Origin: Prosthecobacter sp.
GTDB lineage: Bacteria; Verrucomicrobiota; Verrucomicrobiia; Verrucomicrobiales; Verrucomicrobiaceae
Direction: 5' to 3' (one strand)
Length of the DNA: 64,000 nt
NCBI RefSeq assembly: GCF_021733925.1
Contig: NZ_JAIPJY010000022.1
Shown: piece after piece, positions 1 to 64,000 of the stretch
Layout of the letters: each line of letters starts with the position of its first letter
Numbering within the stretch: the stretch's first letter is position 1
The notes under the pieces: model-generated
Database searches by the model: none
The model's input: only the letters and a program-made list of their open reading frames with translations
What the model was told of the DNA's origin: nothing
Program-made: the position numbers and the translations under genes

Positions 1-2
1 AT

Positions 3-1343
3 ATCGACAAGCTCGCAGCCACAGGGCGGCGGTTTGACGAGGCCATTCTCGTGGCAAGCAGCTGCAGCCCAAGCCGCTCCAGCATCATCACCGGACGCTA
101 TCCGCACAACAACGGCCGTGCATCGGAACTGCACCAGCCCATCGCCGCCCATCTGCCATGGTTCCCGCGTCTGCTGCGTGAGGCCGGCTGGTACACCGCC
201 CTCGTGGGCAAGCACCACATGACCTCCGACAAACTGGCAGAAGGCGAACAACCGCAGCCTGCGCCCTTTGATCTCGTGGACAGCGGCAACGCCCCCGGCA
301 ACAAAGGCGGTCACGCCACCTGGGTGAAGACCGTGCAGGAGCGCCCCAAAGACAAACCCTTCTTCTTCTGGTTCGCCTCACTGGATGCCCATCGCGGCTG
401 GGATGCAGACAAAGACTGGGAGGAAAACCTCTACGGCCCCAAACACGATCCCGCCAAGGTCATCGTGCCTCCGTATTTAAACGACGATGCCGCAACTCGC
501 GACGATCTCGCCTCCTACCACAATGAAATCACGCGCTTCGATTACTTCATCGGCCGCGTGGTCGCCGAACTGGAGCAGCAAGGCACGCTGGATGACACCC
601 TCATCATGGTCATGGCCGACAACGGCCGCCCCTTCCCCCGCGCCAAGACCCGGCTGCATGACTCCGGCATGAAGACCCCATTTGTCGTGCACTGGCCCAA
701 AGGCATCGCCAAACCGGGCACCGCTTCCCAGAGCCTCATCAGCGCCATCGACATCGCACCCACCGTTCTCTCCCTAGCTGGTGTCGCCGTCCCTCCCACA
801 ATGCAGGGCCTCAGCTTTGCCCCCATCCTCGCCGATCCCATCGCCACCACGCGGAAGTACGCCTTCTCCGAACACAACTGGCACGACTACGAAGCCCATG
901 GCCGCTCCGTGCGCTCGGAGGGCTTTCTCTACATCGTCAACGCCCGCCCGCAGCTCGCGTGGCAGGGGCCCGCAGACTCCGTGCACTCCCCCTCCTTCCA
1001 GAGCCTGCGCGCCGTGCGCGATTCCGGAAAACTCACCCCCGCCCAGGCCGACGTCTTCCTCGCTCCTCGCCCCGTGGCGGAACTCTACCGCACCGACGCC
1101 GATGCGCTCCAGCTCCACAATCTCATCGACGATCCCAACTACGCCTCCGTCAAAGCACGCCTCGCCAAGCTCATGAGCGAATGGACCGAGACCACCGGCG
1201 ACTCCGCCCCCGCCGAACTCTCCAAAGATTCCTTCGATCGGGAAACCGGCGACAAGCTCAAACTCAAGGAGCAGGACTACCGCCGCACCCCCGCCGGCTG
1301 GGACAAGGACGCCAGTCACATCAACGCCCCGGGGCCGCGTTGA
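3..1343 (+). CDS. Sulfatase, N-sulfoglucosamine sulfohydrolase-like (5' end outside the window)
   Basis: Open frame from the window edge: IDKLAATGRRF..SSCSPSRSSIITGRYPH (CxPxR formylglycine motif), GKHH, MADNG, HDSG. Confidence 0.9.
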   Translation: MDKLAATGRRFDEAILVASSCSPSRSSIITGRYPHNNGRASELHQPIAAHLPWFPRLLREAGWYTALVGKHHMTSDKLAEGEQPQPAPFDLVDSGNAPGNKGGHATWVKTVQERPKDKPFFFWFASLDAHRGWDADKDWEENLYGPKHDPAKVIVPPYLNDDAATRDDLASYHNEITRFDYFIGRVVAELEQQGTLDDTLIMVMADNGRPFPRAKTRLHDSGMKTPFVVHWPKGIAKPGTASQSLISAIDIAPTVLSLAGVAVPPTMQGLSFAPILADPIATTRKYAFSEHNWHDYEAHGRSVRSEGFLYIVNARPQLAWQGPADSVHSPSFQSLRAVRDSGKLTPAQADVFLAPRPVAELYRTDADALQLHNLIDDPNYASVKARLAKLMSEWTETTGDSAPAELSKDSFDRETGDKLKLKEQDYRRTPAGWDKDASHINAPGPR

Positions 1344-1345
1344 AA

Positions 1346-2947
1346 TCAGTTCGTGGCTTTAACAGGCTCCTTTTTCTGAGTGGTCACCGGCTTCACAGGG
1401 GTTTCTTCGACAGCCGGTTTCGGTTCGCTTTTCCAAAGCCTCCAAACAGGAATGAGTCCGCTTTGCACGACCTCTGTAGCTGGCTTGGCACGTTCTTGGA
1501 TCGCCACAAAATCCATACTTTCCTTCGTGAGACTTTGCATTTGCATGCTTTCTTGGCCGGACTTTTGCACTTTTTCGCCAACAGCTTTCTCCCGCAAAAC
1601 TTGTCGGTGGGCAATGAATTCATCCACCAGTGCATCTAGGAAAACCCGGGCGTATTTCCCGCTCTCAGAGAGCGCCTGCACGCGAAAACTGGTCGAGTCC
1701 TTGATCTGCGCCGCGTGGATTTCGACATCCTTTTCTTCCTGATCTGGATACAAGGCTCTGACTCGTTCCAAAGCCCGGCGTTTCATTTCGGCCGACTCAA
1801 GAGTTTCAATGATCGCAGCGTAAACATCCATGCGCCGAATCTGCCCGTTTACCCCTGCATCTTTGGGGCCAGCAGCCACCAGCTTGGCCTCACTCTGATA
1901 CAACGGTGGCTTCGGCTTGAACTCAACCTTCGTCGCCGCGAGCACTGCCAAGACCACCGCCACGACGGCGATCAAGCTCATCGCGCCGATGCCGATGCGC
2001 CCGCGCCATTGATTCGTCTTCATCAGCTCCCGCACCCGCTGTTGGATGGACTCCCCACCGAACATGGTGACGCCTGCCGTAGGACGCAGCCGCCCAGGAA
2101 TGCCGGCGGCAATCTCAACCAGTGTACGGGCATACTCACGCGTGTCGCCACTTGCCAAGACCGCCACATCATCTGCCGCCTGCTCGGTTTCGAAGCGCAG
2201 GCAACGCTGTGCCAGCCATGCCAGCGGCTGCCACCACCACAGGCACACAGCACATTGCGCCAGCCATTTCCAGCACACGTCCAAACGATGATAATGCGCA
2301 AGCTCGTGATGCAGCACAGCATCCAGACGTTTCTCATCCCAGTCAGCAGCTTCCACTGGCAGCCAGATCACCGGCCTGCGCCAGCCTGTCAGCATGGGTG
2401 AATGCAGTTGCTGCGCCAAACGGCAGCGCATGGTGGATGGTGCCCCAACCCCTTCGGCCTGCTGATCGATCCGCCTCGGTGTTGGTTCACTGTGCTTCCT
2501 CAACCAAACCAGTCCCGCGAACGCCCTTGCCAATTTCCACAGCAGCAGAGCACCGGCTACACCCAGCCAAAGCCTCAGTCCCCAGCTCTCCAGCCACATC
2601 AAACCAAGCTGCGACCAGCTTTTCTCCGGCAGAATCAGCACAGGCCTTTCCGGCACAGCAATGGGGGCCACATTGATCTGAGGTGCCCGCATGGTCACAC
2701 GCCACTCCATCACGGCCACGGGAGGTGCCGCCTGCGGCATCAGCCGCCACACAGCCACCACCAGCAGCATCGCCATCGTGATTCTCCACACAAGGCTGCG
2801 GGCACGCGCGGAGCGCCGTTGCAGTTGCAAGGCCATGGCCCAGGCCACACACACCACCGCTGAACTGGTGAGTAGTGCCGATACCAGCAGGCCCAGATTT
2901 GGATTCCGCGTGAGAAAGCGCAGCAGGTCTTCCATGAAATCGTTCAT
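1346..2947 (-). CDS. M56 family (BlaR1/MecR1-like) membrane metallopeptidase with a non-penicillin-binding C-terminal domain
   Basis: N-terminal TM helices; SPMLTG..PVIWLP, HELAH zinc motif, WWWQPL..EQAADD; overlaps the BlaI-like gene stop by 4 nt. Confidence 0.9.
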   Translation of the reverse strand: MNDFMEDLLRFLTRNPNLGLLVSALLTSSAVVCVAWAMALQLQRRSARARSLVWRITMAMLLVVAVWRLMPQAAPPVAVMEWRVTMRAPQINVAPIAVPERPVLILPEKSWSQLGLMWLESWGLRLWLGVAGALLLWKLARAFAGLVWLRKHSEPTPRRIDQQAEGVGAPSTMRCRLAQQLHSPMLTGWRRPVIWLPVEAADWDEKRLDAVLHHELAHYHRLDVCWKWLAQCAVCLWWWQPLAWLAQRCLRFETEQAADDVAVLASGDTREYARTLVEIAAGIPGRLRPTAGVTMFGGESIQQRVRELMKTNQWRGRIGIGAMSLIAVVAVVLAVLAATKVEFKPKPPLYQSEAKLVAAGPKDAGVNGQIRRMDVYAAIIETLESAEMKRRALERVRALYPDQEEKDVEIHAAQIKDSTSFRVQALSESGKYARVFLDALVDEFIAHRQVLREKAVGEKVQKSGQESMQMQSLTKESMDFVAIQERAKPATEVVQSGLIPVWRLWKSEPKPAVEETPVKPVTTQKKEPVKATN

Positions 2948-3330
2948 GACTCGCGCGCCTCCTCGATGAGTTGAATCAGTTTTTCCGCCTCTTCCTTGGA
3001 GAGCTTCAAGTTCTTCTGCCCCAGCAACGCCATCGCCGCCTCCCCCGCGGAATTCTCAAAGAACCGGCTCACAAAACTCTGCAGCGCGCTCACCCGTGCT
3101 TTTTTAGGCGACACCGGCAGCGAGAACCAGTCGCGCCCGTCCGCCTGAGTTTTAAGGAGAAGCCCCCGCTCCACCAGCAGCCGCAGGATGGACCTCACAG
3201 CCGAGTACGTTGGCGCGTCCGGCAGCTTCTCTTCAATTTCACGAGCAGAAAGCCGCCCATGCTTCATCACGATCTCGATCACCTGCCGCTCGCGGCGGCT
3301 GAACTCATTGGAATATTTGTCGTCCCACAT
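2944..3330 (-). CDS. BlaI/MecI/CopY family transcriptional repressor
   Basis: FSRRERQVIEIV..YSAVRSILRLLVERGLL..FVSRFFENS winged-helix pattern; coupled to the M56 gene; start chosen at ATG 3330. Confidence 0.9.
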   Translation of the reverse strand: MWDDKYSNEFSRRERQVIEIVMKHGRLSAREIEEKLPDAPTYSAVRSILRLLVERGLLLKTQADGRDWFSLPVSPKKARVSALQSFVSRFFENSAGEAAMALLGQKNLKLSKEEAEKLIQLIEEARES

Positions 3331-3371
3331 GGGTGCTGATTTTTCAACACCTTCATGCATTCGTCAAGTCC

Positions 3372-3393
3372 GCATGTTGAAATTTCAACATGC
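3372..3393. promoter_or_regulatory. Perfect 22-bp palindrome, probable operator of the BlaI-like repressor; degenerate second copy at 3334-3349
   Basis: GCATGTTGAAATTTCAACATGC; TGCTGATTTTTCAACA matches the 16-bp core at 13/16 and lies just upstream of the ATG. Confidence 0.65.
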
Positions 3394-3461
3394 ACTTCAC
3401 TGAAATGTTCACCGCGACCGAAATTTCACCCTTCCTGCTCTGGCCCCTCACTGAACCACCC

Positions 3462-3860
3462 TCACAGCCCCAGCAGCTGCCGCATCCGTTCTTTCGGGAT
3501 GCCTCCCACAACACGTCCCGTCTCGCGCCCAGATTTGAACGCGATGAAAGTGGGAATGCCGCGCACTCCATGCTCGCGGGAAAGAGACGGGTCTTCATCG
3601 ACATTGATGCGAATCACCAACGCCTGGCCCTTCAGTTCCTTCGCGAGCTCTTCTACCATCGGGCCGACGACCTTGCACGGGCCGCACCAGTCGGCGTAAA
3701 ATTCCACCAGCACGGGCACCTTGGCCGTGCGCACGGCGCTGATGGATGTCGTGCTGCCCACACCACCGCCTGAGGCCGGACGCAGCATATCGAATGTGAT
3801 CCAGCCGATGTACAGCAGGACGGCTCCGGCAATCCAGAGGGGGAGGTTTCCTTTGTTCAT
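3462..3860 (-). CDS. Thioredoxin with N-terminal hydrophobic anchor
   Basis: [25 protein letters not shown]; N-terminal [16 protein letters not shown]; real start is internal to the 406-aa ORF. Confidence 0.9.
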
Positions 3861-4022
3861 GCAGTACCATCTGGGGCAGATTTCATTCTGGCAAGTAGGG
3901 ATGACGTCCGAATCGCCCCAGTTTTCGACCTTGAAACCGCCCCCTGCGCCAGTAAGAAAGACATCCCGCGCTTGGCCGCATCTCGCGCTTTTCCGACCCT
4001 CATTGCCCCTGAAACCCTCGAC

Positions 4023-5999
4023 ATGAACAATACCCTCCTCGCTCAAGCTGCCAACGAAGCCCGTGGTCTCGCCATGGATGCCGTGCACAAGTGCTCCTCC
4101 GGCCATCTCGGCCTGCCCCTCGGTTCCGCCGAAATCGGCGCTGTCCTCTTCGGTGAAACCCTTCAGTGCGATCCCGCCGACCCCAAATGGCTGAACCGCG
4201 ACCGCTTCATCCTCAGCGCCGGCCATGGCTCGATGTTCCTCTACTCCTGGCTCCACCTGAGCGGCTACGCGATCACGATTGAAGATGTTTCCAATTTCCG
4301 CGTGCTGCATTCCATCACCCCGGGGCATCCGGAGTTCCACGAAACTCCCGGCGTCGAGTCCACCACAGGCCCGCTGGGCCAGGGCATCGGCAATGCGGTG
4401 GGCTATGCGCTCTCCGGCAAGATGGCGGCGGCAAAATACAACACCGCCGAGCACAAGATCATCGACAACCACATCCTCGTCCTCGCTGGCGACGGCTGTC
4501 TGCAGGAAGGCGTGGCCCGTGAAGCCGTGGCCTTCGCCGCGCACAACCACCTCGACAACCTGATCCTCATCTATGATTCCAACGATGTGACGCTGGATGC
4601 GATGGCCAAGGTCACGCAGGACGAAGACACCCAGGCGCTTTACACCGCACTCGGCTGGAACGCCGTGACAATCGACGGCCACGACCTCGATGCCGTGAAG
4701 AACGCCATCGAAACCGCCAAAAAGAGCGACAACGGCAAGCCCTCCCTAATCATCGCCAAGACGATCATCGGCAAAGGCATCCCCGAAGTCGCAGGCACGG
4801 CCAAAGGCCACGGCGAAGGCGGGGCCAAGTTCATCGATTTCGCGAAAAAAGGTCTCGGCCTGCCAGAGGGCACCCATTTCTACGTCAGCGACGAGGTGAA
4901 GGCCTACTTCGCCGACTTGAAGAACAAGCGCGCCGCGATCCATGGCGAATGGAACAAGGTCTTCCTCGCTTGGGGTGCTGCAAATCCAGAACTCGCCAAG
5001 CAGCTTGACGCCGCGCGTCATGGCACCCTCAAGGCCGAAGACCTCCTCAAGCTCGTCCCCGAATATCCGGCTGAAGGCAAAGCCGCCACCCGCAACAGCG
5101 GTGGCGAGATCTTCAATCACATCGCCAAAGCGGTGCCGCATATCATCACCGGCAGCGCCGACCTCTTCGGCTCCACCAAGAACTACCTCACCGGCATGGG
5201 CGATTTCAGCCCGACGAACCCAACCGGACGCAACATCTGGTTCGGCATCCGCGAGCACGCCATGGGCGCGATCTGCAACGGCATCGCCTACGACGGCCTG
5301 TTCCTCCCCAGCGGCGCGACCTTCCTCGTCTTCGCCGACTACTGCCGCCCGAGCATCCGCCTCGCCGCACTCGCCAAGCTGCCCGTCACCTACATCTTCA
5401 CGCACGATTCCGTCGGCGTCGGTGAAGACGGCCCAACCCACCAGCCGGTGGAAACCATCAGCGGTCTGCGCGTCATCCCCAATCTCGACGTCATCCGCCC
5501 CGGCGATGCCGAAGAAACCGCAGGTGCCTTTGCCGCCGCCTTCAGCCGCGCCGATGGCCCGACCCTCCTCGCACTCAGCCGCCAGGATCTGCCCCATCAG
5601 GGCATCGCCAGCACGGCCACCCGCCGTGAAGGCACGCTCAAAGGCGGCTACGTTCTCGTGAAGGAAACCGCAGCGCTGGAAGCCATCGTCATCGCCACCG
5701 GTTCCGAAGTGCAGTGGGCCGTCGAAGGCGCCAAGGGCAAGCCCGGCGTTCGCGTCGTCAGCCTGCCATGCTTTGAGCGCTTTGACCGTCAAGACGCCGC
5801 CTACCGCGAATCCGTTCTTCCGGCCGCCTGCACCAAGCGCGTCGCCATCGAAGCCGGCGTCTCCGGCCTCTGGTGGAAATACGTCGGCACCCAGGGCCAG
5901 ATCATCGGCATCGACCGCTTCGGCATCAGCGCCCCTGGCAACACCGTCTTCAAGGAACTCGGCATCACCGCTGAAGCTGTGGCGAAGGCACTTGCCTGA
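4023..5999 (+). CDS. tkt: Transketolase
   Basis: [55 protein letters not shown]. Confidence 0.97.
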
Positions 6000-6031
6000 G
6001 CTGACCGCCGCGAACTGATCTAAAACTCACG

Positions 6032-6061
6032 AAGAGAGGCTGGCAACAGCCTCTCTTTTTT
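6032..6061 (+). terminator. Intrinsic terminator after tkt (possibly bidirectional)
   Basis: AAGAGAGGCTG-GCAA-CAGCCTCTCTT followed by a T run, between convergent genes. Confidence 0.85.
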
Positions 6062-6075
6062 GTGGCAGCGATGGA

Positions 6076-6825
6076 TCACTCAAGACTTTGCAGAGTCTTG
6101 CGCCCGCGCTCCTTGGTCCCCGGATCATCCTGGTCACGATTCGGCATCGCGAGTCCTTTTTCGATGAACTGCTTCGCTTCCGTTTTGCGTCCCATAACCG
6201 CGTAGGTGCGCCCAAGTTCGACGTAGTGGATGAGACGGTTCGGATTGAGCGCGATGGCTTTCTCAAAACACTTCACCGCTTCGTCATAGGACGCGCTGGG
6301 CAGAGATCCGTACACAATCATGGCCACGGCACGCGTCATGCCACCGATCTGCGCCAGCTCCTGATTCCAGCGCCCGAGCAGATGCCACGCAAAGTCGTCT
6401 TTGGGGTTGAGCTTGGCCGCCGTTTCCGCCTCCGTCTTGATCTTGTGTGAAGCCTCGATGCTTTCTTTGTTGCCAACCAGGGGTGAAAGTTTACCAAGGC
6501 AGATGGCAACAGCGAGATGCGGATCAGAATCCTTGGGAGCAAGCTTCACCGCTCGTTCAGAATAATCGAGTGCAGTGCGCCCTGACTTGAGTTGCTCGGC
6601 CTTAGAGGACAGGTCCTCCATGCGATACACATACTGCCGTGCGATCTTCACCAGCAGAGACGCATCATTGGGATTCAGCTTTTCCGCAGGCAGATAGGAC
6701 TGCAGAGCCATGTCTGGCTTGAACTTGGCATCATACACATCTCCCTGCCTCACGAGTTCTGCGAAGTCGCCCAATGCATGTCCCGCCATGAGCATGGCAG
6801 CCAGAATCGTCAGTGTCGTTCTCAT
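6076..6825 (-). CDS. Exported TPR protein, RMDN/PTPIP51-like
   Basis: Signal peptide MRTTLTILAAMLMAGHALG; ALDYSERAVKL..AICL..LNPKD..HLLGRW..PSASYDEA..F..A..LNPN resembles the RMDN TPR domain; ATGA overlap with the upstream methyltransferase. Confidence 0.7.
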   Translation of the reverse strand: MRTTLTILAAMLMAGHALGDFAELVRQGDVYDAKFKPDMALQSYLPAEKLNPNDASLLVKIARQYVYRMEDLSSKAEQLKSGRTALDYSERAVKLAPKDSDPHLAVAICLGKLSPLVGNKESIEASHKIKTEAETAAKLNPKDDFAWHLLGRWNQELAQIGGMTRAVAMIVYGSLPSASYDEAVKCFEKAIALNPNRLIHYVELGRTYAVMGRKTEAKQFIEKGLAMPNRDQDDPGTKERGRKTLQSLE

Positions 6826-7859
6826 GATTTGATGAAACGGTAGTGAGAAACAATCCATTCCTCACCGCCGCGATACCCCCACAGTTCAGCGCAGGCGAGA
6901 AAAAACAAGCGCCACCAGACCCACCACTTGGTCACCTGGTCTTTGCCGTACGTCTCAGCAAACAGCGGCAGAATCTCCGCCTTGTGTGCATCCATGTTCG
7001 CCAGCCAGGCCTCGCTCGTCTTCGAGTAATGCTGACCGCTGACACACCAGTGATCTTCGATCTTCAAGTCGTCTTGGAAGTAGAGCAGCAGATCATCGCT
7101 CGGCATCTGGCCACCGGTGAAGAAGTATTTCGCCATCCAGTCGTCCTCGCTACGCACCTCGTAATGATACGCGTATTCGCGATGGGTGAAGATATGCACG
7201 AAGAGCTTGCCACGCGGCTTCAACCAGGTGGAAACACGCCGCAAAAGTTCCTGGTAGTTCTTCATGTGTTCAAACATCTCCACCGAGACACAGCGGTCGA
7301 AGACGCCTGCTCCGACCCCTTCAAAGTGGATCATGTTCGCCGTGATGATCGTCAGATTTTTCAACCCGCGCTTCGCCGCCTCACCATCGATAAACAGCTT
7401 CTGCGTACGCGAATTGGAAACGCTGGTGATCTGCGCATTCGGATAATGCTCCGCCATCCAGAGTGACAGCGAGCCCCAGCCGCAGCCGAGTTCAAGAATG
7501 AGCTGCCCATCCTGCAACTCAGCGCGCTCACAGGTCAGTTGCAGCATGGCGGCTTCGGATTCATCAAACGTCGTGCTCTCATCCGGCCAGTAACCCGAGC
7601 TGTACTTCAAATGCTTGCCGAGTACGAGCTGATAGAAACGTGTGGGCACCTCATAGTGCTGCTCGTTGGCCTCATCCGTCGCGATGGCCACGGGCATCTG
7701 CTTGAGGTCCTGCACGTAGCGCATCAGAGCTGCACGCTGGGCTTCAACAGTGGGCTCTTTATTTTCCCGCAGCGTCTCGGCCAGCCGCTGGCGGATGCCG
7801 AGACGGATCATGGAGTCAGGCAGGATGTTCTTGGCGAGAATGGAGTTGATGGTGCTCAT
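6822..7859 (-). CDS. SAM-dependent methyltransferase, Cfa/coclaurine-N-methyltransferase-like (COG2230)
   Basis: NEQHYEVP, HLKYSSGYW, LELGCGWGSL, SVEMFEHMKN. Confidence 0.88.
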   Translation of the reverse strand: MSTINSILAKNILPDSMIRLGIRQRLAETLRENKEPTVEAQRAALMRYVQDLKQMPVAIATDEANEQHYEVPTRFYQLVLGKHLKYSSGYWPDESTTFDESEAAMLQLTCERAELQDGQLILELGCGWGSLSLWMAEHYPNAQITSVSNSRTQKLFIDGEAAKRGLKNLTIITANMIHFEGVGAGVFDRCVSVEMFEHMKNYQELLRRVSTWLKPRGKLFVHIFTHREYAYHYEVRSEDDWMAKYFFTGGQMPSDDLLLYFQDDLKIEDHWCVSGQHYSKTSEAWLANMDAHKAEILPLFAETYGKDQVTKWWVWWRLFFLACAELWGYRGGEEWIVSHYRFIKS

Positions 7860-7899
7860 GCAGTTTGGTGAGTTGTGCGACCTTCGATGGAGACTGGAT

Positions 7900-8691
7900 T
7901 CAACTTTTCGGCGGCCACGGCACAAAGGCACTCGTGGTGCGCTGATACTCGCGGTAGGCGTCGCCTTTGCTCTTCACGGCGCATTCTTCCGTGAGCGGAA
8001 TGCCGGTGACGCGCAGTAGAAAATACAAGATCAGTGCCGGCGCATACACGGTGGCCCAGCCCCACGGAGAACCGCAGGCAACCAGCCAGAAACCCCACCA
8101 CACGACGGACTCGAAGAAGTAATTCGGATGTCGCGAATAGCGCCAGAGACCGACCCGACAAACCTTGCCCTTGCTCGCAGGGTCTGACTTGAACCGCTGC
8201 ATCTGTGCATCGCTCAAGCCCTCGCCACAGATTCCGACCAGCCATATGACCGCACCCACGATCTCGATGAGACTCAACTGAGGTGCAGGATTCAAACACG
8301 CGAGCAGCACGGGCACCGCCAGCAGCACAATAAGCAAAGCCTGCGCCTGAAAGAAAAAGAAGAAGTTCTTCGCCAGTCCATCTTTCCATTTCTCACGCAG
8401 CACAGCGTACCTCACATCCTCATGGGGATGGTGACTTTTGACGCGGAAAAAGAGATACGTCCCAAGTCTCACACTCCATATGACTGCCATCGTGACCGCG
8501 ATGATTTTGCGCTGCGTGAATCCACCACCCAGCAGCGCGTAGATCGGCGCAATGACTGCGAGCGCATAAGACCACGTCACATCGACAAAGCTGAAGTTGT
8601 TCAGCTTCAAGCTGAGCAGCCAGGTGAGTGCAAACAGCACAAACGCCACCGCTGTGCCAATGCCGATTAGGAACCAGAAATCATGTGTCAT
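7900..8691 (-). CDS. DUF1295 family membrane protein (steroid 5-alpha-reductase-like)
   Basis: SFVDVTW, WSVRLG, EDVRY, GLWRYSRHPNYFFE. Confidence 0.88.
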   Translation of the reverse strand: MTHDFWFLIGIGTAVAFVLFALTWLLSLKLNNFSFVDVTWSYALAVIAPIYALLGGGFTQRKIIAVTMAVIWSVRLGTYLFFRVKSHHPHEDVRYAVLREKWKDGLAKNFFFFFQAQALLIVLLAVPVLLACLNPAPQLSLIEIVGAVIWLVGICGEGLSDAQMQRFKSDPASKGKVCRVGLWRYSRHPNYFFESVVWWGFWLVACGSPWGWATVYAPALILYFLLRVTGIPLTEECAVKSKGDAYREYQRTTSAFVPWPPKS

Positions 8692-9181
8692 GTCGTGCGA
8701 ATTTGAGGTGTTTGGCGAGCTTCTCGATGAGTGGCTTGCTAATAAAATAAACCACGCCGAGGAGCAGCGGCGCGAGAAGCAGCCACACGACCACACCGTA
8801 GAGACCGATCATGCCGTAATCGGCCATGAACTGTCCTGGGCTGGCAAAGAACCGCTCCATCATCATGGGAATGGAAAGCGGCACATGCTCAGCACCAAAC
8901 AGCGACTCCCCGGCGCGCATGAAGAGCAGAAGGCTGGCAAGGTGCAGCGGATAAGTCAGCTCACGAAACACCTGCAGCACCGGCTGATTGAGCTTCAGCA
9001 TGAAGCCCACAGCCAATGCAAGCACCGTCGTGGTTCCCAGCAGCGGAAAGACCCCTGTCGTGACCCCGAATGCAATGGCCTGCGCGATTTTGGCGGGAGT
9101 CGTGCCCTGCGCCAGCTGCGCAACGACCGGCTTCACCACCCAGCGCCGCCAAAGTGATTCACGCTGGACGGGTTCAGTCAT
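8681..9181 (-). CDS. DUF2062 family membrane protein
   Basis: QGTTPAKIAQAIAFGVTTGVFPLLG..LKLNQPVLQ pattern. Confidence 0.7.
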   Translation of the reverse strand: MTEPVQRESLWRRWVVKPVVAQLAQGTTPAKIAQAIAFGVTTGVFPLLGTTTVLALAVGFMLKLNQPVLQVFRELTYPLHLASLLLFMRAGESLFGAEHVPLSIPMMMERFFASPGQFMADYGMIGLYGVVVWLLLAPLLLGVVYFISKPLIEKLAKHLKFARHDT

Positions 9182-9510
9182 GCCTTGCGCAGGAGAAGGT
9201 CTTCCATGCGCGAATTCGTCGGCAAGCGGGAGAGCAGGATGAGCATGTACACCGCCATCGCGATGTTGCCGAGCAGCAGAATGCCAAGCAGCCAGCCTAT
9301 GCGGCCAAGCCACGAACGTTCCTTATAGGCGACCCAGCAGTAGAAGGTGAGAAAGCCCCAGTAGGTGTCAAACAACGTGGCAATAAACCATGGATGACCA
9401 CCCACAGAACCCGGAATGGCCCACAGCGCACACTGCTGCGAAGCCCAGCTCGTGACGCCGAGCATGGACACCAGCACAATGATGAAGAAGAGACGAAGAA
9501 ACCAGATCAT
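9178..9510 (-). CDS. DUF1475 family small membrane protein
   Basis: HPWFIATLFDTYWGFLTFYCWVAYKE..LGNIAMAVY. Confidence 0.75.
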   Translation of the reverse strand: MIWFLRLFFIIVLVSMLGVTSWASQQCALWAIPGSVGGHPWFIATLFDTYWGFLTFYCWVAYKERSWLGRIGWLLGILLLGNIAMAVYMLILLSRLPTNSRMEDLLLRKA

Positions 9511-9515
9511 GAGGG

Positions 9516-10796
9516 TCAAAAGGCTTGATGCAGCGTGGCGTTGTTGGGGCGGGTGTACACGGCCTGCACGACGCTGATGTTCCGCGAGGCAAAGGCGGCC
9601 TCGCAATATTGCAGGTAGAAGTTCCATTTGCGGACAAAGCGGTCGTCAAAGCCGAGCGCCTTCACCTCCGTGACTTTGGCATTGAACCGCTCAAACCACA
9701 CCCTCAGTGTTTTGGCATATGACGCGCCGAGATCTTCCAGACCGTGCATGAACAGCTCGCTGGTACGGTTGATGGCCTCGTTGACACGCCCCACACTGAG
9801 CAGCAGCGAACCGGGGAAGATGTGCTTTTGAATCCAGTCCACTCCTTTGCGCAGGTCCTTGTGCTGGCAGTCGGCCACCGTGATCATCTGGAAAGCCAGC
9901 AGGCCGTCGGGCTTCAGCACTTCAGCACACTTGGCGAAGTAGGTCTCCAGGTACTTGTCACCCACGGCCTCCAGCATTTCGATGGAGGCGATCTTGTCGA
10001 ACTGGCCGGTGATGTGACGGTAATCCTGCATGCGGATTTCGACCTGATCGGACAGCCCTTCACGCGCCACGCGCTCGGTGGCATACTTGTGCTGCTCCTG
10101 CGAGATCGTGACGGCAGTAACACGGCAGCCATGATGCTTGGCCACATGGCAGGAGAAGCCACCCCAGCCGCAGCCGATTTCGAGCACGTGGTCACCCGGC
10201 TTGAGCTGCAGTTTCTGACACAGCGCCTCGTATTTGGAATGCTGCGCATCGGCAAGAGGCTGTCCTGGATGCTCAAACCGCGCAGCGGAATAGGTCATCG
10301 TTTCGTCGAGCCAGAGCGAGTAGAACTCATTCCCCAGATCGTAGTGCTCGGCGATGTTGCGCCGGCTGGTGCTCACGCTGTTGGGCCGCAGCAGATGTTG
10401 GACTCGGTTGACGAAGTTCAGTAGATTAACACAGGCCACCTTGCCGGAGGAACTGCTCGAACCCTGGCTCTTGGAGAGATTCAGAATGAACCACTCGATC
10501 ACCGCTGCGATGTCATCGGTCTCCCAGTCACCATCGACGTAGGCCTCACCAAATCCGACATTGCCAAACAGGGCGCAGCGTTTGAAAAAATCACGACTGC
10601 GGATGCGCATCTCGGCCGTGATTGGAGCCCCATGTTCGCCCAGCACATGCGCACGACCATCGGGGTGCACCATTCTCAGACCGCCATGAATGAAAGGTTT
10701 GAGCGAAAGCATAAAAAGCCGCTCGTAGAAGCCCGGCTTCGCCGCCGCAGGTGTGGAGGCGGGGATCTCGGTGTCGTAAGTGATGCTGTTGTTCAT
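9516..10796 (-). CDS. cfa: Cyclopropane-fatty-acyl-phospholipid synthase family methyltransferase (UfaM-like candidate)
   Basis: VGFGEAYVDGDW, NIAEHYDLGNEFY, LEIGCGWG, SIEMLEAVG, YIFPG-like HIFPG, YLQYCEAAF. Confidence 0.92.
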   Translation of the reverse strand: MNNSITYDTEIPASTPAAAKPGFYERLFMLSLKPFIHGGLRMVHPDGRAHVLGEHGAPITAEMRIRSRDFFKRCALFGNVGFGEAYVDGDWETDDIAAVIEWFILNLSKSQGSSSSSGKVACVNLLNFVNRVQHLLRPNSVSTSRRNIAEHYDLGNEFYSLWLDETMTYSAARFEHPGQPLADAQHSKYEALCQKLQLKPGDHVLEIGCGWGGFSCHVAKHHGCRVTAVTISQEQHKYATERVAREGLSDQVEIRMQDYRHITGQFDKIASIEMLEAVGDKYLETYFAKCAEVLKPDGLLAFQMITVADCQHKDLRKGVDWIQKHIFPGSLLLSVGRVNEAINRTSELFMHGLEDLGASYAKTLRVWFERFNAKVTEVKALGFDDRFVRKWNFYLQYCEAAFASRNISVVQAVYTRPNNATLHQAF

Positions 10797-11593
10797 GGTT
10801 TTTGGGGGGCGATGGATTCGTGGGGACGCAGGACTCCGAGCTGCAGCCCGGCATTGGCTGTTTTGCGGTGCCAGGGAATGCGCTTCAGCCACAGCCGCAG
10901 CGCATGCCAGTGGATGAGAAAAATGACGCGCAGCGTGAGCAGCGGATACTTCACCGCGCAGAGCAGCAGCCCGGCATCTGTCAGCGGTCGCTGTTTGCCC
11001 GTGAGCGCGGTGAGCAGCACGCGGTCATCTTCCTGCCGGTCGTCGATGTGAATCTCCAGCTTCTCGTCCGGCACCTGCAATTTGAAATCGAAGCTCAGAT
11101 CTAGTGCGAAGAAAGGCGACACATAAAAGTGCTTGGGCGTGATCAGGCGAAAGCGCTCGGCACGATCACACTCCTTCAAGATGTACGGCTTCTGCTCGTG
11201 AAAGGTGTTGGTCACCTCCGCCACAGCGCACACCGGCTCGCCGGCAGCATCAAAGGCGTAGTAGAAGCAGACCGGGTTGAAGATGTAGCCAAGCACCCGT
11301 GGAAAGGTGAGCAGGCGTATGCTGGCGATGCGCGTGGTGTCCACCTCGTTCCCCTCCAGATACTTCAGGATATTCGCCTTCAAATCTCCGACACCGAGGT
11401 CGAGATGATCCCGGTCATAAAAAGAGAACAAATTGAAGCGGTTGCGGCTGAAGCAGCGCAGCTTCGAAGCAAGGTCGTCGATGGCATCAAGATCGAGCCA
11501 CAGGTAAAACACATTGTAATTGAACCGATGCACCTTCGGCTGCAGCCGGTGGTGCATCACCGCACATTCGTAGATGGCGGGCTCGGTCTTCAT
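10793..11593 (-). CDS. DUF1365 family protein (UfaO-like candidate)
   Basis: HHRLQPKVHRFNY, LLTFPRVLGYIFNPVCFYY, AEVTNTF, KHFYVSPFF, IHWHALRLWLK. Confidence 0.9.
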   Translation of the reverse strand: MKTEPAIYECAVMHHRLQPKVHRFNYNVFYLWLDLDAIDDLASKLRCFSRNRFNLFSFYDRDHLDLGVGDLKANILKYLEGNEVDTTRIASIRLLTFPRVLGYIFNPVCFYYAFDAAGEPVCAVAEVTNTFHEQKPYILKECDRAERFRLITPKHFYVSPFFALDLSFDFKLQVPDEKLEIHIDDRQEDDRVLLTALTGKQRPLTDAGLLLCAVKYPLLTLRVIFLIHWHALRLWLKRIPWHRKTANAGLQLGVLRPHESIAPQKP

Positions 11594-12870
11594 CACCAAG
11601 GCTCCTTTCCGAGAAGGTCACGACACAAGGCGACGGCTGAGCCAAAGGCGTCCTCATGGAAACCGTGGCGAAAGTAGCTGCCGCAGAAATAGGTGCTCTG
11701 GTCGCGGGAAAGCCGGTTGAGATCAGGCAGCCTCTTCTGCGCATCGATCGCAGCCAGGTCGAAGAGCGGATGCTCGTAGTTGATGCGCTTCAGCACCTTA
11801 TCCGGGGCGATTTCATAAGCCGCGTTGATGGCGACAAAATAGTTCGTCTTGTCTGACACTCCCTGAAGGCTGTTCATCCAGTAATGCGTGCTCGGCTCGA
11901 TGCCACCACCCGCTGTTGGTTTGATACGATAGTTCCACGACGCCCAGCACTTCTTGGATTTGGGCATGAAGCTCTCATCCGTGTGCAGCGTGGCGATGTT
12001 GGGCTGGTATTTGAAACACCCCAGCAGCTCGCTTTCGAGATCCGTCGGCTGGGCCAGCATGCGCAGCGTTTGATCCGCATGACTGGCGAAGACGACCTTG
12101 TCGAAGACCTCAGCCCCGCCATCGCGCGGGAACACCTTCACGCCATCCGCATCCCTCTCCACACGGACCACCGGAGCCCCCAGCCGGATGCAATCCTTGA
12201 AGGGCGCGGTCAGTTTTTTCACATACGAGCGCGCACCATCCGTCACAGTCCGCCAGGGATGCTGCGTGTTCAGGCCGAGGAATCCGTGATTATGCCAGAA
12301 GTGGATCAACGTGAGCGCTGGAAATTCCAGCATCAGCTCCGGCGGTGTGGACCACACGGCGGAACCCATCGGGATGATATAGAGATTGAGGAAATCACTG
12401 CCGTACCCCCTCACCTCCACGTAATCGCGCAGTGTCATACGGGCAAAACGCTCCTCACTCAGCGCCGCCACAGCCTCGGCATTGAAGCGATTGATCTGCA
12501 GGATGAACTTCCAAAATCGCGGACTGATCAGATTGCGCCGCTGGCCAAAAAGATGATTCAACGAGGTGCCATTGTATTCGATGCCGCTTTGCAGATGCGA
12601 CACGCTGAAGGACATCGAGGTCGGCTTCGTCTCCACATCGAGTTCCTTGAACAGGCGGCTCAGCAGCGGATACGTCACATTGTTGAAGACCATGAAGCCG
12701 GTGTCCACCGGCAGCTCGCGGCCTGCTTCATTCACCGTCACGGTGTTGGTGTGGCCGCCAGCATAGTCGTTCTGCTCGAAGATCGTCAGATCAAAATGCT
12801 TCTGCAGAAAGTGTGCACAGCCCAGCCCGGCGACACCCGTTCCTATGATGGCTAGGCGCGGACGATTCAT
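11593..12870 (-). CDS. FAD/NAD(P)-binding oxidoreductase of the cfa cluster (UfaD-like candidate)
   Basis: AIIGTGVAGL, GGHTNT, VDTGFMVFN..TYP, WASWNY, YEHP, HGFHEDAFGS. Confidence 0.9.
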   Translation of the reverse strand: MNRPRLAIIGTGVAGLGCAHFLQKHFDLTIFEQNDYAGGHTNTVTVNEAGRELPVDTGFMVFNNVTYPLLSRLFKELDVETKPTSMSFSVSHLQSGIEYNGTSLNHLFGQRRNLISPRFWKFILQINRFNAEAVAALSEERFARMTLRDYVEVRGYGSDFLNLYIIPMGSAVWSTPPELMLEFPALTLIHFWHNHGFLGLNTQHPWRTVTDGARSYVKKLTAPFKDCIRLGAPVVRVERDADGVKVFPRDGGAEVFDKVVFASHADQTLRMLAQPTDLESELLGCFKYQPNIATLHTDESFMPKSKKCWASWNYRIKPTAGGGIEPSTHYWMNSLQGVSDKTNYFVAINAAYEIAPDKVLKRINYEHPLFDLAAIDAQKRLPDLNRLSRDQSTYFCGSYFRHGFHEDAFGSAVALCRDLLGKEPW

Positions 12871-13871
12871 GCGACAGGATTTTGGGCTGATTGTTTGAGC
12901 TGCGCCGCCTCACGATACACGCTGGGCGGCACTCCCTTGAGATCCCAGATCAGCCCCGTCCACGAAAGCATCTTGAGCACGTAGTAGGACACATCAATCT
13001 CCCACCAGAAGAAGCCCTGACGTGCGGCCCCTGCATAGCGGTGGTGGTTGTTGTGCCAGCCTTCACCCAGCGTCAGCAGCGCCAGCAGCAGACTGTTGCG
13101 ACTGTCATCATCGGTCTTGAACCGCTTGGAGCCGAACACATGAGCCAGCGAGTTGATGAAAAACGTCGCATGCAGCAGGATCACCGTGCTGATGAAAAAG
13201 CCCCACACAAACATCTGCGCACCGTTGGTCCCGAGTCCGGGGGCATAGCGTTCCATCAGCCATCCCGTGAGCCAGAGGAGAGCCCCATAGAGCAGCGGCA
13301 CGATTTGATCATGCCTGTTGAGAAACACCAGCTCAGGAAACTGCTCCAGATCCCGAATGCGGCTGTAGTCCGTGGGGAAGTTTTTGAAGCTGGTCAGCCA
13401 GCCGATATGAGACCAGATGAAGCCGCGCACCCTTGGCGAATGCGCATCCGGCACTTCGTCCGAATGCTGGTGATGGTGGCGGTGCACCGATGCCCACCAC
13501 AAAGCCCCGCGCTGGCAGGAGGTATTGCCCAGCACCGCAAACAGGAACTGCATCAAACGCGAAGTGCGGAAGCTCCGGTGCGAGAAATAACGATGGTAAA
13601 AGGCCGTGATGGCAAACATGCGCACCGCATAGAGCACCAGCGCGGCCACCAGCGCCGTCCAGCTGAATCCGACCCATAGCACGCTCAAACAGCCCAGATG
13701 CAGCACGATGAACGGCAGGCAGCGCCGCCAGTCGATCGCGTCGGTCAGCTTGTCGTCCCCCTCCCAGCCCGGCGGGCGGTAGTCCGAGTCAAACCACTGC
13801 CTCATCATCACGGCAATCTGCCAGATGAGGTTTCGTCGCTTCGGTAAAGTGGGAGGGCTCTCGCTTTTCAC
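12867..13871 (-). CDS. Acyl-CoA (delta-9 type) fatty acid desaturase
   Basis: Three His boxes HRYFSH, HRHHH, HNNHH; INSLAH; GEGW; GTG start uncertain. Confidence 0.92.
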   Translation of the reverse strand: MKSESPPTLPKRRNLIWQIAVMMRQWFDSDYRPPGWEGDDKLTDAIDWRRCLPFIVLHLGCLSVLWVGFSWTALVAALVLYAVRMFAITAFYHRYFSHRSFRTSRLMQFLFAVLGNTSCQRGALWWASVHRHHHQHSDEVPDAHSPRVRGFIWSHIGWLTSFKNFPTDYSRIRDLEQFPELVFLNRHDQIVPLLYGALLWLTGWLMERYAPGLGTNGAQMFVWGFFISTVILLHATFFINSLAHVFGSKRFKTDDDSRNSLLLALLTLGEGWHNNHHRYAGAARQGFFWWEIDVSYYVLKMLSWTGLIWDLKGVPPSVYREAAQLKQSAQNPVA

Positions 13872-14061
13872 GCCTCCTTGTGCGCCTGTCCCTTTCTTCT
13901 GGATTCAAAAAAATGTCGAAAATTCGGTGGCCGGCTTGTGCTGTTCATTTCCGGCGTGGTATGAAGCAGCATGAATGACTCCATCCCCCTCCGGCTCGCA
14001 TGAGTTTCACACCACCCGCCGCCAGGAGCACGAGTCCCCGCTGAAAACGCACCCCATGCCG

Positions 14062-15060
14062 CTAAAGCACGATGCTGCGCAGACGTTCGGCGCAGAGCTC
14101 GGGCCGCATGCTGTTGATGTAGGTTCCGCTGCCGAGTTCAAAGCCGGCCAGCTGGGAGATGCGTGAAACAACGGAAACATACCAGTGAAAGCAACCGGAT
14201 GACACCTCTCCCACAGGCGCGGAACGAATGGTGATGTTGTAGTCCGGCGCACCTGCGCCAGCCCTCAGCCGCCGCAGCAGGCGGCTCAGCATGCCCGCCA
14301 GTGCTTCGATGTCCGCATCGCTGATCTCATCAAAAGACGACTCATGCTTGCGCGGGAAAATCCAGGTGTGAAAAGGCGAAAGTGCCGCATAAGGCATGAA
14401 GGCGACGAAGGCCTCTCCAGCCTCGATGATGCGCTCTTCCGCCAGCAGTTCATCGTGCAACACCGCGCAATACAAACAGCCGCCTTCCAGTTCATGAAAA
14501 CGCCGCGCCTCCTGCAGGCGCATGCACACCTGTGAGGAAAGGATCGGAGCCGCTGTGATCTGGGAATGTGCATGCTCCAGGGAACTGCCCGCTCGCTGCC
14601 CCTGGTTTTTGAAAATAACGATGCTCTCCACCAGAGGATGACCCCGCAGCGCCTGATAACGCTCCCGGTACATGCGCAGCACCAGGACCAGATGCGCGAC
14701 ATCCATCGCACAGGGGTCAAGATCATGCCTCGGGTGCTCCACCACCACTTCATGCACCCCGGCGGCTGTCATGGAGCGAAATGTACCTTGCTTCTTCCTC
14801 TGCAAATCTAGTGAGGCATCAAAGACGGAATACTTGTTGGGAACCACGCGCACCAGCCAGGAGCCATCCGGGGCGCTTATGCGTGCGATTTCCCCTTGAG
14901 TCAGCGCTTCATTGCCTGAGCAGAAGGGGCAGTCGTCACGATGCGCCGGCCGCAACGGATGCTCTGCTCCCTGCCGATGGTAATCATCCGGCCTGAGCGC
15001 CCGGTCCGGAGACATGACGACCCAGTCGAGCGTGATGGGATTAAAGCGCATTTCAGACAT
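14062..15060 (-). CDS. galT: Galactose-1-phosphate uridylyltransferase
   Basis: MRFNPITLDWV..RALRP, CPFC, RVVPNKY, HEVVVE, FKNQG..GSSLEHAHSQ, FELGSG. Confidence 0.9.
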   Translation of the reverse strand: MSEMRFNPITLDWVVMSPDRALRPDDYHRQGAEHPLRPAHRDDCPFCSGNEALTQGEIARISAPDGSWLVRVVPNKYSVFDASLDLQRKKQGTFRSMTAAGVHEVVVEHPRHDLDPCAMDVAHLVLVLRMYRERYQALRGHPLVESIVIFKNQGQRAGSSLEHAHSQITAAPILSSQVCMRLQEARRFHELEGGCLYCAVLHDELLAEERIIEAGEAFVAFMPYAALSPFHTWIFPRKHESSFDEISDADIEALAGMLSRLLRRLRAGAGAPDYNITIRSAPVGEVSSGCFHWYVSVVSRISQLAGFELGSGTYINSMRPELCAERLRSIVL

Positions 15061-15193
15061 GTGGGACAGAATGGGTGGTCCTTTTTCTAACGCATGGAAT
15101 TCTCTTAGCTGACAAAAAAAGCCGCGCAGGTTTCCCTGCACGGCTTGTGATGGTTTGGGCAAAGTAGCTTTGTTGCTGTGCAACGGGCCAGCT

Positions 15194-16414
15194 TTACTTC
15201 GCAGCCTTCTTGAGCGCCTCGGCCTTGTTGGTGAGTTCCCAGGTAAGTTCCGGATCGTCGATCTTGCCAAAGTGACCGTAGTTGGTGGTCTTCGAATAGA
15301 TCGGGCGCAGGAGGTTGAGCTGCTTGACGATGTCGGCAGGCTTGAAGGAGAAGACCTTCAAGACAGCGTCGAGGATCTTGTCGTCATCGATGCTGCCGGT
15401 GCCGAAGGTGTCAACGTGCACGCTCACGGGCTCAGGATGACCAATGGCGTAGGCGAACTGGACTTCGCACTTGGAGGCGAGGCCGGAGGCAACGACGTTC
15501 TTGGCGACCCAGCGGCCCATGTAGGCGGCGCTGCGGTCCACTTTGGACGGATCTTTGCCAGAGAAGGCACCACCGCCGTGACGGCCCATGCCGCCGTAGC
15601 TGTCCACGATGATCTTGCGTCCGGTCAGGCCGCTGTCGCCCTGAGGACCACCAACGACGAACTTGCCGGTCGGATTGATGAGATACTCGGTGTCCTTCGT
15701 GAGCATGTTCTTCGGCAGCACCTTTTTGATGACCTGCTCGATGCAAAACTTCTCGATCTCGGCGTGGCTCACATCCGCAGCATGCTGCGTGGAGATCACG
15801 ACGTTCACGATGCGCGTGGGCTTGCCATCAACGTATTCCACGGAGACCTGGCTCTTCGCGTCAGGGCGCAGCCACTTGGCCAGCTTGCCAGCCTTGCGGA
15901 TGCGTGTCAGCTCACGGCCCAGGCGGTGAGCATACATGATCGGCGCAGGCATGAGTTCCGGCGTGTCGTCACAGGCGAAACCAAACATGATGCCCTGGTC
16001 ACCAGCGCCCTGTTCCTGATGCTTTTTGCCTTCGGCGCCAGCGGCGTCCACACCTTGAGCGATGTCGGGGCTCTGGATGGTGAGGTAGTTGTTGATGAAA
16101 AGCTTGTCGGCGTGGAACACGTCGTCGTCATTGGTGTAGCCAATGCCGCGCACGGCGTCACGGATGACTTTGCCGACGTTGATGACTTCATCGATTGGCT
16201 TGGTGGTGCCGTTCTTCTTGTTTTGAAGCTTCGGGATGGTGATCTCACCACCGACGACGACGACATTGCTCTTCGCAAAGGTCTCGCAGGCGACGCGGCT
16301 CTTCGGGTCGATCGCAAGGCAGGCGTCGAGGATGGCGTCAGAAATGGTGTCGCAAACTTTGTCAGGATGGCCTTCGCCGACGGACTCGGACGAGAAGATG
16401 TAGCTACGGGACAT
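15194..16414 (-). CDS. metK: S-adenosylmethionine synthetase
   Basis: [54 protein letters not shown]. Confidence 0.98.
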
Positions 16415-16477
16415 GATGGTGGTCGTATGGGTTATATGGACGAATCATGATTTGATGATGCGTCTTGGGAAGACGGG

Positions 16478-16505
16478 AGAGTATTCCCCAAACCGGGGGC
16501 GTCAA
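16478..16505 (-). promoter_or_regulatory. Probable sigma70-type promoter of metK
   Basis: Minus strand TTGACG-N16-TACTCT, about 65 nt upstream of the ATG. Confidence 0.5.
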
Positions 16506-16597
16506 TGTGGATTTCACGCCGCAGCAGGGTGGGGTCTGGATAGGTGCAGGCGGATTTAGAGAAGAATGAGACCTGCCATTGGCGCGTTTAGGGGGAC

Positions 16598-17932
16598 ATG
16601 ATGCTTTGCTGCCTTTTCTGTGCACTCCTTGCCGCTCTCCCGGGTCCTGCCATTCCTTTCGAGAATCCCAACATCCTTCTCATTGTCGTGGATGACATGG
16701 GCTGGGGCGATGTCTCCTGCTATGGCGGCCAGGTTCCGACGCCGAATATGGACCGGCTGGCCAAGGAAGGAATGCAGTTCCGGCAGTTCTATGTGGCCTC
16801 TCCCATCTGCTCCGCTTCGCGCTGCGGTATGATCACGGGGCAGTATCCTGCTCGGTGGCGGATCACGAGCTACCTGCAAACCAAGGCGGGCAACCGCGAA
16901 TGTGAGCAGGCGGATTTTCTCGATCCGCAGGCACCTTCCCTGCCACGTGTCTTCCACGAATTCGGCTACGCCACCGCCCACATCGGCAAATGGCACCTCG
17001 GTGGCGGACGCGATGTCACAGATGCGCCCAAATTCGCCGCCTATGGCTACGATCTGGGCCTCGGCACCTATGAAAGCCCGGAGCCTGCCGCAGGACTGGG
17101 TTTGAAAACCACCCCCTGGGAACTCAAGCGCGAGCCCCAGCAGGTGCCTCGACACGAGCGCACGCGCTGGATGGTGGATGAAACGCTCAAATTCATGCAG
17201 CAGCACTCCACCCAGCCACGCTTCGTGAATCTGTGGTTCGACGACGTTCACACTCCCTACCGTCCCGTCGATGCCAAGGACGAGCGCGGCCTCCCGGCGA
17301 AATATCGCGACGTCCTCATCGAAACAGATCGCCAGATCGGCCGTCTCATTGACGCACTTCCTCCCAACACCCTCATCGTCCTCTGCGGCGACAACGGCCC
17401 GGAGCCCACCCTGGAGCACACCCGCACCAAGGGCCTGCGAGGCATGAAATGGAGCCTCTATGAAGGCGGCATCCGTACCCCGCTCATCGTACGCTGGCCC
17501 AGCACGGTGCCGGCAGGTGCCGTGAATGACACCACCGTCTTCAGCAGCGTCGATTTCATGCCCACCCTCTGCGCCCTGGCTCAGATCAAAGCTCCCGTGG
17601 CCGATCAGGATGGCGAAGACATGAGCGCTGCGCTGCGCGGCGAAAAAGTCGTGCGCCACAAGCCTCTCCTCTGGGAATACGGCCGAAAACCCGGTGAAGC
17701 AGGCAAAGTGAAGAACGGCTTCCCCTACCCCAAAGAACCCGACTCCAAATCTCCCAACGTCGCCATCCGCGACGGCGACTGGAAACTCCTGGTGAATGCC
17801 GATGGCACCCAAACCGAGCTCTACCACCTCGGCAAAGACCCCAACGAAACCTCCAATCTCGCTGAGGCCGAAAAAGAGACATCCAAGCGCCTCAAAAAAG
17901 CCGCTTTGGACTGGCGGAAGGCACTGCCCTGA
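16598..17932 (+). CDS. Arylsulfatase-like sulfatase
   Basis: PNILLIVVDDMGWGD, SPICSASR (CxAxR variant), HIGKWHLG, GDNG, LYEGGIRTPLIVRWP. Confidence 0.92.
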   Translation: MMLCCLFCALLAALPGPAIPFENPNILLIVVDDMGWGDVSCYGGQVPTPNMDRLAKEGMQFRQFYVASPICSASRCGMITGQYPARWRITSYLQTKAGNRECEQADFLDPQAPSLPRVFHEFGYATAHIGKWHLGGGRDVTDAPKFAAYGYDLGLGTYESPEPAAGLGLKTTPWELKREPQQVPRHERTRWMVDETLKFMQQHSTQPRFVNLWFDDVHTPYRPVDAKDERGLPAKYRDVLIETDRQIGRLIDALPPNTLIVLCGDNGPEPTLEHTRTKGLRGMKWSLYEGGIRTPLIVRWPSTVPAGAVNDTTVFSSVDFMPTLCALAQIKAPVADQDGEDMSAALRGEKVVRHKPLLWEYGRKPGEAGKVKNGFPYPKEPDSKSPNVAIRDGDWKLLVNADGTQTELYHLGKDPNETSNLAEAEKETSKRLKKAALDWRKALP

Positions 17933-17992
17933 AATTTCCCCTCGCCAGCAGAAAAAATGCCACTAGGATGCGCGCCCCCTTCCCCCCAACCC

Positions 17993-18877
17993 ATGTCCGA
18001 ACCGAAGAACATCCTCCGCCTGGGCCTGCCCAAAGGCAGCCTGCAGGAGCCGACCCTTGAATTATTCAAGCGTGCGGGGTTCAACATCGTCGTCTCCTCC
18101 CGCTCTTACCGCCCCTCCGTGGATGATTCAGAGCTGGAGCTCCGCCTGCTGCGCGCCCAGGAAATCGGTCGTTATGTCGATCATGGCTTCCTGGACTGCG
18201 GCATCACCGGTCGCGACTGGATCGTGGAAAACGGGGCCGATGTCGAGGTCATCACCGACCTGCGCTACAGCAAGGCGACCTCCTGGCCCACTCGCTGGGT
18301 GCTGGTAGTGCCGGATGACTCCCCCGTGAAGAGCGTCAAGGACCTCCAGGGCAAGCGCATCGCCACCGAAGCGGTCGAGATGACGAAAAAATACCTCGCA
18401 GCCAACGGCGTCGAGGCCGAAGTCGAATTTAGCTGGGGTGCCACCGAAGTGAAGGTGCCCGAAATGGTGGATGCCATCGTGGACATCACCGAAACCGGCT
18501 CATCCCTGCGCGCGAACAAGCTGCGCATCGTGGACACGCTGATGGAAAGCTACCCCCAATTTGTCTCCAGCCGACCCGCCGCCCGTGATGAATGGAAGCG
18601 GCAGAAGATGGAGACACTCGTGCTGCTGCTCAAAGGTGCGCTCGAGGCCCGCCACAAGGTGGGTCTCAAAATGAACGTACCCACGAAACAGCTGCAGGAA
18701 GTGGTCGCATGCCTGCCGGCTCAGCGCTCGCCTACCGTTTCAACACTCGCCAGCCAGGATTGGGTGGCAGTGGAAACGGTCATCGACGAAGCCACCGTGC
18801 GGGTCATCATCCCACGACTGAAATCGCTGGGGGCCGAGGGTATTGTGGAATACCCGCTGAATAAAGTCGTCCACTAA
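17993..18877 (+). CDS. hisG: ATP phosphoribosyltransferase, long form
   Basis: [39 protein letters not shown]; C-terminal regulatory domain present. Confidence 0.96.
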
Positions 18878-18908
18878 GATCAACGCCAACACACAGGAGA
18901 ACACGAAC

Positions 18909-19013
18909 ATGGGATCGCTCAAAAAGCGGAGAAAAACGAAGATCAACAAGCACAAGCGCAAGAAGCGCATGCGCGCGAACCGTCACAAGAAGCGTTTGCG
19001 CTACAAGTCGTAA
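18909..19013 (+). CDS. 34-aa basic protein, AURKAIP1/COX24 (bS22/mS38-like) family; absent from the ORF track
   Basis: MGSLKKRRKTKINKHKRKKRMRANRHKKRLRYKS*, AGGAGA RBS at 18895-18900. Confidence 0.85.
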   Translation: MGSLKKRRKTKINKHKRKKRMRANRHKKRLRYKS

Positions 19014-19030
19014 CCGCTAGCCTCCCCGGC

Positions 19031-20866
19031 ATGGCTTCTCTCCTCAGTGCGATTCGATGGTATCGAGACGCAGGAAGCTTTGTCATGCCCGGGTCCGGCT
19101 CGGTTGGCAGGGCCCTGCGGCCCTGTTTGTCGATGGGCTTTGCCGCCTTCTTTGGCTCCCTCCTTCCAGGTTTCGCTGCAACAACAGCCGACCTGTCCTT
19201 GGGGGCTAGAGCGGCAGACGCATCCGACCTGCAGCTTTCTCCAGGCTCTGCCTCCAGGGCAGATGTTCTCGCACATTTCAGTGCGGCTCTCCAGTTTGAG
19301 TCTTCCGGGAAACTGCGCCAGGCCCTGGACCATTATCTGGCCGTTTTCAAAGCAGATCCGAGCAATTCGGATCTGGCTGTGCATACCGCCGGGATTGCCA
19401 TGCAGTTCCAAGGACGTGAGGCTGCGATCAAAATCCTCGAGGATGCCGTGCGCGCAAGCCCACGCACTCCCGCGCCGCTGCTCAATCTGGCGCGCTTCGC
19501 CAGCACCTACCCGCCGGAGGACCTGTTCGTCAAAGACGAGGTGCCTTACAAAGCCGTGGCCGAGGCACTGGCCAAATTTCCCACCCATGCCGAAGTCTAT
19601 GAGATGGCGGTCATGCTGCACCTCACCCACAACGAGCGTGACAAGGCCGTTCAGATCATGGAGCAGGCCGCCAATCAGAACAGCCGCGATCCTCAGTACT
19701 GGCTCGCCACGGGACACACCGCCGAACACGTCTGGCCCCTCGGTCAGGCCGAGTTCGGCGTTGAGTATCGCCAGCGGGTGACCCCGTTTTTTGAGAACGC
19801 CCTCAAAACCGCCAGCAAAGCCGAAGCCGAGCAGGTCACCCTCGAAGTCGCCCGGCAGTACCTCCTGACCAACGATCCTGAACGCGCCCGGCAGCTCTGT
19901 GAAAAGCTGGCGGCCGAATACAACAACCTCGACGCCCGCAAACTGCTCTTTCGTCTGTACGTAGCCGCAGAACAGAAAGACAAGGCGCTCTCCACTCTGG
20001 AACAAATCGTCAAACAAGCACCTGCTGACGCCGAGATGCAGCGCCTGCTGGCCAGTGAGTACGACAGGCTCAAGCAGCCCGAAAAGGCCATTGCCCACCT
20101 CGAAGCCGCCATTCAAAACGGCGGCGGCGAGATCGGTGACTACGTCAAACTCGGCTGGGAGCTCTATCAGACGCAAAAGTTCGAGGACATGGTGCGGGTG
20201 GGCCAGCGCAGCGTTCGTTTGTTCCCCGATCATCCGCTCGTGCACTACCAGCTCGCGATCGCCCATCGTGCCCGTGAAGAATGGGCTCCCTCTGTGCAGC
20301 ACTTCGCCGAAGCCGAGCAGTTCGCCAGTTCCACCCAGAGTGAACTGCTCGACCACCTGTTCTACTATCAGTACGGCATCACACTCGAACGCATGGCACG
20401 CTTCGAGGACGCCTCACGCATGCTGGAAAAATCCATCACGCTGACCCCCCGCGAAGAATCCAAGGCCGCCGCCAACACCATGAACTTCCTCGGCTACATG
20501 TGGCTCGATGCCGGCACGCACTTGGATAAAGCAGGCGAACTCATCGCCAAAGCCAACGAACTGCTGCCCAACCAACCCGCCTACATCGACAGCCTCGGCT
20601 GGTTCCATTACAAAAAGGGCAACTATCCCGGAGCACTCAAGGAATTGCAGCGCGCCGAAACACTCCTGGAGCCCATCGCCCCCGAAGATGCCGAGATCCT
20701 CGAACACATCGGCCTCACCCATCAGGCCCTCGGTGACAAAACCAAGGCCCTCGAGTACCTCGAACGCGCCGTAGCACTCAAGACCCCCGATCTGAAAGCC
20801 CGCAAGCGCATCGAGGATGAGCTCAATAAGTTCAAAAGCGGCAAGCCCGACACCGAAAAGAAGTAA
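19031..20866 (+). CDS. TPR repeat protein, probably exported
   Basis: Many TPRs; MNFLGYMW, AYIDSLGWFHYKKG, EILEHIG; true start may be downstream. Confidence 0.85.
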   Translation: MASLLSAIRWYRDAGSFVMPGSGSVGRALRPCLSMGFAAFFGSLLPGFAATTADLSLGARAADASDLQLSPGSASRADVLAHFSAALQFESSGKLRQALDHYLAVFKADPSNSDLAVHTAGIAMQFQGREAAIKILEDAVRASPRTPAPLLNLARFASTYPPEDLFVKDEVPYKAVAEALAKFPTHAEVYEMAVMLHLTHNERDKAVQIMEQAANQNSRDPQYWLATGHTAEHVWPLGQAEFGVEYRQRVTPFFENALKTASKAEAEQVTLEVARQYLLTNDPERARQLCEKLAAEYNNLDARKLLFRLYVAAEQKDKALSTLEQIVKQAPADAEMQRLLASEYDRLKQPEKAIAHLEAAIQNGGGEIGDYVKLGWELYQTQKFEDMVRVGQRSVRLFPDHPLVHYQLAIAHRAREEWAPSVQHFAEAEQFASSTQSELLDHLFYYQYGITLERMARFEDASRMLEKSITLTPREESKAAANTMNFLGYMWLDAGTHLDKAGELIAKANELLPNQPAYIDSLGWFHYKKGNYPGALKELQRAETLLEPIAPEDAEILEHIGLTHQALGDKTKALEYLERAVALKTPDLKARKRIEDELNKFKSGKPDTEKK

Positions 20867-20951
20867 GCTCAGGCATGAACGGCACTCGGTTAAGGCAGGG
20901 CTTCGATAGTTTTTCCACTCACGGCGCATTGTCCACCGTCCTTGGGATCTA

Positions 20952-21167
20952 CTTGGCAAGCTGCCTCAATCTTTCGCCACTCCGCTCCGCCACACTCCAG
21001 TCCCAACGGGACTGCGCATCATAGCGAAGGGTTGCCGAGCCTTGGCGAGGCTACCCTGGTACCCGCCATCCGCACCGGGAAGCAAACCCATCACTTCGCC
21101 GCACCCAGCGTTCACCAGCAGCGTCTGCAAAAAGTCCCGCCCCCGCTTAGAGCGTGCCGCCAGCTCC
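20952..21167 (+). repeat. About 215-bp dispersed REP-like repeat, copy 1 (copy 2 inverted at 56308-56524)
   Basis: CAGTCCC-AAC-GGGACTG hairpin and GCGAAGGGTTGCCGAGCC..GCGAGGCTACCCTGGTACC shared with copy 2. Confidence 0.85.
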
Positions 21168-21207
21168 AAAACTCACGATCCACCCCCTTCACCAACCGCC
21201 ATTTTGG

Positions 21208-22497
21208 TCAGGCATGCAGCCGTTCTTCGGAGTCGATGAAGAACCAGCACACCCCGCCAACCAAATAGGCCACGGCAAACAGCGCGATGTTCACGCTCCA
21301 GTTGTTATCAGTGGCGGCGAGAACCATTGGCACAACCATCGGCGCGATCGCACCGCCCGCGTTACCCATCATGTTCATGCTGCCCGCCAGCGCCCCGGCA
21401 TGCCGCCCTCCCACGTCCATGCACGCCCCCCACGCACCAGGCATCGCCAGGTCGTTGCACAAAGCGGCAAGACCGATGGCAAGCACCGACGCAAGCGGCG
21501 CTTTCATCAGCATCGAGATCAACAGCATCACCCCGGCGAGCGTCAGGCCGATCACGCCCAGCCAGCGCCGTGTTCGGGCGATGCTGCCAAGCATGCGATC
21601 CAGTCGCGCCGAGAACATCCCGGCGGTCACGCAGCCAATGCCGCCGAAAAACAACGGCACACAGGCCAGCAGCGCACGCTCCATTTCCGTGAGTGTGGTG
21701 AACTGCTCCTTCAGATAAGTCGGAAACCACGTGATGTAAAAGTACCACGCATAGGACATGCAGAAGTACTGCGCCCACAGCATCCAAACCGTGCGCGAGG
21801 CAACCAGTCGCCCCCACGGCATGGCATGGTTGCCCGGCGGTTCGGTTTCACCGATGTGCGCAAGCTCCGCAGCGTTCACCGCAGGATGATCTTTGGGATG
21901 ATCGCGGAACCAGCGGAAGAATGACAGCGCCCACACCACCCCGAGCATCCCGAAAATCAGAAACACCCACTTGTAGTGCAGCCCGAGGCCTGCCTTGCCT
22001 CCGCCGCCGCTCGCAAGCATCCACCCCACCAGCAACGGCGTGAACGCCCCGCCCCACCGTGCACTGAGCCAGAGAATCCCCTGCGCTTTGACGCGCTCGG
22101 ACATCGGAAACCACAGCGTAAACGCTTTGGTCAGATTCGGAAAACACCCCGCCTCACCCACACCAAACAGAAACCGTGACACCACCAGCGAACCAAGATT
22201 CCAGGCCCAGCCAGTGGCGACGGTAAAGATCGACCACATCGAAACCACCCGCATCAGCACCCTCCGCGGCCCGATGCGATCCCCCAGCCACCCGCCGGGA
22301 ATTTCAAACAACGCATACGCCCACCCAAACGCCGCAAACGCATAGCCCATCTGTGTCTTCGACAGCCCCAGTTCCTCCTGCATCAATGGCGCAGCCTGCG
22401 AGATGCAAACTCGGTCAATATAAGTGATCACCGCCAGCGTGACGGCAAAAAACAGCACCACCTGACGGGCGCGGGAAGGTCGGAGGGTGGATTCCAT
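21208..22497 (-). CDS. MFS transporter, anion:cation symporter type
   Basis: VITYIDRVCIS, YALFEIPGGWLGDRIGPRR, RFLFGVGEAGCFP, GSMNMMGN. Confidence 0.93.
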   Translation of the reverse strand: MESTLRPSRARQVVLFFAVTLAVITYIDRVCISQAAPLMQEELGLSKTQMGYAFAAFGWAYALFEIPGGWLGDRIGPRRVLMRVVSMWSIFTVATGWAWNLGSLVVSRFLFGVGEAGCFPNLTKAFTLWFPMSERVKAQGILWLSARWGGAFTPLLVGWMLASGGGGKAGLGLHYKWVFLIFGMLGVVWALSFFRWFRDHPKDHPAVNAAELAHIGETEPPGNHAMPWGRLVASRTVWMLWAQYFCMSYAWYFYITWFPTYLKEQFTTLTEMERALLACVPLFFGGIGCVTAGMFSARLDRMLGSIARTRRWLGVIGLTLAGVMLLISMLMKAPLASVLAIGLAALCNDLAMPGAWGACMDVGGRHAGALAGSMNMMGNAGGAIAPMVVPMVLAATDNNWSVNIALFAVAYLVGGVCWFFIDSEERLHA

Positions 22498-22563
22498 GAG
22501 CGGTTGGGTAAACGCGCATGCTGCCACGCGGCCTGACTCAACGTCAACTCCTCAAACATTCCA

Positions 22564-23400
22564 TCAAGGCTCCCCCACCGTCGGATGCGGCACCACAATC
22601 GCGCTCGCTTTCACCGCCCGTGTCAGCACTTCCTTCGGCTGCTTGCCGCTGGGCACCAGCTCATGCGCCATGCCCTGGTAGCGCAGCGGTTTGTAGCCCA
22701 GCGCCAGCAGCGCATCCAGGGGCGCCTGCTTGAGGCCGGGCTTCCAGTAGTCAGGCGCACCGCCCGTTTCATAGTAGTAGATCCAGGTATGCTGCGGGTC
22801 ATACCATCCAGCGCACAGGATCACGTGCCGATGCGGAATGTTCAGCACATCACCCGGCTGCAGCTCCTGCGCGCTTCCAAGCTCCGTGCACACCGCAGGA
22901 AGCTGGCTGGTATCATGCACGCTTGGCAGTTTTAAACAACGCGACACGAAACCCGAGCAGTCCACTCCTGCGGCCATGCTGCTCACAGCCACATTGTCGG
23001 CTCGGCGTTTTTCCGGCGATGACACATCACCACCCGCGCTCCCACTGGCAATGGCGAGATCAAACGAGGCCGGATCATCAAAGCCTCCCCACTTGTACGG
23101 CACACCGCTGTTCACCTCTCCCGGCACCCACCAACCCTTGCGGTCCTGCTGCGGTTCGTGAGTCACATCCGGCGTGTTGACGAGGACGCCTGCCTTGTCC
23201 TTCCCATGCAGGATGTTGCGCGCAAACGGCCGCCACGCATGATTCGCATACCCTTGGGCAATCGCCATCGCCTCATCCGGCGTGACCTGCGAAGGCGCGG
23301 AGGGATCTCCAGGAATCAGCGTCGGCGCTTCGGCGGCAGGTTTCTGCAGCGATTGGCAGCTCGTCATGAGCAGCAGCAGGACGGGGAGGACACACTTCAT
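22564..23400 (-). CDS. Lipoprotein with NlpC/P60-like domain
   Basis: Lipobox-like LLMTSC; PYKWGG, GVDCSGFVS, PGDVL..HVIL (Cys/His dyad). Confidence 0.72.
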   Translation of the reverse strand: MKCVLPVLLLLMTSCQSLQKPAAEAPTLIPGDPSAPSQVTPDEAMAIAQGYANHAWRPFARNILHGKDKAGVLVNTPDVTHEPQQDRKGWWVPGEVNSGVPYKWGGFDDPASFDLAIASGSAGGDVSSPEKRRADNVAVSSMAAGVDCSGFVSRCLKLPSVHDTSQLPAVCTELGSAQELQPGDVLNIPHRHVILCAGWYDPQHTWIYYYETGGAPDYWKPGLKQAPLDALLALGYKPLRYQGMAHELVPSGKQPKEVLTRAVKASAIVVPHPTVGEP

Positions 23401-23491
23401 CGACGGATGATGCGAGGTCCGCCTGCCGGGTCAACCAATTGCGCCTGTTCATTGAGTTGACCTGCCCGTTCTCGATTGCAGACTGCGCGCC

Positions 23492-24913
23492 ATGCCCTCC
23501 CGCCTCCGCCTCGCGGCCTCCCTGCTGCTGGCCACGTTCGCCCTGCGAACGGATGCCGCACCCGCCAAACCTTCCACACGCACCGCCCTCGTCATCGGCA
23601 ATGCGAAGTACGAAGCCGCCGTGGGTTCGCTGCGCAACACCGGCAACGATGCCAAAGCCGTGGCCAAAACCCTGCGCGACCTCGGCTTCGCGGTGATCGA
23701 GAAACACGACGTCACGCGCGATCAACTGCTGCGCGCCGTGGTGGACTTCCGCGCCACATTGACCAATGCCGAAGTCGGCCTGTTTTACTATGCAGGCCAC
23801 GGCCTCTCCGTGGCAGGCTCCAACTACCTGATCCCGATCAAATCCAGCTACTCAGCCGAAGGTGCCGACGACGTGACCCTGCGCCTGCTGGCAGAAACAA
23901 AACTCTTCAATGTCGAGCAGGCCGTGGCCGACATGAAATCCTCCGGCGCGAGTTGCAACCTCGTCATTCTCGACGCCTGCCGCACCACCGCCGTCGCACG
24001 CACCGGACGCACCCGTGACGCCACCAGTGCCGGCGGTCTGAGCGAGATGAAACCACCCGCCGGATCGCTCATCGCCTTCGCCACCGATGCCGGACAAACC
24101 GCCCTCGATGGCGACGGTGCCAACGGCCTCTACACCGAAGAACTCCTCAAAAACCTGCGCACCCCCGGCTTGACGGTTGAGCAGGTCTTCAAACGCACAC
24201 GCGCCGGTGTGCTCGAACGCTCAGACGGCGGGCAGATTCCCGCCGAATACTCACGCCTCGTCGGGGATGACATCTTCCTCGCCGGTCAGGCTCCTGCTCC
24301 GCCGCCACCACCAATGGCAGCAGCACCTGTGGCCGAATCTCCACCCGCCCCGGTTTCAGCACGCGGTCCAGACTCACCGCCAGCACCACCCTTGCCGACC
24401 TTGAAGGAAATCTCAAAGCTGGCCACCGCAGGCAAGGCCCGGGAATGTATCGAAGCCTTGCAGCAGCTCTCAAAGGCCAAAGGCCCCGGTGATTATGCCT
24501 CGCAACCCATCGAAGTACTGCTGGAGCGCGTCAAAGATGACCTCAAAGACGCCACCACCACATCGCCCACCGTCGAATCCGCCGCCAGCACCTGCGAACT
24601 CATCCTCCAAGCCCTGCGCGACTGCCTGCCACCTGATCACGAGAGTAAGATCCCCTTCACCGCCAAGGCTCTGAACCGTCGCGGCGATTCCCTCCTCCTG
24701 CTCGGCCGCGCGGATGAAGCCCTCGACGCCTACAACGCCGCCCTGCCTCTCACCCCCGACGATTCCTACATCCTCTACAACCGCGGTCGCGCCCACCTCG
24801 CCCTCGGCAGCACCGCCGAAGCCAAAGCTGATTTCACAGAGGCCGCGAGCACGAAGTACCATCAGCTCAAAGCCCGCAAACTTGCTGAAGAAGCACTCGC
24901 GAAACTGAAGTAG
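23492..24913 (+). CDS. Caspase-family (peptidase C14) protein with Pro-rich linker and C-terminal TPRs
   Basis: ALVIGNAKY, LRNTGNDA, FYYAGHG, VILDACR, GSLIAFAT; LYNRGRAHLALG TPR. Confidence 0.9.
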   Translation: MPSRLRLAASLLLATFALRTDAAPAKPSTRTALVIGNAKYEAAVGSLRNTGNDAKAVAKTLRDLGFAVIEKHDVTRDQLLRAVVDFRATLTNAEVGLFYYAGHGLSVAGSNYLIPIKSSYSAEGADDVTLRLLAETKLFNVEQAVADMKSSGASCNLVILDACRTTAVARTGRTRDATSAGGLSEMKPPAGSLIAFATDAGQTALDGDGANGLYTEELLKNLRTPGLTVEQVFKRTRAGVLERSDGGQIPAEYSRLVGDDIFLAGQAPAPPPPPMAAAPVAESPPAPVSARGPDSPPAPPLPTLKEISKLATAGKARECIEALQQLSKAKGPGDYASQPIEVLLERVKDDLKDATTTSPTVESAASTCELILQALRDCLPPDHESKIPFTAKALNRRGDSLLLLGRADEALDAYNAALPLTPDDSYILYNRGRAHLALGSTAEAKADFTEAASTKYHQLKARKLAEEALAKLK

Positions 24914-24919
24914 ATTGTC

Positions 24920-25663
24920 TCACTCCTCCCAGCCGATCTTCTCCCGGTTCGCCAGATAGAGCAGGCCCATGAAACGCGCATGGGCGATCAGAAAATAGGC
25001 TGACACCGAGCTGGCGATCAAAGCACGCACAAACGTGGCCTGACCAGCAGGCAGCGCATGCCACACCGTCTGAAACGACAGCGGCACGAGCACCAGTGCC
25101 GCTCCGCAGAGCATGAAGGACGCACCGCTTTTGATGATCGCCGGCAGGATACGATGCGGCAGAACCTGCGAGAAATTGTTGAAAACCACCAGCGCCAGCG
25201 TGCCCATGCAGAAGTACTCGCAGCCAAGCGCCGCCATGATCTGACAAGCCAGTTCACGCCACTCGGGATAGGACGACATGATCTCACCAACCGCAAAAAC
25301 TGGCACCCATGCGATGCACGCCAGCCCCGCCATGCTAAGAAGTGAGGACCACAGATCATCGGTGTCCACCGAGGTGTTCTGCCACTCCTCCTTGCCCCAC
25401 CCAATCAGCGTGTGTTCAATGATGGTGAAATAGCAGCGCACAATGACTCCGACCAGCGCCAGTGCGGCAAAGATGATACGACCAGAAATCAGCACCCGCC
25501 CGCTTTGGAGAGTGCTGATCGTCACCAGCACCAAAAATCCCGCCGCACACAGTACCACGAGCAAAAACCAGCTGATGCGCGCCAACGGGTAGCGCAAGGC
25601 ATCAACACCAGCTGGAGTCGGGCGTGTTTCTTCGGTCATCAGCGCTTTTATCCAGCGCCTCAC
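24920..25663 (-). CDS. Hypothetical multi-pass membrane protein
   Basis: 247-aa ORF with several hydrophobic helices filling the gap between convergent neighbours. Confidence 0.65.
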   Translation of the reverse strand: MRRWIKALMTEETRPTPAGVDALRYPLARISWFLLVVLCAAGFLVLVTISTLQSGRVLISGRIIFAALALVGVIVRCYFTIIEHTLIGWGKEEWQNTSVDTDDLWSSLLSMAGLACIAWVPVFAVGEIMSSYPEWRELACQIMAALGCEYFCMGTLALVVFNNFSQVLPHRILPAIIKSGASFMLCGAALVLVPLSFQTVWHALPAGQATFVRALIASSVSAYFLIAHARFMGLLYLANREKIGWEE

Positions 25664-25707
25664 GGTTTGTCAGCAGAAATATGACAGGGTCGACTCTCTA
25701 TTCTTAC

Positions 25708-28700
25708 TCATGCCACGTCCTCACCACGCGCTCGATGCCCAGCGCCCTGCCTGCGGCGGCACAGAATCACAGCCGCACCACCCAGCAGCAACAGCAGTCC
25801 GCGGGACGGTTCTGGAACGATAAAGATGATGCCTTTGCTGACAAACAACGAAGTGTCCCAACTGAGGCTGCCGATGTCAGGCAGATCAAGGATCGCATCC
25901 GCCTCGATCTGGGAACCGATGCCACTGAGCGTGGCGAAATCGATGAGATCGAAATACTGGCCGTAGGCATAAGTGGCACCATGGTCCGTGACATGAATGG
26001 TCATCAAACTCGTCAGCTCGAGAGCACCTGAAACATCAAGAGAATCATGCTGCGTGGTGGGATCCTGGTCGGGGAGCGCGTCAATCAGCGCACGCGTTTG
26101 AGCGGGTATGAATACAGAGTTTTCCACTCCCAGCGGAGCACTGAGCTGGAGGGTGATCTGCGAGTTGCTGTTGAAGCTGATGTTGCCGTTGATGTTGAGA
26201 GTTCCCACCCCATTGCCGAGCGCAGCCCCCGGCTGAATGGCACCGTTCACCAGAATGTCGCCCGAAACAGTGCCGTTGCCGCCGAGGGTGCCCGTGCTTC
26301 CCACACTGAGCAAACCGCCCGGTGTGAACGTCTTTTGATTCACATACAAGCCGCCGTCGATTTGATTGAGTGAGGAGAGCTGCACCAGCGTGGCGTTGGC
26401 GCCGGTGAGTTCGACGATGGCAGCCTGGCCGATGGTGTAGATGCCTGAGCTGCCGCCAAACGGCTGCAGGTCGATGGACGCGGTGCCGGTGGTGGTGGAG
26501 TCCGCCTTCCAGGTGCCGCCGGTGAGTGTGCCGCCGCCGTCGTTTTGCACCAGCACGTTGTCGTCAAAGGTGCCAGCCAGCGAGGTGGTCAGACGAAAGT
26601 TTCCTCCCAATACTTCAACGGTGCCCTGATTGTCAAAAGTCCCTACTCCTGCAACGGCCGAAAAACTGCGCCTGGTCGGACGATGTCGTGTTCACGCGCA
26701 CCGTGCCGGTGGCGGCATTCGTGAACGTCGTGCCGTTTTCCATCTGATAGTCGTTGTTGTCGTTGAACGCGAAAAGGCCGTTGTTGATGAACTGTCCGGC
26801 ACCGCTCCAGCCCATGTTGTCCGCTGAGTCGTTGGTGACGTTGTGATTGAGGGTCCCATTGTTGACAAAAGTACCGTCGCCGGTGAACAGGCGGTTGAAG
26901 GCGTTCTCGACATTGAAGGTGCCGTTGTTGGTGTAGGTGGCTCCTGTGCTGATGCTGATGGTGGAGCTGTCGTTCCAGTTCACCGTGCCGCCGACGTCAT
27001 TGGCAAAGACACCATCACCGCTCAGGGTGTGTGTGGAGGCCCCTGCGATGTCCAGCGTGCCTTGATTGTGAAACTCCGCCGGTGCTGCCACGGCAATCGC
27101 GCCTCCTGTCCATGACACGGTACCGCTTGCATCATTGATAAACGATCCGGTGCCTGCGTAGCCCGTCGCCGAAGCTCCCGAGGGGATGAGGAAACTGCCC
27201 TGATTGCGCAGAATGGTGCCGTCCGCAAAGGTGATCGTTCCTTCGAGATGGGTGTAGGTGGCACCCGAAGCATTCACGAATTCACCACCGCCGCTCAAGG
27301 TCTTTGTCCCGGCACCCTTCACCGTGAATATCCCCTCATTCGTCAGCGTATGGGCCTGGGTGTTGATCGCCGACTGGTCCCAGAACATGCCATCTCCGCT
27401 GATATTAAAGACAAGACCTCCAGCACCCACCAGCAGGTCGCTGGCCACACTGCCATTGCCACTGCTGCTCACGCGCACCTGCCCTCCGTTGGCAGACGAG
27501 CCCGCAATTGTCCCGGTCCACTGGCCGGCAATGCCCAGCTGACCGCCATCCGCCGTCCAAACCGCCGCAGCATCACTGGTGCCGCCGGCCGCCACATGCA
27601 GAACGCCGGCGTTCGAACGCAGTTCGCTGCCTGCGGCCGCCACAAACGCGCTGCTCACACCCGTGGCATCGCGGTAGATGAAGCTGGCATCAGCTCCGGA
27701 GACGGTTTTGACGACGAGGCCGTGGTTCTCAAAAGCGCCATTTGAGGTGATCTGGATGTCGCCACGGTTCTGGAAGTCGAAGGTGCCGTTGTTCTCAAAG
27801 GTCGCGCTGCTCGTGATGACGAAGTTGTCATTCGCACCACCGTAGGTGTGGTTGAAGGTGCTGTTGTTAATGAAACGCCCGCTTCCTGTGATCGTCACAT
27901 TGCCGTCCACCGGACTAAACTCGGCGGTGCCGTTGTTGACAAGGTTGTTGCCGGTGAGGGTCAGGGTGCCACCGCTCAGCGAAAGCATGCCCGTGGCGCT
28001 GTTCGTGACCGCCACACTGCCGCTGATCGCTGCTGTGCCGGAGATGTTCATCTGGCCGTTGTTGATGACGGCGGTGTCCGCTTTCAGGGTTCCCGAGGAA
28101 TTCAGCGTCAGGGTTCCCGTCGCGCTGTTGATGACTGACGCCGTGCCATTGATCGTCGTTGTACCGCTGGTGAATGCCATCAGGCCATTGTTCGTCAGAT
28201 CGCCGCCAGTCAGCGCCAGCGTTCCAGCAGTGAGTTGAAAAGTGCCCGCGCTGCCGTTTTCAAAACTGCCCGTCCCCTGCACAGTGGTGGTGCTCGTGCT
28301 GGCCGCAAGCCGCAGCAGCCCATCATTGCGCAGGGTGTTGCCGTTCAGGTCGAGCGTGACCGCCGCGTAGGCCGACGAACCGAGTTGCAACCCGCTGCCG
28401 CTCACCTTGAGGATCGTGGTCGCTGCGGCGGCGGTAAACACGCCCCCTGTGGTGGCAGCGGGGTTCTCGTTGCTGATGATGATCGACCCGCCAGAGCTGG
28501 TGTCCGTCACCGCCGTCAGTTCCGTCCAGCGTCCCGAGAATGACAGCGTCCCCCCCGTCGTCGTGGTGAAGGTGCCTGCGGTGGAGCTCCCGCCCGCGAT
28601 GTTCAGGTGGCCGGCATTCACCGTGATGTTTCCCGTGTTTGAAAAAGTTCCGCCGCTTGAGCTGCTGGCCGGGAAAATATAAGAGGGATCGTTCGAGCCG

Positions 28701-29149
28701 CTCAAGGAGCCGGACGATTTGAGAATCAGCCCCGCGTTGGTGAAGGACGAACCGCTGTTCTGCAACTGCAAGTCGCCGCCGCTGGCAAATTCATAGGTGC
28801 CATTGTTCAGGATCGCCACGGCACCACTGACGACCAGATTGTCGCCACTGGTGGCGGTGGCATGGGAGAAAATGCCGCCGGCATCGATCTGCAAAGTCCC
28901 GGTCGAGTTGCTCGTCAGATTGCGATTGTTCGCCGGCACGAAGTTCAGCGTGGCTCCGTTTGGGACGTTGACCACGGCACCATTGTTGATGCCCAGATTG
29001 CCCGCATCCCAAGTGTCGCCGTCCGCGAGCGTGGTGTTGCTCGTGATTGTCGTGCCGCCTATGTCCGCAGCTTGTGCAAAAGGTGAGGCGCACCATGCCG
29101 CCAAGGCGATGCAGACGGTCAGAGTGACATTGAAGCGTGAGTAAAACAT
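25708..29149 (-). pseudogene. About 1146-aa beta-helix/autotransporter-passenger-like PEP-CTERM surface protein split by a +1 frameshift
   Basis: Signal peptide and G/T/N-rich repeats in ORF 26633-29149; ORF 25708-26610 ends VPEPSRGLLLLLGGAAVILCRRR; removing one base from A5 at 26661-26665 joins the frames (QFSAVAGVGTFDNQG). Confidence 0.82.
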
Positions 29150-29163
29150 GAGGACAACAAAAA

Positions 29164-29188
29164 CATCCTGGCGGTGGCCACCAGGATG
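29164..29188 (-). terminator. Terminator-like hairpin just upstream of the PEP-CTERM gene start
   Basis: CATCCTGG-N9-CCAGGATG with T runs on both strands. Confidence 0.5.
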
Positions 29189-29303
29189 CCGGCATTTTTT
29201 TGCTAACTGAAGGGTTTACAAAAAATGATGCCCACGCCCGAACTGTCAAACCACTAGACCTTTACCTTTCACACTCTCTTGTCCCTAAATCCGCCACAGC
29301 AGA

Positions 29304-30125
29304 TCACTCATGCCACGTCCTAGCGATCCTCTCAATGCTCAACGCCTTGCCCGTGGCAGGATCAATCGTGATCAGGGCGCCATTCACCCGCACCGCTCCA
29401 CTCCCCACACCAAAACGTGTGGGCATCATGCTGTGGAATCGTTCGAGCACCGGCTCGATCTGGCTGCCAATCACACTGTCCATCGGGCCGCACATGCCGG
29501 CATCACTTTGAAACGCGGTGCCTTTCGGCAGCACACGCTCGTCGGCGGTGGGCACATGCGTATGGGTGCCGACGACGGCAGAGACTTTGCCGTCCAAATG
29601 CCAGCCCATGGCGACTTTTTCACTGGTGGCCTCAGCATGGAAATCCACAAAGATCACCGGCGTTTCCTCACGCAGCTTTTCCACGCATGCCGTGATGGCC
29701 GGGAAAGGATTGTCGAGTTGCTGGTTCATGAACGTTCGCCCCTGCAGGTTCACCACGGCCACTTTGCACTTCTTCGATTCCAGCACCACGAAGCCGTTGC
29801 CAGGTGTCCCTTCGGGGTAGTTCATCGGCCGCAGCATGCGCGGCTCATCGGCCAGATAGGGCACGATCTCCCGCTGATCCCAGATGTGGTCGCCGCTGGT
29901 CACCACCGCCGCGCCGGCACGCATGAGGCTGATGGCGATCTTCGGCGTGATGCCTCGACCTCCAGCGGAGTTTTCACCATTCACGACAATGAAGTCGAGC
30001 TTCAGCTCCTCCTTGAGCACCGGCAGCAGCAGGCCGACCGCCTTGCGCCCCGGCTCACCCACCACATCGCCCAAAAAAAGGAGGCGAAAGAGTCCATCCG
30101 CACTGTCAGCCGTGTTGTCATTCAT
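29304..30125 (-). CDS. ymdB: TIGR00282/YmdB family metallophosphoesterase
   Basis: LFLGDVVGEPGR, VNGENSAGG, TSGDHIWD, DFHAEATSEK, GTHTHVPTAD, SDAGMCG. Confidence 0.93.
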   Translation of the reverse strand: MNDNTADSADGLFRLLFLGDVVGEPGRKAVGLLLPVLKEELKLDFIVVNGENSAGGRGITPKIAISLMRAGAAVVTSGDHIWDQREIVPYLADEPRMLRPMNYPEGTPGNGFVVLESKKCKVAVVNLQGRTFMNQQLDNPFPAITACVEKLREETPVIFVDFHAEATSEKVAMGWHLDGKVSAVVGTHTHVPTADERVLPKGTAFQSDAGMCGPMDSVIGSQIEPVLERFHSMMPTRFGVGSGAVRVNGALITIDPATGKALSIERIARTWHE

Positions 30126-30143
30126 CGTGGCGCTACATAGTAG

Positions 30144-31703
30144 ATGATGAAGGCGGGGATCAAGTCTAGGATGCACTTTATGATGATGAAAAGAATGCTG
30201 CGCCGCTTCTCGCTGCCGGTCATGCTCGCGTCCGTAATAACGACGGCGGGCATGGCGCAAACGATCGCGCCCGCACCCATCCCCGCTGCGCCTTTGCCCC
30301 CCGCTCAGGTGACACCGGCCCCCGCGTCGCAAGCGCCGCCCTCTGTCCCCGCGATCCCACCAACACCGACCTCACCTGCGCCGGCAGCCCCACTCAGCCC
30401 CCCGCAAGTGACCCCGGGCCCCATGTCGGCAACGTCCCCATCTGCCCCCGCGATCGAACCAGCTCAGCCCGCCCCGCCTCCGCCCCCACCGGCACGTCTG
30501 GACCGCCTGAGCTCCCTCGGAACTCCGCCCGACTGGCTCAAGCTGCAGTCGTTTCATCAATCACTCACCCGCAGCGAATTCGAAGCCGCCATACGGGATG
30601 TTTACTCCGACGGCTCCCCCTTCCCTCCGCCGTGGAATCTCGAAGTTGATGGGGTGGTCATCAAGACGGGTGATCCCCTCAAACCCGAAGCACGCATCGC
30701 CTTCGCCACCCGCCCCGAAGCACCTCTGACAGGCACACGCACCTGGAGAGCTGCCGCCGAGATGCCCCCGCTCAAAGGCCGGCCCCTGCTCAGCGACATT
30801 CACATTGCCATCGACCCCGGTCACATCGGCGGCGGTTTCGCCCAGATGGAGGAGCGCATGCTCAGCTTTGCCCCGGGCGAATCCATCCAGGAGGGTGATC
30901 TCACCCTTACCACCGCTCAAGTACTCGCCGAACGTCTCAAGGCTCTCGGGGCCTATGTCTCCCTCGTGCGCGACCGTGCCGAACCTGTGACACCTCAGCG
31001 TCCCTCCGATTTCGTCGTACAGGCGCGTCAAATCCTCGTCGATGCCGGCTTTCCGATGCCCCAGGACAATTACAGCGGTGTCACCGGCGATGCAAAAATC
31101 CTCACCGTGCAGTGGCAGAGTGAAAAACTGTTTTACCGCGTGAGCGAAATCCACGCCCGTGGCCAGAAGGTGAACGCCACCATCAAGCCTGACGTAGTGC
31201 TCTGTCTGCACTTCAACGCCGAAGCCTGGGGCGACGCCGCCGCACCGCAGTTTTCACCGATGAATCACATGCATGTGCTCGTGAATGGCTGCTACTCACC
31301 TCTCGAGCTCGAGCAGCAGGACGTGCGCTTCGAAATGTTCCACCGGCTCTTCTCACGCATTCATCAGGAAGAACTGCCGCTCGCAGATGCCGTCGCCAAT
31401 GGCATGCGCCTGGCCACCGGCCTGCCAGCCTACGTTTACACCACGCCCAATGCCCGCCACGTCGGCACGAACTCCTATGTTTATGCACGGAATCTGCTGG
31501 CCAATCGCATCTATGACTGCCCAGTCGTTTACCTCGAACCCTACGTCATGAACAACGAGGAGACCTACCACCGCCTGCTCCGCGGTCATTTCCTCGGCCG
31601 CACCCTCATCGCAGGGCGGCTGCAAACCAGCGCCATCGAGGACTACGTGCAGGGGGTCGTCAAAGGCATCGTTGAATACTATCAAAAGCACCGTCAGCCA
31701 TGA
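30144..31703 (+). CDS. N-acetylmuramoyl-L-alanine amidase (Amidase_3-like) with Pro-rich N-terminus
   Basis: IAIDPGHIGG, EGDLTL, LCLHFNA, VYLEP zinc/catalytic residues; exact start uncertain. Confidence 0.78.
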   Translation: MMKAGIKSRMHFMMMKRMLRRFSLPVMLASVITTAGMAQTIAPAPIPAAPLPPAQVTPAPASQAPPSVPAIPPTPTSPAPAAPLSPPQVTPGPMSATSPSAPAIEPAQPAPPPPPPARLDRLSSLGTPPDWLKLQSFHQSLTRSEFEAAIRDVYSDGSPFPPPWNLEVDGVVIKTGDPLKPEARIAFATRPEAPLTGTRTWRAAAEMPPLKGRPLLSDIHIAIDPGHIGGGFAQMEERMLSFAPGESIQEGDLTLTTAQVLAERLKALGAYVSLVRDRAEPVTPQRPSDFVVQARQILVDAGFPMPQDNYSGVTGDAKILTVQWQSEKLFYRVSEIHARGQKVNATIKPDVVLCLHFNAEAWGDAAAPQFSPMNHMHVLVNGCYSPLELEQQDVRFEMFHRLFSRIHQEELPLADAVANGMRLATGLPAYVYTTPNARHVGTNSYVYARNLLANRIYDCPVVYLEPYVMNNEETYHRLLRGHFLGRTLIAGRLQTSAIEDYVQGVVKGIVEYYQKHRQP

Positions 31704-33151
31704 AGGTTCTCATCGCAGGTTGTGGATTCGTTGGCGAGCGCATCGCCGATCTCCTTCATGCCGCCGGGCATGAGGTCATCGGTCTGACGCATTCGCCCGA
31801 ATCCGCCGCACGCCTCGCCTTGGTCAAACCCTGGTGCACAGAATCGTGCGACATTTCAAACAGCACTGCAGTCATAGCACTCGCTGCCAAGCTCAACGCA
31901 AGCAGCATCGACTCCTTCATCCACTGCGCCAGTTCCGGCCGTGGTGGGGCAGAGATGTACCAGGCCGTCTATGTCGATGGCATGCGGCATCTCACCCAGG
32001 CATTCCCCACCGCCTTTCCGCTCTACACCAGCAGCACCAGCGTTTACCCGCAGGTGAATGGCGAAATCGTCGATGAAACCAGCTTCGCCGACCCTGACCG
32101 CGACACCGGCCGCTTGCTGCGCGAAGCTGAAAACATCGCCCTGAATGCCAAAGGCGCTGTCGCTCGACTCGCCGGCATCTACGGCCCGGGTCGCTCCTTT
32201 GTTCTGAAGAACCTGCTCGAAGGAAAGGCCGCCATCGAAGGTAATAATGGGCAGGGTCGCGTCCTCAATCAAATCCACGCCGATGATGCTGCCGCCGCTC
32301 TCGTACACCTCGTCACGCAGCGCCTGGGAGGCATCTACAACATCGCCGATGACGCCCAGATGACGCAGCGGCAGTGCCTGGAACGTTTGTGCCCGCTCTT
32401 TGGCGTCAAACTGCCAGACACTCGCGAGCCTGACCCCAGTCGCAAACGCGGCTGGAGCCACAAGCGAGTCTCCAACACCAAGCTTCATGCCTCCGGCTGG
32501 GCGCCACTTTACCCAAGCTATTTTGATGCCCTGCGTGACGATCCCGACCTCGCATCCTCCATCCTCGATCTCGTTCAAACCACCGGCGAAGCGCCCCCGC
32601 CCCGCCAGCCCAATATTTTGCTGATCGGCCTGATGGGTTCGGGCAAAACCACCGTGGGTCGCATCGTTGCGCAGATGATCGGCTTCCAAATCGTCGACAC
32701 CGATCACCTCATCGCCGACACCGTCGGGAAAAGCATCCCCGAGATTTTTGCCACGGAAGGTGAGGCCGCATTCCGTCTGCATGAATCCGCTGCGTTGCGT
32801 TCGCTGCTGGGCAAACGTGGCTGCGTCATTGCCACCGGCGGCGGCATCGTCACCCAGCCCCGCAATCTGGCCATCCTTCGTCATCTCGGCTACATCGTCT
32901 GGCTGGACGCCGATCCTGAACGCCTCGCTCGCCGTACGGCGATGAATACCAATCGCCCGCTGCTCAACGGCGAGGAAAATCCCAAGGCCAAGCTCGAACG
33001 CCTTCTGACCGAGCGCAAACCGCTCTACAAAGGCCTCGCCGACCTGCGCATCAAAACCGCTGAACTCACGCCTCAGGAAACCGCATACGGCGTCATGGAA
33101 AGTGCCCGCGTCTTCTTCGCCCGCAGGCAAAAACTCGAATCAGTGGGCTGA
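31700..33151 (+). CDS. aroK: Fusion of NAD-dependent epimerase/SDR (YeeZ-like) and shikimate kinase
   Basis: MKVLIAGCGFVG, TSSTSVY, RLAGIYGPGR, NQIHADD, YNIADD; then NILLIGLMGSGKTTVG, DTDHLI, FRLHE, IATGGG, RPLL. Confidence 0.88.
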   Translation: MKVLIAGCGFVGERIADLLHAAGHEVIGLTHSPESAARLALVKPWCTESCDISNSTAVIALAAKLNASSIDSFIHCASSGRGGAEMYQAVYVDGMRHLTQAFPTAFPLYTSSTSVYPQVNGEIVDETSFADPDRDTGRLLREAENIALNAKGAVARLAGIYGPGRSFVLKNLLEGKAAIEGNNGQGRVLNQIHADDAAAALVHLVTQRLGGIYNIADDAQMTQRQCLERLCPLFGVKLPDTREPDPSRKRGWSHKRVSNTKLHASGWAPLYPSYFDALRDDPDLASSILDLVQTTGEAPPPRQPNILLIGLMGSGKTTVGRIVAQMIGFQIVDTDHLIADTVGKSIPEIFATEGEAAFRLHESAALRSLLGKRGCVIATGGGIVTQPRNLAILRHLGYIVWLDADPERLARRTAMNTNRPLLNGEENPKAKLERLLTERKPLYKGLADLRIKTAELTPQETAYGVMESARVFFARRQKLESVG

Positions 33152-34129
33152 CAAATTCAGCTCCAGCTGATCCTCCGCTCCCAGCGCCCGCGCATCATGC
33201 CCGCGCAGCCGCAGCTCCGCCGCAAATTCACGCGTCGAGCCATGCACCAGATAAATCCGCCGCGGCTTCACCTGCTCAATCGTTTCATGCAGTTCAGGAT
33301 GATCCGCATGATCACTCAGCGGCAGCGCCAGATCGACCCCATACCGATACTTGGCGCTCGGCTGAATGGCCCAGCCCGATAGCATCGCAGTCCGCATCTT
33401 GGGCAGATCGAGTTTTGATCCCGGGGGAAACACCAGCACATGCCCTGCGACCTCGTCGGCCTGGAACAGCCGCCATTGCGGCAGTTTCCCCAGATGCGGC
33501 ACCAGTACCTCCGTGATCTGCGCCACACTCGGATGCACCATCACCGTCAGGCCCTCATCGCACAGCGCGCAGAGAATTTCCTGTGCCTTCCCCAGCGAAT
33601 ACCCCAGCAGCACCGGGATGCCCCCTTCACGCAGCGTGTCACGCACAAACGCCAGCATCTGGGCGATCACATCCTCCGCCGGTGGAAATCGATACTTGGG
33701 CAGTCCAAACGTCGTCTCCATGATCAGCGTGTCCGCCTGCATCAGCTCGCAGCGCTCCGCACTCAGCCCCTGCCGCAGCTTGTAGTCACCCGTATACAGC
33801 AGCGTCGCCCCGTCCGCCTTGCGCGTCAGATGCAGCATCGCCGAACCCGTGATGTGCCCTGCCGGCAGCAGCCTCATCTCCCAGCCCTCCCACTCAAACA
33901 CCTCCCGCATCTGTGGTGACACCACCTTCCCCGATTTCTTCACTGATTTCCGCACCACCATGAGCTGATGCGTGATCTCCGAACAAATCGTCAGCCCATG
34001 CCGCGCCACATGGTCGCTGTGCGCATGCGAAACAAACGCCCGCTCCCTCCCAAAATGCGGATCCAGCCACAAATCCGCCTCCGGCAGATAAATGCCGCGT
34101 GGATGCGTGACTTCGATGAGCAGGGGCAT
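33140..34129 (-). CDS. MBL-fold/beta-CASP nuclease, ligase-associated DNA damage response exonuclease-like
   Basis: FVSHAHSDH, PAGHITGS, YTGDYK, METTFG, YSLGKAQE, LSDHADH, VHG. Confidence 0.85.
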   Translation of the reverse strand: MPLLIEVTHPRGIYLPEADLWLDPHFGRERAFVSHAHSDHVARHGLTICSEITHQLMVVRKSVKKSGKVVSPQMREVFEWEGWEMRLLPAGHITGSAMLHLTRKADGATLLYTGDYKLRQGLSAERCELMQADTLIMETTFGLPKYRFPPAEDVIAQMLAFVRDTLREGGIPVLLGYSLGKAQEILCALCDEGLTVMVHPSVAQITEVLVPHLGKLPQWRLFQADEVAGHVLVFPPGSKLDLPKMRTAMLSGWAIQPSAKYRYGVDLALPLSDHADHPELHETIEQVKPRRIYLVHGSTREFAAELRLRGHDARALGAEDQLELNLSAH

Positions 34130-34189
34130 GAATGCTGAGCAATTTACGCTTGAGCGCCGCCACTGTCGCCACATTCTGCCTCAAACACC

Positions 34190-37100
34190 GTGTCAGCCCA
34201 AACCAGCATCAGCCTCACCCCCAAACAACACGACCTGCTCGTTCGGAGCCTGGAGTTCTTTGAACGGCATATCATCAAGCGCGGCACCCAGTTATTCGCG
34301 CGTCAGGCCGTGCGGCAGGTGGAATGGGTGGAGCCGGACGTCTTTCTGCAGGCAGACGTTCAGGGCGGACAACTCTACACGGTCACACTCGAATTCACCC
34401 CCGACGGCATAGAGACCTCCTGCACCTGCCCTTATGAAGTGGACTGCAAGCACGCCGTCGCCTTGATCCTGCTTCTGCAGGTGCAGTCCGTTGCAAGTGT
34501 CGTCTCTCAAACCAAGACGCCAAAACCGGCCAAGCCGGCCAAAACCACCGTCGTCCAGCCTGATGCGGATTCCTTCGCTGGCCGGGCCGCCGCACGACTC
34601 GGCATCACCCTCACCGCCTCCCAGTTGAAATTTCTCCAGCAGGCATCGGTCTGGTGGGAGCGCAGGCAGAACGTCGTGTCACAGCCGGATCTGTTCAACC
34701 TCTGTGGTCGGCAAAGCTACTGGGGCTATGGCCAGGTGCAGCTCTGGCCCACGAATCATCCACCTGTCGATGAAACCGAATTCTTCGCGTGCCTGGCTGC
34801 GGCGCTGGATGCCTGCCAGCTCTCGATGCCTGCTGCTTTGGCCGGGCTGGTTGATCCAACGGTGTTGCAGCGGCTTCTCCACAAATGGGAGCGTCTCAGA
34901 CAAATCGACGAATGGCGCAAGCGCCTCGGCTCATGGCATGAGCCGCAGTTGCATCTGGCCACCGAGGCTCCGGAACTGCGTCTCATGCTCCATGCCAAAG
35001 GCGCTCTCATCCAGGTGCGCCATCCGGGAGAGGCCGAATTTGGCAAAGCTTCGCAGAAACTGCTCAAGCAGTTTTGGGGGGGCTCCACTCACTACGGCAA
35101 TGGCCCCCAGAACCTCCTCAGCGCCGGCTCCAACCTCGTGCTGAAGGCTGCCGTCCAGCAATATGGAGATCTCCGCTCCACCGACATCGAGCCGCTCTCA
35201 GACTCGCTTGCCAAGAGCCTCGGCCAGCTCATCTCCACGCCGCAGTTGTTTCAAACTCACGTCGTCACCCTCACTGGAGACCCCCTGCCCATCATCGACG
35301 AACCCTTGCGCTGGGATCTGCAGCCCCCCGCCACCTCAGGGGGCGACTACGAGCTGCGCATGTTCGATGAAGAAGGCCGCACCCCGCCGCCACCTCTCGC
35401 CATCGTGCCAGGGTTCCCCATGCGTTACGTCACCCATGAGTCCGTGTTCCCCGTGAATTACTGGCCCTTCGGCCATGACTCCATGCACTGGCCGGTCCAC
35501 ATTCCTGCTGCGGCGCTGGAAACCAAGGAAGGCGTCAGCGCCCTCGCCAAACTCGGCCTGCCTGTGCCACAGCGCCTCGAAGGCCGCGTGAAAATCATCC
35601 GCGCTGAGATTGACGTACGCTGCAAGCTCCACCGTTATCCTCAAACCAGTAGTGACTACCTGCATGTGCATGCGCAGGCCAGATTCGGCGGCGTGCAGAA
35701 TCCAAGCCTCTGGACTGGCACGAACTGGTCCGCCTCCCAACGCTTCAACCAGAGAGAAATACCCCCGTCGGATGAAATCGTGCAGCTCGACAGTTCCCAC
35801 CTGCCCGCCGCTGGCTCATGGCTGGCGCAATGGCCTCTCAGGCCCGTTTACAGTGCCATTAATGACCAGTGGCTTGAACAACGCATTCAAGGCAAGGACT
35901 GGCCGGATCAATTTCTCGCCTGGCTCGACCGTCGTCCCAAAGGCCTCATCGTTGAGCTCGATGCCGAACTCGCCAGCCTGCGTGATGGCAAAGTCGCCGG
36001 TCATGTACGCCTCGACATCGAGGAATCCAAGACCGGCATTGACTGGTTTGACCTCAGCGTCGCTCTGGATGTCAGCGACAGCACCCTGACCCAGGAAGAA
36101 ATCGATCTGCTGCTCAAAGCCAAGGGCAAATGGGTGCGCCTCCCAGGCAAAGGCTGGCGCAAACTCGAATACCAGCTCACCGAGGCGCAGTTGCAGGAAC
36201 TCGCCGAACTCGGTCTCGCCGCGCATGATTTCAGTGCGGAGAAGCAGCGCCTGCACGCCCTCCAGCTCGGCGGTCTCGCCGGGAAGGACACCACGCTGCT
36301 CAGTGCGGAGCGCGTCGCACAGGTGCGCCGCCGCGTTGAGGAAATTCAGACCCGCGTCACTCCGCAGTTGCCAGACGGCATCACCGCCACGCTGCGCCCC
36401 TATCAGACCGAAGGCTTCCACTTCCTCGCCTATCTCACGGCCAACCGCTTCGGCGGCGTGCTGGCAGACGACATGGGCCTTGGCAAAACTCTCCAGACAC
36501 TCGTCTGGATCGCCTGGCTGCGCGGTGAGCAGCAGATGCAGGAGCCACTGCTCGTCATCTGCCCCAAGTCCGTGCAGGACAACTGGCGCAGCGAGGTCTC
36601 CCGCTTCTTCCCCCAGCTCAGCGTCGAGGTGTGGAACCGTGCCAGCGCAGGAAAGACCGGCCTCGATGGCAAAACCGACCTCCTCATCATTCACTATGCC
36701 CAGCTTCGCATCCATGAAGACCTGCTGCGCAAAATCGAATGGGGCGCGGTCATCCTCGATGAAGCGCAGGCCATCAAAAATCCCACCTCCCAAAACGCCC
36801 AGGCTGCATGTGGATTGAAAGCAAGGCACCGCCTTGCCCTTACCGGCACGCCCATTGAAAACCGCCTGCTCGATCTCTGGTCCATCTTCGCCTTCGCCAT
36901 GCCCGGCGTCCTCGGCACCCGCTCCGCCTTCACCAAAAACTTCGATGGCAGGGACGATCCACTCGCCCGACGTCGCCTCGCCGCCCGCACCCGCCCCTTC
37001 CTGCTGCGCCGCACCAAAAACGAAGTCGCCCGTGATCTGCCCGACCGCGTGGAGGAAGATCTCAGCATCGAACTCGAAGGCACCCAGGCCGCCTTGTATC

Positions 37101-37804
37101 AGGCCGAGATCAAACGCGCCCGCGCAGAGCTGTTGAAAGCCGAAACCAGCAAACAGCTCGACAAACTGCGCTTCAACATCCTCACCAGCCTGCTGCGCCT
37201 CCGGCAGATCTGCTGCCATCCGCGCCTGCTCGGCCTTGAGGCCATCGCCACCAAAAAGGGCCGTAAAAAAGCCGCCGAACCCGCCAGCGAGAGCGCCAAA
37301 GTCTCCGCGCTTTTGGAACTGCTCGAACCCCTCATGGAAGAAGGCCAGAAGGTGCTCGTCTTCTCCCAGTTCGTCGAAATGCTCGCCATCATCGAGGCGG
37401 AGATTCAGGAACGCGGCTGGCAGTCCTTCAAGCTCACCGGCCAGACCGAAGACCGCGGCACACTGGTCAATGAATTCCAAACCCACGCCGGTTCCGCCAC
37501 CTTCCTCATCAGCCTCAAAGCCGGCGGCTTCGGCCTCAATCTCACCGCCGCCAGCTACGTCGTCCTGTTTGATCCCTGGTGGAATCCCGCCGTCGAAGCC
37601 CAGGCCATCGACCGCACCCACCGCATCGGCCAGCAGCAGACCGTCTTCGCCTACCGCCTCATCGTGAAAAACAGCATCGAGGAAAAAATCCGCCTCCTGC
37701 AAAAGCAAAAAGGCTCCCTCGCCAACGACATCCTCGGCGAGGAAAACTTCGCCCAGGCCCTCACCCTCAAAGACTTTCAGTTCCTGCTCGGTGGAGAGGA
37801 CTGA
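34190..37804 (+). CDS. SWIM zinc finger-SNF2 family helicase
   Basis: SCTCP..CKHAVA (SWIM); LRPYQ, LADDMGLGKT, DEAQAIKN, LTGTPIEN, SLKAGGFGLNLT, QAIDRTHRIGQ. Confidence 0.95.
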   Translation: MSAQTSISLTPKQHDLLVRSLEFFERHIIKRGTQLFARQAVRQVEWVEPDVFLQADVQGGQLYTVTLEFTPDGIETSCTCPYEVDCKHAVALILLLQVQSVASVVSQTKTPKPAKPAKTTVVQPDADSFAGRAAARLGITLTASQLKFLQQASVWWERRQNVVSQPDLFNLCGRQSYWGYGQVQLWPTNHPPVDETEFFACLAAALDACQLSMPAALAGLVDPTVLQRLLHKWERLRQIDEWRKRLGSWHEPQLHLATEAPELRLMLHAKGALIQVRHPGEAEFGKASQKLLKQFWGGSTHYGNGPQNLLSAGSNLVLKAAVQQYGDLRSTDIEPLSDSLAKSLGQLISTPQLFQTHVVTLTGDPLPIIDEPLRWDLQPPATSGGDYELRMFDEEGRTPPPPLAIVPGFPMRYVTHESVFPVNYWPFGHDSMHWPVHIPAAALETKEGVSALAKLGLPVPQRLEGRVKIIRAEIDVRCKLHRYPQTSSDYLHVHAQARFGGVQNPSLWTGTNWSASQRFNQREIPPSDEIVQLDSSHLPAAGSWLAQWPLRPVYSAINDQWLEQRIQGKDWPDQFLAWLDRRPKGLIVELDAELASLRDGKVAGHVRLDIEESKTGIDWFDLSVALDVSDSTLTQEEIDLLLKAKGKWVRLPGKGWRKLEYQLTEAQLQELAELGLAAHDFSAEKQRLHALQLGGLAGKDTTLLSAERVAQVRRRVEEIQTRVTPQLPDGITATLRPYQTEGFHFLAYLTANRFGGVLADDMGLGKTLQTLVWIAWLRGEQQMQEPLLVICPKSVQDNWRSEVSRFFPQLSVEVWNRASAGKTGLDGKTDLLIIHYAQLRIHEDLLRKIEWGAVILDEAQAIKNPTSQNAQAACGLKARHRLALTGTPIENRLLDLWSIFAFAMPGVLGTRSAFTKNFDGRDDPLARRRLAARTRPFLLRRTKNEVARDLPDRVEEDLSIELEGTQAALYQAEIKRARAELLKAETSKQLDKLRFNILTSLLRLRQICCHPRLLGLEAIATKKGRKKAAEPASESAKVSALLELLEPLMEEGQKVLVFSQFVEMLAIIEAEIQERGWQSFKLTGQTEDRGTLVNEFQTHAGSATFLISLKAGGFGLNLTAASYVVLFDPWWNPAVEAQAIDRTHRIGQQQTVFAYRLIVKNSIEEKIRLLQKQKGSLANDILGEENFAQALTLKDFQFLLGGED

Positions 37805-37893
37805 GGCTCACCGACGAATCAGGGAGGCATGGAAACCAAATGAGGCGCAGGGCATGAAGTTGCAAGGCCGGGCATCCGGCCCCAAGAATGCGC

Positions 37894-39267
37894 ATGGCCT
37901 CCCTCGCCGATCAACTCACCTCTCTTCTCGGTCCTGACCGCGTTTCCATCACGCAAACCGACATCGCCACTCACAGCACGGACAAATGGTTCGCCTCGAA
38001 CCCGCCTGACGTCGTCGTCCATGCCGAATCCACCGCCGAAGTCTCCGAGGTGCTGCGCTTTGCCAACGCAAATAAGATTCCCGTCACTCCCCAGGGTTCA
38101 CGCGTGGGCTATGTCGGTGGCTGCGTGCCCTTGCAGGGCGGCATCGCGCTTTCGGTCGCCCGAATGAACAAGATCAAGGAGATCACCCTCGCAGACGGCG
38201 TGGCAGTGATCGAACCGGGCGTCATCACCGGCCATCTGCAAAGCGAAGTGCGCAAACTGGGCTGGTTCTATCCGCCCGACCCCGCATCCCTCAAAGAATG
38301 CTCCCTCGGCGGTAACATCGCCACAAACGCAGGCGGTCCACGCTGCCTGAAATACGGCGTCACCCGGCACTACGTGCTCGGCCTTGAAGCGGTGCTGGCA
38401 GACGGCTCCATCGTGAAGGCGGGCGGACGCTGCCACAAAAACAAAACAGGCTTCGACCTCGTCGGCCTCATGGTCGGCAGCGAAGGCATGCTCGGTGTCG
38501 TCACCGAGGCCACCCTGCGTCTGATCCCGCATCCGCCCATGCGCGCGATGCTTTCCGCAGGCTTCAACTCCTTCGCCGAAGCCGCGAATGCCGTGCAGCG
38601 CATCCTCGGCAGTGGGTTCCTGCCCAGCGCCCTCGAAATCGCCGACAAGTTCACCCTCCGCGCCGCCCGCGAGTATCTCGGTGCCTCCGTCACCCCGGAA
38701 GGCGATGCGCATCTCCTCGTCGAGATCGACGGCCAGGCCGATTCAGTGAAAGGAGAAATCGACCAACTAGCGAAACTCGTGGAAAGCCTCGGTAGCATCT
38801 GCCTGAACAAAGCCATGGGCGATGAGGCCTGCGAAGCCTTCTGGAAACTGCGCCGTGAATTCAGCTACAGCCTGCGCAACACCGGCCTGATCAAACTGAA
38901 CGAAGACATCGTCGTGCCACGTGGTCGTTTGGTGGATCTGGTCGATTTCGCAGAGACCCTCCAAAGCGAAACCGGCTTCCCCGTCGCCTGCTTCGGCCAC
39001 GCCGGCGATGGCAACATCCACGTCAACATTATGGTCCCCACCATGGACGATCCCGCCATCCGTGAACGCGCCGAGGTCGCTCTCGACAAACTTTTCCATC
39101 AAGTCATCGCCTGGAACGGTGCCATCACCGGCGAACACGGCATCGGCATCGCGAAAAAGCGCTGGTGGCGTGAGGCGGTCACTCCCGCCGCACATGAAAC
39201 CCACCTGCGCATCAAGGCCGCGCTTGATCCCAACGGCATTCTGAATCCCGGGAAGTTTCTCGGCTGA
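37894..39267 (+). CDS. FAD-linked oxidase (GlcD/D-lactate dehydrogenase type)
   Basis: YPPDPAS, GGNIATNAGG..KYG, GSEGMLG, FGHAGDGNIH, GEHGIG, DPNGILNPGK. Confidence 0.93.
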   Translation: MASLADQLTSLLGPDRVSITQTDIATHSTDKWFASNPPDVVVHAESTAEVSEVLRFANANKIPVTPQGSRVGYVGGCVPLQGGIALSVARMNKIKEITLADGVAVIEPGVITGHLQSEVRKLGWFYPPDPASLKECSLGGNIATNAGGPRCLKYGVTRHYVLGLEAVLADGSIVKAGGRCHKNKTGFDLVGLMVGSEGMLGVVTEATLRLIPHPPMRAMLSAGFNSFAEAANAVQRILGSGFLPSALEIADKFTLRAAREYLGASVTPEGDAHLLVEIDGQADSVKGEIDQLAKLVESLGSICLNKAMGDEACEAFWKLRREFSYSLRNTGLIKLNEDIVVPRGRLVDLVDFAETLQSETGFPVACFGHAGDGNIHVNIMVPTMDDPAIRERAEVALDKLFHQVIAWNGAITGEHGIGIAKKRWWREAVTPAAHETHLRIKAALDPNGILNPGKFLG

Positions 39268-39319
39268 AGCCGCAAGCCTGCAAGATCACTCCTTCGAACT
39301 CTGTTCCAATTCAACCACC

Positions 39320-40516
39320 ATGACCAAACTGCTCATCCCGACCCTGCTGCTCGCGCTGCCCTTGTGCGCGGCTGATTTGAAGTTCAAAAAGTTCACCCTG
39401 ACCGAGGAATTTGTAGCCGAAGGCGCGCACTTTGCAGATTTCGATCATGACGGTCAGAACGACGTCTGCTCAGGCCGCTTCATCTGGAAAGGGCCGGAGT
39501 TCAAGGAACGGATTGAGTTCGCCCCCAAGTTCGAAAAAGAGCCCTACGATCCGGCCAAGGGCTACAGCGATTTCTTCCTGACCTACACCTATGATTTCAA
39601 CGGTGACGGCTGGAGCGACATCATGGCCTATTCCTGGCCGGGCAAGGAGACATGGGTGTTTGAAAACCCGCAGAACAAAGGCGGTGAGTGGAAGCGCCAC
39701 ACGATCTTTGATGTCACGGACAATGAATCCCCCGATTTCAAAGATGTGAACGGCGACGGCAAGCCGGAACTCCTCTGCCACACCGGCGGGCAGCTCGGTT
39801 ATGCCGAGATCGACTGGGCGAATCCCTTCGGCAAAGCCCGCTTCCGCCCCATTTCGCCAAAATCTGCCGAGAACGACAAAAAATACTTCCGCTACACCCA
39901 CGGCTATGGCGTTGGCGATGTGAATGGCGACGGCCGCCCTGACATCCTCGACAAGGAAGGCTGGCGTGAACAGCCAGCCGACACCAAGGCCGACAGCGAC
40001 TGGGTGTTTCATCCTCAGCTCTTTACCGTGGCAGGTGGCCGCGGCGGTTCCTTCATCCTCGTTTACGATGTGAACGGCGACAGTCGCAACGACGTGATCA
40101 GCAGCTATGACGCACACGGCTACGGCTTCGGCTGGTTCGAGCAAAACGCCGACGGCACCTTCGCCGAGCACAAACTCATGGGAGCCACCGTCGAAGAAAG
40201 CCCGGTGGGTGTGAAATTCAGTCAGCTCCACGCCATGCAACTCGCCGACATGAACGGCGACGGCGTCATGGACGTCGTCACCGGCAAGCGCCGCTGGGCC
40301 CACGGCCCCCTGAAGGACGACGAGCCGAATGCAGCACCAGTGCTCTACTGGTTCGAAATCAAACGCAGCGGCAAAGAAGCGCAGTTCATCCCGCATCAGA
40401 TCGACGACAACAGCGGCGTCGGCACCCAGGTGACTCCAGGCGACGTCAACAAGGACGGCAAAATGGACGTCGTCATTGGCAACAAGAAGGGCGTCTTCGT
40501 CTTCTTGCAGGAGTAA
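39320..40516 (+). CDS. Exported FG-GAP/VCBS repeat protein
   Basis: Signal peptide; repeated DxNGDGxxD motifs. Confidence 0.85.
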   Translation: MTKLLIPTLLLALPLCAADLKFKKFTLTEEFVAEGAHFADFDHDGQNDVCSGRFIWKGPEFKERIEFAPKFEKEPYDPAKGYSDFFLTYTYDFNGDGWSDIMAYSWPGKETWVFENPQNKGGEWKRHTIFDVTDNESPDFKDVNGDGKPELLCHTGGQLGYAEIDWANPFGKARFRPISPKSAENDKKYFRYTHGYGVGDVNGDGRPDILDKEGWREQPADTKADSDWVFHPQLFTVAGGRGGSFILVYDVNGDSRNDVISSYDAHGYGFGWFEQNADGTFAEHKLMGATVEESPVGVKFSQLHAMQLADMNGDGVMDVVTGKRRWAHGPLKDDEPNAAPVLYWFEIKRSGKEAQFIPHQIDDNSGVGTQVTPGDVNKDGKMDVVIGNKKGVFVFLQE

Positions 40517-40521
40517 TCAAC

Positions 40522-41451
40522 TCAGTGCAACACATCGCCCGCGTGCAGCGGGTGCCCGCGCAGGAAGTCGGCGGCAGACAAACGTCTGCCGCCTTCTATT
40601 TGGACCTCGCTCAAATTGAGCAGGCCGTTGCCACAACTTACCAAAATGCCGTCGGCATTTGCGCTCACAATCATACCCGGTGCCGGACAAACCTCCGCAT
40701 TGGCGATGACCTGCGTACGGTGAATCTTCATCTGCGCCTCCTTGAGCAGGCAGGAAGTTCCCGGCCAGGGGGTGAAGGCGCGAACGAGACGGTCAAGTTC
40801 AATGGCGGGACGCGTCCAGTCGAGTCGGCCGTCCTGACGGGTCAGTTTACGCACGTGAGTGACTTTGGATTCGTCCTGTTTTTCACGCGGTGGGTTTCCA
40901 GTGGCCAGAAGATCCAGCGCTTCTTCGAGCGCGGCAGGGGCCCGCTGCGCGAGCTTGTCATGCAGACTTCCGCCCGTTTCATTGCAAGCAATGGCAAGAC
41001 GATGCATCAGGAGGATGTCGCCAGTGTCGAGGCCTTCATCCATGAACATGATGGTGATGCCGGTTTCGGTGTCGCCGTCACGGATGGCGGCCTGGATGGG
41101 GGCGGCACCGCGATGGCGTGGTAGCAGTGAGGTGTGGACGTTCAGGCAGCCGAGAGGCGGCACATCGAGGACGGCACGGGATAGAATCTGACCGTAGGCG
41201 ATGACGACAGCCACATCGGCGTTGAAGGCTTTGAGTTCCTCCACGGCGTGGCGGATCTTCGGGGGCTGCAGGACGGTGATTCCAGCTGCAAGGGCGCGCA
41301 CCTTGATCTGCGGCGGGGTGAGCACCTGCTTGCGGCCCACGGGTTTGTCGGGCTGGGTGACGACGCCAACCACTTCGTGTTTTGGCGTGCTGAGCAGCCA
41401 TTCCAAGGAGGGAAGGCCGATGTCGCCGGTGCCGATGAAAAGAACGCGCAT
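40522..41451 (-). CDS. fmt: Methionyl-tRNA formyltransferase
   Basis: VVTQPDKPVGR, VIAYGQIL, NVHTSLLPRHRGAAPI, GLDTGD. Confidence 0.97.
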   Translation of the reverse strand: MRVLFIGTGDIGLPSLEWLLSTPKHEVVGVVTQPDKPVGRKQVLTPPQIKVRALAAGITVLQPPKIRHAVEELKAFNADVAVVIAYGQILSRAVLDVPPLGCLNVHTSLLPRHRGAAPIQAAIRDGDTETGITIMFMDEGLDTGDILLMHRLAIACNETGGSLHDKLAQRAPAALEEALDLLATGNPPREKQDESKVTHVRKLTRQDGRLDWTRPAIELDRLVRAFTPWPGTSCLLKEAQMKIHRTQVIANAEVCPAPGMIVSANADGILVSCGNGLLNLSEVQIEGGRRLSAADFLRGHPLHAGDVLH

Positions 41452-41460
41452 GGTCTGCGG

Positions 41461-42096
41461 CTAGACCTTCATTTTTTCGAGCTCTTTCCATGCATCAAGC
41501 TGCATGACGCCACCTATGATGTCATAGAGCACCTTGGCTGGGGCCTGACTGGCGTCGATGTCGAGGATGCGGTCGCCGGCGTAGTAGTCGAGAATGGGCT
41601 TGGTTTCGGCTTCGTAGGTGGCGAAGCGCTGCTGGATGACGGTTTCATTGGCGTCGTCAAAGCGGTTGTCTTTGAGGGCGCGTTTGCGGAGGCGGCGGGC
41701 GAGTTCGGTGCGGTCTGGGCAGGAGAGATGGAAGACTTTCAGGACTTCGATGTGGGGTTCCATGAACTTGGCCTGTTCCACGTTGCGGGGGATGCCGTCG
41801 AGGACGAGGAAGTCGATCTCTGGTTTAAACTGATGAGAATCAATGCGTTGCTCCAGATTGGAATGCCAGAGTTCGACGGTGACGTCGTCTGGGACCAATT
41901 CGCCACGGCTGGAGTATTCGACGAATTTCTGGCCGATTGCGGTGCGGGTGTCGAGGGAGCGAAAGACATCGCCGCAGGCGAGGTGGTGGAAACGGGGGAT
42001 GCTGCCAAGTACCTTGCCTTGCGTCCCCTTGCCGCTGCCGGGGGCGCCGAGGATGAGGAAGGCTCTGATGCGGGCGGTGTGAGGTGCGGTGGACAT
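41461..42096 (-). CDS. adk: Adenylate kinase family nucleoside monophosphate kinase (short LID)
   Basis: GAPGSGKGTQ, GDVFR, GELVPDD, LDGIPRN, RFDD. Confidence 0.88.
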   Translation of the reverse strand: MSTAPHTARIRAFLILGAPGSGKGTQGKVLGSIPRFHHLACGDVFRSLDTRTAIGQKFVEYSSRGELVPDDVTVELWHSNLEQRIDSHQFKPEIDFLVLDGIPRNVEQAKFMEPHIEVLKVFHLSCPDRTELARRLRKRALKDNRFDDANETVIQQRFATYEAETKPILDYYAGDRILDIDASQAPAKVLYDIIGGVMQLDAWKELEKMKV

Positions 42097-42118
42097 GATT
42101 TTTAGTGAAGCTAGCACG

Positions 42119-43012
42119 TTACGATTTTGCAACAACTTGCGCGGCGGCCAATTTCACTTCGTGGACGGACAAATCGGGCATTGAGTGTGTCGGATTCCGC
42201 AAAAACTGCACCCAGGGCTGGGGTGGGGACCAAATGGCGGGATCGGTGGGGCCGAACAGGAGCAGGGAGGGGACTCCGCATGCGGCGGCGAGATGGGAGA
42301 TGCCGCTGTCATGGCCGAAAAAGGCGGTGCAGGTGCTGAGGCGGGTGGCGAGTTCGGTCAGGGGGAGGGCGTGCCAGATGGGATGGCCGGTGGGTTGGAT
42401 GCCGCGTTCTTGTTCGGCTTCGCCGGTGATGAAGATGACCTCATTATTTGGGAATGAGTTGGCGACTTGGAGCCAGTTTTCGAGGGGCCAGTTTTTCTTT
42501 GGGGAGCCGCTGCCGACGTGGATGGCGATGCGGGGGTGGTTGGCGGGTTGGGGCTGGAAGTGGGCGCGGTGGAGGTGTTCGTCTTCGAGGAACATGGCGA
42601 GCTTTTCGAGGCCTTGGGCGAGTTGCTTGGAGGCGTGGGGGCCTTCGGGTTTTACGAGGGGGGAGCACTCGATGAGGGTTTTGACGCCGACGCGTTCGAG
42701 GCTGGCGCGGAAGTGGCCGTCGGGGTCGTAGAGGAAGGAGACGACGAGGTTGAAGCTGCAGAGGTGTTCGGCGAGGGCTTCGTCGATGGGGGCTGTTTTG
42801 GCGAACAGCGGGGCGATGGTGCGGTGCTCGAGGCTGCGGATGGTGTCGGCGAGGCCGGCGGTGCGGGCGAGTTCGGCGATGGCGGGGTAGCCGAGGACTT
42901 CGAGGTGGCAGCCGGGGATGGTTTCGCGCAGGAGGCGGAGGGCCGGGAGCGTGAGGATGAAGTCGCCGATGGCGCCGCCACGAATGACGAGGACACGGGG
43001 CTGGGGGTGCAT
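42119..43012 (-). CDS. Glycosyltransferase family 9 (ADP-heptose:LPS heptosyltransferase-like)
   Basis: IRGGAIGDFILTLP, HVGSGSPKKNW, GHDSGISHLAAA, LFGPT. Confidence 0.9.
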   Translation of the reverse strand: MHPQPRVLVIRGGAIGDFILTLPALRLLRETIPGCHLEVLGYPAIAELARTAGLADTIRSLEHRTIAPLFAKTAPIDEALAEHLCSFNLVVSFLYDPDGHFRASLERVGVKTLIECSPLVKPEGPHASKQLAQGLEKLAMFLEDEHLHRAHFQPQPANHPRIAIHVGSGSPKKNWPLENWLQVANSFPNNEVIFITGEAEQERGIQPTGHPIWHALPLTELATRLSTCTAFFGHDSGISHLAAACGVPSLLLFGPTDPAIWSPPQPWVQFLRNPTHSMPDLSVHEVKLAAAQVVAKS

Positions 43013-43602
43013 CAGTAGTACAGGATGGCCGCTGCGAGGAGGACGACGCCGTAGGCGATGCCGCCGTAGATGGCGAGATTCCAGCGCTGCGGCTTGGCGA
43101 TGAGGGTGTTCACCCAGTCGCGCATGAGGAAGGGCATGCCGATGAAGAACATGCCGACGATGATCCAGACGTAGGCGAGGATGGGGAGGAGCAGGCGGCT
43201 GGTCTGGGGCTGAAGGAAGGCGGCGGTGAGGACGGGGCCGGCGACGAGGAGCATGAGGGAACCGAGGGCGCGGACGGCGAGAAATTCCTTCACGTAGATG
43301 AGGACGCCGACGTAGCCGGCGGCGACGATCATCATGAACTTGTCGCGCATGTTGTAGAACTCACCCATGTCCATGTTGGCGAGGGCGAATTCGCTCCAGA
43401 GAAAGCCGATGGTGAGGAGGATGAGGCCCCAGACGTAGGTGCGGGGGAAGGCTTTGAGGAAGGCCTGGGTTTTGGCGGTGTTTTTGAGGGCCCAGCCATG
43501 GGAGAGGATGAGGGCCAGGGCGACGACGATGCCGGTGCCCTTGAGCGGTATGCCGCCGGTGGGTGCCAGGTGGTAGAGGTAGTCGTAGAGGTCTGGGAAC
43601 AT
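43012..43602 (-). CDS. Hypothetical membrane protein
   Basis: Hydrophobic ORF, TGATG-type overlap with the GT9 gene; start chosen at ATG 43602. Confidence 0.7.
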   Translation of the reverse strand: MFPDLYDYLYHLAPTGGIPLKGTGIVVALALILSHGWALKNTAKTQAFLKAFPRTYVWGLILLTIGFLWSEFALANMDMGEFYNMRDKFMMIVAAGYVGVLIYVKEFLAVRALGSLMLLVAGPVLTAAFLQPQTSRLLLPILAYVWIIVGMFFIGMPFLMRDWVNTLIAKPQRWNLAIYGGIAYGVVLLAAAILYY

Positions 43603-43689
43603 GCGCGGTGGGCTGGAAAAACGGGTGGCACAGGTGGCGCAGACCCTGCTGGTGCGCAAACGCGTTGTTCTGGATGGGGGGATCCGGAA

Positions 43690-44137
43690 TTGGTTGGCCG
43701 CAAAAGGGCGCAAAAAAAGAGGGGAGAAAAAGGGGAGATCCCGAAGGAGTGGTGGTGTTCGGGCGGGGGCCTGTTGAAGCAGGTGCCACCATTCTTGCTG
43801 TGGGGTAAGCGGAGAGATGGGTGGTGCGCGAGCGGAGAGACAGGATTAACAGGATGGCATGATTAACGGGATTAACGGAGTTGGGTGGCCGCAAAAAGGC
43901 GCAAAAACAGAGGGGAGAAAAAAGGGATTCCTGAAGGGACGGAAGTGTTGCGTGGTGGTGATGGAGTTTGGTCGGGGCCTGATGAAGGAGGTGCTGTGAG
44001 GTGAGCGGGAGGGGTGGGTGGTACGTGCGCAGATAGACAGGATTAACAGGATGGCATGATTAACGGGATTAACGGAGTTGGGTGGCCGCAAAAAAGGCGC
44101 AAAAAAGAGGGAAAAGAAAAAGGGGGATCTGGAAGGG
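43690..44137 (+). repeat. Degenerate tandem repeat, three units, period about 191-197 bp
   Basis: TTGG(T/G)TGGCCGCAAAA..GGCGCAAAAA..GAGGG at 43690, 43881, 44078; near-identical GACAGGATTAACAGGATGGCATGATTAACGGGATTAACGGAG block at 43839 and 44036. Confidence 0.9.
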
Positions 44138-44243
44138 ACGCGGGATTCTGCGGCAGCGAGATCTTTTGCTGCTGTTGATGCGTAAATCTTGGATTGAGGT
44201 TGCCTCGGCGCTGGGCAGGGGCAGTTTGAAGGATCGTTCACGC

Positions 44244-44795
44244 ATGAAAGAAAAAAAAGAAACCCTCCCGGCTTGGTACGTGGTGCATACGCGGCCGAAG
44301 TGCGAGCATATCGCGGCTTCGCTGATGGTGGGGCTGGAGGGGGTGGAGACGTACTGTCCGCGCATTCGGTTTCAGAAGAACACGCGGCGGGGCAAGGTGT
44401 GGTTCGTGGAGGCGCTGTTTCCGAGCTACTTTTTTGCGCGGTTCATTCCGAATGATTCGATGCGGGCGGTGAAGTACTCGCAGAGTGTCATTAAGGTGGT
44501 GGATTTTGGGGGGAATTTGACGTCGGTGCCGGACTCGGCCATCGCGGCGCTGAAGGCGGAGATGAAGGACATCGAAATTTGCGAGGTGGAGGTGGGCGTG
44601 AAGGTGGGGGATACGGTGGAGCTGACGGAGGGGCCGATGCGGGGGATGAAGGGGATTGTGAATGCGATGCTGACGGGCGTGGAGCGTGTGCGGATTCTGC
44701 TGGAGTTTTTGGGACGGGAGAATGCGGTGGAGGTGCCTCTGTCGAAGATATTGACGGAGCATACGCCACGGACAGTGCTTGCGGCGTCGCGGTGA
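44244..44795 (+). CDS. NusG paralog (RfaH/UpxY/LoaP-like antitermination factor)
   Basis: WYVVHTRP, EALFPSYFF, KVVDFG..VPD, VGDTVELTEGPMRG (KOW), RVRILLEFLGR. Confidence 0.9.
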   Translation: MKEKKETLPAWYVVHTRPKCEHIAASLMVGLEGVETYCPRIRFQKNTRRGKVWFVEALFPSYFFARFIPNDSMRAVKYSQSVIKVVDFGGNLTSVPDSAIAALKAEMKDIEICEVEVGVKVGDTVELTEGPMRGMKGIVNAMLTGVERVRILLEFLGRENAVEVPLSKILTEHTPRTVLAASR

Positions 44796-44836
44796 CCCGT
44801 TCTTCGCTAAAGCTTCGAAGGGCAAGCTGCGCTTGG

Positions 44837-44899
44837 GTGCCGCTGTCGAAGATTTTGACGGAGCATCAGCCGCGTGCGGTGATGGGGGCGTCGCGGTGA
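44837..44899 (+). other. Diverged duplicate of the last 21 codons of the NusG paralog
   Basis: VPLSKILTEHQPRAVMGASR* versus VPLSKILTEHTPRTVLAASR* at 44733-44795. Confidence 0.9.
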
Positions 44900-44974
44900 G
44901 GGTGGCCTACGGAACACGCGGAACAGACGGAAAATCAGACGAGGGTTGTTCTATTGTCAGTGCTGCTGAAGAGG

Positions 44975-46200
44975 GAGCCGGATTTGAACCACTGATCCAT
45001 TCTCCGTAGCAAGACTGCGAAGGATGAACTGGACACTGACTGACACTGATCTTGAGTCGGAATGCGGAATGTATTCAGGCTGAAGAGCAGATTTTTAACC
45101 ACTAATCGGACGCTAATAAGGCACTAATCAAGGCATTCAGAAATCCGGAATTTTGGATTGGTTTTTTGGGACTGGGCAGCGGGTGGGGGGCTTTGGTTTC
45201 GGCAAAGGAATGACTGAGTTTGGAGCTTGGGGAGGCGGTAGTTTTGCTGCTGTATTGCATACCAACCCCATCTTTCAGAATCTGTGACCACGGATCACTC
45301 GGATTGACACGGATGACTGAGGCTGAGGCTGACCCGCGCAATGGTTTTGATCCGTGCTGCTCGTGCTATCCGTGGTTCCATCTTCCCTGTTCAGTGAATC
45401 ATTCCACCCTGGCCTCATAACTCAATGCTCCGGGAGATAGAGCCGGATTTGAACCACTGACTGGACACTGACTGACACTGATCCTGAGTCGGAATGCGGA
45501 ATGAATTCAGGGTGATGAGCAGATTTTTAACCACTAATCGGACGCTAATAAGGCACTAATCAAGGCATTCAGAAATCCGGAATTTTGGATTGGTTTTTCG
45601 GGGACTGGGCAGCGGGCGGGGGGGGCTTTGGTTTCGGCAAAGGAATGGGTTGGCAATGGAATGCCTGAGTTGAGAACTTGGGGAGGCGGTTGTTTTGGCG
45701 GGAATTTGCAGCCTGGCCCCTTCTTCTCCTTCCAGAATTTCTGACCACGGATCACTCGGATTGACACGGATGACTGAGTCTGAAGCTGACCCGCTTAATG
45801 GTTTTGATCCGTGCTGCTCGTGCTATCCGTGGCTCCATCTTCCCTGTTCAGTGAGTGCCATTTCATTCTGGCCTCATTACTCAATGCTCCGGGAGATAGA
45901 GCCGGATTTGAACCACTGACTGACACTGATGCTGAGTCGGAGTCTGGGATTTTGGGAATGAATTCAGCGGTTTGAGAATGAGGAAGGCAGGAATTCAGGA
46001 ACCGGATTTCTTGGGAGGGGTTTGGTAAAAGATTTGGGGGTAAAAAGATTTTCCCGAACTTTTGGGTTTCTGAATTTTTTACCGCCCATTTTTTACCGCT
46101 TTATCTGGGGATCGAAGGACCACCCCTGTATAGATGAGCCGGATTTTAACGGCTGATCCATTCTCCGTCGCAAGACTGCGAAGGATGAATTGGACGCTGA
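44975..46200 (+). repeat. About 460-bp tandem repeat (2 full units plus 2 partial starts) built from short motif clusters
   Basis: GAGCCGGATTT(G/T)AAC at 44975, 45440, 45899, 46136; units 1 and 2 nearly identical apart from variable patches. Confidence 0.92.
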
Positions 46201-46263
46201 GATGATGCTGATTCAGAATTGGAATCTGGGCGGTGAACGACGGGGATGAGAGGGAAAAGCAGG

Positions 46264-46755
46264 TCAGGAAATTTCGCCGGAGGCTTTCAAGACGATGTTG
46301 CGGAGAGAGGGGCTGATCCAGAAGTGGGCCTCCTGCTCCAGGCGGTCGAGGAGCGGAGCGACTGCGGGAATGAGGGACTGTTCTTTGGCATCTCGAAGAA
46401 CTCCCAGAAGGCCTATCGTTCGAAGTCCAAGGGAAGACGCAGCGGCGCGGCCAGCCTGCTCGTCCATGAGGACGGCATCGGCCTGTCTTTCGACGGCGAG
46501 AGAGAGGGCGGCGACCTCTCCGGCATCCAACCTCGAGGAGGCCGTCAGCGCGGGCAGCAGTTGGAGTGGTGCTGCCTTTTCGATGAAGTGGGGGAAAGCC
46601 AGTCCCTGAAACCGTGCATCCTCTGCAGCGAGCCGCTGAAACTCCACGACGACCATGGTGGGAGCCAGGATCCTTCCATACAAAAGCCGCAGCAGCTCCT
46701 GCTGCCCGATGAGGCAGAGGTTGAGGACGACTGAGGTATCGGTGACGACGGTCAC
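46264..46755 (-). CDS. DUF3368 family PIN-domain protein (putative toxin)
   Basis: VVTDTSVVL, LDAGEVAAL, LMDEQAGR..GLRTIGLLGVL..AK; GTGA overlap with the upstream gene. Confidence 0.85.
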   Translation of the reverse strand: MTVVTDTSVVLNLCLIGQQELLRLLYGRILAPTMVVVEFQRLAAEDARFQGLAFPHFIEKAAPLQLLPALTASSRLDAGEVAALSLAVERQADAVLMDEQAGRAAASSLGLRTIGLLGVLRDAKEQSLIPAVAPLLDRLEQEAHFWISPSLRNIVLKASGEIS

Positions 46756-46991
46756 AGGGTGCGCAGGGCGCGAAGTGATTCCAAATCCTGCGCCCAACGT
46801 TCCTCATCATAAGAAGGGATGTGTCGAGCGAAGAGAGTCTGGTCGAAGGCATGACGGTCCATGCCAGCCATGCGGGCAGCCACGCCCCGTGAGACATGAC
46901 CTGCCGCATAAGCGCCGCAGGCGAGGTCGAGCAAGATTTCGGCCTCGCCCATCTCGGTGAGCGCGGGGTCATCTGGAAGCGTGATGGTCAT
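46752..46991 (-). CDS. UPF0175 family protein (putative antitoxin)
   Basis: 79 aa; LDLA..Y..GHVSRGVAARMAGMDR..F..L..DL. Confidence 0.8.
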   Translation of the reverse strand: MTITLPDDPALTEMGEAEILLDLACGAYAAGHVSRGVAARMAGMDRHAFDQTLFARHIPSYDEERWAQDLESLRALRTL

Positions 46992-47120
46992 GGATTGAGG
47001 ATAATGGAAAAGCAGGCGGAGGCAAGGCAACGTCTGCGGGGCAGGGCGTCGTTCAGGTGGGAATTGCAGGGTGAAGGGCAAGCTGCGCTTGGGGACCCAT
47101 TCTTCGCTAAAGCTACGAAG

Positions 47121-47347
47121 CACCTGAACTCAATGCGGCTGGATTGTTTAACGGAGGATACCCAGATGGAGTTTATTTGGCAGCCGTTTGCACGAACTAA
47201 GCTTCCCAGATTCCGGCTAAAGCCGGGACTACAAAACGTGTTCTGGCTGGTTTCAGATTTGGGGCGATGCGGAGCTTCCGGAACGGGCTAAAGCCCGAAC
47301 TACGTACTCAGAGGAGCCGGAAAAGTGCGAGGATGTTATTCGGGAGG
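47121..47347 (+). repeat. About 220-bp dispersed repeat with two REP palindromes; second copy at about 62487-62701
   Basis: CGAACTAAG..CCAGATTCCGGCTAAAGCCGG..CTTCCGGAACGGGCTAAAGCCCGAACTACGTACTCAGA..TTATTCGGGAG in both copies. Confidence 0.88.
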
Positions 47348-47521
47348 GCAAGAGCCCTTGGTGCGGGGCTGGCGGTGTGATCGCGGTGAAAAAGCGCCCG
47401 GACAGCTCCTGATACCGGACTGCGCTAGTCGTGGGTGTTTGCCATACGCGCAGAGACGGGTGGGCTGTCGCCACACCCATCCTACGTCCGGACGGGCACG
47501 TTAGCTGTTTGTCGCTGATTT

Positions 47522-48691
47522 TCAGCGCTGTTTCATGGCGGCTTGGAGCATAGAGTCGGTGATGGTGAGTTTTGGGGTGGGGCCGGTGTCGGCGAGCATG
47601 GCTTTGGCGAGGAGTTCGGAGAGGGGGCGGAGGATGCTGAAGTGGTCGGCGGCGGGGATCTCGAAGAAACGGACGTGGCGGCGGGAACGGGTTTTGCGCA
47701 TGAGGCGGAGGGCGTCGATGTTGCCGTCTTCGCCTTCGATGATGAAGGTGGGGGAGCTGAGGCCGTCGAGGCAGAGGATGGGGGCGCGGGGGGTGAGCTC
47801 GGCTTCGTTTTCGACATCGAAGGGGAGGATGTCCTGGCCATAGGCGCCGGTGCTGTGGACGGCGCCGAAGGCGACGGTGGCGCGAAGGCCGGTGGTGGAG
47901 CCGGCGACGAGGAGGGCGAGGGTGCCGCCGGTGCTGTGGCCGCCGAGGTAGATGCGGGCGGGATCGATGTAGGGCTGCTGCTTGAGCCAGGCGAGGGCGG
48001 CGATGACGTCGTCTGCCTCGCCGAGGAGGCCTTCTTTGAAGCCGGGGTTCGTATTTCCGCCGCGGAGGGAGGGGTAGAGCATGAGGAGGCCGGCCTGGCG
48101 GAAGGCGCTGGCGGACTGGTCGTTTTCGGGGTCGCCGGGCGGGAGGACGTCGGCGGAGATGCTGTTGCTGAAGCCGCCGATGAGCCAGATGATGGCGGGG
48201 TGCTTTTTGCCGTCTGCGGGATCTGCGGAGACATAGGCTGCCATGTCGCCGAGGGGGCCGGGATAGGTGACGAGCTTCATGCCGGTGTCGGGGGCGGGCG
48301 GGGCGGCGGGTTCGTTTTCGCGGTCTTTGCGGATGAGGTGGGTGTGGAAGGACTGCCGGTCGCGGGCGTGCTGGAGGGCGCGATCTTTTACGGCGGTGTC
48401 GGCCAGAGTGACGAAGTAGGGCTGGAGCATGAGGCCTGCGAGGGCGAGGGACCAAAAGAACACCGCGACGTAGCCGATGATGAGGCCTGAGAGGGCGATG
48501 CCGCTGCCGGTGAGGCTGGCGGCCTGCCTGCGGATGCGGGAGCGGCTGATGTGGCCGATGATGACGCCGATGAGGGCGGGGATGCCGAAGGCGATGAGTC
48601 CGATGATGCTGAGTAGCAGGGAGGCGACGGCGAGCTTGTCGGTGGAGCGACGATGGGCGACGGGCAGCGGGGGTGGGGTGCTGGGGGACAT
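47522..48691 (-). CDS. DUF4190-like N-terminal membrane domain fused to an alpha/beta hydrolase (S9-like)
   Basis: LAVASLLLSIIG..GVIIGHISRSRI..G.GIALSGLIIGY; IYLGGHSTGG nucleophile elbow; IIEGEDGN..ADH. Confidence 0.8.
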   Translation of the reverse strand: MSPSTPPPLPVAHRRSTDKLAVASLLLSIIGLIAFGIPALIGVIIGHISRSRIRRQAASLTGSGIALSGLIIGYVAVFFWSLALAGLMLQPYFVTLADTAVKDRALQHARDRQSFHTHLIRKDRENEPAAPPAPDTGMKLVTYPGPLGDMAAYVSADPADGKKHPAIIWLIGGFSNSISADVLPPGDPENDQSASAFRQAGLLMLYPSLRGGNTNPGFKEGLLGEADDVIAALAWLKQQPYIDPARIYLGGHSTGGTLALLVAGSTTGLRATVAFGAVHSTGAYGQDILPFDVENEAELTPRAPILCLDGLSSPTFIIEGEDGNIDALRLMRKTRSRRHVRFFEIPAADHFSILRPLSELLAKAMLADTGPTPKLTITDSMLQAAMKQR

Positions 48692-48802
48692 TGGATGGCG
48701 TATAAGCTGGTGGGGAGGTTTTGCCCAAACAAAAGGGTGGGGCTCGTGGAGGGGTGGCGGGTCAAACTGCGGCAGGTGACGGAATCTATTTCATGCCTGA
48801 TT

Positions 48803-48822
48803 CCGGCTAAAGCCGGTACTAC
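48803..48822 (-). repeat. GTAG-type REP palindrome, one of 8 co-oriented copies
   Basis: CCGGCTAAAGCCGGTACTAC; relatives at 47213, 47284, 50979, 59215, 59250, 62578, 62649. Confidence 0.85.
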
Positions 48823-49002
48823 AGAACAGCGCTGGGTGAGTCGATGGCTTCGGGGCTTTGAGAGGGGTTCATTCGAATTCAGTGCTGTGCAGATGTCAAC
48901 CCGGCCAAAAGGGAAGGAGGTGGAGTGCTGCGGCATGCTGGGCCTTGCATGTGGCGTGGGGTGGGGTAGCTGATTCTCTGCCCTTTTTTCCTTTTTTCTG
49001 CC

Positions 49003-50613
49003 ATGCTTACTCTTCGCGACGTCACCAAGACCTTTAACGCCCGCACGCTGTTTAGCGCTGCGTCGATGACCATCAACTATGGGGAGCGGGTGGCGCTGGT
49101 GGGGCCGAATGGGGCGGGGAAATCGACGTTGTTTTCGCTGATTTTGAAGACGGACACTCCGGATGCGGGTGAGGTGATCCGGGATGAGTGGACGACGGTG
49201 GGATTTCTGCCGCAGGAGAGTGAGCCGATTGGCAATGAGACGGTGCTGGAAGTGGCGACGGGCAAGGCGGGGGAGATTGAGGCGCTGGAGAAGATTTTGC
49301 GTGATTTTGAGGCTGTGGGTGATGTTTCCAGCCCGGAATACTTTGAGGCGCATGCGAAGCATGATGCGCTGCAGGACCCGCAGACTGAGGCGAAGGCGAA
49401 GCGCATCCTGAAGGGATTGGGATATAAGGAGGAGGATTTTTCGAGGCCGGCGCGTGAGTTTAGCGGTGGCTGGGTGATGCGTGCGCACATGACGCGGCTG
49501 CTGGTGATGGAGCCGGATCTGCTGCTGCTGGATGAGCCGACGAACCATCTGGACCTGCTGTCGCTGATGTGGTTCCGGAATTACCTGAAAAATTATCCGG
49601 GGGCGCTGCTGATCATCTCGCATGACCGTGACTTCATGGATGAGCTGGTGCAGCAGGTGTATGAGATCGAGGAGGGCAAGCTGCAGGCGTACCAGGGGAA
49701 CTACAGTGACTACCTGAAGCAGCGCGAGGAGAATTACGAGCGTGCGATGCAGTCGTACAAGAATCAGCAGAAGGAGATCGAGGCGATTCAGGATTTCATT
49801 GACCGGTTCCGGTCGGTGGCATCAAAGGCGTCCCAGGCGCAGAGCCGTGAGAAGCAGCTGGCGAAGATGGACAAGCTGGACAAGCCGCGGCCGCTGCGGA
49901 AGGGCTTCCGCTTTAATTTCCCGCAGCCGCAGCGGAGCGGGCAGCGGCTGATCGCGCTGACGGACATTCATCAGGCGTATGGGACGAAGAAGGTGTACAC
50001 GGGGCTGGATCTGGAAGTGGAGCGTGGTGAGCGGACGGTGCTGGTGGGGCCGAACGGGAGCGGGAAATCGACGCTGATCAAGATTTTGGCGGGTGAGGTG
50101 CCGTTTCAGAAGGGTGAGCGCAGGCTGGGGACGAATGTGAAGCTGGGGTATTTTTCGCAGCATCGGGCGGATACTTTGGACCCGGACTGCAGTGTGCTGG
50201 AGGAGCTGAAGCGTGTGGCGCCTGAGCTGCGTGAGGATGAGGCGCGGAGCATTCTGGGGAGCTTCCTGTTCAAGCGTGAGGACGTGCACAAGAAGTGCCG
50301 GGTGCTGAGCGGTGGTGAGAAGAGCCGGGTGAACTTGGTGAAGTTCTTGGTGGATCCGCCGAACCTGCTGCTGATGGACGAGCCGACGACGCATCTGGAC
50401 ATCTGGGCGATTGAGGGGCTGATTCTGGCGCTGCAGAAGTTTGAGGGGACGCTGGTGTTCATCAGCCATGACGTGCATTTCATTCGGTCGCTGGCGACGA
50501 AGGTGCTGCATATTGTGGATGGGAAGGTGACGGCGTATTCGGGGGACTATGATTACTACCTGCAGAAGACGGGCGCGGAGGAGAATGCGCGGGCGGCGGT
50601 GGTGGCGGGGTAG
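49003..50613 (+). CDS. ABC-F family ATPase
   Basis: Two NBDs (GPNGAGKST, FSGGW, LLLDEPTNHL; GPNGSGKST, LSGGE, DEPTTHL), interdomain linker, no TM segment. Confidence 0.95.
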   Translation: MLTLRDVTKTFNARTLFSAASMTINYGERVALVGPNGAGKSTLFSLILKTDTPDAGEVIRDEWTTVGFLPQESEPIGNETVLEVATGKAGEIEALEKILRDFEAVGDVSSPEYFEAHAKHDALQDPQTEAKAKRILKGLGYKEEDFSRPAREFSGGWVMRAHMTRLLVMEPDLLLLDEPTNHLDLLSLMWFRNYLKNYPGALLIISHDRDFMDELVQQVYEIEEGKLQAYQGNYSDYLKQREENYERAMQSYKNQQKEIEAIQDFIDRFRSVASKASQAQSREKQLAKMDKLDKPRPLRKGFRFNFPQPQRSGQRLIALTDIHQAYGTKKVYTGLDLEVERGERTVLVGPNGSGKSTLIKILAGEVPFQKGERRLGTNVKLGYFSQHRADTLDPDCSVLEELKRVAPELREDEARSILGSFLFKREDVHKKCRVLSGGEKSRVNLVKFLVDPPNLLLMDEPTTHLDIWAIEGLILALQKFEGTLVFISHDVHFIRSLATKVLHIVDGKVTAYSGDYDYYLQKTGAEENARAAVVAG

Positions 50614-51074
50614 GGCGGAAGCAAAATTGCAAACTGAGAACTGAAAACTGGGAATTGTAAATGAGCCGGAGGGGGAGGTCTTCGCGTGAGCGTGAGGGAT
50701 GCGACTTTGCGGTGGCGCTGGGCTCATCTCGGCGGAGCGAGATGGCTACTGTACCGGGGCGGAGGAGAATGCGCGGGCGGCGGTGGTGGCTGGTTAAGAA
50801 ATGACGAATGAGTAAATCCGAATGACGAATAACGGAGCCGCCAGAAGGCGGAGGAGGTGGACGCAAAGAGGGGCAAAAAGATGGGACTCTTTTTTTGAGA
50901 ATCTGCTTTGCGCTTTTTGCGACTGACTTCCTACGGAAGAACGGGGCGGAAGGGCGGTTGGTGGACGTTCGTCCGGAACCGCCTAAAGGCGGAACTACAA
51001 TACTTACGCTGGGTTTGCGGGGTCGGGGAGCAGGTGTGCGCCTTCGGAAACCGCACACGGAGTGTGCGGACCAC
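50614..51074 (+). repeat. Mosaic repeat region containing a synonymous duplicate of the ABC-F 3' end (50753-50797), two heptamer arrays and three REP-like palindromes
   Basis: AAACTGA-type array 50624-50658; REP 50725-50749; AATGACG-type array 50800-50834; REPs 50979-50998 and 51051-51074. Confidence 0.85.
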
Positions 51075-51140
51075 TTCACGCTGGGTGGGCGGCAGCCGAA
51101 TGATCGGATCCCGGACCTGTTGCGGCGCAACTGGGCTGCT

Positions 51141-54100
51141 TTATTTCGGGAGGGCGGGGACGAGGAGCTTGGCGCGGTCCACGGCGTCGCGGTCTTTGGG
51201 GCGGAAGCGGATGAGTTCGCGGGCGGCGGCGGGGGAGCCCTGCTGTTTGAGGGAATCGAGGTATTCGTCGAAGGACTGGCGCTCGAAGGGGGAGAGAGGG
51301 CGGGTGGAGGCGGTGGCGAGGAGCCAGCGGGCCCAAGTGACGGCGGTTTCTTCGCCTTTGGCGGGGGTTTTGGGGATGGCGGCGACGGCGGCTTCGTAGT
51401 CGTCGAGGGAGACATCTTCGAGGTTGCCTGCGGGATTTAAATGTACGCGGGCGAGGCCTTCGGCGAACTTGAGGAACCACTCGGGCAAGGGGGTGCCTTT
51501 GGGGGGCATGGGGGAGGTGAAGAAGCCGTGGCCGGCAATGCGGAAGAGGACGCTGCTGCCGTCTTCTGAGACGCGGGCGACGACGATGCCTTCTTCGTCA
51601 TCGCTGGTGCGCGGGGTGTCGCGGATGCCGGGGGTGAGGGCGTCTCCGGTGCGGAGTTCCCAGACGCGGAGTTCGCCTTCATCGGTGACGGTGACGAGAC
51701 GCTGATCATCGGGGCTGAGTGCAATCACCGGCACATAGGAGCGATGCTGCATGGTGACGATGTTTTGGCGGGTGGCGATGTCCCAGACGCGCACGGCGCG
51801 ATCGCGGCCGGAGGTGATGAGGAGTTTTTCGTCCTGGGTGAGGGTGACGGCACCGACGGCGGGCGGATGAAGGAAGGGCTTGCCGATGGGCTTGAGGGTC
51901 CTGGCATCGTAGATGAAGACGGTGCCGTCGGGATCGGCGGCGGCGTACATGGTTTTTTTGCGATTGGCGCCACCGGCTTCGGAGAAACGGAGCTGTTCGG
52001 GGGAATTGTCGGGGCCTTTGATGCGGGTGATGAGGTTCTTGTCGAGAACGTCGACGAATTTGCGGCCTGACATGCGCTCGTGGACATCCCAGACCTGGAC
52101 GAAGGGAACGCCGCCGGGAGCGAGGACGAGGAGAGAGCCGTCGCGGGTGAATTTGGCATCCTTGACGGTGTGATCGATGTGGGAGGACACGAGGGATCCG
52201 GTTTGAATGTCGAACACGCTGACATCGCCATGTCTTGAAATGGTGGTGATGAGGCTGGTGTCCATCGCTGGCGTGGCTTTGAGGATTTCACCGTCATGCT
52301 TGCGGATGGGGAAACGAAGCTTGCCGTTGATGGGATTCCAGATGTGGACGTAACCGCCGGCGTCACCGACGACGACGGAGCGGCCATCGGCGCTGAAGGC
52401 CAGGGAAGTCACTGAGGACGGATGCATGAGAGGCAGCTTCATCTCCTCCGTGCGGAAGTTGCCGACAAAGACTTCGCCTGTGTTCATGCCGAGGGCGATG
52501 AGTTCTTGAACGGGCTCGATGGCGACGTGCAGGAGACCTTTGTCCACCTCGATGGGTTTGCCGACGGCTTGTCCGAGACGCAGATCCCAGGTGGTGGCGG
52601 AGCCTTCAGGGCCCGTGGGGTCGATGAGGCTGCCGCTGAAAATGGAGGCGGCAAAGACGCCGTCGTTGTCCACGGCGATCTCGCCGACGACGCCTTTTTG
52701 CTTCATGACGACGGCGGGGTCCTGAGGCTGGCGGAGGTCCCAGAGGTGGATGGAGCCCATGCCCTCCGCATTGGAGGGATCGATCTCGCTGCCGGCGAGG
52801 AGCTTGGTGCCGTTGCCGGAGAAGGCGATGCAGGTGACGATGCTCGGCATGCGCGGCTGGAGATTGCGGCGCTTGCCGTCTTTGAGGGTCCAGAGTTCGA
52901 CGTTGCCGTCTTCGCGTGCGACGACGACCTGCTGGCCGTCGGGGGTGACATCGAGGCAGGTGATCTCCACGCCGGGGGGGACGGGGTGGTCGGTGCGCTC
53001 GCCGGTTTTCATGTCCCAGACGGAAATGACTTCACGCCGAGGCAGCCGAACTGGCACCGGCGTGGCCGTGGATTTGGGCTGGATGAAGGAGGCTGCAATC
53101 ACCTTGTTTGTCTCACGACTGACGGCGACCTTGGCGGCTTCCACGGCGCCTTCAGGCAAAGCGAGGGGAGCGGTGTCGGGACGGATGAGGTGAACGTTGG
53201 CCAGGAGCGAGAGCAGGTTGGTGGAGGAGAGCTCGTTGGCAGGATCGGTGCGCAAGGAGCGGGCGAGGTAGGCGACGGCGTCGTTGTACTGGCCGCGCTC
53301 GGTGAACTGACGGGCCATCTGCTCGTCGGAGCGGCTGAAGGATTTCTTGAGGTTTTCGCGGCCGAGTTCGGCTTCGATACGGTTGTGCTCTGCCTTGACG
53401 TACAAGGCGGTGCTGGTGATGCCGCCGATCAGCACGGCAAGGGAGATGGCCACTGCAGCGGCCACGCCCACACGATGACGGCGCACAAACTTCGTGATGA
53501 GATAACGCCGGCTGGGCGGACGCGCGGTGATGGGCTCGAAGCTGAGGTAGCGAGTGATGTCGTCGGCGAGATCGTCCGCGCTGCCGTAGCGGCGGTCGGG
53601 ATCGCGTTCGAGTGCCTTGAGCGCAATCCAGTCGAGATCGCCCTGCACGGTGGGCTCGATGGTGGAGGGCTTGGGGGGATCTTTTTCCGCGAGATCGCGC
53701 AGCAGCACATGGATGGGCTTGGCAGCGATGTCGGCAGGGGTGATGAGTGCGCGACCGCAAATGAGTTCAAAGAAGACGCCGCCTAGTGCATAGACGTCTG
53801 AGCGAGTGTCCACAAACGAACTGCCGTTTTCGATCTGCTCGGGGCTGATGTAGCCCGGGGTGCCGACGAGTTGATCGACGCCGGTGGCAATGGTGTGGCC
53901 GGAGCCTTCACCTTCCATGACCTTGGCAATGCCGAAGTCGATGACTTTGGGGACGGCCTTGCCCGCCTCGTCCATCACCATGATGTTGCCGGGCTTGATG
54001 TCGCGATGGATGATCCCTTTTTGATGGGCGTGATTCACGGCACGGCAGACGGGAATGAAGAGCGCGAGGCGCTGACGCAGATCGAGGCCGTTCTGCTTGC

Positions 54101-54893
54101 AGTAGCTGGTGATGGAGCGGCCCTTGACCAGTTCCATCACGAAATAAGGCGCACCAATGTCTGTTTCACCCGCGTCCAGAATGCGGGCGATGTTGGGATG
54201 CTCCATGATGGCGAGCGTGCGCTGCTCAATGGCGAAACGGCCGAGGATGTCGGAGGAGGTGACGCCGGCTTTGACGATCTTGATTGCCACGATGCGGTGA
54301 ATGGGCTTCACCTGCTCGGCGCGATAAACGACGCCGAAGCCACCTTCGCCGAGCTTGTCGAGCAGGCGGTAGCGGTCGCCGATCCAGCCGTCGTTGCCGG
54401 TGAGGGACTCCATGTGGGAGCGCGGCTTCGAGGTGGTGCCCATCGAAGCCATGGAACTGGCGGTGGCGGCAGGCAGCCCACCGTGGCTCGGCATGGTCGA
54501 AGCACCGGGAAGTGTGGCGGCACCGGGCAACGGCGCGGACTTGCCGGTCGGGATGGCTATCGTCTGATCCTCCGGACCCAGCGTGATGTTGCCTGTATCC
54601 AAATTCGGCGAAAACTTTTGCTGCGACCCCATCGTCGCCGCTGGCAGGCTGCGGCTTGGATTCGGGATGGCGATGGTCATGTCCTCGGGACCCAGGGTGA
54701 TATTGCCCGTGGGTGTCTCCTCGGCTGGCTCCGGTGTGGCGAGCGGCTTGCCGGGTTTGAGATTGGGGATCGTAATCGTCCTGTCGTCAGGCCCCATCGT
54801 GACCATTCCAGTCGGTGTCTCTTCGGGTGGCATGAACTTTGCATCCTTGTTTTCCGAGGATGGTGGTTCTGGTTGGGCCGGATCAGGATTCAC
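51141..54893 (-). CDS. Hanks-type Ser/Thr protein kinase with TM segment and WD40 repeats
   Basis: LGEGGFGVVY, VAIK, HRDIKPGN, DFGIAK, GTPGYISPEQ, SDVYALG; WD repeats e.g. SGRDRAVRVWD; start could be 54833. Confidence 0.95.
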   Translation of the reverse strand: MNPDPAQPEPPSSENKDAKFMPPEETPTGMVTMGPDDRTITIPNLKPGKPLATPEPAEETPTGNITLGPEDMTIAIPNPSRSLPAATMGSQQKFSPNLDTGNITLGPEDQTIAIPTGKSAPLPGAATLPGASTMPSHGGLPAATASSMASMGTTSKPRSHMESLTGNDGWIGDRYRLLDKLGEGGFGVVYRAEQVKPIHRIVAIKIVKAGVTSSDILGRFAIEQRTLAIMEHPNIARILDAGETDIGAPYFVMELVKGRSITSYCKQNGLDLRQRLALFIPVCRAVNHAHQKGIIHRDIKPGNIMVMDEAGKAVPKVIDFGIAKVMEGEGSGHTIATGVDQLVGTPGYISPEQIENGSSFVDTRSDVYALGGVFFELICGRALITPADIAAKPIHVLLRDLAEKDPPKPSTIEPTVQGDLDWIALKALERDPDRRYGSADDLADDITRYLSFEPITARPPSRRYLITKFVRRHRVGVAAAVAISLAVLIGGITSTALYVKAEHNRIEAELGRENLKKSFSRSDEQMARQFTERGQYNDAVAYLARSLRTDPANELSSTNLLSLLANVHLIRPDTAPLALPEGAVEAAKVAVSRETNKVIAASFIQPKSTATPVPVRLPRREVISVWDMKTGERTDHPVPPGVEITCLDVTPDGQQVVVAREDGNVELWTLKDGKRRNLQPRMPSIVTCIAFSGNGTKLLAGSEIDPSNAEGMGSIHLWDLRQPQDPAVVMKQKGVVGEIAVDNDGVFAASIFSGSLIDPTGPEGSATTWDLRLGQAVGKPIEVDKGLLHVAIEPVQELIALGMNTGEVFVGNFRTEEMKLPLMHPSSVTSLAFSADGRSVVVGDAGGYVHIWNPINGKLRFPIRKHDGEILKATPAMDTSLITTISRHGDVSVFDIQTGSLVSSHIDHTVKDAKFTRDGSLLVLAPGGVPFVQVWDVHERMSGRKFVDVLDKNLITRIKGPDNSPEQLRFSEAGGANRKKTMYAAADPDGTVFIYDARTLKPIGKPFLHPPAVGAVTLTQDEKLLITSGRDRAVRVWDIATRQNIVTMQHRSYVPVIALSPDDQRLVTVTDEGELRVWELRTGDALTPGIRDTPRTSDDEEGIVVARVSEDGSSVLFRIAGHGFFTSPMPPKGTPLPEWFLKFAEGLARVHLNPAGNLEDVSLDDYEAAVAAIPKTPAKGEETAVTWARWLLATASTRPLSPFERQSFDEYLDSLKQQGSPAAARELIRFRPKDRDAVDRAKLLVPALPK

Positions 54894-55046
54894 GAGGAAA
54901 AAAGAAAATACGACGGCACTGTTTCAGAGAACCGCGCTGCGGGCAAGCCTTGTAAGCTGAGAGAAGCAAAAAGGTTGGACCCTTTCATTTGCTTATGTTT
55001 GCATGCAGTCATCTTCTGACGGCAAAGTTTCCCTACGTACATTCCA

Positions 55047-56246
55047 ATGACCCCGCAACTAGGCTACATCTCCCACGGCAGGCTCTATCTCAAATCGATC
55101 GGAGGCGGCGAGGAGGAGATTGTTTCGGAATTCAGCAGCAATTTGAAGAAGAGGCTGCAAAGCGTGCAGGACCGGCAGGGCTTTCGCGGAGGTGGCAGCG
55201 GTGCGGGATTTATGCGGGGAGGAATGCCCACTGGCGAACCGGCCAGTGTCGAGGATACTTTTCACAGCGAGTTTTCCTGCGCAGGCTGTCAGGATGGACA
55301 CATTTGCTATGCGATTGATGCCAATGAAGTGCGTGCCCTGTTTGAATACGATCCGGGCGAAAAGTACGAACGCCGCCTTCTGCATGGCCCGAAACATCGT
55401 TTCAGTTCGATTTCCACACGCCGAAGTGAAGACATGCCGGAATGGCTGCTGGCGGCGGCGCAGGACCATGGTGTGAGCCGCATCTGCCTGTTCAAACCTG
55501 AAGCGGGCGGTGGCGGGTTGATGGAACTTACCGAAGGGGATTCGCTGGACACTTTTCCGGTCTGGGAGCCTGGCACTGCGCGGTCGTTGGTTTATCAAAC
55601 GTGTGGGATCGCCCGCCAGGCGAACACGCATGCGTGGGCAGGGTTGGGACCGGCGACGTTGCATCGTTTGAATCTGGACTCCGGAGCCATGGAAACCGTG
55701 GCGGAGGATGTGCGGTATGATTTTCTATGCCCTTCGTTTTCACCCGAGGGAACGCTGTATTACCTGCGCAGGCCGTATGAGCCCTTTCATACGCCGTCGT
55801 TTTGGAACATCCTCAAAGACATCGTTCTGTTTCCGTTCCGGCTGGTCAGGGCTGTCTTCGGATTTTTGAATGTCTTTTCGATGTTGTTTTCGGGGAAGCC
55901 TTTGCAAACAGCGGGCAAACCACCGCAACCGCAGACGGCTGATCCCAAGGCTGTTTTTCTGCATGGCCGCTGGGTCAACATGGAGAAGGCGATGCGCCAT
56001 GCCGCCCAGGATGAGCTGAGCAATTTTGTTCCGCGCAACTGGCAGCTCATGCGGCATCTGCCGAATGGTGATGCCAAAGTCGTCTGCGAAGGAGTGATGG
56101 CGTATGCGGTAGGAGCGAATGAAACGGTCTATTTTTCCAACGGCTCAGGTGTTTATGTGCAGAAGGATGGAAGTTCCAAACCTGAAAAAGTGAGTGATCG
56201 GAAACTTGTGACGTCGCTGTTTGTGCGTGACACGGCTCGCACTTGA
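55047..56246 (+). CDS. Hypothetical protein with TolB/PD40-like segments and an internal hydrophobic stretch
   Basis: 399-aa ORF; DTFPVW, CPSFSPEGTLYY; function not recognised. Confidence 0.65.
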   Translation: MTPQLGYISHGRLYLKSIGGGEEEIVSEFSSNLKKRLQSVQDRQGFRGGGSGAGFMRGGMPTGEPASVEDTFHSEFSCAGCQDGHICYAIDANEVRALFEYDPGEKYERRLLHGPKHRFSSISTRRSEDMPEWLLAAAQDHGVSRICLFKPEAGGGGLMELTEGDSLDTFPVWEPGTARSLVYQTCGIARQANTHAWAGLGPATLHRLNLDSGAMETVAEDVRYDFLCPSFSPEGTLYYLRRPYEPFHTPSFWNILKDIVLFPFRLVRAVFGFLNVFSMLFSGKPLQTAGKPPQPQTADPKAVFLHGRWVNMEKAMRHAAQDELSNFVPRNWQLMRHLPNGDAKVVCEGVMAYAVGANETVYFSNGSGVYVQKDGSSKPEKVSDRKLVTSLFVRDTART

Positions 56247-56274
56247 AACGGCGGAGGTAATTTAAAACAATATG

Positions 56275-56610
56275 TAATTCTACTTTGGTAAGTTATCGGG
56301 GCTGTGGGGGGCTGGCGGTACGCCCTGAGCGCGGCGGAGCTTCTTGCAAACGCTGCTGGTGGACGTGGTGTGTGGCGAAGGCGCAGGGTTGGCTTCCCGG
56401 TGATTGTCGTCCGGTACCAGGGTAGCCTCGCTGAGGCTCGGCAACCCTTCGCTTTGATGCGCAGTCCCGTTGGGACTGGTGAAAAGCGGAAGGGAATGAG
56501 GAAAGACCATGGCACCCTGCCAAGAGCATTCCACGGCGTAAGATGTGATGCCGCAGGAAAGACATCCCGATGGATTTTAAGCCCTCTGATAACTTACCAA
56601 AGTAGAAGTA
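56275..56610. mobile_element. MITE-like element with 20-bp perfect terminal inverted repeats, enclosing copy 2 of the 215-bp repeat
   Basis: TTCTACTTTGGTAAGTTATC (56278-56297) and GATAACTTACCAAAGTAGAA (56588-56607); TA at both outer ends; no coding capacity. Confidence 0.65.
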
Positions 56611-56660
56611 AGTGGCCCTACAGGCGCTTTCGCCGGAAGGAGCTAAAGCTCCTGAGTACT

Positions 56661-58865
56661 TTACTTGAAGCGGCGGAGGCGGAGGCTGTTTAGAATCACT
56701 GAGACACTGCTCAAGGACATCGCCACGCTCGCGATCATGGGATTGAGCTGCCAGCCGGTGAAGGGATAGAGGATGCCGGCGGCGAGAGGGATGCCGAGGC
56801 CATTGTATAAAAACGCGAACATGAGGTTCTGGCGGATGACCTTCATGGTTGCGTGACTGAGGGCGAAGGCCTGATGCAGGGCGTGGAGATCTCCTTTCAC
56901 GAGGGTGACGGAGGCGCTCTGGATGGCTACTTCGGTGCCGGTGCCCATAGCGATGCCGACATCGGCTGCGGCAAGGGCGGGCGCATCATTGATGCCGTCG
57001 CCGGCGAAGGCGACATGGCGGTCTTTGCCGCGTGCCTGATAGACGTGGAGCAGTTTTTCCTTGGGTGAGACCTCGGCGGCGACTTCGTCGATGTTCAGAT
57101 CTTTGGCGACGCGCTGCGCGGTGGCGAGGGCGTCTCCGGTGATCATCTGCAATTTCATGCCGAGCGCGTGCAGCGCGGCGATGGCGGGCGGGGCGGACTC
57201 CTTGATCTTGTCTTTGATGGCAATGAGGCCGAGCGGCTTCTCGTTGAGCACGACGACCACGACGGTGCAGCCGTCCTCCTGCATTTTGACCGAGTGGGCG
57301 TGGCACTCGGTGCTGACCAAGACGCCGTTCTTTTTCAAGAAGGCCTCCTGACCGATGAAGACCTCACTTTCACCGACATTTCCCAGCACGCCGCCGCCGG
57401 TGACTGACTGGAAATCGGTGACGGCAGCGATGGGGATGCTGCGCTCCTTGGCAGCATTCACGATGGCGGTGGCGAGGGGGTGCTCGCTCATGGATTCAAC
57501 GGCGGCGGCGCAGGCGAGGAGATCGCGGGCGGAGAGGCCGGGGAGTGGGAAGACTTCTGTGACTGACGGTTTGCCCTCGGTGAGGGTGCCGGTTTTGTCG
57601 AGCATCACGATGTCGATGTCGTGCAGGCGTTCGAGAGTTTCGGCGTTTTTGATGAGCACGCCGAGCTGTGCGCCACGGCCGAGGCCGACGGTGACGGCCA
57701 TGGGGGTGGCGAGGCCGAGGGCGCAGGGGCAGGCGATGATGAGGACGGCGACCGCATTGACGACGGCGAAGGCAAACGAGGGCTGCGGACCGAACTGCCA
57801 CCAGAGGAGAAAGGTGAGGGCTGCCACGCCCACGACTGCAGGAACAAACCAGGAGGACACACGATCTGCGAGACGCTGCACAGGTGCGCGGCTGGCCTGA
57901 GCCTTGGCGGTCATTTCCACGATCTGACTCAGGAGGGTGTTCGCGCCGACGCGTTCTGCACGCATGAGGAAGGTGCCGCTGCCATTCACGGTGCCGCCGG
58001 TCACTGCGGCGTTTGCTTCCTTTTTCTGCGGCATGGATTCACCGGTGAGCATGGATTCATCCACGGTGGAGCTGCCTTCGGTCACGATGCCATCGACAGG
58101 AACACGTGAGCCGGGCTTGATGCGGAGGACATCGCCGATTTGGATGTCATCGACCAGAGTTTCGATCTCCTCACCGTCGCGAACGAGCCATGCGGATTTC
58201 GGGGCGAGATTCATCAGGGCGCGAATCGCGGAGCCGGTGGCTTTGCGGGCGCGCAGTTCGAGCAGCTGGCCGAGGAGGACGAGGACGGTGATGACGGCGG
58301 CGCTTTCAAAGTAGAGCACCATGCCCGCGTGTCCGGCCTGGTGCGGCAGCAGGTGCGGTGCCGCGAGCGCCACGGTGCTGTAGAGCCACGCCGCGAGCAC
58401 GCCGAGGCCGATGAGGGTGAACATGTTGAAGCGCAGGGTGCGCAAGGAACTGGCAAAGCGCACGAGCAAGGGCCAGCCGACCCAGAACACCACGGGAGTG
58501 GCCCACACGAACTGCATCCAACCGGAGGCTTCGTGGGGAATGTCGCGAATGACGGGCAGGTTCATGCCCATCGAGAGCAGGACCACGGGCGCGGTCATGG
58601 CGGTGCTCCAGCGCACGCGCCACCAAAGATCGATCACTTCATCATCACCGCCGTCACCACAGCATTCGGGCTCGTTGCGGTGTGCGAGGGGATTTTTTTC
58701 CAAGGCCATGCCGCAGTGCGGGCATGCGCCGGGTTTGTCGGAACGCACGCCCTCGCACATCGGGCAGATGTAGGCTGCCGGTGGCAGGCTTTCCTTCACA
58801 GCAGCGGCTGGCTGCGCCTCTTCCGGGGCGCAGTGCGGGCAGGATTTCGGTGCATTGGGAAGCAT
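56661..58865 (-). CDS. copA: Heavy-metal (Cu+-type, P1B-1) P-type ATPase with N-terminal Cys-rich metal-binding domain
   Basis: YICPMC..PGACPHCGMAL; TGES, IACPCALGLATP, DKTGT, SEHP, GDGIND, YN and MxxSS motifs. Confidence 0.93.
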   Translation of the reverse strand: MLPNAPKSCPHCAPEEAQPAAAVKESLPPAAYICPMCEGVRSDKPGACPHCGMALEKNPLAHRNEPECCGDGGDDEVIDLWWRVRWSTAMTAPVVLLSMGMNLPVIRDIPHEASGWMQFVWATPVVFWVGWPLLVRFASSLRTLRFNMFTLIGLGVLAAWLYSTVALAAPHLLPHQAGHAGMVLYFESAAVITVLVLLGQLLELRARKATGSAIRALMNLAPKSAWLVRDGEEIETLVDDIQIGDVLRIKPGSRVPVDGIVTEGSSTVDESMLTGESMPQKKEANAAVTGGTVNGSGTFLMRAERVGANTLLSQIVEMTAKAQASRAPVQRLADRVSSWFVPAVVGVAALTFLLWWQFGPQPSFAFAVVNAVAVLIIACPCALGLATPMAVTVGLGRGAQLGVLIKNAETLERLHDIDIVMLDKTGTLTEGKPSVTEVFPLPGLSARDLLACAAAVESMSEHPLATAIVNAAKERSIPIAAVTDFQSVTGGGVLGNVGESEVFIGQEAFLKKNGVLVSTECHAHSVKMQEDGCTVVVVVLNEKPLGLIAIKDKIKESAPPAIAALHALGMKLQMITGDALATAQRVAKDLNIDEVAAEVSPKEKLLHVYQARGKDRHVAFAGDGINDAPALAAADVGIAMGTGTEVAIQSASVTLVKGDLHALHQAFALSHATMKVIRQNLMFAFLYNGLGIPLAAGILYPFTGWQLNPMIASVAMSLSSVSVILNSLRLRRFK

Positions 58866-59034
58866 TGCAGCGGTAAGGTAGCCGCACAAACAACGCCATC
58901 TCCAGCCGATTCTTGGCGAAAGGTGGTTGATGGACGGGGTTATAGGTGAGGTAGACTGCCGCAGGCAACACGAAGGGCGAGCGCCGTGGGCCAAGGGTTA
59001 GGGGGCAGCCCATCCTGGCGGAGGGTGTCTGTCG

Positions 59035-59269
59035 CCCCCTCACCCCGGCCCTTTGACTTCGTCTATCTCCGCTGCGCTCCGGTTCCCCGAAGAAAAAGAT
59101 TTGTTATTGTCGTCTTGTCAGGGGCGGGGAGAGGGAGAACCGCTTTGGCTGCCCTGAATTTATCGGACACGGTCAGCGTTCACGAAGGGAACAGCATAAG
59201 TCGGAAGCCCAGAACGGGCTGAGGCCCGAACTACGTACAAAGAAGCGGACCGGCTAAAGCCGGGACTAC
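59035..59269 (+). repeat. Mosaic of repeat remnants plus two REP palindromes
   Basis: CCCCCTCACCCCGGCCCT (59035-59052) and GGGGAGAGGGA (59126-59136) split by about 70 bp; REPs at 59215 and 59250. Confidence 0.6.
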
Positions 59270-59342
59270 AATACATGCGCTGGATTGGCGGATGTCTGCT
59301 GCGTTTGAGAAAGCTTAATCGGCCCTTATATTTGTTGATGCG

Positions 59343-62300
59343 TCAGCCTTTGGTGATGCACTCGTCGAGATTGAGGATGGCGCTGGCGACGGCGTACCAG
59401 GCGGCGAATTCGGCGGGGGGGAGGTTTTTGGGGAGTTCGAGGCCGGTGGTGAGCTCTTTGGTGGCGGGGGCGTCTGCTTTGGCGGATTCGAACTGGGTTT
59501 CCCAGAGGGTTTTGAGGACGGCGAGTTCCTGCGGCTGTGCGGAGCGGGAGAGGGCGAGGCGGAAGGCGTGGCGGAGGCGGGAATCGAGGTCGGTGCTGGG
59601 GGATTCGGCGACGATGCGTTTGGCGAAGGCCTGGGTGGCTTCCACGTAAACGGGATCGTTGAGCAGGGTGAGAGCCTGCAGGGGGGTGTTGCTGCGGGAG
59701 CGGCGGACGACGCAGGCCATGCGGGCGCTGGCGTCGAAATTCATGAAGCTGGGATAGGGTGAGCCGCGCTTGAGAACGACGTAGAGGCCGCGGCGGTACT
59801 GCTCGGCTCCGGGACTGACGACGTAGTTGTACTGCTGGCCGCCGACTTTCTTCCAGAGGCCTTCGGGCTGAGGTGGGCGGATGGGGGTGCCGCCCTGTTT
59901 GAGATTGAGGAGACCGGCGATGGCGAGGGCGTTGTCGCGGATGGCTTCGGCATCGAGCCGGAAACGAGGGGAATGCCAGAGGAGGGAGTTGGAGGGGTCG
60001 AGGGAGGAGGCGGAGGGATTTATGATTTTTGATTTATGATTTATGATTTCCGGAGGCGGAGCCTGGGTGGCCAAAGCGGGGATGGAGCTGGTTTGTTGAT
60101 AGGTGGCGCTGAGGACGATTTTTTTGAGGAGGTGCTTCATGTCCCAGCCGCTGTCGATGAACTCGGTGGCGAGCCAGTCGAGGAGTTCGGGGTGGGTGGG
60201 GGGTGCGCCTTTGATGCCGAAGTCTTCGAGGGTGGAGACGATGCCGGTGCCGAAGAGTTCGGCCCACCAGCGGTTGACGGTGACGCGGGCGACGAGGGGA
60301 TTTTCGCGACTGACGAGCCATTTGGCGAGGGTGATGCGATTGGGCGGGCCTTTGAGCGGGGTGTTGAAGATGGCGGGGACGGCGGCGGTGACGGGATCGG
60401 CGGGATCGGTGTAAACGCCGCGTTTGAAGATGGCGCTCATGCGCGGCTGGGGCAGTTCGCGCATGACCTCGGAGGTGGGAGGGGCGAGGGCAGTGATCTG
60501 CTTTTGCAGTGCGAGTTTCTGCTTTTCGAGATTGGCGAGTGCGGGGTCTTTGGAAAGCGGTGCGGGTGCGGCTTTGCCTTTGCGATCTTTTTTGGCGACG
60601 GGTGCGGGCTCCTCCACTTCGGGCAGGCAGGAAGCGACATTTCCTGTGATGCTGGAGATGCGCAGGCAGCCGATGACGAGGCCGTTGCCGAAATTTTGCG
60701 CCATGTGAATGCTGAGCTTTGTACCAGCGGCGATGGTCACAGGCTGCTTGAGTTCGAATGCGGCCCAGTGCGGTTCATGAAAACGCTGGCCGATGGCCCA
60801 CGCGCTTTTGCCGGTCTTGGTGACCAGGCTGGTGACTTCGTAGCCTTTTTGCGAGTAGTCGGCGTAGGCGGTCTTGAAGATCAGCGGCTGCGTTTTGCCG
60901 TCGGGGGTGGTGAGGGTGCAGTCGAAGGAGTGGAGGACGAAGTTGGGGCGATTGACCCCTCCCCTGCCCGGCCCATCGCCGGGGATGGAGGTGTGGGTGA
61001 GGGTGTCGAGCATGAGGCCGCTGAGCTCTCCGGCGCTGAGTTCGGTTTCGAAGGTGTAGGTGTCTTTGTCGGGCACAGAGCCGGTGAGAAGGACGCTGCC
61101 ATCGGGCTGGAGTTCGGACTCGGCTTCGCTCTCGGTGATGAAGGTGGTGGGCTTGAGGGGTTTGAGGGCGTTTGATGAGGCGATTTTGTCTGCGGGTGCG
61201 CCGGTGGTGGCGAGCTGATTTTGGCGGGCTGATATTTGCGCCACCAGGGTTCTCATTTGAGCTGCGAGCTGCTGGCGCTGAGCTTCGCCTGCGGGGTCGC
61301 TGAGTTTGTAGGGCGAGCCTTGGAACTGGATGGAGCCGGGGGTCTTGGGGTTGGTGCGCTCGGCCTCTTTCTCGGTGTTGTTGTAGTAGGCGAGGAGTGA
61401 GTAGTAGTCGCGCTGGCTGATGGGGTCGTATTTGTGATTGTGGCACTGGGCGCATTCGAGCGTGGTCCCGAGCCAGACGGCGCCGGTGGTGTTGACACGG
61501 TCAATGACCTGATTGATGCGGCTTTCCTCGGGCTCGGTGCCGGCTTCGACGTTGGTGGGGGTGCAGCGATGAAAGCCGGTGGCGATGATTTGTTCAGGGG
61601 TGGCGTTGGGCAGGAGATCGCCGGCGATTTGTTCGAGGGTGAACTGGTCGAAGGGCATGTTGGCATTGAGCGCATTGACGACCCAGTCGCGCCATGCCCA
61701 GACTTCGCGCAGGTCATCGCGCTGAAAGCCATGTGAGTCCGCGTAGCGAGCGAGATCGAGCCAGGGGCGGGCCCAGCGAACGCCGAATTGCTGCGAGGCG
61801 AGGAGGCGGGTGGCTAGATGCTCGATGCTGGATGCTGGATTCTTGGAGTGCTCTTTGAGGAAGGCATCGACTTCGGCGGGAGTGGGGGGGAGGCCGGTGA
61901 GATCGAGGGTGAGGCGGCGGATGAGGGTTTCGGGAGTGGCGGGGGGAGATGGGGAGAGCTGTGAGGCTTCGAGTTTGGCAAGGATGAAGCGGTCGATCTC
62001 GTTCTTGGGCCATGCCTGGTTTTTGACAGAAGGGAGAGCGGGGCGCTGCGGGGGGAGGTAGCTCCAGTGCTGGTGGGTTTCGAGCTTGTCGGGCCACTGG
62101 GCACCGGCGGTGATCCAAGCGCGGAGGTGGTCGATCTCGGTGGCGGTGAGGCGATTGCCGCGTTTGGGCATGGCCTCTTTGTTTTCTTTTGGCAGGGCGA
62201 CGCGGCGGAGGAGATCGGTGCCGATTTTGAGGTGCTGAGGCGAGGCGGCGTCAAGGCGGAGGTCGCCTTTGTGTTTTTCAGGGCCGTGGCACTCGAAGCA

Positions 62301-62399
62301 GGCGCGCTGGAGGACGGGATAGACATCGCGGGAGAAGTCGGTGCCTGCGGCGTGAAGAGTGGCTGTGGTGAGCAGCGCGATGAGGGCGAAGCGAAGCAT
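59343..62399 (-). CDS. Planctomycete-type cytochrome c / DUF1549 / DUF1553 (PSD1) protein
   Basis: ACFECHG, WLDLARYADS, TLEQIAGDL, LECAQCHNHKYDP, RVTVNRWW, RLDAEAIRD, NTPLQALTLLN. Confidence 0.95.
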   Translation of the reverse strand: MLRFALIALLTTATLHAAGTDFSRDVYPVLQRACFECHGPEKHKGDLRLDAASPQHLKIGTDLLRRVALPKENKEAMPKRGNRLTATEIDHLRAWITAGAQWPDKLETHQHWSYLPPQRPALPSVKNQAWPKNEIDRFILAKLEASQLSPSPPATPETLIRRLTLDLTGLPPTPAEVDAFLKEHSKNPASSIEHLATRLLASQQFGVRWARPWLDLARYADSHGFQRDDLREVWAWRDWVVNALNANMPFDQFTLEQIAGDLLPNATPEQIIATGFHRCTPTNVEAGTEPEESRINQVIDRVNTTGAVWLGTTLECAQCHNHKYDPISQRDYYSLLAYYNNTEKEAERTNPKTPGSIQFQGSPYKLSDPAGEAQRQQLAAQMRTLVAQISARQNQLATTGAPADKIASSNALKPLKPTTFITESEAESELQPDGSVLLTGSVPDKDTYTFETELSAGELSGLMLDTLTHTSIPGDGPGRGGVNRPNFVLHSFDCTLTTPDGKTQPLIFKTAYADYSQKGYEVTSLVTKTGKSAWAIGQRFHEPHWAAFELKQPVTIAAGTKLSIHMAQNFGNGLVIGCLRISSITGNVASCLPEVEEPAPVAKKDRKGKAAPAPLSKDPALANLEKQKLALQKQITALAPPTSEVMRELPQPRMSAIFKRGVYTDPADPVTAAVPAIFNTPLKGPPNRITLAKWLVSRENPLVARVTVNRWWAELFGTGIVSTLEDFGIKGAPPTHPELLDWLATEFIDSGWDMKHLLKKIVLSATYQQTSSIPALATQAPPPEIINHKSKIINPSASSLDPSNSLLWHSPRFRLDAEAIRDNALAIAGLLNLKQGGTPIRPPQPEGLWKKVGGQQYNYVVSPGAEQYRRGLYVVLKRGSPYPSFMNFDASARMACVVRRSRSNTPLQALTLLNDPVYVEATQAFAKRIVAESPSTDLDSRLRHAFRLALSRSAQPQELAVLKTLWETQFESAKADAPATKELTTGLELPKNLPPAEFAAWYAVASAILNLDECITKG

Positions 62400-62834
62400 G
62401 CTTCTGTATGAACGAGGCGCGGAGGGCAGACTTTCGGGATCTGGAGGGGGGAGCGTGTTCTGGAGCCACTGATTTACACCGCAGAGCACCTTAACTCAAG
62501 CTGGCTTGATTGTGGAACGCAAGGTAACTGTCGGGAGTTTGCTTGGGCGTCGTATGCGCGAACTAAGTTTCCAGATTCCGGCTAAAGCCGGTACTACAAA
62601 ACATGCGCTGGCTGATTTTAGATCTGGGGTGATGTGGGGCTTCCGGAACGGGCTAAAGCCCGAACTACGTACTCAGAATAGCCGGGAGAGTTATTCGGGA
62701 GATTCGGAGAACGCAGAGAATATCTTTGAACTCGGAGCTTTGTGGTTTTGTGTTGAAGTGGATAGGCTGGGAGGATTTGCAGGGTCTCTTTTTGGCAAAG
62801 GAATGGTGGGCAAAGGCGGTCAAAGAATGGCGGC

Positions 62835-63320
62835 ACCAGCCCGCTGATCCCAAGGCCAGGGCGCGTCGTCACATCGTGGTGCGCAAGCAGATCAGCCGCC
62901 GGCCGCTGGCTGGAGGCAAGCTGCTCTTTGAGGATCTGCCCGACTACCGCCTCAGCCTGCATGTGACCAATCTCGACCTGCCGCTCGATCAGATTTGGAA
63001 GATCTACAACAGCCGGGCCGATTGCGAAAACCGCATCCGGGAGTTGAAGCAGGACTTCTGGGCCACTGAGGCGTTGTTCCGTTTTATCATAGTGGCCTAC
63101 AACCTGATGAGCCTGTTCCGGCATTTTGGGCTCAACAGTCACAACCAGGCTACTTTGGCGACGCTGCGATCCTATTGCTTGGCAACAGGCGGCTGGGTCA
63201 GCCAGCACGCCCGCAAGCGAGTGCTTCACTGCCCCGCAAAAAACGCCCCTGGATGGACTCCATCTTCAGCCAAATTGAAGCCCGCCCCCACCGTTTAGCA
63301 ATTCCAATGCATACTCCGGG
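62835..63320 (+). mobile_element. IS1380-family transposase remnant (3' part only, frameshifted) with probable right end
   Basis: ARRHIVVRK, VTNL, YNSRADCENRIRELK, WATEA..AYNL; frame change before RKKRPWMD; TGCATACTCCGGG at 63308-63320 as candidate end. Confidence 0.78.
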
Positions 63321-63655
63321 TTTATTCAGTGATTTCCTAGCTCGGAGTGGCAGGGGATGGCGGACCGCCGCACAGGGGATTGCTTTGGCGCGCTTCGCGA
63401 GGTGCGGACCCCTTTGCTGGTGCAGATAGCATTTTAAATTATTTTATAGCCTTCTGGGCTCATTACATCATACGAGCACAAAGCCAACCCCTCTCCCCGA
63501 AGAAAAGGATTCGATGTCTTCAGTTCGCATGGAGGTGAGAACGCGGGCACCCCGCCGCGCCCTCGCACCGTGATCACACACCGCTCCAATACCACCCACT
63601 CCCGCCACCCTTCTTTCCTTGCATTCCCCGGCAAGCGGTGAACCATCCGCGCCAT

Positions 63656-64000
63656 ATGGCGAAGGTGACTCTCGGCCTGGTTCAAAGCCGGGCATTCTCA
63701 AGCAAAGACGAAAGCGTGCAGCAGCATGAACGGCTCATCCGTGATGCGGCGGCCCGTGGCGCGCAGATCATTTGCCTGCAGGAGCTCTTCAACACGCCCT
63801 ACTTCTGCATCACGCAGGACACGGAACTTTTTAACCTCGCCGAAGCCGTTCCCGGCCCCACCACCGACAGACTGGCCCCGCTCGCCAAGGAACTCGGCGT
63901 CGTCATCATCGTCCCACTCTTCGAAAAGCGCGCCCCCGGCCTCTACCACAACACCGCCGCCGTCATCGACGCCGACGGCACCGTGATGGGCAAGTACCGC
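63656..64000 (+). CDS. Carbon-nitrogen hydrolase (nitrilase superfamily; AguB/beta-ureidopropionase-like), 3' end outside the window
   Basis: MAKVTLGLVQ, GAQIICLQELF..YFC, PLFEKRAPGLYHNTAAVIDADG..GKYR. Confidence 0.9.
   Translation, partial: MAKVTLGLVQSRAFSSKDESVQQHERLIRDAAARGAQIICLQELFNTPYFCITQDTELFNLAEAVPGPTTDRLAPLAKELGVVIIVPLFEKRAPGLYHNTAAVIDADGTVMGKYR

What the first reader, a model, noticed from the sequence alone, without database searches (positions are those of the whole stretch)
43690..63320. Candidate undescribed system: repeat cassettes stacked at gene 3' ends, each insert bounded by an alternative copy of the gene terminus
Seen: three unrelated genes (NusG paralog, ABC-F, Cu-ATPase) are each followed by 40-400 bp of palindromic or heptamer repeats and then a second copy of their own last codons. 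The copies differ mainly at synonymous positions. The same spaces hold tandem units, a circularly permuted 43-bp motif, co-oriented REPs and a small TA-like gene pair. Inference: ordinary target-site duplications start identical and decay without regard to codon position, so these copies were probably once translated termini, for example from related strains. Small units carrying 'gene tail + repeat' would then integrate by recombination at the tail and swap C-termini, like miniature versions of att-site reconstitution by integrative elements. No recombinase or HUH enzyme is in the window, so any catalyst would act in trans.
Basis: partly seen in the sequence, partly recalled or inferred. Interest (0 to 1): 0.82.

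Follow-up and report, generated by a model that had tools for sequence, protein, structure and literature searches.

The report
Displaced gene ends at recombination hotspots
In this freshwater Prosthecobacter genome several ordinary genes are followed by an insert and then a left-over older copy of their own last codons. These are real scars of DNA exchange between related lineages, a known but little-studied pattern, and I found no sign of a dedicated mobile system.

Summary
Two of the three reported cases are solid. The NusG-paralog tail (44732-44795) recurs at 44836-44899 after a 40-nt REP-like insert. The ABC-F tail (50569-50613) recurs at 50753-50797 after 139 nt. The Cu-ATPase echo is weak, and its insert is an ordinary miniature transposon with a short target duplication.

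The NusG structure is not an assembly artefact. It is identical in two independent assemblies, is present in a diverged strain, and a related form occurs in a cultured isolate.

My own scan found about 15 such cases genome-wide. Inserts are REPs, transposon cores, toxin-antitoxin pairs or unknown genes. Pooled differences between copies are biased towards synonymous changes and reject simple decay of a target-site duplication.

In relatives, the displaced tail types serve as working termini. Each ABC-F copy carries the downstream DNA of a different lineage. Stacks reach four tails.

The best reading is one-sided homologous recombination with an illegitimate joint, which leaves the resident gene end behind, followed by reshuffling among the copies. 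This matches "insertion with long target duplication" and C-terminal displacement. Junctions share no motif and cargo is heterogeneous, so a dedicated catalyst is unsupported. This scan has noted the same pattern before in other phyla.

The parts
43685..44124 (+). Three ~195-nt tandem units upstream of the NusG paralog. Context only; not part of the tail duplication.
   Evidence: the repeat finder families D6 and D9; sequence.
44244..44795 (+). NusG-paralog gene (183 aa).
   Evidence: Pfam PF02357, E=2e-12. Orthologues in 23 of 24 same-genus genomes.
44732..44795 (+). Working tail, copy 1 (...VPLSKILTEHTPRTVLAASR*).
   Evidence: Between the window and strain L095, synonymous divergence here is 15.6%, against about 2% in the first 400 nt of the gene.
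44796..44835 (+). 40-nt REP-like insert ('REP40'). Its core has at least 32 related copies in the genome.
   Evidence: The fold is not unusually stable, z=-0.1.
44836..44899 (+). Displaced tail, copy 2 (...VPLSKILTEHQPRAVMGASR*). 53/64 identical to copy 1, with the stop in register.
   Evidence: The closely similar types HQPRAVMGAR and HQPRAVIGAR are working termini in G001, G022, L017 and L098-L100. The structure is identical in independent assemblies L096 and L097.
44962..46200 (+). About three and a half ~450-nt tandem units of low GC. Filler within the expanded NusG to ABC-F gap.
   Evidence: the repeat finder D2, D3, D16, D19, D20. No Rfam hit.
46264..46991 (-). Toxin-antitoxin pair: UPF0175 antitoxin (46752-46991) and DUF3368 PIN-like toxin (46264-46755).
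   Evidence: Pfam PF03683, E=2e-12, and PF11848, E=9e-11.
47074..47326 (+). Permuted REP40 motif (47074-47121) plus a REP doublet (47206-47238 and 47278-47313). The same composite recurs at 62568-62691.
   Evidence: (D4, D5, D10).
49003..50613 (+). ABC-F ATPase gene (536 aa).
   Evidence: Pfam ABC_tran x2 plus ABC_tran_Xtn. In many relatives it starts 12 nt after the NusG paralog; here the gap is 4.2 kb.
50569..50613 (+). ABC-F working tail, copy 1 (TGAEENARAAVVAG*, TAG stop).
50614..50752 (+). 139-nt insert: an AACTGAG-type heptamer array (50631-50665) followed by a GTAG-type REP hairpin (about 50720-50752).
   Evidence: Its first ~62 nt are homologous to the native downstream DNA of L018.
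50753..50797 (+). ABC-F displaced tail, copy 2 (same peptide, TAA stop), followed by AATGACG-type repeats.
   Evidence: Copy 2 plus its downstream DNA matches the single native arrangement in L014, L015 and L017.
56241..56272 (-). Weak echo of the Cu-ATPase terminus (IVLNYLRRFK versus VILNSLRLRRFK*). It has no stop and overlaps the end of ORF 55047-56246.
   Evidence: The ungapped score is within the control range.
56270..56612 (.). Classical miniature transposon, ~340 nt, with 23-nt terminal inverted repeats (56275-56297 and 56588-56610).
   Evidence: the repeat finder I3, 96% complementary. 11 full-length copies flanked by TTA/TAA, and about 100 copies of the core.
56661..58994 (-). Copper/heavy-metal P-type ATPase gene.
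   Evidence: Pfam E1-E2_ATPase, Hydrolase and HMBD.
59209..59291 (+). REP doublet between the PSCyt2/PSD1 gene and the Cu-ATPase gene.
   Evidence: the repeat finder D5, D7, D10.
62568..62691 (+). REP doublet, 88% identical to 47203-47326.
   Evidence: the repeat finder D4.
62726..63298 (+). Fragment of a DDE transposase (C-terminal part only).
   Evidence: Pfam PF13701 DDE_Tnp_1_4, profile positions 308-415 of 435.

Best explanation
These are displaced gene termini: scars left where DNA from a related lineage recombined in next to a conserved gene.

Proposed steps:
1. Incoming DNA carries the 3' part of the gene plus whatever that lineage has downstream. That cargo may be REPs, short tandem arrays, a miniature-transposon core, a toxin-antitoxin pair or another small gene.
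2. The incoming DNA pairs by homology inside the gene.
3. Its far end joins illegitimately a little upstream of the resident stop codon.
4. The gene stays intact with the imported end (copy 1). The resident end (copy 2) is pushed downstream and is no longer translated.

This explains two features. The copies are orthologous alleles, so they differ mostly at silent sites. Intergenic DNA in this clade is unalignable between lineages, so the repeat appears to stop at the stop codon.

Later, ordinary homologous recombination reshuffles the copies. Unequal crossover stacks further tails and makes chimeric ones. Allele import keeps replacing the working end. Deletions remove copies.

Shown here: the structures are real, they recur across the genome and genus, the copies have allele-like divergence, relatives carry the alternative arrangements, and one chimeric tail exists. 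Inferred: the recombination route (one-sided homology plus an illegitimate joint, or the equivalent single-crossover integration of a circularised fragment) and the route of DNA entry into the cell.
For: (1) The structure is real.
- The window contig comes from a MEGAHIT k141 metagenome assembly.
- The NusG tail1-REP40-tail2 structure is 296/296 and 292/292 identical in contigs from two other sequencing runs (L096, L097).
- It is also present in a strain whose gene is 95% identical (L095), there with a 70-nt insert.
- The cultured isolate P. fluviatilis KACC 12649 (L029) carries REP40 plus a displaced tail.

(2) It recurs.
- Tails matched their own downstream 1 kb in 47 genes at score 40 or more, against 4 in the reverse-complement control.
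- About 15 cases survived curation, with repeats of 27-258 nt at 90-98% identity.

(3) The copies carry a coding signature.
- Differences by codon position are 44/19/81, with 69 synonymous and 53 non-synonymous codon changes.
- A 'duplicate then decay' simulation expects 41/40/63 and 43/83. None of 2000 simulations reached the observed values.

(4) Relatives carry the alternative arrangements.
- ABC-F copy 2 plus its downstream DNA is the native state of L014, L015 and L017. The insert after copy 1 is the native downstream DNA of L018.
- NusG tail types swap between working and displaced roles among genomes.
- The NusG to ABC-F gap is 12 nt in many relatives and 4-9 kb in this clade.

(5) Homologous reshuffling is visible.
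- At C76 the layout is tail1-52 nt-tail2-52 nt-tail3 with identical spacers. Tail 2 resembles tail 3 in its 5' part and is identical to tail 1 in its last 18 nt.
- L033 and L108 carry four tails each.
- Between the window and L095, the working 3' end is 8-16% diverged, all silent. The first 400 nt of the gene are about 2% diverged, and the displaced tail plus 335 nt downstream about 3%.

(6) No common element is involved.
- Cargo is heterogeneous, and gene-bearing inserts are single-copy.
- Junctions share no motif.
- Some gene 5' ends are also duplicated.

(7) There is precedent. Insertion with long target duplication has been described without mobility genes, mostly in naturally competent species (PMC2853133). 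[quoted passage not shown]
Against: - Homology-facilitated illegitimate recombination is reported to be orders of magnitude rarer than plain homologous recombination (PMC5361080).
- Competence or any other DNA entry route was not examined in this genome.
- No same-species 'empty' and 'filled' pair was available, so no recombination breakpoint could be mapped. All ABC-F relatives are only about 94% identical.
- In 11 of 16 cases the repeat ends 0-2 nt after the stop codon. My explanation, that homology is limited to coding DNA, is an inference. A true preference for inserting at stop codons is not excluded.
- A REP CTAC/GTAG end abuts a tail copy at two junctions.
- 12 of 87 miniature-transposon cores have long flanking direct repeats, against 0 in the control. 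This hints that repeat elements may take part.
- Several cases (C108:33557, C29, C102:16705, C123) look like plain decay.
Confidence: 0.6

Rival explanations
1. Insertion with long target duplication in the strict sense. A break with widely staggered nicks, or a replication template switch, captures a piece of DNA and duplicates 30-260 nt of target, so the two copies are identical at birth. The silent-site differences arise later, because homologous allele import keeps replacing the working gene end.
For: - Several pairs are nearly identical: C75 61/62, C108:9704 38/39, C6 38/38.
- The window versus L095 comparison shows allele replacement of the working end after the structure already existed.
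- 12 of 87 transposon-core copies are bracketed by 25-93-nt direct repeats.
- The phenomenon is described in PMC2853133.
Against: - Random staggered cuts should give repeats that run past the stop codon. Instead 11 of 16 end within 0-2 nt of it.
- The ABC-F insert is the orthologous downstream DNA of another lineage, not DNA captured from elsewhere in the genome.
- Identities of 90-98% equal the usual inter-species distance in this clade.
Confidence: 0.2
2. A dedicated mobile system. Small non-autonomous 'gene tail + repeat' cassettes, or REPs and miniature transposons themselves, are integrated at gene ends by a catalyst acting in trans, such as a RAYT/HUH enzyme or an integrase. The gene end is reconstituted as at an att site.
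For: - At least 7 Y1_Tnp (RAYT-like) genes lie elsewhere in the genome. Four were tested and pass Pfam's cut-off.
- The REPs have the GTAG/CTAC plus hairpin form.
- A REP end lies exactly at a junction in two cases.
- The right end of REP40 is joined to three different sequences in related strains.
- Inserts begin right at stop codons.
Against: - No element or junction motif is shared across about 15 cases.
- Cargo ranges from 40 nt to 1.3 kb of unrelated content.
- There is no integrase in or next to the inserts examined.
- IS200/IS605-type chemistry makes no target duplication (established knowledge).
- The one clear transposon in the window makes only a TTA/TAA duplication.
Confidence: 0.12
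3. Assembly artefact: two co-occurring strains' alleles were concatenated in a metagenome-assembled genome.
For: - The genome is a metagenome-assembled genome from a MEGAHIT assembly.
- The two copies look like two alleles.
Against: - The identical structure occurs in two independent runs' contigs, in a diverged strain, and a related form occurs in an isolate genome.
- The NusG unit is 168 nt, so single 141-mers span the insert and the allele-specific sites of both copies.
- The junction sequences are not present in either single-copy allele.
Confidence: 0.03
4. A functional switch. The spare tails are kept as alternative C-termini, and recombination between copies changes the protein end in the manner of phase variation.
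For: - NusG tails differ at 4 residues in the KOW-domain tail.
- Tail types swap roles among genomes.
- The displaced NusG tail keeps its frame and stop in two strains. The two strains differ at one codon, CGT versus AGG, and both encode arginine.
Against: - ABC-F, C14:10045, C102:7562 and C108:9704 encode identical peptides in both copies, so a switch would have no phenotype.
- Several displaced copies carry in-frame stops.
- Tail 2 is out of frame for read-through: it lies 41 nt after the stop.
Confidence: 0.05

Closest known systems
Insertion with long target duplication (Nobusato et al. 2000; Furuta, Abe and Kobayashi 2010, PMC2853133)
   Same: - Direct repeats longer than 30 bp of unique host sequence flank an insert that has no mobility genes.
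- The repeat is present once in a related genome.
- The repeats often overlap a gene's 3' end.
- The mechanism is unknown.
- An amplification and release cycle via the repeats has been proposed.
   Different: - It was described for restriction-modification gene complexes. Here the cargo is REPs, tandem arrays, transposon cores, toxin-antitoxin pairs and unknown ORFs.
- Here the repeats are allele-diverged, with a bias to silent sites.
- They end at the stop codon.
- They are stacked up to four deep.
C-terminal displacement and sequential displacement by homology-facilitated illegitimate recombination (Rhs loci, Jackson et al. 2009, PMC2935791; Vibrio T6SS effector-immunity arrays, PMC5361080)
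   Same: - A conserved 5' anchor gene.
- An incoming segment replaces the 3' end.
- Old 3' ends pile up downstream as orphans.
- No integrase is involved.
   Different: - There the displaced ends encode different toxin domains with immunity genes, under diversifying selection.
- Here the ends are near-synonymous alleles of housekeeping-type genes with no toxin function.
att-site duplication by integrative elements at gene 3' ends (tRNA-gene islands; e14 and phage 21 in icd)
   Same: The element brings a surrogate gene end, and the original end is displaced downstream as a direct repeat.
   Different: - No integrase gene.
- No constant element.
- No common core sequence.
- Inserts can be as small as 40 nt.
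REP/RAYT systems and miniature transposons
   Same: - The inserts are largely built of GTAG-type REP hairpins and a multi-copy miniature transposon.
- RAYT-like genes exist in the genome.
   Different: - These elements are not known to duplicate tens to hundreds of bases of target.
- The full-length transposon here makes only a TTA/TAA duplication.
Minimal mobile elements of Neisseria (variable cassettes between conserved genes, exchanged by transformation).
   Same: Variable DNA between conserved flanking genes is swapped among lineages by homologous recombination.
   Different: That exchange is clean, with both flanks homologous, and leaves no displaced gene ends.

Membership tests
Insertion with long target duplication | Direct repeats longer than 30 bp flank the insert. 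| tested here: met
   64 nt (NusG), 45 nt (ABC-F), and 27-258 nt genome-wide.
Insertion with long target duplication | The repeated sequence occurs once at the same site in a related genome that lacks the insert. | tested here: met
   Single ABC-F tail in L013-L015, L017 and others. Single NusG tail in G001, G017, L017 and L098-L107.
Insertion with long target duplication | No transposase, integrase or other mobile element within the insert. | tested here: met
   By inspection, the insert ORFs are PIN/VapC-like and RHH-like proteins or unknowns. They were not run through Pfam. The small inserts have no ORF.
Insertion with long target duplication | The cargo is a restriction-modification gene complex, as the class was originally defined and searched. 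| tested here: not met
   The cargo is REPs, tandem arrays, a transposon core, toxin-antitoxin genes and unknown ORFs.
C-terminal or sequential displacement (Rhs, T6SS arrays) | A constant 5' gene with a string of orphaned 3' fragments downstream. | tested here: met
   Three tails at C76. Four tails in L033 and L108.
C-terminal or sequential displacement (Rhs, T6SS arrays) | The orphans encode divergent toxin domains paired with immunity genes. | tested here: not met
   The tails encode identical or near-identical peptides of NusG-like, ABC-F, MutL-like and similar proteins.
C-terminal or sequential displacement (Rhs, T6SS arrays) | Formation by one-sided homology plus an illegitimate joint. 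| not testable with these tools
   This needs same-species filled and empty alleles, or transformation experiments. Breakpoint mapping failed because relatives are only about 94% identical.
Integrative element with att duplication | A tyrosine or serine recombinase gene in or beside the insert. | tested here: not met
   None among the insert ORFs or the window ORFs scanned. Only a DDE transposase fragment at 62726-63298.
Integrative element with att duplication | A common core sequence at both junctions, shared across insertion sites. | tested here: not met
   The junctions of 18 cases show no shared motif.
REP/RAYT | A short GC-rich hairpin next to a conserved GTAG/CTAC tetranucleotide, in many copies. 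| tested here: met
   Eight co-oriented copies in the window. 72 matches to one subfamily pattern in the genome. Hairpins have z about -2.
REP/RAYT | A Y1 (HUH) transposase of RAYT type encoded in the genome. | tested here: met
   Four candidates pass the PF01797 cut-off. At least 7 candidates were found by motif.
REP/RAYT | The RAYT gene is flanked by its cognate REPs. | not tested
   The flanks of the candidate genes were not examined.
Miniature inverted-repeat transposon (window 56270-56612) | Terminal inverted repeats, multiple copies, and a short fixed target duplication. | tested here: met
   23-nt inverted repeats, 96% complementary. 11 full-length copies flanked by TTA/TAA.
Diversity-generating retroelement (variable and template repeat at a gene 3' end) | Differences confined to adenines of the template copy, with a reverse transcriptase nearby. 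| tested here: not met
   Substitutions are of all types. No reverse transcriptase among the neighbouring genes.

The most novel reading that the evidence does not exclude
Prosthecobacter, and the other phyla where this scan keeps seeing the same scar, may have an active, so far undescribed route that places foreign or repeat DNA immediately after stop codons while duplicating the gene end. It might be driven by REP/RAYT-type single-strand chemistry or by an end-joining repair pathway. The sharp stop-codon boundary in 11 of 16 cases, the REP ends lying exactly at two junctions, and the long direct repeats around 12 of 87 transposon cores would then be its signature.
Probability: 0.12. Interest if true: 0.8.

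Novelty: new variant of a known kind. Interest (0 to 1): 0.45.

Why it matters
It documents, across a whole genus of free-living Verrucomicrobia, how accessory DNA accretes next to conserved genes without any recognisable mobile-element machinery. That DNA includes toxin-antitoxin pairs, repeats and small genes.

The process leaves datable 'fossil' gene ends that record which lineage's allele was resident before each event. A 12-nt gene junction has grown into a 4-9 kb variable region this way.

The scars could serve as markers for inter-lineage recombination. They are also a warning for annotation, because they resemble pseudogene fragments or false 'duplications'.

If the stop-codon precision turns out to be mechanistic, it would point to a new insertion pathway.

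Tried and rejected
- **Diversity-generating retroelement:** rejected. Substitutions are not adenine-specific and there is no reverse transcriptase.
- **tRNA-like or known RNA in the inserts:** none found by ARAGORN or Rfam.
- **Assembly chimera:** rejected on the independent assemblies.
- **More relatives by genome handle:** I used the search for related loci and the look-up of encoding contigs instead.
- **Mapping a recombination breakpoint in ABC-F:** uninformative. All relatives are about 94% identical.
- **Gene-agnostic test of whether local direct repeats end at stop codons:** no clear enrichment (17 test pairs against 12 wrong-strand control pairs). It was confounded by a CRISPR array, tandem arrays and my crude ORF calls, so I do not rely on it.
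- **Element-driven long target duplication by the transposon core:** 12 of 87 copies have long flanking repeats. Inspection showed no fixed element termini, and some copies sit in arrays or pre-existing repeats.
- **Two first attempts at the genome-wide scan** timed out.
- **Cu-ATPase echo in relatives:** the neighbourhood is not conserved, so no help.


Full report
**What the window is.** The window is G000:C19:32877-96876 of a 7.3-Mb, 127-contig, 59.5% GC genome. Related loci carry titles naming Prosthecobacter and Verrucomicrobiaceae. The contig is a MEGAHIT k141 contig of ENA assembly ERZ27280278, so the genome is a metagenome-assembled genome.

**Observation: the two strong cases.**
- The NusG paralog (44244-44795, Pfam NusG) ends with 64 nt (44732-44795). 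These recur at 44836-44899 with 53/64 identity and the TGA stop in register, after a 40-nt REP-like insert.
- The ABC-F gene (49003-50613) ends with 45 nt. These recur at 50753-50797 with 40/45 identity after 139 nt. The four sense-codon differences are silent, and the stop changes from TAG to TAA.

**Observation: the weak case.** The Cu-ATPase case is a 17-nt echo with one mismatch. It reaches about 33 nt if a 6-nt gap is allowed, and it has no stop. Its score lies inside the range of my controls. The ~340-nt insert there is a classical miniature transposon. It has 23-nt terminal inverted repeats, 11 full-length copies flanked by TTA/TAA, and about 100 copies of its core.

**Observation: the other items.** REPs of the hairpin-plus-CTAC type are co-oriented. 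The toxin-antitoxin pair is UPF0175 plus DUF3368. The permuted 40-nt motif is present. Its core has at least 32 related copies in the genome.

**Is it real?** Contigs from two other sequencing runs (L096 from ERR3719154, L097 from SRR12088351) carry tail1-REP40-tail2 with 296/296 and 292/292 identity. A strain whose gene is 526/552 identical (L095 from SRR29729385) has the same layout, with a 70-nt insert that is REP40 with a nested REP. The isolate P. fluviatilis KACC 12649 (L029) has REP40 followed by a displaced tail. An assembly chimera is therefore very unlikely.

**Is it more than three cases?** I called ORFs crudely and compared each gene's last 75 nt with its own downstream 1 kb.
- 47 genes scored 40 or more, against 4 for the reverse complement of the same downstream DNA.
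- After removing tandem paralogs, repeat-protein ORFs, a CRISPR array and tandem arrays, about 15 cases remain, with repeats of 27-258 nt at 90-98% identity.
- By inspection, the inserts hold PIN/VapC-type toxin-antitoxin pairs (C14:10045, C75:168986), an RHH antitoxin (C102:7562), unknown ORFs (C14:78176, C80:31089, and C109:83471 behind a MutL-like gene), or copies of the transposon core (C108:9704).
- Gene-bearing inserts are single-copy in the genome. Small inserts are made of multi-copy repeats.
- In a relative (L086), a two-gene insert that looks by eye like a RelE-type toxin-antitoxin pair sits behind ABC-F between 27-nt tail copies.

**Do the copies look like former coding ends?** Pooled over 15 cases, differences fall 44/19/81 on codon positions 1/2/3, with 69 synonymous and 53 non-synonymous codon changes. 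I simulated identical copies diverging, with the working copy under purifying selection and the other neutral. That model expects 41/40/63 and 43/83, and none of 2000 runs reached the observed values. The signal is carried by C109, C76, C80 and ABC-F. NusG alone is not significant. Four cases look like plain decay, some with in-frame stops.

**What relatives show: ABC-F.** ABC-F copy 2 and the AATGACG-type DNA after it match the single, native arrangement in L014, L015 and L017. The first ~62 nt after copy 1 match the native downstream DNA of L018. The window therefore carries two lineages' 'gene end plus downstream' segments in series.

**What relatives show: NusG paralog.**
- The window's working tail is HTPRTVLAASR and its displaced tail is HQPRAVMGASR.
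- G001, G022, L017 and L098-L100 use the closely similar HQPRAV(I/M)GAR as the working end.
- L018 works with HKPRAVMGAR and has HTPRTVLAASR as its displaced copy.
- L104 works with HKPRDVVAASR, which is the displaced copy of the isolate L029.
- L033 and L108 carry four tails in a row.
- In many genomes the NusG paralog and ABC-F are 12 nt apart. In this clade the gap is 4-9 kb, filled with lineage-specific short tandem arrays, REPs and small genes.

**Signs of ordinary homologous reshuffling.**
- At C76 the layout is tail1-52 nt-tail2-52 nt-tail3. The spacers are identical. Tail 2 resembles tail 3 in its 5' part and is identical to tail 1 in its last 18 nt. This is what an unequal crossover between tails would produce.
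- Between the window and L095, the first 400 nt of the gene differ by about 2%, positions 400-488 by 8% and the working tail by 15.6%, all silent. The displaced tail and the next 335 nt differ by about 3%. The working 3' end was therefore replaced by an imported allele after the duplicated structure already existed.
- Some gene 5' ends are also duplicated upstream, starting at the start codon. I did not curate these.

**Mechanism.** The simplest account uses no special machinery.
- DNA from a related lineage pairs within the conserved gene, and its other end joins illegitimately just upstream of the resident stop codon. This is homology-facilitated illegitimate recombination, as proposed for T6SS arrays and Rhs loci (PMC5361080). 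Single-crossover integration of a circularised fragment would give the same product.
- The account explains the heterogeneous cargo, the allele-like divergence, the 90-98% identities (equal to inter-species distances here), and the lack of junction motifs.
- It also explains why the repeat seems to end at the stop codon in 11 of 16 cases: intergenic DNA is not alignable between lineages.
- The pattern matches 'insertion with long target duplication', described for restriction-modification genes without mobility genes and with unknown mechanism (PMC2853133).

**What remains open.**
- I could not map a breakpoint, test competence, or see reads.
- The stop-codon precision, the REP CTAC ends lying exactly at two junctions, the right end of REP40 joined to three different sequences in related strains, and long direct repeats around 12 of 87 transposon cores against 0 in the control keep an element- or enzyme-driven route alive at low probability.
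- Inspection found no fixed element termini.
- RAYT-like Y1 transposase genes exist elsewhere in the genome, but nothing links them to the duplications.

**Earlier notes of this scan.** The scan has recorded the same pattern in other phyla. Those are unchecked leads. They agree with the reading reached here from the literature search and from my own comparisons.

**Verdict.** The finding is a real, recurrent and genus-wide feature. It is explained best by known kinds of recombination rather than a new system. Interest is moderate.

Noticed in passing
G000:C9 about 11955-13165 (outside the window): CRISPR-like array: a 37-nt repeat GTCTCCAGTGCCTTTCGGCGGGTGTGTGCTGAGGAC with a period of 70-73 nt. 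It surfaced as a confounder in the repeat scan.
   Followed up: no
window about 40000-42000: GC skew flips from about -0.2 to +0.35, and the cumulative skew has its minimum here. This could be a replication origin or a strand-switch point.
   Followed up: no
window 44796-49002, compared with L020, L022, L024, L026, L030, L039, L040, L105-L107: The NusG paralog and ABC-F are 12 nt apart in many relatives. Here they are separated by 4.2 kb, and by 4-9 kb in the sister genomes.
   Followed up: yes
L017, L025, L027, L029, L031, L033, immediately after the NusG-paralog stop; window 50631-50665 and 50798-50830: Hypervariable tandem arrays of 7-11-nt units begin right after stop codons and differ between species. 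Examples are GGTTTGC-, GTTGACGGTGG-, GGTTCTC-, GAGACAAT-, AACTGAG- and AATGACG-type units.
   Followed up: partly
L086 11611-12220: A two-gene insert that looks by eye like a RelE-type toxin-antitoxin pair (not run through Pfam) sits directly behind ABC-F in another genome, between two 27-nt copies of the gene end that are 25/27 identical.
   Followed up: partly
G000:C76:57791-57993 (minus strand): Three copies of the last 99 nt of an 844-aa gene are separated by identical 52-nt spacers. The middle copy is a chimera of the other two.
   Followed up: yes
G000 genome-wide, for example C67:12175, C76:70835, C107:30600: 12 of 87 copies of the ~150-nt transposon core have 25-93-nt direct repeats within 200 nt on both sides, against 0 in a mismatched-flank control.
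   Followed up: partly
G000:C8:5903, C77:12457, C36:18342: Gene 5' ends, starting at the start codon, are repeated 290-770 nt upstream. This is a possible mirror image of the tail duplications. Some may instead be adjacent paralogs.
   Followed up: no
window 55047-56246: A 399-aa ORF with no Pfam match is absent from relatives in which the Cu-ATPase gene directly abuts the kinase region.
   Followed up: no
G000:C27, C28, C42, C47, C65 (two), C89, C99: Several RAYT-like Y1 (IS200-like) transposase genes. Four were tested and pass Pfam PF01797.
   Followed up: partly

Follow-up and report, generated by a model that had tools for sequence, protein, structure and literature searches.

Why should a gene be followed, a few dozen nucleotides beyond its stop codon, by a second and diverged version of its own end? 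This arrangement is found at a NusG-like gene in a window (the whole 64,000-nt stretch of DNA analysed) from the draft genome of a Prosthecobacter sp. (contig NZ_JAIPJY010000022.1). That genome is referred to here as G000, and the locus was followed through it and through a comparison set of 105 genomes of the genus. The structure is observed directly in the window and consists of the following features:

44244..44795, plus strand: NusG-paralog coding sequence, an open reading frame of 183 aa from the ATG at 44244, comprising an NGN domain, then KOW, then a 13-residue extension
44733..44795, plus strand: copy 1, the in-frame tail (residues 164-183), ending ...TEHTPRTVLAASR, plus TGA
44796..44836, no strand assigned: the 41-nt insert, a module of a dispersed REP-like family with 24 blastn-short matches in its own genome
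44837..44899, plus strand: copy 2, the orphan tail, ending ...TEHQPRAVMGASR plus TGA, at an offset of 104 nt and in frame +2 relative to copy 1

A repeat search of the window recovered the two tails as direct repeat family D9 (44732-44795 versus 44836-44899; 83% identity, 53/64 nt). Aligning the copies codon by codon (44733-44795 with 44837-44899) gives 52 matches over 63 nt, and the 11 differences, distributed 3/2/6 over the first, second and third codon positions, amount to four synonymous and four replacement codon changes, with TGA closing both copies. The bases, peptides and both stop codons are thus as described in the initial annotation, which had reported a 63-nt tail repeat with four silent and four replacement codons. 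The likeness is well above what shuffling produces, as the best 64-nt window at offsets of 64-300 in 100 shuffles of positions 43000-47500 gave at most 37 matches versus 53 for the real pair. Conservation is strongest at the two ends of the repeat, with two mismatches in the first 31 nt and none in the last 13 nt, leaving a variable core between them. The likeness stops exactly at the stop codons and the sequence beyond each copy differs, so the copies do not form a simple tandem unit. Within the genome, both tails match this locus alone, and there is no third copy on the contig. Copy 2 is an orphan 3′ end, out of frame with the gene and predicted to be untranslated.

It had also been proposed that copy 2 provides an alternative C-terminus, and this reading is not supported: the copy lies in frame +2, like scars occur at unrelated genes across the genome (see below), and the spacing between tails keeps no common frame from species to species. 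Measured start to start, the tails of the six orphan-bearing species are 104 (G000), 124, 133, 191, 262, 352 and 529 nt apart, values that are mixed modulo 3, and access to the second tail by read-through or frameshifting is ruled out by the 104-nt offset together with these inconsistent spacings. Other candidate explanations were also rejected. A diversity-generating retroelement with template and variable repeats does not fit differing sites that involve all base classes (A at two of the 11 sites in copy 2 and at five in copy 1), an origin of the second tail from a paralog does not fit a single-copy gene with both tails confined to this locus, and a small intron or known RNA at the insert was discarded with no Rfam match of note. 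A search for a terminator pattern in and after the insert found none.

The expressed gene was indeed a NusG paralog, as first suggested. Its product matched the NGN domain (Pfam PF02357, 47.7 bits versus a cut-off of 22.2, E 2.2e-12, residues 10-103), while every score against the Pfam KOW models fell under its cut-off; the KOW region is nevertheless covered, to residue 167-169, when the product is aligned with NusG and RfaH structures or with the RfaH profile. Scores against the NCBIfam subfamily models were all below threshold (RfaH 84.7 versus 144.5, UpxY 58.3 versus 100, LoaP 55.6 versus 125), as was that against the NCBIfam NusG model. The housekeeping nusG is encoded elsewhere, on contig C98, where it scores 180.8 bits against TIGR00922, above the cut-off, compared with 44.8 bits for the window gene. 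The paralog is single-copy in its own genome (a draft of 127 contigs), and database entries in its 90% cluster carry the name Prosthecobacter sp. Because the product carries an NGN match, scores below the cut-offs of the subfamilies, is accompanied by a separate housekeeping nusG and is single-copy, the window gene is classed from these profile comparisons as a specialised NusG paralog belonging to no named subfamily (RfaH, UpxY or LoaP).

The duplicated segment starts at V164, in the last KOW strand, and the four replaced residues (174, 177, 179 and 180) all lie beyond the part alignable to NusG and RfaH, inside the 13-residue extension. The earlier suggestion that recombination between the copies would change the KOW-domain tail therefore stands in part: exchange would join the other tail to the gene in frame, but the residues replaced lie past the KOW fold. 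With four residues changed, all in the extension beyond that fold, the functional effect on the protein is likely to be small.

The 41-nt insert between the copies belongs to a repeat family whose 21-nt core occurs as 15 exact copies on 13 contigs of the genome. It holds short self-complementary stretches and a short hairpin is predicted, but the fold of 44780-44850 equals that of shuffled sequences (z = -0.2), and a strong palindrome at the insert was rejected on this basis. The description of the insert as palindromic and REP-like is thus upheld for the dispersed repeat family and not for the palindrome, which is weak. Like REP and BIME elements, the insert is short, dispersed and extragenic, follows immediately on stop codons and combines with other modules into mosaics; it differs from them in its weak hairpin and in the modest number of exact cores. 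We know of no case in which REP insertion duplicates a target of ~60 nt. In a Prosthecobacter MAG (L090:2990-3064), the NusG paralog has lost its own stop codon and runs into the repeat module, which supplies the stop of a tail ending ...AAKDPVLR.

The NusG paralog was present in 98 of the 105 genus genomes, most of which carry a single tail (G022, G001, G067, G103 and G017 among them). Extra tail copies, with one to three orphans each, were found in G000, G002, G006, G043 (truncated), G046 (three copies and a fragment) and G048, and this recurrence within the genus is again a direct observation. All six orphan-bearing species fall within one 17-species subclade of the gene-body tree (support 100/99). 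It is hardly credible that the layout is an assembly artefact in which two strain alleles of a metagenome-assembled genome were stitched in tandem. All the genomes are drafts (127 contigs for G000), and an NN gap lies inside the array of G046, leaving the copy number of that species uncertain, but the layout recurs in six independent assemblies with different spacers and junctions, the exact protein is recorded on three contigs (from NCBI, Logan and ENA sources), and the spacer is a defined repeat module rather than a chimeric join.

The orphans have the quality of coding alleles. Frame and stop codon are kept in six of seven, and comparison with homologs of the genus, as the initial annotation had proposed, identified the second tail of the window as a real allele, the one that G022 and G001 express, and showed the first to be silent in G048. 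Between the orphan of G000 (...QPRAVMGASR) and the tail that G022 expresses there are 4 nt differences over 18 codons, all synonymous. The expressed tail of G000 (...TPRTVLAASR) is expressed also in G002, G043, G067 and G103 and is present as a silent copy in G048, where it differs from the expressed TPRTVLAASR tails by 4-5 nt, all synonymous. Similarly, all six codon differences between copies 1 and 2 of G046 are synonymous. Decay in place should give mostly replacement changes and indels, and for this reason the orphans look as though they diverged while expressed, in different lineages; their resemblance to alleles is itself observed directly.

These observations bear on an ordinary alternative: a local tandem duplication could have arisen in the repeat-rich spacer through slippage or unequal crossing-over, with the downstream copy then drifting as a fragment of a pseudogene. 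Duplications classically join at REP-type repeats, and G046 is truly tandem-amplified, with the same flank behind each tail copy. In G000, G002, G006 and G048, however, the sequence after the two copies differs and the likeness stops at the stop codon, and drift is hard to reconcile with orphans that keep frame and stop, differ from expressed alleles almost solely by synonymous changes and equal the alleles expressed in other species. A further case at mutL, described below, points the same way, with 15 synonymous codon changes and amino-acid differences solely in the last two residues. We regard this explanation as unlikely.

Tail types do not track the gene-body tree. Among 13 alignable proteins of the 90% cluster, four tail types sit on bodies with 147-153 of 154 residues identical. 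G048 is the nearest relative of G000 by gene body (95.8%), yet it expresses a tail ending ...KPRAVMGAR and carries ...TPRTVLAASR as its orphan, so that the arrangements of the two genomes are reciprocal. As a dependable tree cannot be built from such short tails, nearest-neighbour counts were used for them. NusG tails have evidently been swapped during the evolution of the genus. A recombination breakpoint was sought in the gene body of G000, where the differences from close relatives are spread evenly and none was evident. A metagenome scan for the switched allele yielded two single-tail contigs, both from another species (89% identity), and the contigs of the 90% cluster likewise represent other species (92-96% nucleotide identity) and not strain variants.

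The module in one pair of species, and the start of the orphan in another, are more alike than the genes that precede them. The 41-nt module is identical (41/41) in G000 and G006, where it lies directly 5′ of the orphan tail, compared with 89.1% identity between the gene bodies and ~83% between the orphan tails, and the orphans of G000 and G002 share 48 of their first 49 nt, compared with 88.9% for the gene body. Both comparisons are signs of recent horizontal spread. The orphans are joined to their upstream sequence in at least three ways, with the module directly before GTGCC, with the module before AATGCGG and with a third type of left junction in G002 and G046; microhomology such as GAATG occurs at some of these junctions. 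The junction of G000 is common to G006 and G046 and not to its nearest relatives G048 and G043. As junction types do not follow the body tree, several events or transfers are needed.

The surroundings of the locus differ sharply on its two sides. Upstream, the flank is conserved in the genus and includes a GT9 glycosyltransferase and adenylate kinase. The downstream flank (44796-49002) is hypervariable (compared at loci L007, L009, L029, L090 and L091) and in the window includes repeats, a toxin-antitoxin (TA)-like DUF3368/UPF0175 pair and an alpha/beta hydrolase, ahead of an ABC-F gene that was the ancestral downstream neighbour:

46264..46985, minus strand: TA-like pair, a DUF3368 PIN-like gene and a UPF0175 gene (Pfam), in the variable zone downstream
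47073..47120, no strand assigned: circularly permuted second copy of the 41-nt module, beyond the TA pair (repeat families D13 and D17)
49003..50613, plus strand: ABC-F ATPase gene (Pfam), the ancestral downstream neighbour of the NusG paralog
50753..50797, plus strand: ABC-F orphan tail (last 14 codons), 184 nt past the expressed end, with identical amino acids and synonymous differences

The ABC-F gene follows the NusG paralog at a distance of 12 nt in G007 and G012 and of ~300 nt in G120, while elsewhere in the genus the flank holds a CN-hydrolase and agmatine deiminase-like pair, or a DNA methylase and a UPF0175 gene. In G043, the orthologous DUF3368/UPF0175 pair abuts the truncated orphan tail. 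The orphan tail of the ABC-F gene is a sister case of the NusG-paralog scar. Tandem repeats are found on both sides of the gene, with three ~195-nt units in a divergent region upstream (43685-44124; families D3 and D4) and two ~432-459-nt units of shorter repeat modules downstream of the orphan tail (45028-45950; families D1, D2 and D5-D7).

Such a flank might be expected if the two tails were the attL and attR remnants of a site-specific element that targeted the gene's 3′ end and has since lost its interior. The prophage element e14 and phage 21 use icd of E. coli for site-specific integration; there the element supplies a substitute, mostly synonymously diverged 3′ end and pushes the native one downstream, where it persists as a pseudo-copy. 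At the NusG paralog, what follows the gene is hypervariable among species (a TA pair, hydrolase or methylase, or the ABC-F gene directly), an element-borne substitute end under coding selection would stop at the stop codon, and the genome encodes 11 tyrosine recombinases (PF00589). None of the 11 is on the window's contig (C19), however, and no integrase or transposase was found between the NusG paralog and the ABC-F gene (44796-49003). The copies are 41 nt apart instead of bracketing the 4-kb variable zone, with no third copy on the contig, and the left junctions differ between species. We consider such an origin very unlikely. The present locus shares with e14 and phage 21 at icd the substitute gene end and the displaced downstream pseudo-copy, but here there is no integrase or element body, and the copies do not lie at prophage ends.

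The scar is not restricted to the window. In a screen of the genome, in which the last 75 nt of every open reading frame of at least 120 codons were compared with the 1.5 kb downstream, matches included the ABC-F gene of the window, mutL and several large genes, so that sister cases across the genome are observed directly. Over the credible cases, synonymous codon differences outnumbered replacements by ~65 to 24, a ratio in which crude boundary calls inflate the replacements. No integrase was found in or next to any insert examined, and no common core shared by the other duplicated gene ends was evident; both results weigh further against the remnants of a site-specific element.

The clearest of these cases was mutL (L053; contig C109, plus strand, 82432-83771), whose last 258 nt occur twice, on either side of a 782-nt insert with two small membrane-like open reading frames. 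Of the 19 differences between the copies, 17 are silent and at third codon positions; the other two, the last in the sequence, alter the two terminal residues. Over a block of seven sites the expressed copy agrees fully with the distant G017/G014 lineage, and the orphan resembles close relatives; because of these two matches, the expressed end of mutL is taken to be partly foreign and the orphan native. G063 also has a short second mutL tail. At three other loci, a TA-like cassette separates the expressed end of a gene from an orphan copy of the final 56-62 nt:

L050, C103:65021-66413: Fic/Doc cassette
L051, C75:172860-174328: PIN cassette
L052, C14:8912-10345: PIN cassette

Other spacers between gene ends and orphan copies consist of a ~200-nt dispersed repeat or a single small gene. 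The repeat, which is MITE-like and contains no open reading frame, occupies this position on C88, C108 and C49, and on C49 the apparent gene end is itself part of it. Many tail echoes at a recurring offset of ~1026-1071 nt were seen on C109, C14, C80, C66, C56, C70 and C41, each enclosing a single small gene, the kind of which varies.

The genome-wide distribution also bears on whether the downstream tails form a selected system of silent cassettes that are moved into the expressed position and so diversify the C-terminal extension of the NusG paralog, in the manner of pilE/pilS or Rhs/CDI. Several observations would suit such a system, namely the conserved flanks around a variable core (two mismatches in the first 31 nt, identity in the last 13), the intact state of six of seven orphans, the reciprocal arrangements in G000 and G048, the presence of orphans in 6 of 17 subclade species and the near-identical proteins with four tail types. 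Against it, the same layout occurs at unrelated housekeeping genes and so extends beyond this protein, the residues that vary fall outside what can be aligned to solved NusG and RfaH structures, the tail spacings share no frame and no recombinase gene lies nearby. Moreover, the repeats are direct, so that reciprocal exchange deletes the cassette and exchange by deletion runs one way. The locus resembles Rhs/CDI orphan modules and pilS in having silent 3′ segments downstream of an expressed gene and short homology allowing exchange; in those systems, however, a functional domain is varied, with immunity genes or conversion machinery, whereas here variation is confined to a short stretch past the fold and the scar is common to many genes of the genome. 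Nothing points to programmed tail switching, and a selected cassette system is highly improbable.

Copy 2 instead probably arose by a process of the kind termed ‘insertion with long target duplication’, in which DNA of a relative recombined into the gene end. Insertions of this kind are reportedly described by Nobusato et al. in 2000. An insertion with a duplicated target, as opposed to a tandem unit of the form t-X-t-X, is favoured because the likeness ends at the stop codons and the flanks differ. The published class comprises restriction-modification genes in many bacteria, flanked by repeats of 46 to ~420 bp, some of which overlap gene 3′ ends (PMC2853133). Class members carry restriction and modification genes in the insert, as the defining criterion of that study, have no mobility genes at the insert and can be amplified via the repeats (PMC2853133; Furuta, Abe and Kobayashi 2010, Nucleic Acids Res 38:2428).

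The likeness of the NusG-paralog locus to this class is considerable. It has direct repeats of >30 bp (63/64 nt here) around an insert without a transposase or integrase, and the repeat is single-copy at the same site in relatives without the insert. The repeats overlap gene 3′ ends, and flanking repeats of this kind can amplify the unit. Addiction-type selfish cargo is typical of the class, a role filled by the TA pairs at three other loci of this genome. The locus differs in that its cargo is a 41-nt non-coding module and not restriction-modification genes, in that the copies are diverged alleles (83%) and not near-identical, and in that one gene has been struck in six species and at more than one type of junction. 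The cargo, 41 nt without a gene, is unlike the published cases and counts against the assignment, although it may represent a remnant; the distribution of junction types, which calls for several events or transfers, counts against it too.

Both the donor and the route of recombination are inferred from these comparisons. The donor would be a related Prosthecobacter lineage that brought its own version of the last ~63 nt of the gene together with a short repeat module. Entry could have occurred through a Campbell-type single crossover of a small circle, or through a homologous crossover combined with an illegitimate join at microhomology, and either route would leave two tail alleles adjacent, one in frame and expressed and the other displaced. 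The position of the crossover would then decide which allele is expressed, and this could account for the reciprocal arrangements of G000 and G048. A crossover near the 5′ edge of the homology would place the donor tail in frame and displace the native one (as proposed for mutL and plausibly for G000), while with a crossover near the 3′ edge the native tail would stay in expression and the donor tail would become the orphan (plausibly G048). Once in place, the direct repeats could recombine with each other and amplify the unit, as in G046, or delete it, fusing the gene to the other tail. A ComEC homologue is present in the genome, although this gene is near-universal and so no proof of competence.

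A broader possibility, which we advance tentatively and with some doubt, is that small cassettes (repeat modules, TA pairs and small genes) move among Prosthecobacter without integrases, with homology provided by the final 40-260 nt of conserved genes. A circle would be excised by recombination between tail repeats, taken up by a relative and re-inserted by a single crossover; each round would leave a spare end of coding quality and would at times swap the expressed tail, and the end of the NusG paralog would be a hot spot of this movement.

Taken alone, the locus is a recombination scar that probably matters little to the protein, and its value is that of a well-resolved example. The scar at the NusG-paralog tail belongs to a known kind, and it gains interest from recurring at this gene and from being abundant in the genome. 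For annotation, it carries the warning that tail echoes are not to be equated with alternative exons or recoding signals. For the genus, the process appears unusually frequent, with gene 3′ ends duplicated around small inserts and the copies resembling alleles of different lineages, and it offers a sequence-level handle on how accessory DNA, TA cassettes included, may enter these genomes without transposases or integrases.

Follow-up and report, generated by a model that had tools for sequence, protein, structure and literature searches.

The array at positions 44975-46240 of the window (the whole 64,000-nt stretch of Prosthecobacter sp. DNA analyzed here) is, in our judgment, probably a non-coding mosaic resembling enterobacterial BIME clusters, made of cassette arms and hairpins that carry no cargo, gathered at an insertion hot spot and enlarged by unequal recombination. 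Sequence comparison showed that the pieces of the array belong to the same arm families that flank GxxExxY and four-helix-bundle genes in this genome and, by alignment of the units, that tandem duplication has enlarged the array, the borders of the units lying at one particular arm, arm A. Comparison of related genomes further showed that every close species has its own mix of such pieces in the gap that follows the NusG paralog, and that naive, empty and gene-bearing states of the same cassette families occur at two other gaps across the genus. The arms are probably recognition sites for a protein.

The array has on one side a NusG paralog (44250-44795, plus strand, match to PF02357), of which it lies downstream, and on the other a toxin-antitoxin pair on the minus strand (46264-47123), which forms its boundary. 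This pair consists of a PIN-like DUF3368 gene (46264-46797) and a UPF0175 gene (46752-47123), called as convergent. All units and modules are given on the plus strand. A repeat search, BLAST against the genome and MAFFT alignment delimited two full tandem units of 465 bp (44975-45439) and 459 bp (45440-45898). Unit 3, placed by MAFFT, is 237 bp long (45899-46135) and consists of arm A followed by a different body, the F pair. Only the head of unit 4 is present (46136-46240), with a variant arm A, AACGGCTGA..CGCTGA, and a 33-nt insert at 46157-46189. The unit starts proposed in the first-pass annotation (44975, 45440, 45899 and 46136) are correct in that the same head was found at all four, with a spacing of ∼460 bp between units. 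Its observation on the insert was reproduced as well: in the MAFFT alignment the 33 nt are present in units 1 and 4 (44996-45028 and 46157-46189, heads at 44975 and 46136) and absent from units 2 and 3 (heads at 45440 and 45899). Units 1 and 2 align with 386 matches and 46 mismatches, an identity of 89.4%, and differ by indels of 33, 16, 6, 2, 2 and 1 nt, a non-triplet pattern; the part that unit 3 has in common with them is the first arm (head) only. Elsewhere in the genome the composite unit recurs at C97:176460-176860, where it is 83% identical, and a partial copy lies at the start of C115. The 460-bp period was absent from the TRF output.

Phased heptamer triplets number 661 in the genome (7.3 Mb), compared with 160 after local shuffling. 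Six of them fall within 900 bp of the array region (44900-45800), where 0.08 are expected, a 75-fold enrichment. It is hardly credible that the array is chance low-complexity sequence or an artefact of assembly. The genome is a draft in 127 contigs, and nothing else favors this reading, whereas the two 460-bp copies are 10% divergent and lie on one contig between unique flanks, independent assemblies show homologous mosaics at the same locus, and the arms are enriched in the array to the extent just given.

A full unit contains, in order, modules A, B, C, a small palindrome, D and E. Arm A (AACCACTGAC / CACTGAC / CACTGA, spacing 11/10; 45451-45484) heads every unit, with other copies at 44986-45049, 45910-45932 and 46147-46212; in the first of these it is split by the 33-nt insert, which interrupts the first heptamer. 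Module B is a doublet of CGGAATG with a period of 7 (45058-45071; second copy 45490-45503). Module C is an orphan forward arm, AACCACTAAT / CGCTAAT / CACTAAT, with a spacing of 11/11 (45091-45128; second copy 45523-45560). Module D occurs as a half, GGCAAAGGAATG, at 45201-45212 and in unit 2 as the full doublet GGCAAAGGAATG..GGCAATGGAATG at 45636-45663. Module E is a complete empty hairpin (45288-45375) in which three copies of CACGGAT face ATCCGTG..TCGTG..ATCCGTGG across a 35-nt loop; the two arms were found at 45288-45314 and 45350-45375, as first described, and the whole module recurs at 45745-45832. Module F, likewise located where it had been reported (46024-46097), is an inverted pair of GGTAAAAGAT x2 and ATTTTTTACC x2 around a 28-nt loop. 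Upstream of unit 1 lies a further orphan forward arm, G, of the ACGGAAC type (GGCCTACGGAAC / GCGGAAC / GACGGAA, spacing 9/9; 44903-44940). A common design of two or three motif copies in a fixed phase of 7, 9-11 or ∼16 nt was found in six triplet arms and in the doublets B, D and F. An inverted partner arm nearby is present only for E and F. The first-pass annotation had treated all the motifs as paired and inverted; this description holds for E and F and has to be given up for A, B, C, D and the upstream arm G, which stand alone.

A coding reading of the array was rejected, since none of its five ORFs contains a Pfam family and the indels between units are non-triplet. No sigma-70 promoter or terminator consensus was found in the array. 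A structured RNA was also rejected: Rfam returned nothing on the window at the gathering threshold and nothing by E-value on seven loci, and single-strand folds and alifold with column shuffles remained at background level. The fold z-scores were +0.31 for unit 1 as RNA and +0.45 for orphan arm C, and as single-stranded DNA -1.4 and -1.8 for the E hairpins and -2.5 for the F pair; alifold of the orthologous C-D block gave z = -0.46 and -1.61. Covariation within the E hairpin is uninformative because its arms are almost invariant over about 45 distinct units. Conserved RNA structure, for which the first-pass annotation had suggested a covariance analysis, thus received no support from alifold, fold shuffles or Rfam. 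Attachment repeats derived from tRNA fragments were rejected too, as ARAGORN found no tRNA gene in the window and, in our own reading of the sequence, GGATTTGAACC of the unit heads has no paired T arm.

The genome holds nine TIGR04256 (GxxExxY) and nine TIGR02436 (four-helix-bundle) genes, most of which lie between inverted arms of phased short repeats. Inverted arm pairs of this genome form two classes according to the gap between them, 13-115 bp when empty and 418-800 bp with a gene inside. The layout of the arms differs between the two protein families, with repeats 9-11 or ∼16 nt apart around GxxExxY genes and contiguous heptads around four-helix genes. The GxxExxY motif itself is kept in six of the nine GxxExxY genes. 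An acidic-x-K motif (ELK; DPK in C33) after an upstream D was read by eye in seven of the nine translations; a loose acidic-x-K pattern matches all nine and therefore does not discriminate.

Five arm families of the array recur beside genes of these two families in the same genome. The GxxExxY gene at C33:266-643 lies inside a tandem array of 103-bp CACGGAT hairpin units, which correspond to module E. The one at C65:42501 has an empty CACTAAT pair immediately upstream, equivalent to C, and downstream a reverse CACTGAC arm with 94% identity to A. Upstream of the GxxExxY gene at C6:17338 is TTTCGGCAAAGGAAT...GCAATGGAATG, of the GGCAAAGGAAT family, which corresponds to D, and the four-helix gene at C59:2494, between GCGGAATG heptad arrays, is accompanied by the CGGAATG heptamer of B. 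Two more GxxExxY genes, at C123:6135 between pheS and pheT with AGGATTAAC arms and at C23:100339 with GGCCGCAAAA arms, match a separate array upstream of the NusG paralog (window 43685-44124), where three tandem units of 191-197 bp carry GGCCGCAAAA..GCGCAAAAA and ACAGGATTAAC arms. The family of arm G flanks a GxxExxY clade in G010, G012, G042, G043, G051 and G060. For module F no cargo-bearing partner was found in this genome. The association of such motifs with GxxExxY and four-helix-bundle genes, which the first-pass annotation had put forward, is therefore real in this genome. The outcome that would have spoken against it, motifs found nowhere else and in no association with those gene families, was not obtained, since the motifs occur at dispersed sites in the genome and in its relatives and adjoin these genes. 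As separate observations, a 443-aa ORF between inverted ACTTCAAC/ATTTCAAC arrays (G000 C54:2075-3555) may be another kind of cargo, and a nested set of two arm families at G000 C2:24672-25524 is without a clear ORF.

We compared the gap after the NusG paralog in species-level genomes, one per species of the genus. Among 41 genomes of the genus, 37 have just one copy of the paralog, and related mosaics follow it in the close species G001, G002, G006, G014, G017 and G053. The C-D block keeps its position and aligns with 73-81% identity in G053, G001, G002, G014 and G006, so that arm C is orthologous in five species. The gap in G017 contains one E hairpin and an A-like arm, and that in G001 contains three tandem copies of the unit-3 type followed by the same toxin-antitoxin pair. 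The repeat family directly after the NusG stop codon differs among G000, G001, G006, G014 and G017; in distant species no repeat family is present there. A tblastn search with 18 cassette proteins gave no GxxExxY or four-helix match in the gap among 14 relatives. Together with the lack of Pfam families in the ORFs, this result bears out the claim that the modules are without genes. Since each close species differs and the gap is free of cargo in the 14 relatives, it is a long-lived, fast-changing site at which cargo-less pieces accumulate. The position of the unit borders at arm A points to unequal recombination between copies of A.

The same comparison bears on the view that the repeats serve the host, with arms that are bound by a host protein or that affect the transcript of the NusG paralog as a 3′ UTR stabiliser, terminator or insulator, the small genes merely lodging nearby. 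We consider this unlikely. The conservation of the C-D block in five species is in its favor, as are the recurrence of the 26-nt E reverse arm, with no more than one mismatch, in different species, among them genomes that lack the matching gene, and the report of Xanthomonas heptamer arrays as stable intergenic features (PMC4692102). However, neither a promoter or terminator consensus nor a conserved fold was found in the array, and the modules after the same gene vary in every close species and are absent in distant ones, unlike a conserved regulatory element.

Several observations were made around the array. The window contains two copies of the end of the NusG paralog, one in-frame at 44732-44795 and one outside the gene at 44836-44899. 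The copy outside the gene is ∼93% identical to the true gene ends of G001/G022, compared with 86% for the in-frame copy, and a second copy of the gene end is found in G002 and G006 too, at other distances. Such duplicates suggest that the end of the NusG gene was replaced together with an inserted repeat. The toxin-antitoxin pair (46264-47123) is 92% identical to that of G001 and the adjoining repeats ∼80%; in G001, direct copies of the unit head with the 33-nt element lie on both sides of the pair. A circularly permuted copy of the 41-bp insert (44796-44835) and two CTAC-ended hairpins occupy window positions 47080-47124, 47205-47235 and 47283-47305. These hairpins, of the GGCTAAAGCC type, resemble ordinary GTAG-tagged REPs. 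The 33-nt element (core CCATTCTCCGTAGCAAGACTGCGAAGGATG, 30-33 nt) occurs in one to five copies in 16 of 61 genomes of the genus, with zero to two mismatches and unrelated flanks, and is conserved far above its surroundings. In three cases it lies within heptamer arms. It has no match in Rfam.

Across the genus, the heptamers of the flanking arms shift with the phylogeny of the GxxExxY protein between them. In the clade of the C33 protein, members with 88-100% identity to C33 have arms of CACGGAT, those with 80% and 47% identity have CACGAAT, and those with about 40% identity have CGCGAAT. The arms of other GxxExxY clades carry ACGGAAC, CACGGAA, CGCTAAT or CACTAAT. Orphan arms also change in concert. 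The heptamers of the orthologous arm C have shifted jointly, being of the CACTAAT type in G000, the CGCTGAT type in G053, CGCTAAT in G002 and CACTCAT in G014. Mismatches within arm C total 22, compared with 35.4 ± 3.2 when slots are shuffled among sequences, a value reached by only 2 of 20000 shuffles, although the rows, being related, are not independent. Base pairing cannot maintain an orphan arm, and its concerted change therefore suggests either that something reads the repeated heptamer or that other copies convert it.

The abundance of arms was also compared with the presence of the matching gene. Arms of CACGGAA have a median of 11 in 11 genomes with a C47-type gene and of 2 in 20 genomes without one (Mann-Whitney p = 5.5e-4, kinship ignored), with G002 (18 arms) and G053 (17 arms) as exceptions; the one GxxExxY gene of G002 is of another type. 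The 26-nt E reverse arm, with at most one mismatch and mostly exact, is present 31 times in G000, 22 times in G017, 11 times in G022, four times in G002 and three times in G014, and a C33-type protein (at least 80% identity) was found in G000, G006, G018 and G047 only. A strict coupling of the E arms to a C33-type gene was therefore rejected, because G017, G022, G002 and G014 have the arms without the gene. None of the six GxxExxY genes of G017, a genome that is 99% complete, lies near its E arrays. The arms without a matching gene in G017, G022 and G002 indicate that arms persist, and arrays amplify, where that gene is absent. At one locus in G017 (L042, C5:73900-75700), a genome in which no C33-type gene was found, 15 nearly identical CACGGAT hairpin units of 101 bp follow one another in tandem. 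Similar arms accompany two unrelated folds, GxxExxY and the four-helix bundle, and could thus serve a host process and not the cargo protein.

Different states of the cassettes were compared at the C47 locus and at the gap between pheS and pheT, in 30 genomes each. At the C47 locus nine genomes are naive: the gap measures 13-25 bp and the gene downstream has an ordinary signal peptide. In G072 the hairpin is present without a gene. The gene is present in 9 of the 30 genomes and in G049 and G071, either between two arms or between two hairpins, and three genomes have an orphan arm beside an unrelated small gene. The reverse arm at this locus (L076, G000 C47:98300-101600; L080-L109) lies inside the downstream gene, and in filled and empty states alike it encodes LILPCILCIPWL of the signal peptide of the neighbor and supplies its hydrophobic core; where the arm is missing, the signal peptide is unrelated. 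The forward arm is present in direct copies around the C47 gene, and a single recombination between them would give the state seen in G072. At the pheS/pheT gap 12 genomes are naive, six have the AGGATTAAC cassette and ten have empty CGCAGAG, CACGAAT or GAAGAATGGGGACA hairpins, families that are cargo-free there in all 30 genomes. At least four arm families, with or without cargo, have used this gap. The empty hairpins mean that empty copies can also arrive alone or else lose their cargo without trace, and the patchy distribution of states on the phylogeny indicates repeated gain and loss.

The first-pass annotation had thought of the modules as scars or as landing pads, and these states allow both ideas to be weighed. 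In a pure form of the first, each module would be the remnant of a cassette whose gene was lost by recombination between arms, and nothing would move without cargo. The direct forward-arm copies that flank the gene in the forms with two hairpins fit such a process, for recombination would leave one hairpin, as in G072, and the loop of the G072 hairpin matches the 3′ hairpin of gene-bearing relatives. We nevertheless regard it as quite improbable as a full account. The empty families at the pheS/pheT gap, with no cargo there in any genome, argue against it, as do empty copies within one family, which have unrelated loops and no gene remnants, and tandem arrays of 7-15 units that contain hairpins only.

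As landing pads, the hairpins would be homing sites: a nuclease would cut an empty pair belonging to its family, the gene would be inserted when the break is repaired from a copy that carries it, and the array would be a set of unoccupied sites. The co-divergence of arm families and protein clades would be expected from this, and at the C47 locus the hairpin alone in G072 contrasts with a hairpin plus gene in 11 other genomes. At C33 and in G006, moreover, the gene lies within a pre-existing type of hairpin array. In C33, G006, G047, G049 and G067, however, the gene is located between two complete hairpins, none of which is split; a gene between two whole hairpins, and not inside one, indicates that insertion leaves the site unsplit. 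Most modules of the array are single arms, unable to form a two-arm site, and the locus is unoccupied by any gene in 14 relatives. For these reasons homing into the array seems to us an unlikely explanation.

For the mosaic of cargo-less arms and hairpins that we prefer, the following mechanism can be proposed. Each arm would be a row of two or three putative sites, one helical turn apart, for a sequence-specific protein, and the most likely candidate for this reader would be the nuclease encoded by the matching cassette. By nicking or binding the arms it may lead to their copying, gene conversion and recombination in trans, an action modelled on that of RAYT with REP/REPIN and of Ssn with NTS. 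Orphan arms and empty hairpins could then have two sources, the insertion of cargo-less copies and the recombination of direct arm repeats with deletion of the cargo. A bolder version, which we put forward as speculation with a low probability, is that the arms are addressable docking sites. Each GxxExxY clade would read its own 4-nt code in CAC-NNNN heptamers, one helical turn apart, and cut at the common AACCAC / GTGGTT ends. Favored gaps, that after the NusG paralog among them, would be multi-family platforms, loosely similar to integrons, at which small selfish cassettes and empty shells are inserted, exchanged and lost, sometimes rewriting the ends of neighboring genes, as with the C47 signal peptide.

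The function of PF13366/TIGR04256 is listed as ‘Unknown’ (PMC3424549), and in the literature on GxxExxY, TIGR04256, TIGR02436 and PF05635 we found no paper linking arms to these genes. The present results give PF13366/TIGR04256 and TIGR02436, large families without an assigned function, a concrete DNA partner. They also provide, within one genus, material for the bench: matched pairs of protein and arm whose heptamers are a single base apart (CACGGAT, CACGAAT and CGCGAAT), orphan arms that drift in concert and gaps in naive, empty and filled states. If the nucleases read the arms, RAYT and Ssn would be joined by a further independent nuclease fold, the third to sustain a repeat population of its own, and the heptamer arrays of other phyla, reported without a function, would be explained. 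Otherwise, the array amounts to ordinary repetitive clutter in a tolerant gap.

The 23S rRNA intervening sequences (IVS) of Leptospira and Coxiella contain a small ORF for a four-helix bundle, bordered by inverted repeats capable of pairing. The copies described here differ from the IVS in that they lie outside rRNA, most modules have no partner, and they fold no better than shuffled sequence. Heptameric intergenic repeats are known from Xanthomonas and Nostoc, with 70-75 convergent pairs in Xanthomonas that are usually kept between the same genes in sister species (PMC4692102), and TAACTGA repeats from Beggiatoaceae (PMC4679880). These resemble the array in having tandem 7-nt units in intergenic gaps with no function assigned, but their motifs are different and no composite units of several families have been described. 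The text of the two papers contains no GxxExxY or four-helix-bundle terms and no link of heptamers to such genes.

A closer parallel is found in the small site-specific GIY-YIG nucleases of the Ssn type, which recognize a flanking hairpin repeat (NTS/SRM) and of which 71% of homologs have at least one repeat nearby (PMC11893778). As here, the gene for a small nuclease is flanked by a repeat that has many dispersed copies without the gene, and the repeats fall into families by specificity. The nuclease fold and the design of the repeat are different, and cutting of single-stranded DNA has been demonstrated for Ssn, whereas cutting by GxxExxY proteins is putative.

The REP/REPIN-RAYT system and its BIMEs (PMC3116915, PMC3337134, PMC3733652), which with Ssn-NTS come closest among described systems, differ in that the flanked gene encodes an HUH Y1 transposase and not, as here, a small protein of the PD-(D/E)XK fold (GxxExxY) or a four-helix bundle. 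PF01797 has 21 matches in the genome, none within about 10 kb of the listed module copies. The arms consist of two or three phased heptamers, several of them alone, in place of a palindrome tagged with GTAG or CGTC; neither tag occurs in the arms, and GTAG is present only in the 33-nt insert, within the loop of a weak hairpin. The two systems nevertheless share short extragenic repeats, inverted doublets and a flanked single-copy gene of nuclease type. In both, each clade of the gene has its own repeat sequence and gene-less copies far exceed the genes, and in BIME clusters, as in the array after the NusG paralog, such repeats form tandem and mosaic clusters between genes.

Follow-up and report, generated by a model that had tools for sequence, protein, structure and literature searches.

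The repeats at positions 44975-46245 of the window, by which we mean the whole 64,000-nucleotide stretch of Prosthecobacter sp. DNA under analysis, are best explained as a non-coding cluster of gene-less terminal-repeat modules of a cassette family, similar in kind to REPINs and MITEs and amplified by tandem duplication; we give this reading a probability of about 0.6. Full members of the family would carry either a GxxExxY or a four-helix-bundle (4HB) protein, and the gene-less derivatives, which are short hairpin-capable pairs and solo arms dispersed between genes and prone to form tandem arrays, would resemble in behaviour the REP/REPIN or MITE populations that surround a vertically inherited master gene. 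Here four solo arms and one complete pair would have been duplicated head to tail, as one composite, inside a variable insertion of about 4.2 kb between an rfaH-like gene and an ABC-F gene. The anatomy of the modules, their association with the two gene families, their scatter through the genome, the way in which the two arms vary in step and the joint change of motif copies are all direct observations, which are described below.

Organization of the array and of its surroundings

Two units of the array are full (465 and 459 bp) and two are partial, all read on the plus strand and spaced by 432-459 bp from start to start; the stretch amounts to 1.3 kb and is non-coding. The repeat search aligned 45028-45170 with 45460-45602 (97% identity), 45272-45397 with 45729-45854 (94%), 45400-45463 with 45859-45922 (94%) and 44975-45039 with 46136-46200 (91%), and blastn of the region against the genome matched unit 1 to unit 2 at 85% over 515 columns (E = 1.7e-160). 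The period of about 460 bp was seen by these two approaches and was not reported by Tandem Repeats Finder. The copies amount to only about 2.5 and contain indels.

Every unit is built from arrays of two to three copies of a motif of 7-9 nt. Four of them per unit are solo arms of the upstream type (CACTGAC, CGGAATG, CACTAAT and GGCAAAGGAATG), all in the same orientation, and CACGGAT is the sole complete inverted pair of units 1 and 2, with a loop of 35 nt. As delimited by the repeat and motif searches, unit 1 (44975-45439) starts with a CACTGAC array that is split by a 33-nt hairpin element (44996-45028), followed by a CGGAATG doublet (45058-45072), a CACTAAT triplet (45097-45128), a G-rich spacer with GGCAAAGGAATG at its end (45197-45212) and the CACGGAT pair (45287-45314 facing 45350-45376). 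Unit 2 (45440-45898) has the same order without the 33-nt element: a CACTGAC triplet (45452-45481), a CGGAATG doublet (45490-45504), a CACTAAT triplet (45529-45560), a GGCAAAGGAATG doublet (45632-45660) and the CACGGAT pair (45744-45771 facing 45807-45833). Unit 3 (45899-46135), located by the same searches, is partial and diverged, with a short CACTGAC array (45911-45929) and, as an extra, a complete inverted pair of GGTAAAA motifs (46024-46049 facing 46076-46097); this half-unit is found three times in tandem in the relative G001. Unit 4 (46136-46245), also partial, retains the unit start and a second copy of the 33-nt element (46157-46189). The latter is conserved within the genus, with 28 copies at 0-3 mismatches in 11 of 41 genomes and none for the reversed control pattern.

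The tandem units and motif clusters thus lie where a preliminary description, made from the letters of the DNA, had put them, as the repeat search, blastn and the motif positions agree, and the presence of the 33-nt insert in units 1 and 4 together with its absence from units 2 and 3 was likewise correctly described. The same text spoke of units made of paired inverted motifs, a wording that suits the facing CACGGAT and GGTAAAA pairs, whereas most clusters are solo arms pointing in one direction.

In respect to the assembly, contigs from three lake-water runs (two studies), one of which may be the source sample, tile 44065-47125 piecewise, with short gaps and no differences; no single run contig spans the array, and the copy number is that of this assembly alone. 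A fourth run contains a divergent relative. Contig joints in the four DNA runs fall between repeat copies or derive from relatives, and are not interpretable.

The array has no detectable coding potential, and Pfam searches with its five longest ORFs gave nothing credible. Rfam searches of the window at E up to 1 returned only chance miRNA and snoRNA matches, no rRNA or tRNA match was found in it, and a promoter and terminator consensus scan inside the array gave nothing. Also, the fold of the 459-nt unit is no more stable than those of its shuffled versions (z of 0.23 and -0.48 for the two strands), which together with the Rfam result sets aside a structured non-coding RNA family. A CRISPR array was discarded, as units of 432-465 bp are alike over their whole length and motif copies stand 7-11 nt apart with no unique spacers. 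A CsrA-type sponge was rejected as well: GGA motifs are frequent, yet several motif types lack GGA. An invertible promoter does not agree with loops that are too short and a fixed gene orientation. The array may have no function of its own.

Upstream on the plus strand, the intergenic region 43604-44243 contains a 197-bp tandem repeat in three copies (43685-44124), which bear solo upstream-type arrays of the GGCCGCAAAA/GCGCAAAAA type and, in two copies, also of the CAGGATTAAC type (43840-43878 and 44037-44075); the motif types of this region also bracket GxxExxY genes on contigs C123 and C23. It is followed by the rfaH-like NusG paralogue (44244-44795, plus strand; Pfam NusG, with RfaH as best NCBIfam match, below the cut-off), which is single copy by tblastn, occurs in 36 of the 40 other genomes of the genus and is context, outside the repeat system. 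Between this gene and the array, on the same strand, lie a REP-like GC-rich hairpin of 40 nt (44796-44835), a diverged second copy of the final 64 nt of the gene (44836-44899, 83% identity) and a solo upstream-type array (44904-44932) related to the ACGGAA(T/C)A type, a type that brackets a GxxExxY gene on C47 and also occurs as gene-less hairpins on C8, C12, C37, C118 and C125. By eye, the hairpin core GCTAAAGC is like that of the REP family (core GAGCTTTAGCTC) flanking a RAYT gene on C55. Beyond the array, on the minus strand, Pfam identifies a convergent toxin-antitoxin-like pair (DUF3368, 46264-46797; UPF0175, 46752-47123), which is context only and belongs to the lineage-specific insertion; it is present in G001, reduced to a DUF3368 fragment in G006 and absent from the examined stretches of six other relatives.

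The array sits within this insertion of about 4.2 kb. In distant members of the genus the ABC-F gene directly follows the rfaH-like gene, in closer relatives the numbers and types of modules at this spot differ, and none of the eight relatives examined has a gene-bearing cassette at the orthologous positions 3' of the rfaH-like gene.

Gene-bearing cassettes and their gene-less derivatives

Motif clusters of this type number 446 in the 7.3-Mb genome, whose assembly is 93% complete; 12 of them, of six motif types, fall within this 1.04-kb stretch, which exceeds chance. Three or more motif types occur together in only 7 of the 329 cluster groups, among which the group in the window is the richest. 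A search for ACCAC-type arrays with a generic regular expression proved too noisy for use. The motifs occur elsewhere in the genome and are tied to GxxExxY or 4HB genes, five of the six types bracketing or adjoining such a gene on another contig: CACGGAT on C33, CACTAAT and CACTGAC on C65 and GGCAAAGGAATG on C6 accompany GxxExxY genes, and CGGAATG on C59 a 4HB gene. No gene-bearing copy was found in this 93%-complete assembly for GGTAAAA, CGCTGAT or CACTCAT.

The link to these two families had been put forward in the preliminary description and, as inverted doublets or triplets around GxxExxY genes and inverted heptamer arrays around 4HB genes, it holds in this genome as well as across the phylum. 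When, in this genome, the upstream flank is scored against the reverse-complemented downstream flank, with 272 mismatched pairs as controls, the match exceeds the 99th percentile at 11 of the 17 GxxExxY or 4HB loci and the 95th at 13 of 17. Phylum-wide, 20 of 26 4HB loci lie above the 99th percentile. Nearly all of 30 GxxExxY loci from as many genomes of the phylum have inverted triplets of CAC(G/A)GA(G/A)-like heptamers, with ACCAC and GTGGT as outer ends of the arms, so that inverted arrays of two to three CACNNNN-like motifs do stand beside genes of the GxxExxY family (TIGR04256).

A full cassette is made up of an upstream arm with two to five copies of a 7-9-nt motif, a promoterless small gene matching TIGR04256 or TIGR02436, and a downstream arm with the reverse-complemented sequence of the upstream one. 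Read on the sense strand, 29 of 32 GxxExxY and 22 of 28 4HB cassettes have a purine-rich upstream arm. The cassettes examined are all located between protein-coding genes, mostly in operon spacers and in sense orientation, as in those of pheS/pheT, gyrB/gyrA and proB/proA. In the array of the window the outer ends and motifs of cassette arms are present and the gene is absent, which indicates that its modules are gene-less derivatives and not full members.

There are more gene-less than gene-bearing copies. Of the GAATGAGTAAATCC type, at least 12 copies are gene-less and one bears a 4HB gene, with identical, sharp ends and unrelated loops, and the ACGGAATACAC type has five gene-less copies and one that bears a GxxExxY gene. 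The termini of the gene-less copies are those of the gene-bearing copies on C57 (4HB) and C47 (GxxExxY), and similarity among gene-less copies begins and ends exactly at the arm ends, where no target-site duplication is visible. Three gene-less hairpin sites compared with five relatives evidenced no clean filled/empty junction and no target duplication, these spots being variable; they are spacers in which relatives have unrelated small genes. On C33, C55 and C60 the CACGGAT hairpin module, of 99-103 bp, is also repeated in tandem 7 to 12 or more times without genes. Paralogues of the unit composite itself occur on C97 and C115 (82-85% identity), from which we infer that the composite spread as a block. 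Several facts count against the main reading: no movement was seen, the three hairpin sites gave no clean junction, some motif types lack a gene-bearing copy, gene-less copies have unrelated loops, unlike classic MITEs copied from one source, and the solo arms at this locus are all of the upstream type and in one orientation.

The motifs of an arm change together. In four copies of the ACGGAATACAC type the middle heptamer has T, G, C or A at one position, and the opposite arm compensates in three of the four, the copy on C118 being mismatched there. Orthologous pheS-pheT cassettes have changed from CAGGATT to CAGGAGG/CAGGAAGG in both arms; this cassette is inherited vertically across the genus. 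The orthologous solo array 3' of the rfaH-like gene carries CTAAT, CTGAT or CTCAT according to species, in all three copies and with a conserved spacer. Overall, the two arms mismatch at 10% of motif positions versus 23% of spacer positions (p about 1e-11), a contrast that stems in part from how motif positions are defined.

Competing explanations and known systems

A possible, though rather doubtful, explanation is that these are RNA-level elements comparable to rRNA intervening sequences, with transcribed arms forming stems around the gene that RNase III cuts, gene-less pairs serving as hairpins that stabilize or end transcripts, and the array as a structured 3' tail of the rfaH-like transcript. 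Such a view is in agreement with the Coxiella S23p ORF, a member of the 4HB family that resides in a 23S rRNA intervening sequence excised by RNase III (PMC4990558), with cassettes placed in sense within operons, with strand-asymmetric arms whose complementarity is kept by compensating changes, and with the solo arrays of the window all pointing as the rfaH-like gene does. However, G.U-compatible pairs are not in excess among the arm mismatches when these are read on the sense strand (64 vs 74, and 206 transversion mismatches), the spacers between motifs are often non-complementary, solo arms that lack a partner still change all their motif copies together, and the array has neither a unit that folds better than its shuffles nor a terminator-like site. 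Simple deletion in place, by which each cluster would be a former cassette whose gene was lost between or beside its arms, is improbable for the array. The preliminary description had proposed gene-less scars, and these are real at pheS-pheT, where relatives without the cassette retain spacers of 38-56 bp with recognizable arm pieces and the cassette predates the losses. In the array, however, a unit has five clusters, four of which consist of an upstream arm alone, of different types and pointing the same way, no gene remnant is contained in the loops of the complete pairs, the CACGGAT module is amplified gene-less elsewhere, and the composite has spread as a block; mixed solo arms and tandem-amplified gene-less pairs clearly point away from in-place gene loss as their source.

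It is very unlikely that the arrays are attachment sites for cassette insertion, the landing pads also suggested earlier. This would suit C33 (probably continued on C60), where a GxxExxY gene is embedded among 12 or more hairpin modules, C6, where three tandem units follow the gene, and C65, where the gene has a gene-less hairpin on one side and, on the other, a solo arm of a different motif type; yet most gene-bearing cassettes occupy short operon spacers without extra arrays, no insertion event or recombinase was identified, and the empty pheS-pheT spacers resemble losses and not unused targets. Equally remote is a role in regulating the rfaH-like antiterminator, as its leader or trailer, in which arrays and 33-nt hairpin would recruit or titrate the NusG paralogue. 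Same-sense arrays do flank both sides of the gene in G000 and closer relatives, and the hairpin is 91-100% conserved between species whose genes are 70-80% identical; its CCGTAGC presumably recalls the ops core GGTAGC, a likeness of 6 bases only. In G012 and G004, however, the gene has no arrays at all, other mixed clusters are on contigs that lack it, and the hairpin is found in many unrelated contexts.

The preferred reading, a cluster of amplified gene-less cassette modules, finds its closest parallel in REPIN-RAYT systems (PMC3116915, PMC3337134). In both, a gene that is single copy and inherited vertically has its own inverted short repeats on either side, gene-less doublets and singlets able to form hairpins are scattered in large numbers between genes, with local clusters and tandem arrays, and several repeat families of different sequence coexist per genome; in this genome there are dispersed intergenic inverted doublets matching the flanks of the master genes, and its classic RAYT genes, flanked by their own GC-rich REP hairpins, have the same architecture. 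The system is nevertheless not REPIN-RAYT proper, since the cassette genes match TIGR04256 or TIGR02436 and not RAYT (HUH Y1 transposase, PF01797). Unlike REPs, the arms are periodic arrays of 7-9-mers instead of one GC-rich palindrome, they are strand-asymmetric relative to the gene, and the cassettes lie within operons.

MITEs such as the Correia elements of Neisseria are likewise intergenic, of about 70-240 bp, with sharp inverted termini of 25-35 nt, present in many copies and co-transcribed with neighbouring genes. The cassette derivatives do have sharp terminal inverted repeats and multiple dispersed copies; a classic MITE was set aside on account of the unrelated loops and the lack of target-site duplication, and in contrast to Correia-type elements the termini are internally periodic and solo arms are common. 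Integron cassettes and integrase-less attC clusters likewise have small genes without promoters, all oriented alike and each with an imperfect inverted repeat able to form a hairpin, and arrays that may be ORF-less; here, however, repeats stand on both sides of the gene and cassettes are scattered in operons instead of stacked at one attI site. Inspected by eye, the left end fits the attC consensus RYYYAAC save for the first base and the right end misfits GTTRRRY, on which ground an integron attC site was rejected. The Coxiella intervening sequence, gained horizontally, then inherited vertically and called a selfish element by its authors (PMC4990558), has in common with the 4HB cassettes the protein family (TIGR02436/PF05635) and a small ORF in a transcribed insert, in sense within the host transcript. 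It differs in that the cassettes reside in mRNA operon spacers and intergenic DNA and not in rRNA helices, and have heptamer arrays as arms, with no sequence sign of selection for an RNA stem. A place within an rRNA helix was set aside, given the lack of an rRNA match in the window and the position of cassettes between protein-coding genes.

Cassette proteins and implications

The 116-aa GxxExxY protein is a minimal RecB/Cas4-like PD-(D/E)XK nuclease core. Its AlphaFold model (pLDDT 96) comes closest, among solved folds, to Cas4 SSO0001, lambda exonuclease, RecE and AddAB; a sequence search of the PDB gave no match. Residues E22, D62, K74, Q86 and Y90 are invariant among 32 sequences, and from sequence and model the nuclease looks active. 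The 4HB protein is Avd/S23p-like, and its PDB relatives 2rld and 2gsc have five chains each. To our knowledge, rRNA intervening sequences and the DGR accessory protein Avd are the only settings in which the 4HB/S23p family is known. The function of GxxExxY (PDDEXK_3) is given as "unknown" in a superfamily survey (PMC3424549). Literature searches on GxxExxY, PDDEXK_3, TIGR02436 and S23 protein returned nothing on flanking repeats, and as no description was found in the searchable literature the cassette family is apparently undescribed.

The arrays may constitute putative multimeric recognition sites for oligomeric cassette proteins, which would act on single-stranded RNA or DNA where inverted pairs fold back; the array of the window would then be a by-product, possibly a decoy, and not a device for gene regulation. 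A bolder and tentative proposal, which we hold to be possible but not probable, is that the arrays would be programmable recognition sites with one motif copy per protein subunit, the cassettes representing a second, independent REPIN-RAYT-like partnership, phylum-wide and within operons, and multi-type arrays transcribed with the rfaH-like gene acting as decoy or sponge for several cassette proteins. Co-evolution of protein specificity and motif, if real, would explain the concerted motif switches.

For the organism, cassettes within essential operons (pheST, gyrBA, proBA) could affect operon expression, and the arrays mark variable spots of the genome. They also break assemblies, several contigs of this one ending in arrays. 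For the two protein families, the cassette architecture that they share across the phylum, together with the gene-less derivatives, offers a concrete and testable setting. This is likely a new system of repeats plus protein, and probably a second persistent kind beside REPIN-RAYT.

Organization of the tandem array

The rfaH-like gene, a NusG paralogue (44244-44795, + strand), and a convergent DUF3368/UPF0175 toxin-antitoxin-like pair (46264-47123, - strand) are separated by a 1.47-kb gap (44796-46263). A repeat search and self-blast define in this gap two full tandem units (44975-45439 and 45440-45898) and two partial ones (45899-46135 and 46136 to ~46245), whose long blocks are 94-97% identical, the overall identity being 85% when indels are counted. 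Each cluster in the units is an array, or arm, composed of 2-3 copies of a 7-9-nt motif with a spacing of 7-11 nt, and all clusters named in the preliminary description were found where it had placed them. They can only in part be called empty paired motifs, as most are solo arms (arrays without an inverted partner), and the proposal that they are scars or landing pads is unsupported for this array. Within the array we found no ORF with a family match, no promoter or terminator consensus and no Rfam family, and its fold stability is not above that of shuffled sequence. The genome (G000) is metagenome-assembled from lake water; since contigs of three runs tile the region piecewise with 0 differences and short gaps, none bridging the repeat, the array sequence is sound, while the unit copy number is as assembled only.

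The 33-nt insert described for units 1 and 4 is indeed confined to these (44996-45028 and 46157-46189). This hairpin, TCCATTCTCCGTAGCAAGACTGCGAAGGATGAA, is found 28 times (see also loci L120-L147), with 0-3 mismatches, among 41 genomes of the genus; the 11 that have it are only 70-90% identical in their genes. It sits within heptamer arrays, often of the GAATGACGAA type, and elsewhere caps stems with complementary flanks whose sequence varies by copy; one stem position occurs as A-T, G-C and G.T variants. A sub-unit of ~130 nt also recurs (45131-45212 and 45563-45647, contig C66:221800-222070 and the end of C97), in which an ACCAC-type triplet is followed by a G-rich spacer ending in TTTYGGCAAAGGAATG: the spacer is kept between species (~73-81%) and paralogues, and the triplet motif type is swapped. 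A C47-type array lies at 44904-44932. The window has other short arrays of heptamers (GATTTAT x4.7, GCTGGAT x4, AACTGAG and AATGACGAA; 60017-60049, 61813-61853, 50631-50665 and 50800-50828), among them the type flanking a four-helix-bundle gene on C83, GCTGGAT.

Cassettes with genes and gene-less copies

G000 encodes nine GxxExxY nuclease-like genes (TIGR04256) at eight loci and nine four-helix-bundle genes (TIGR02436), most of which have an array upstream and the reverse complement of that array downstream, forming a cassette. Against 272 mismatched-pair controls, the alignment of the upstream flank with the reverse-complemented downstream flank scores above the 99th percentile at 11 of 17 loci. 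Such flanks contain five of the six motif types of the window array: CACGGAT flanks the gene on C33, CACTAAT and CACTGAC that on C65, GGCAAAGGAATG that on C6 and CGGAATG the four-helix-bundle gene on C59; for GGTAAAA no gene-bearing copy was found in the G000 assembly. Across the phylum, nearly all GxxExxY genes (30 loci, 30 genomes) have inverted CAC(G/A)GA(G/A)-like heptamer triplets with outer ends ACCAC/GTGGT, usually ~5-50 nt from the ORF, and 20 of 26 four-helix-bundle loci, with flanking heptamers highly diverse in sequence, lie above the 99th percentile of their own control. The arm-flanked cassette is thus a general pattern, and the motif-gene association given in the preliminary description is correct for this phylum.

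Cassettes sit in operons in sense orientation, at pheS/pheT and gyrB/gyrA in G000; other genomes have them at proB/proA and at an ABC ATPase adjoining its binding protein. The pheS-pheT cassette, found in nine genomes of the genus, is old and vertically inherited, since its divergence follows that of its flanks (70-90%); other members have there a 38-56-bp spacer with arm fragments, a true scar. Related proteins with related arms occupy different genomic sites in different classes, and therefore gene and arms co-travel over long times. On the sense strand, 29 of 32 GxxExxY and 22 of 28 four-helix-bundle cassettes have a purine-rich upstream arm, so that the element is polar. The GxxExxY protein retains E, D, ExK and QxxxY residues and its model (pLDDT 96) is a bare RecB/Cas4-type nuclease core, with Cas4 SSO0001, lambda exonuclease, RecE and AddAB as nearest solved folds. 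Four-helix-bundle proteins match by sequence PDB 2rld and 2gsc, both uncharacterised and with five chains each.

An inverted-repeat scan of G000 (≥20 nt, within 1.2 kb) returned 278 pairs, many being cassette types without a gene. The GAATGAGTAAATCC type has one four-helix-bundle-bearing and at least 12 gene-less copies, with identical, sharply bounded termini and interiors (65-180 nt in gene-less copies) unrelated among copies, and the ACGGAATACAC type one GxxExxY-bearing and five gene-less copies with loops of 18-58 nt. On C33, C55 and C60 the CACGGAT pair, as in the window, is tandemly arrayed as 99-103-bp modules, and a GxxExxY gene is enclosed by one of these arrays. Several contigs begin (C33, C115, C78) or end (C60, C97) inside arrays, the same hairpin module being present at the C60 end and the C33 start, and for this reason arrays break the assembly and are probably longer than assembled.

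The closest known system, which works likewise, is that of REP doublets and their REP-associated tyrosine transposases (REPIN-RAYT); however, the cassettes lack its defining transposase and are thus similar to it without being members. Classic RAYT (Y1 transposase) genes of G000 (C55:34716-35602, C104:13434-14012, C80:174622-175298, C50:49665-50431 and C98:51738-52456; 21 PF01797 matches in the genome) are each flanked by GC-rich REP hairpins of their own, the same architecture made of different parts. No description of these cassettes was found in the searchable literature.

History of the rfaH-like locus

In the more distant genomes G012 and G004, ~130 nt precede the rfaH-like gene and an ABC-F gene follows it after ~15 nt; in G000 the latter lies at 49003-50613, beyond a lineage-specific insertion of ~4.2 kb comprising the arrays, the toxin-antitoxin pair and an alpha/beta hydrolase gene with DUF4190 (47522-48691). 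In closer relatives the modules at this site differ, with one sub-unit in G169 and three tandem CACTGAC-plus-GGTAAAA half-units in G001. Paralogues of the composite unit (82-85% identity) are found at the ends of C97 and C115, with parts on C66, and only 7 of 329 cluster groups in G000 mix at least three motif types, the window array having six. We favour the reading that arm modules accumulated at this variable spot, with subsequent block duplication.

The insertion with the toxin-antitoxin pair and hydrolase gene (46264-48691) is absent from distant genus members; the pair also occurs in G001, and a DUF3368 fragment in G006. In the closest relative (L082, G169:C195) a block that looks foreign, low in GC and with ORFs on the minus strand, follows the single array sub-unit 3' of the rfaH-like gene. 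The 3'-terminal 64 nt of this gene recur in G000 104 nt downstream with 83% identity (44732-44899), the two copies being separated by a 40-nt REP-like hairpin, and it looks as though an insertion at the gene end came with duplication of the gene tail; a similar second tail is present in G002 and G006. Upstream of the gene (43685-44124), three tandem 191-197-bp units, which contribute the C123 and C23 motif types, carry a solo arm of the GGCCGCAAAA type, two of them having a CAGGATTAAC-type arm as well; all these arms are oriented like the gene.

Possible pairing or recognition of the arms

Complementarity of the arms could be kept by selection on an RNA stem, a reading kept alive by the link of the four-helix-bundle family to rRNA intervening sequences (PMC4990558). 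Four copies of the ACGGAATACAC type each have a different base at the same position in the middle heptamer, and compensation by the other arm in three of these favours pairing or templated copying. Simple selection on an RNA stem is disfavoured, however, by the lack of a sense-strand bias towards G.U among arm mismatches (64 versus 74, with 206 transversions in addition) and by their rate of 10% at motif positions against 23% in spacers, the motifs agreeing more often.

Motif copies within an array change together, even in a partnerless one: the orthologous solo array 3' of the rfaH-like gene has CTAAT in G000 and G002, CTGAT in G169 and for the most part in G001, and CTCAT in G014, while the adjoining ~90-nt spacer is conserved. 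In pheS-pheT orthologues CAGGATT is likewise replaced by CAGGAGG/CAGGAAGG in both arms. Such concerted change favours recognition of the motif itself. Since concerted motif change, compensating changes and polarity all fit, we suggest that an oligomeric factor may recognise the arrays in single-stranded nucleic acid.
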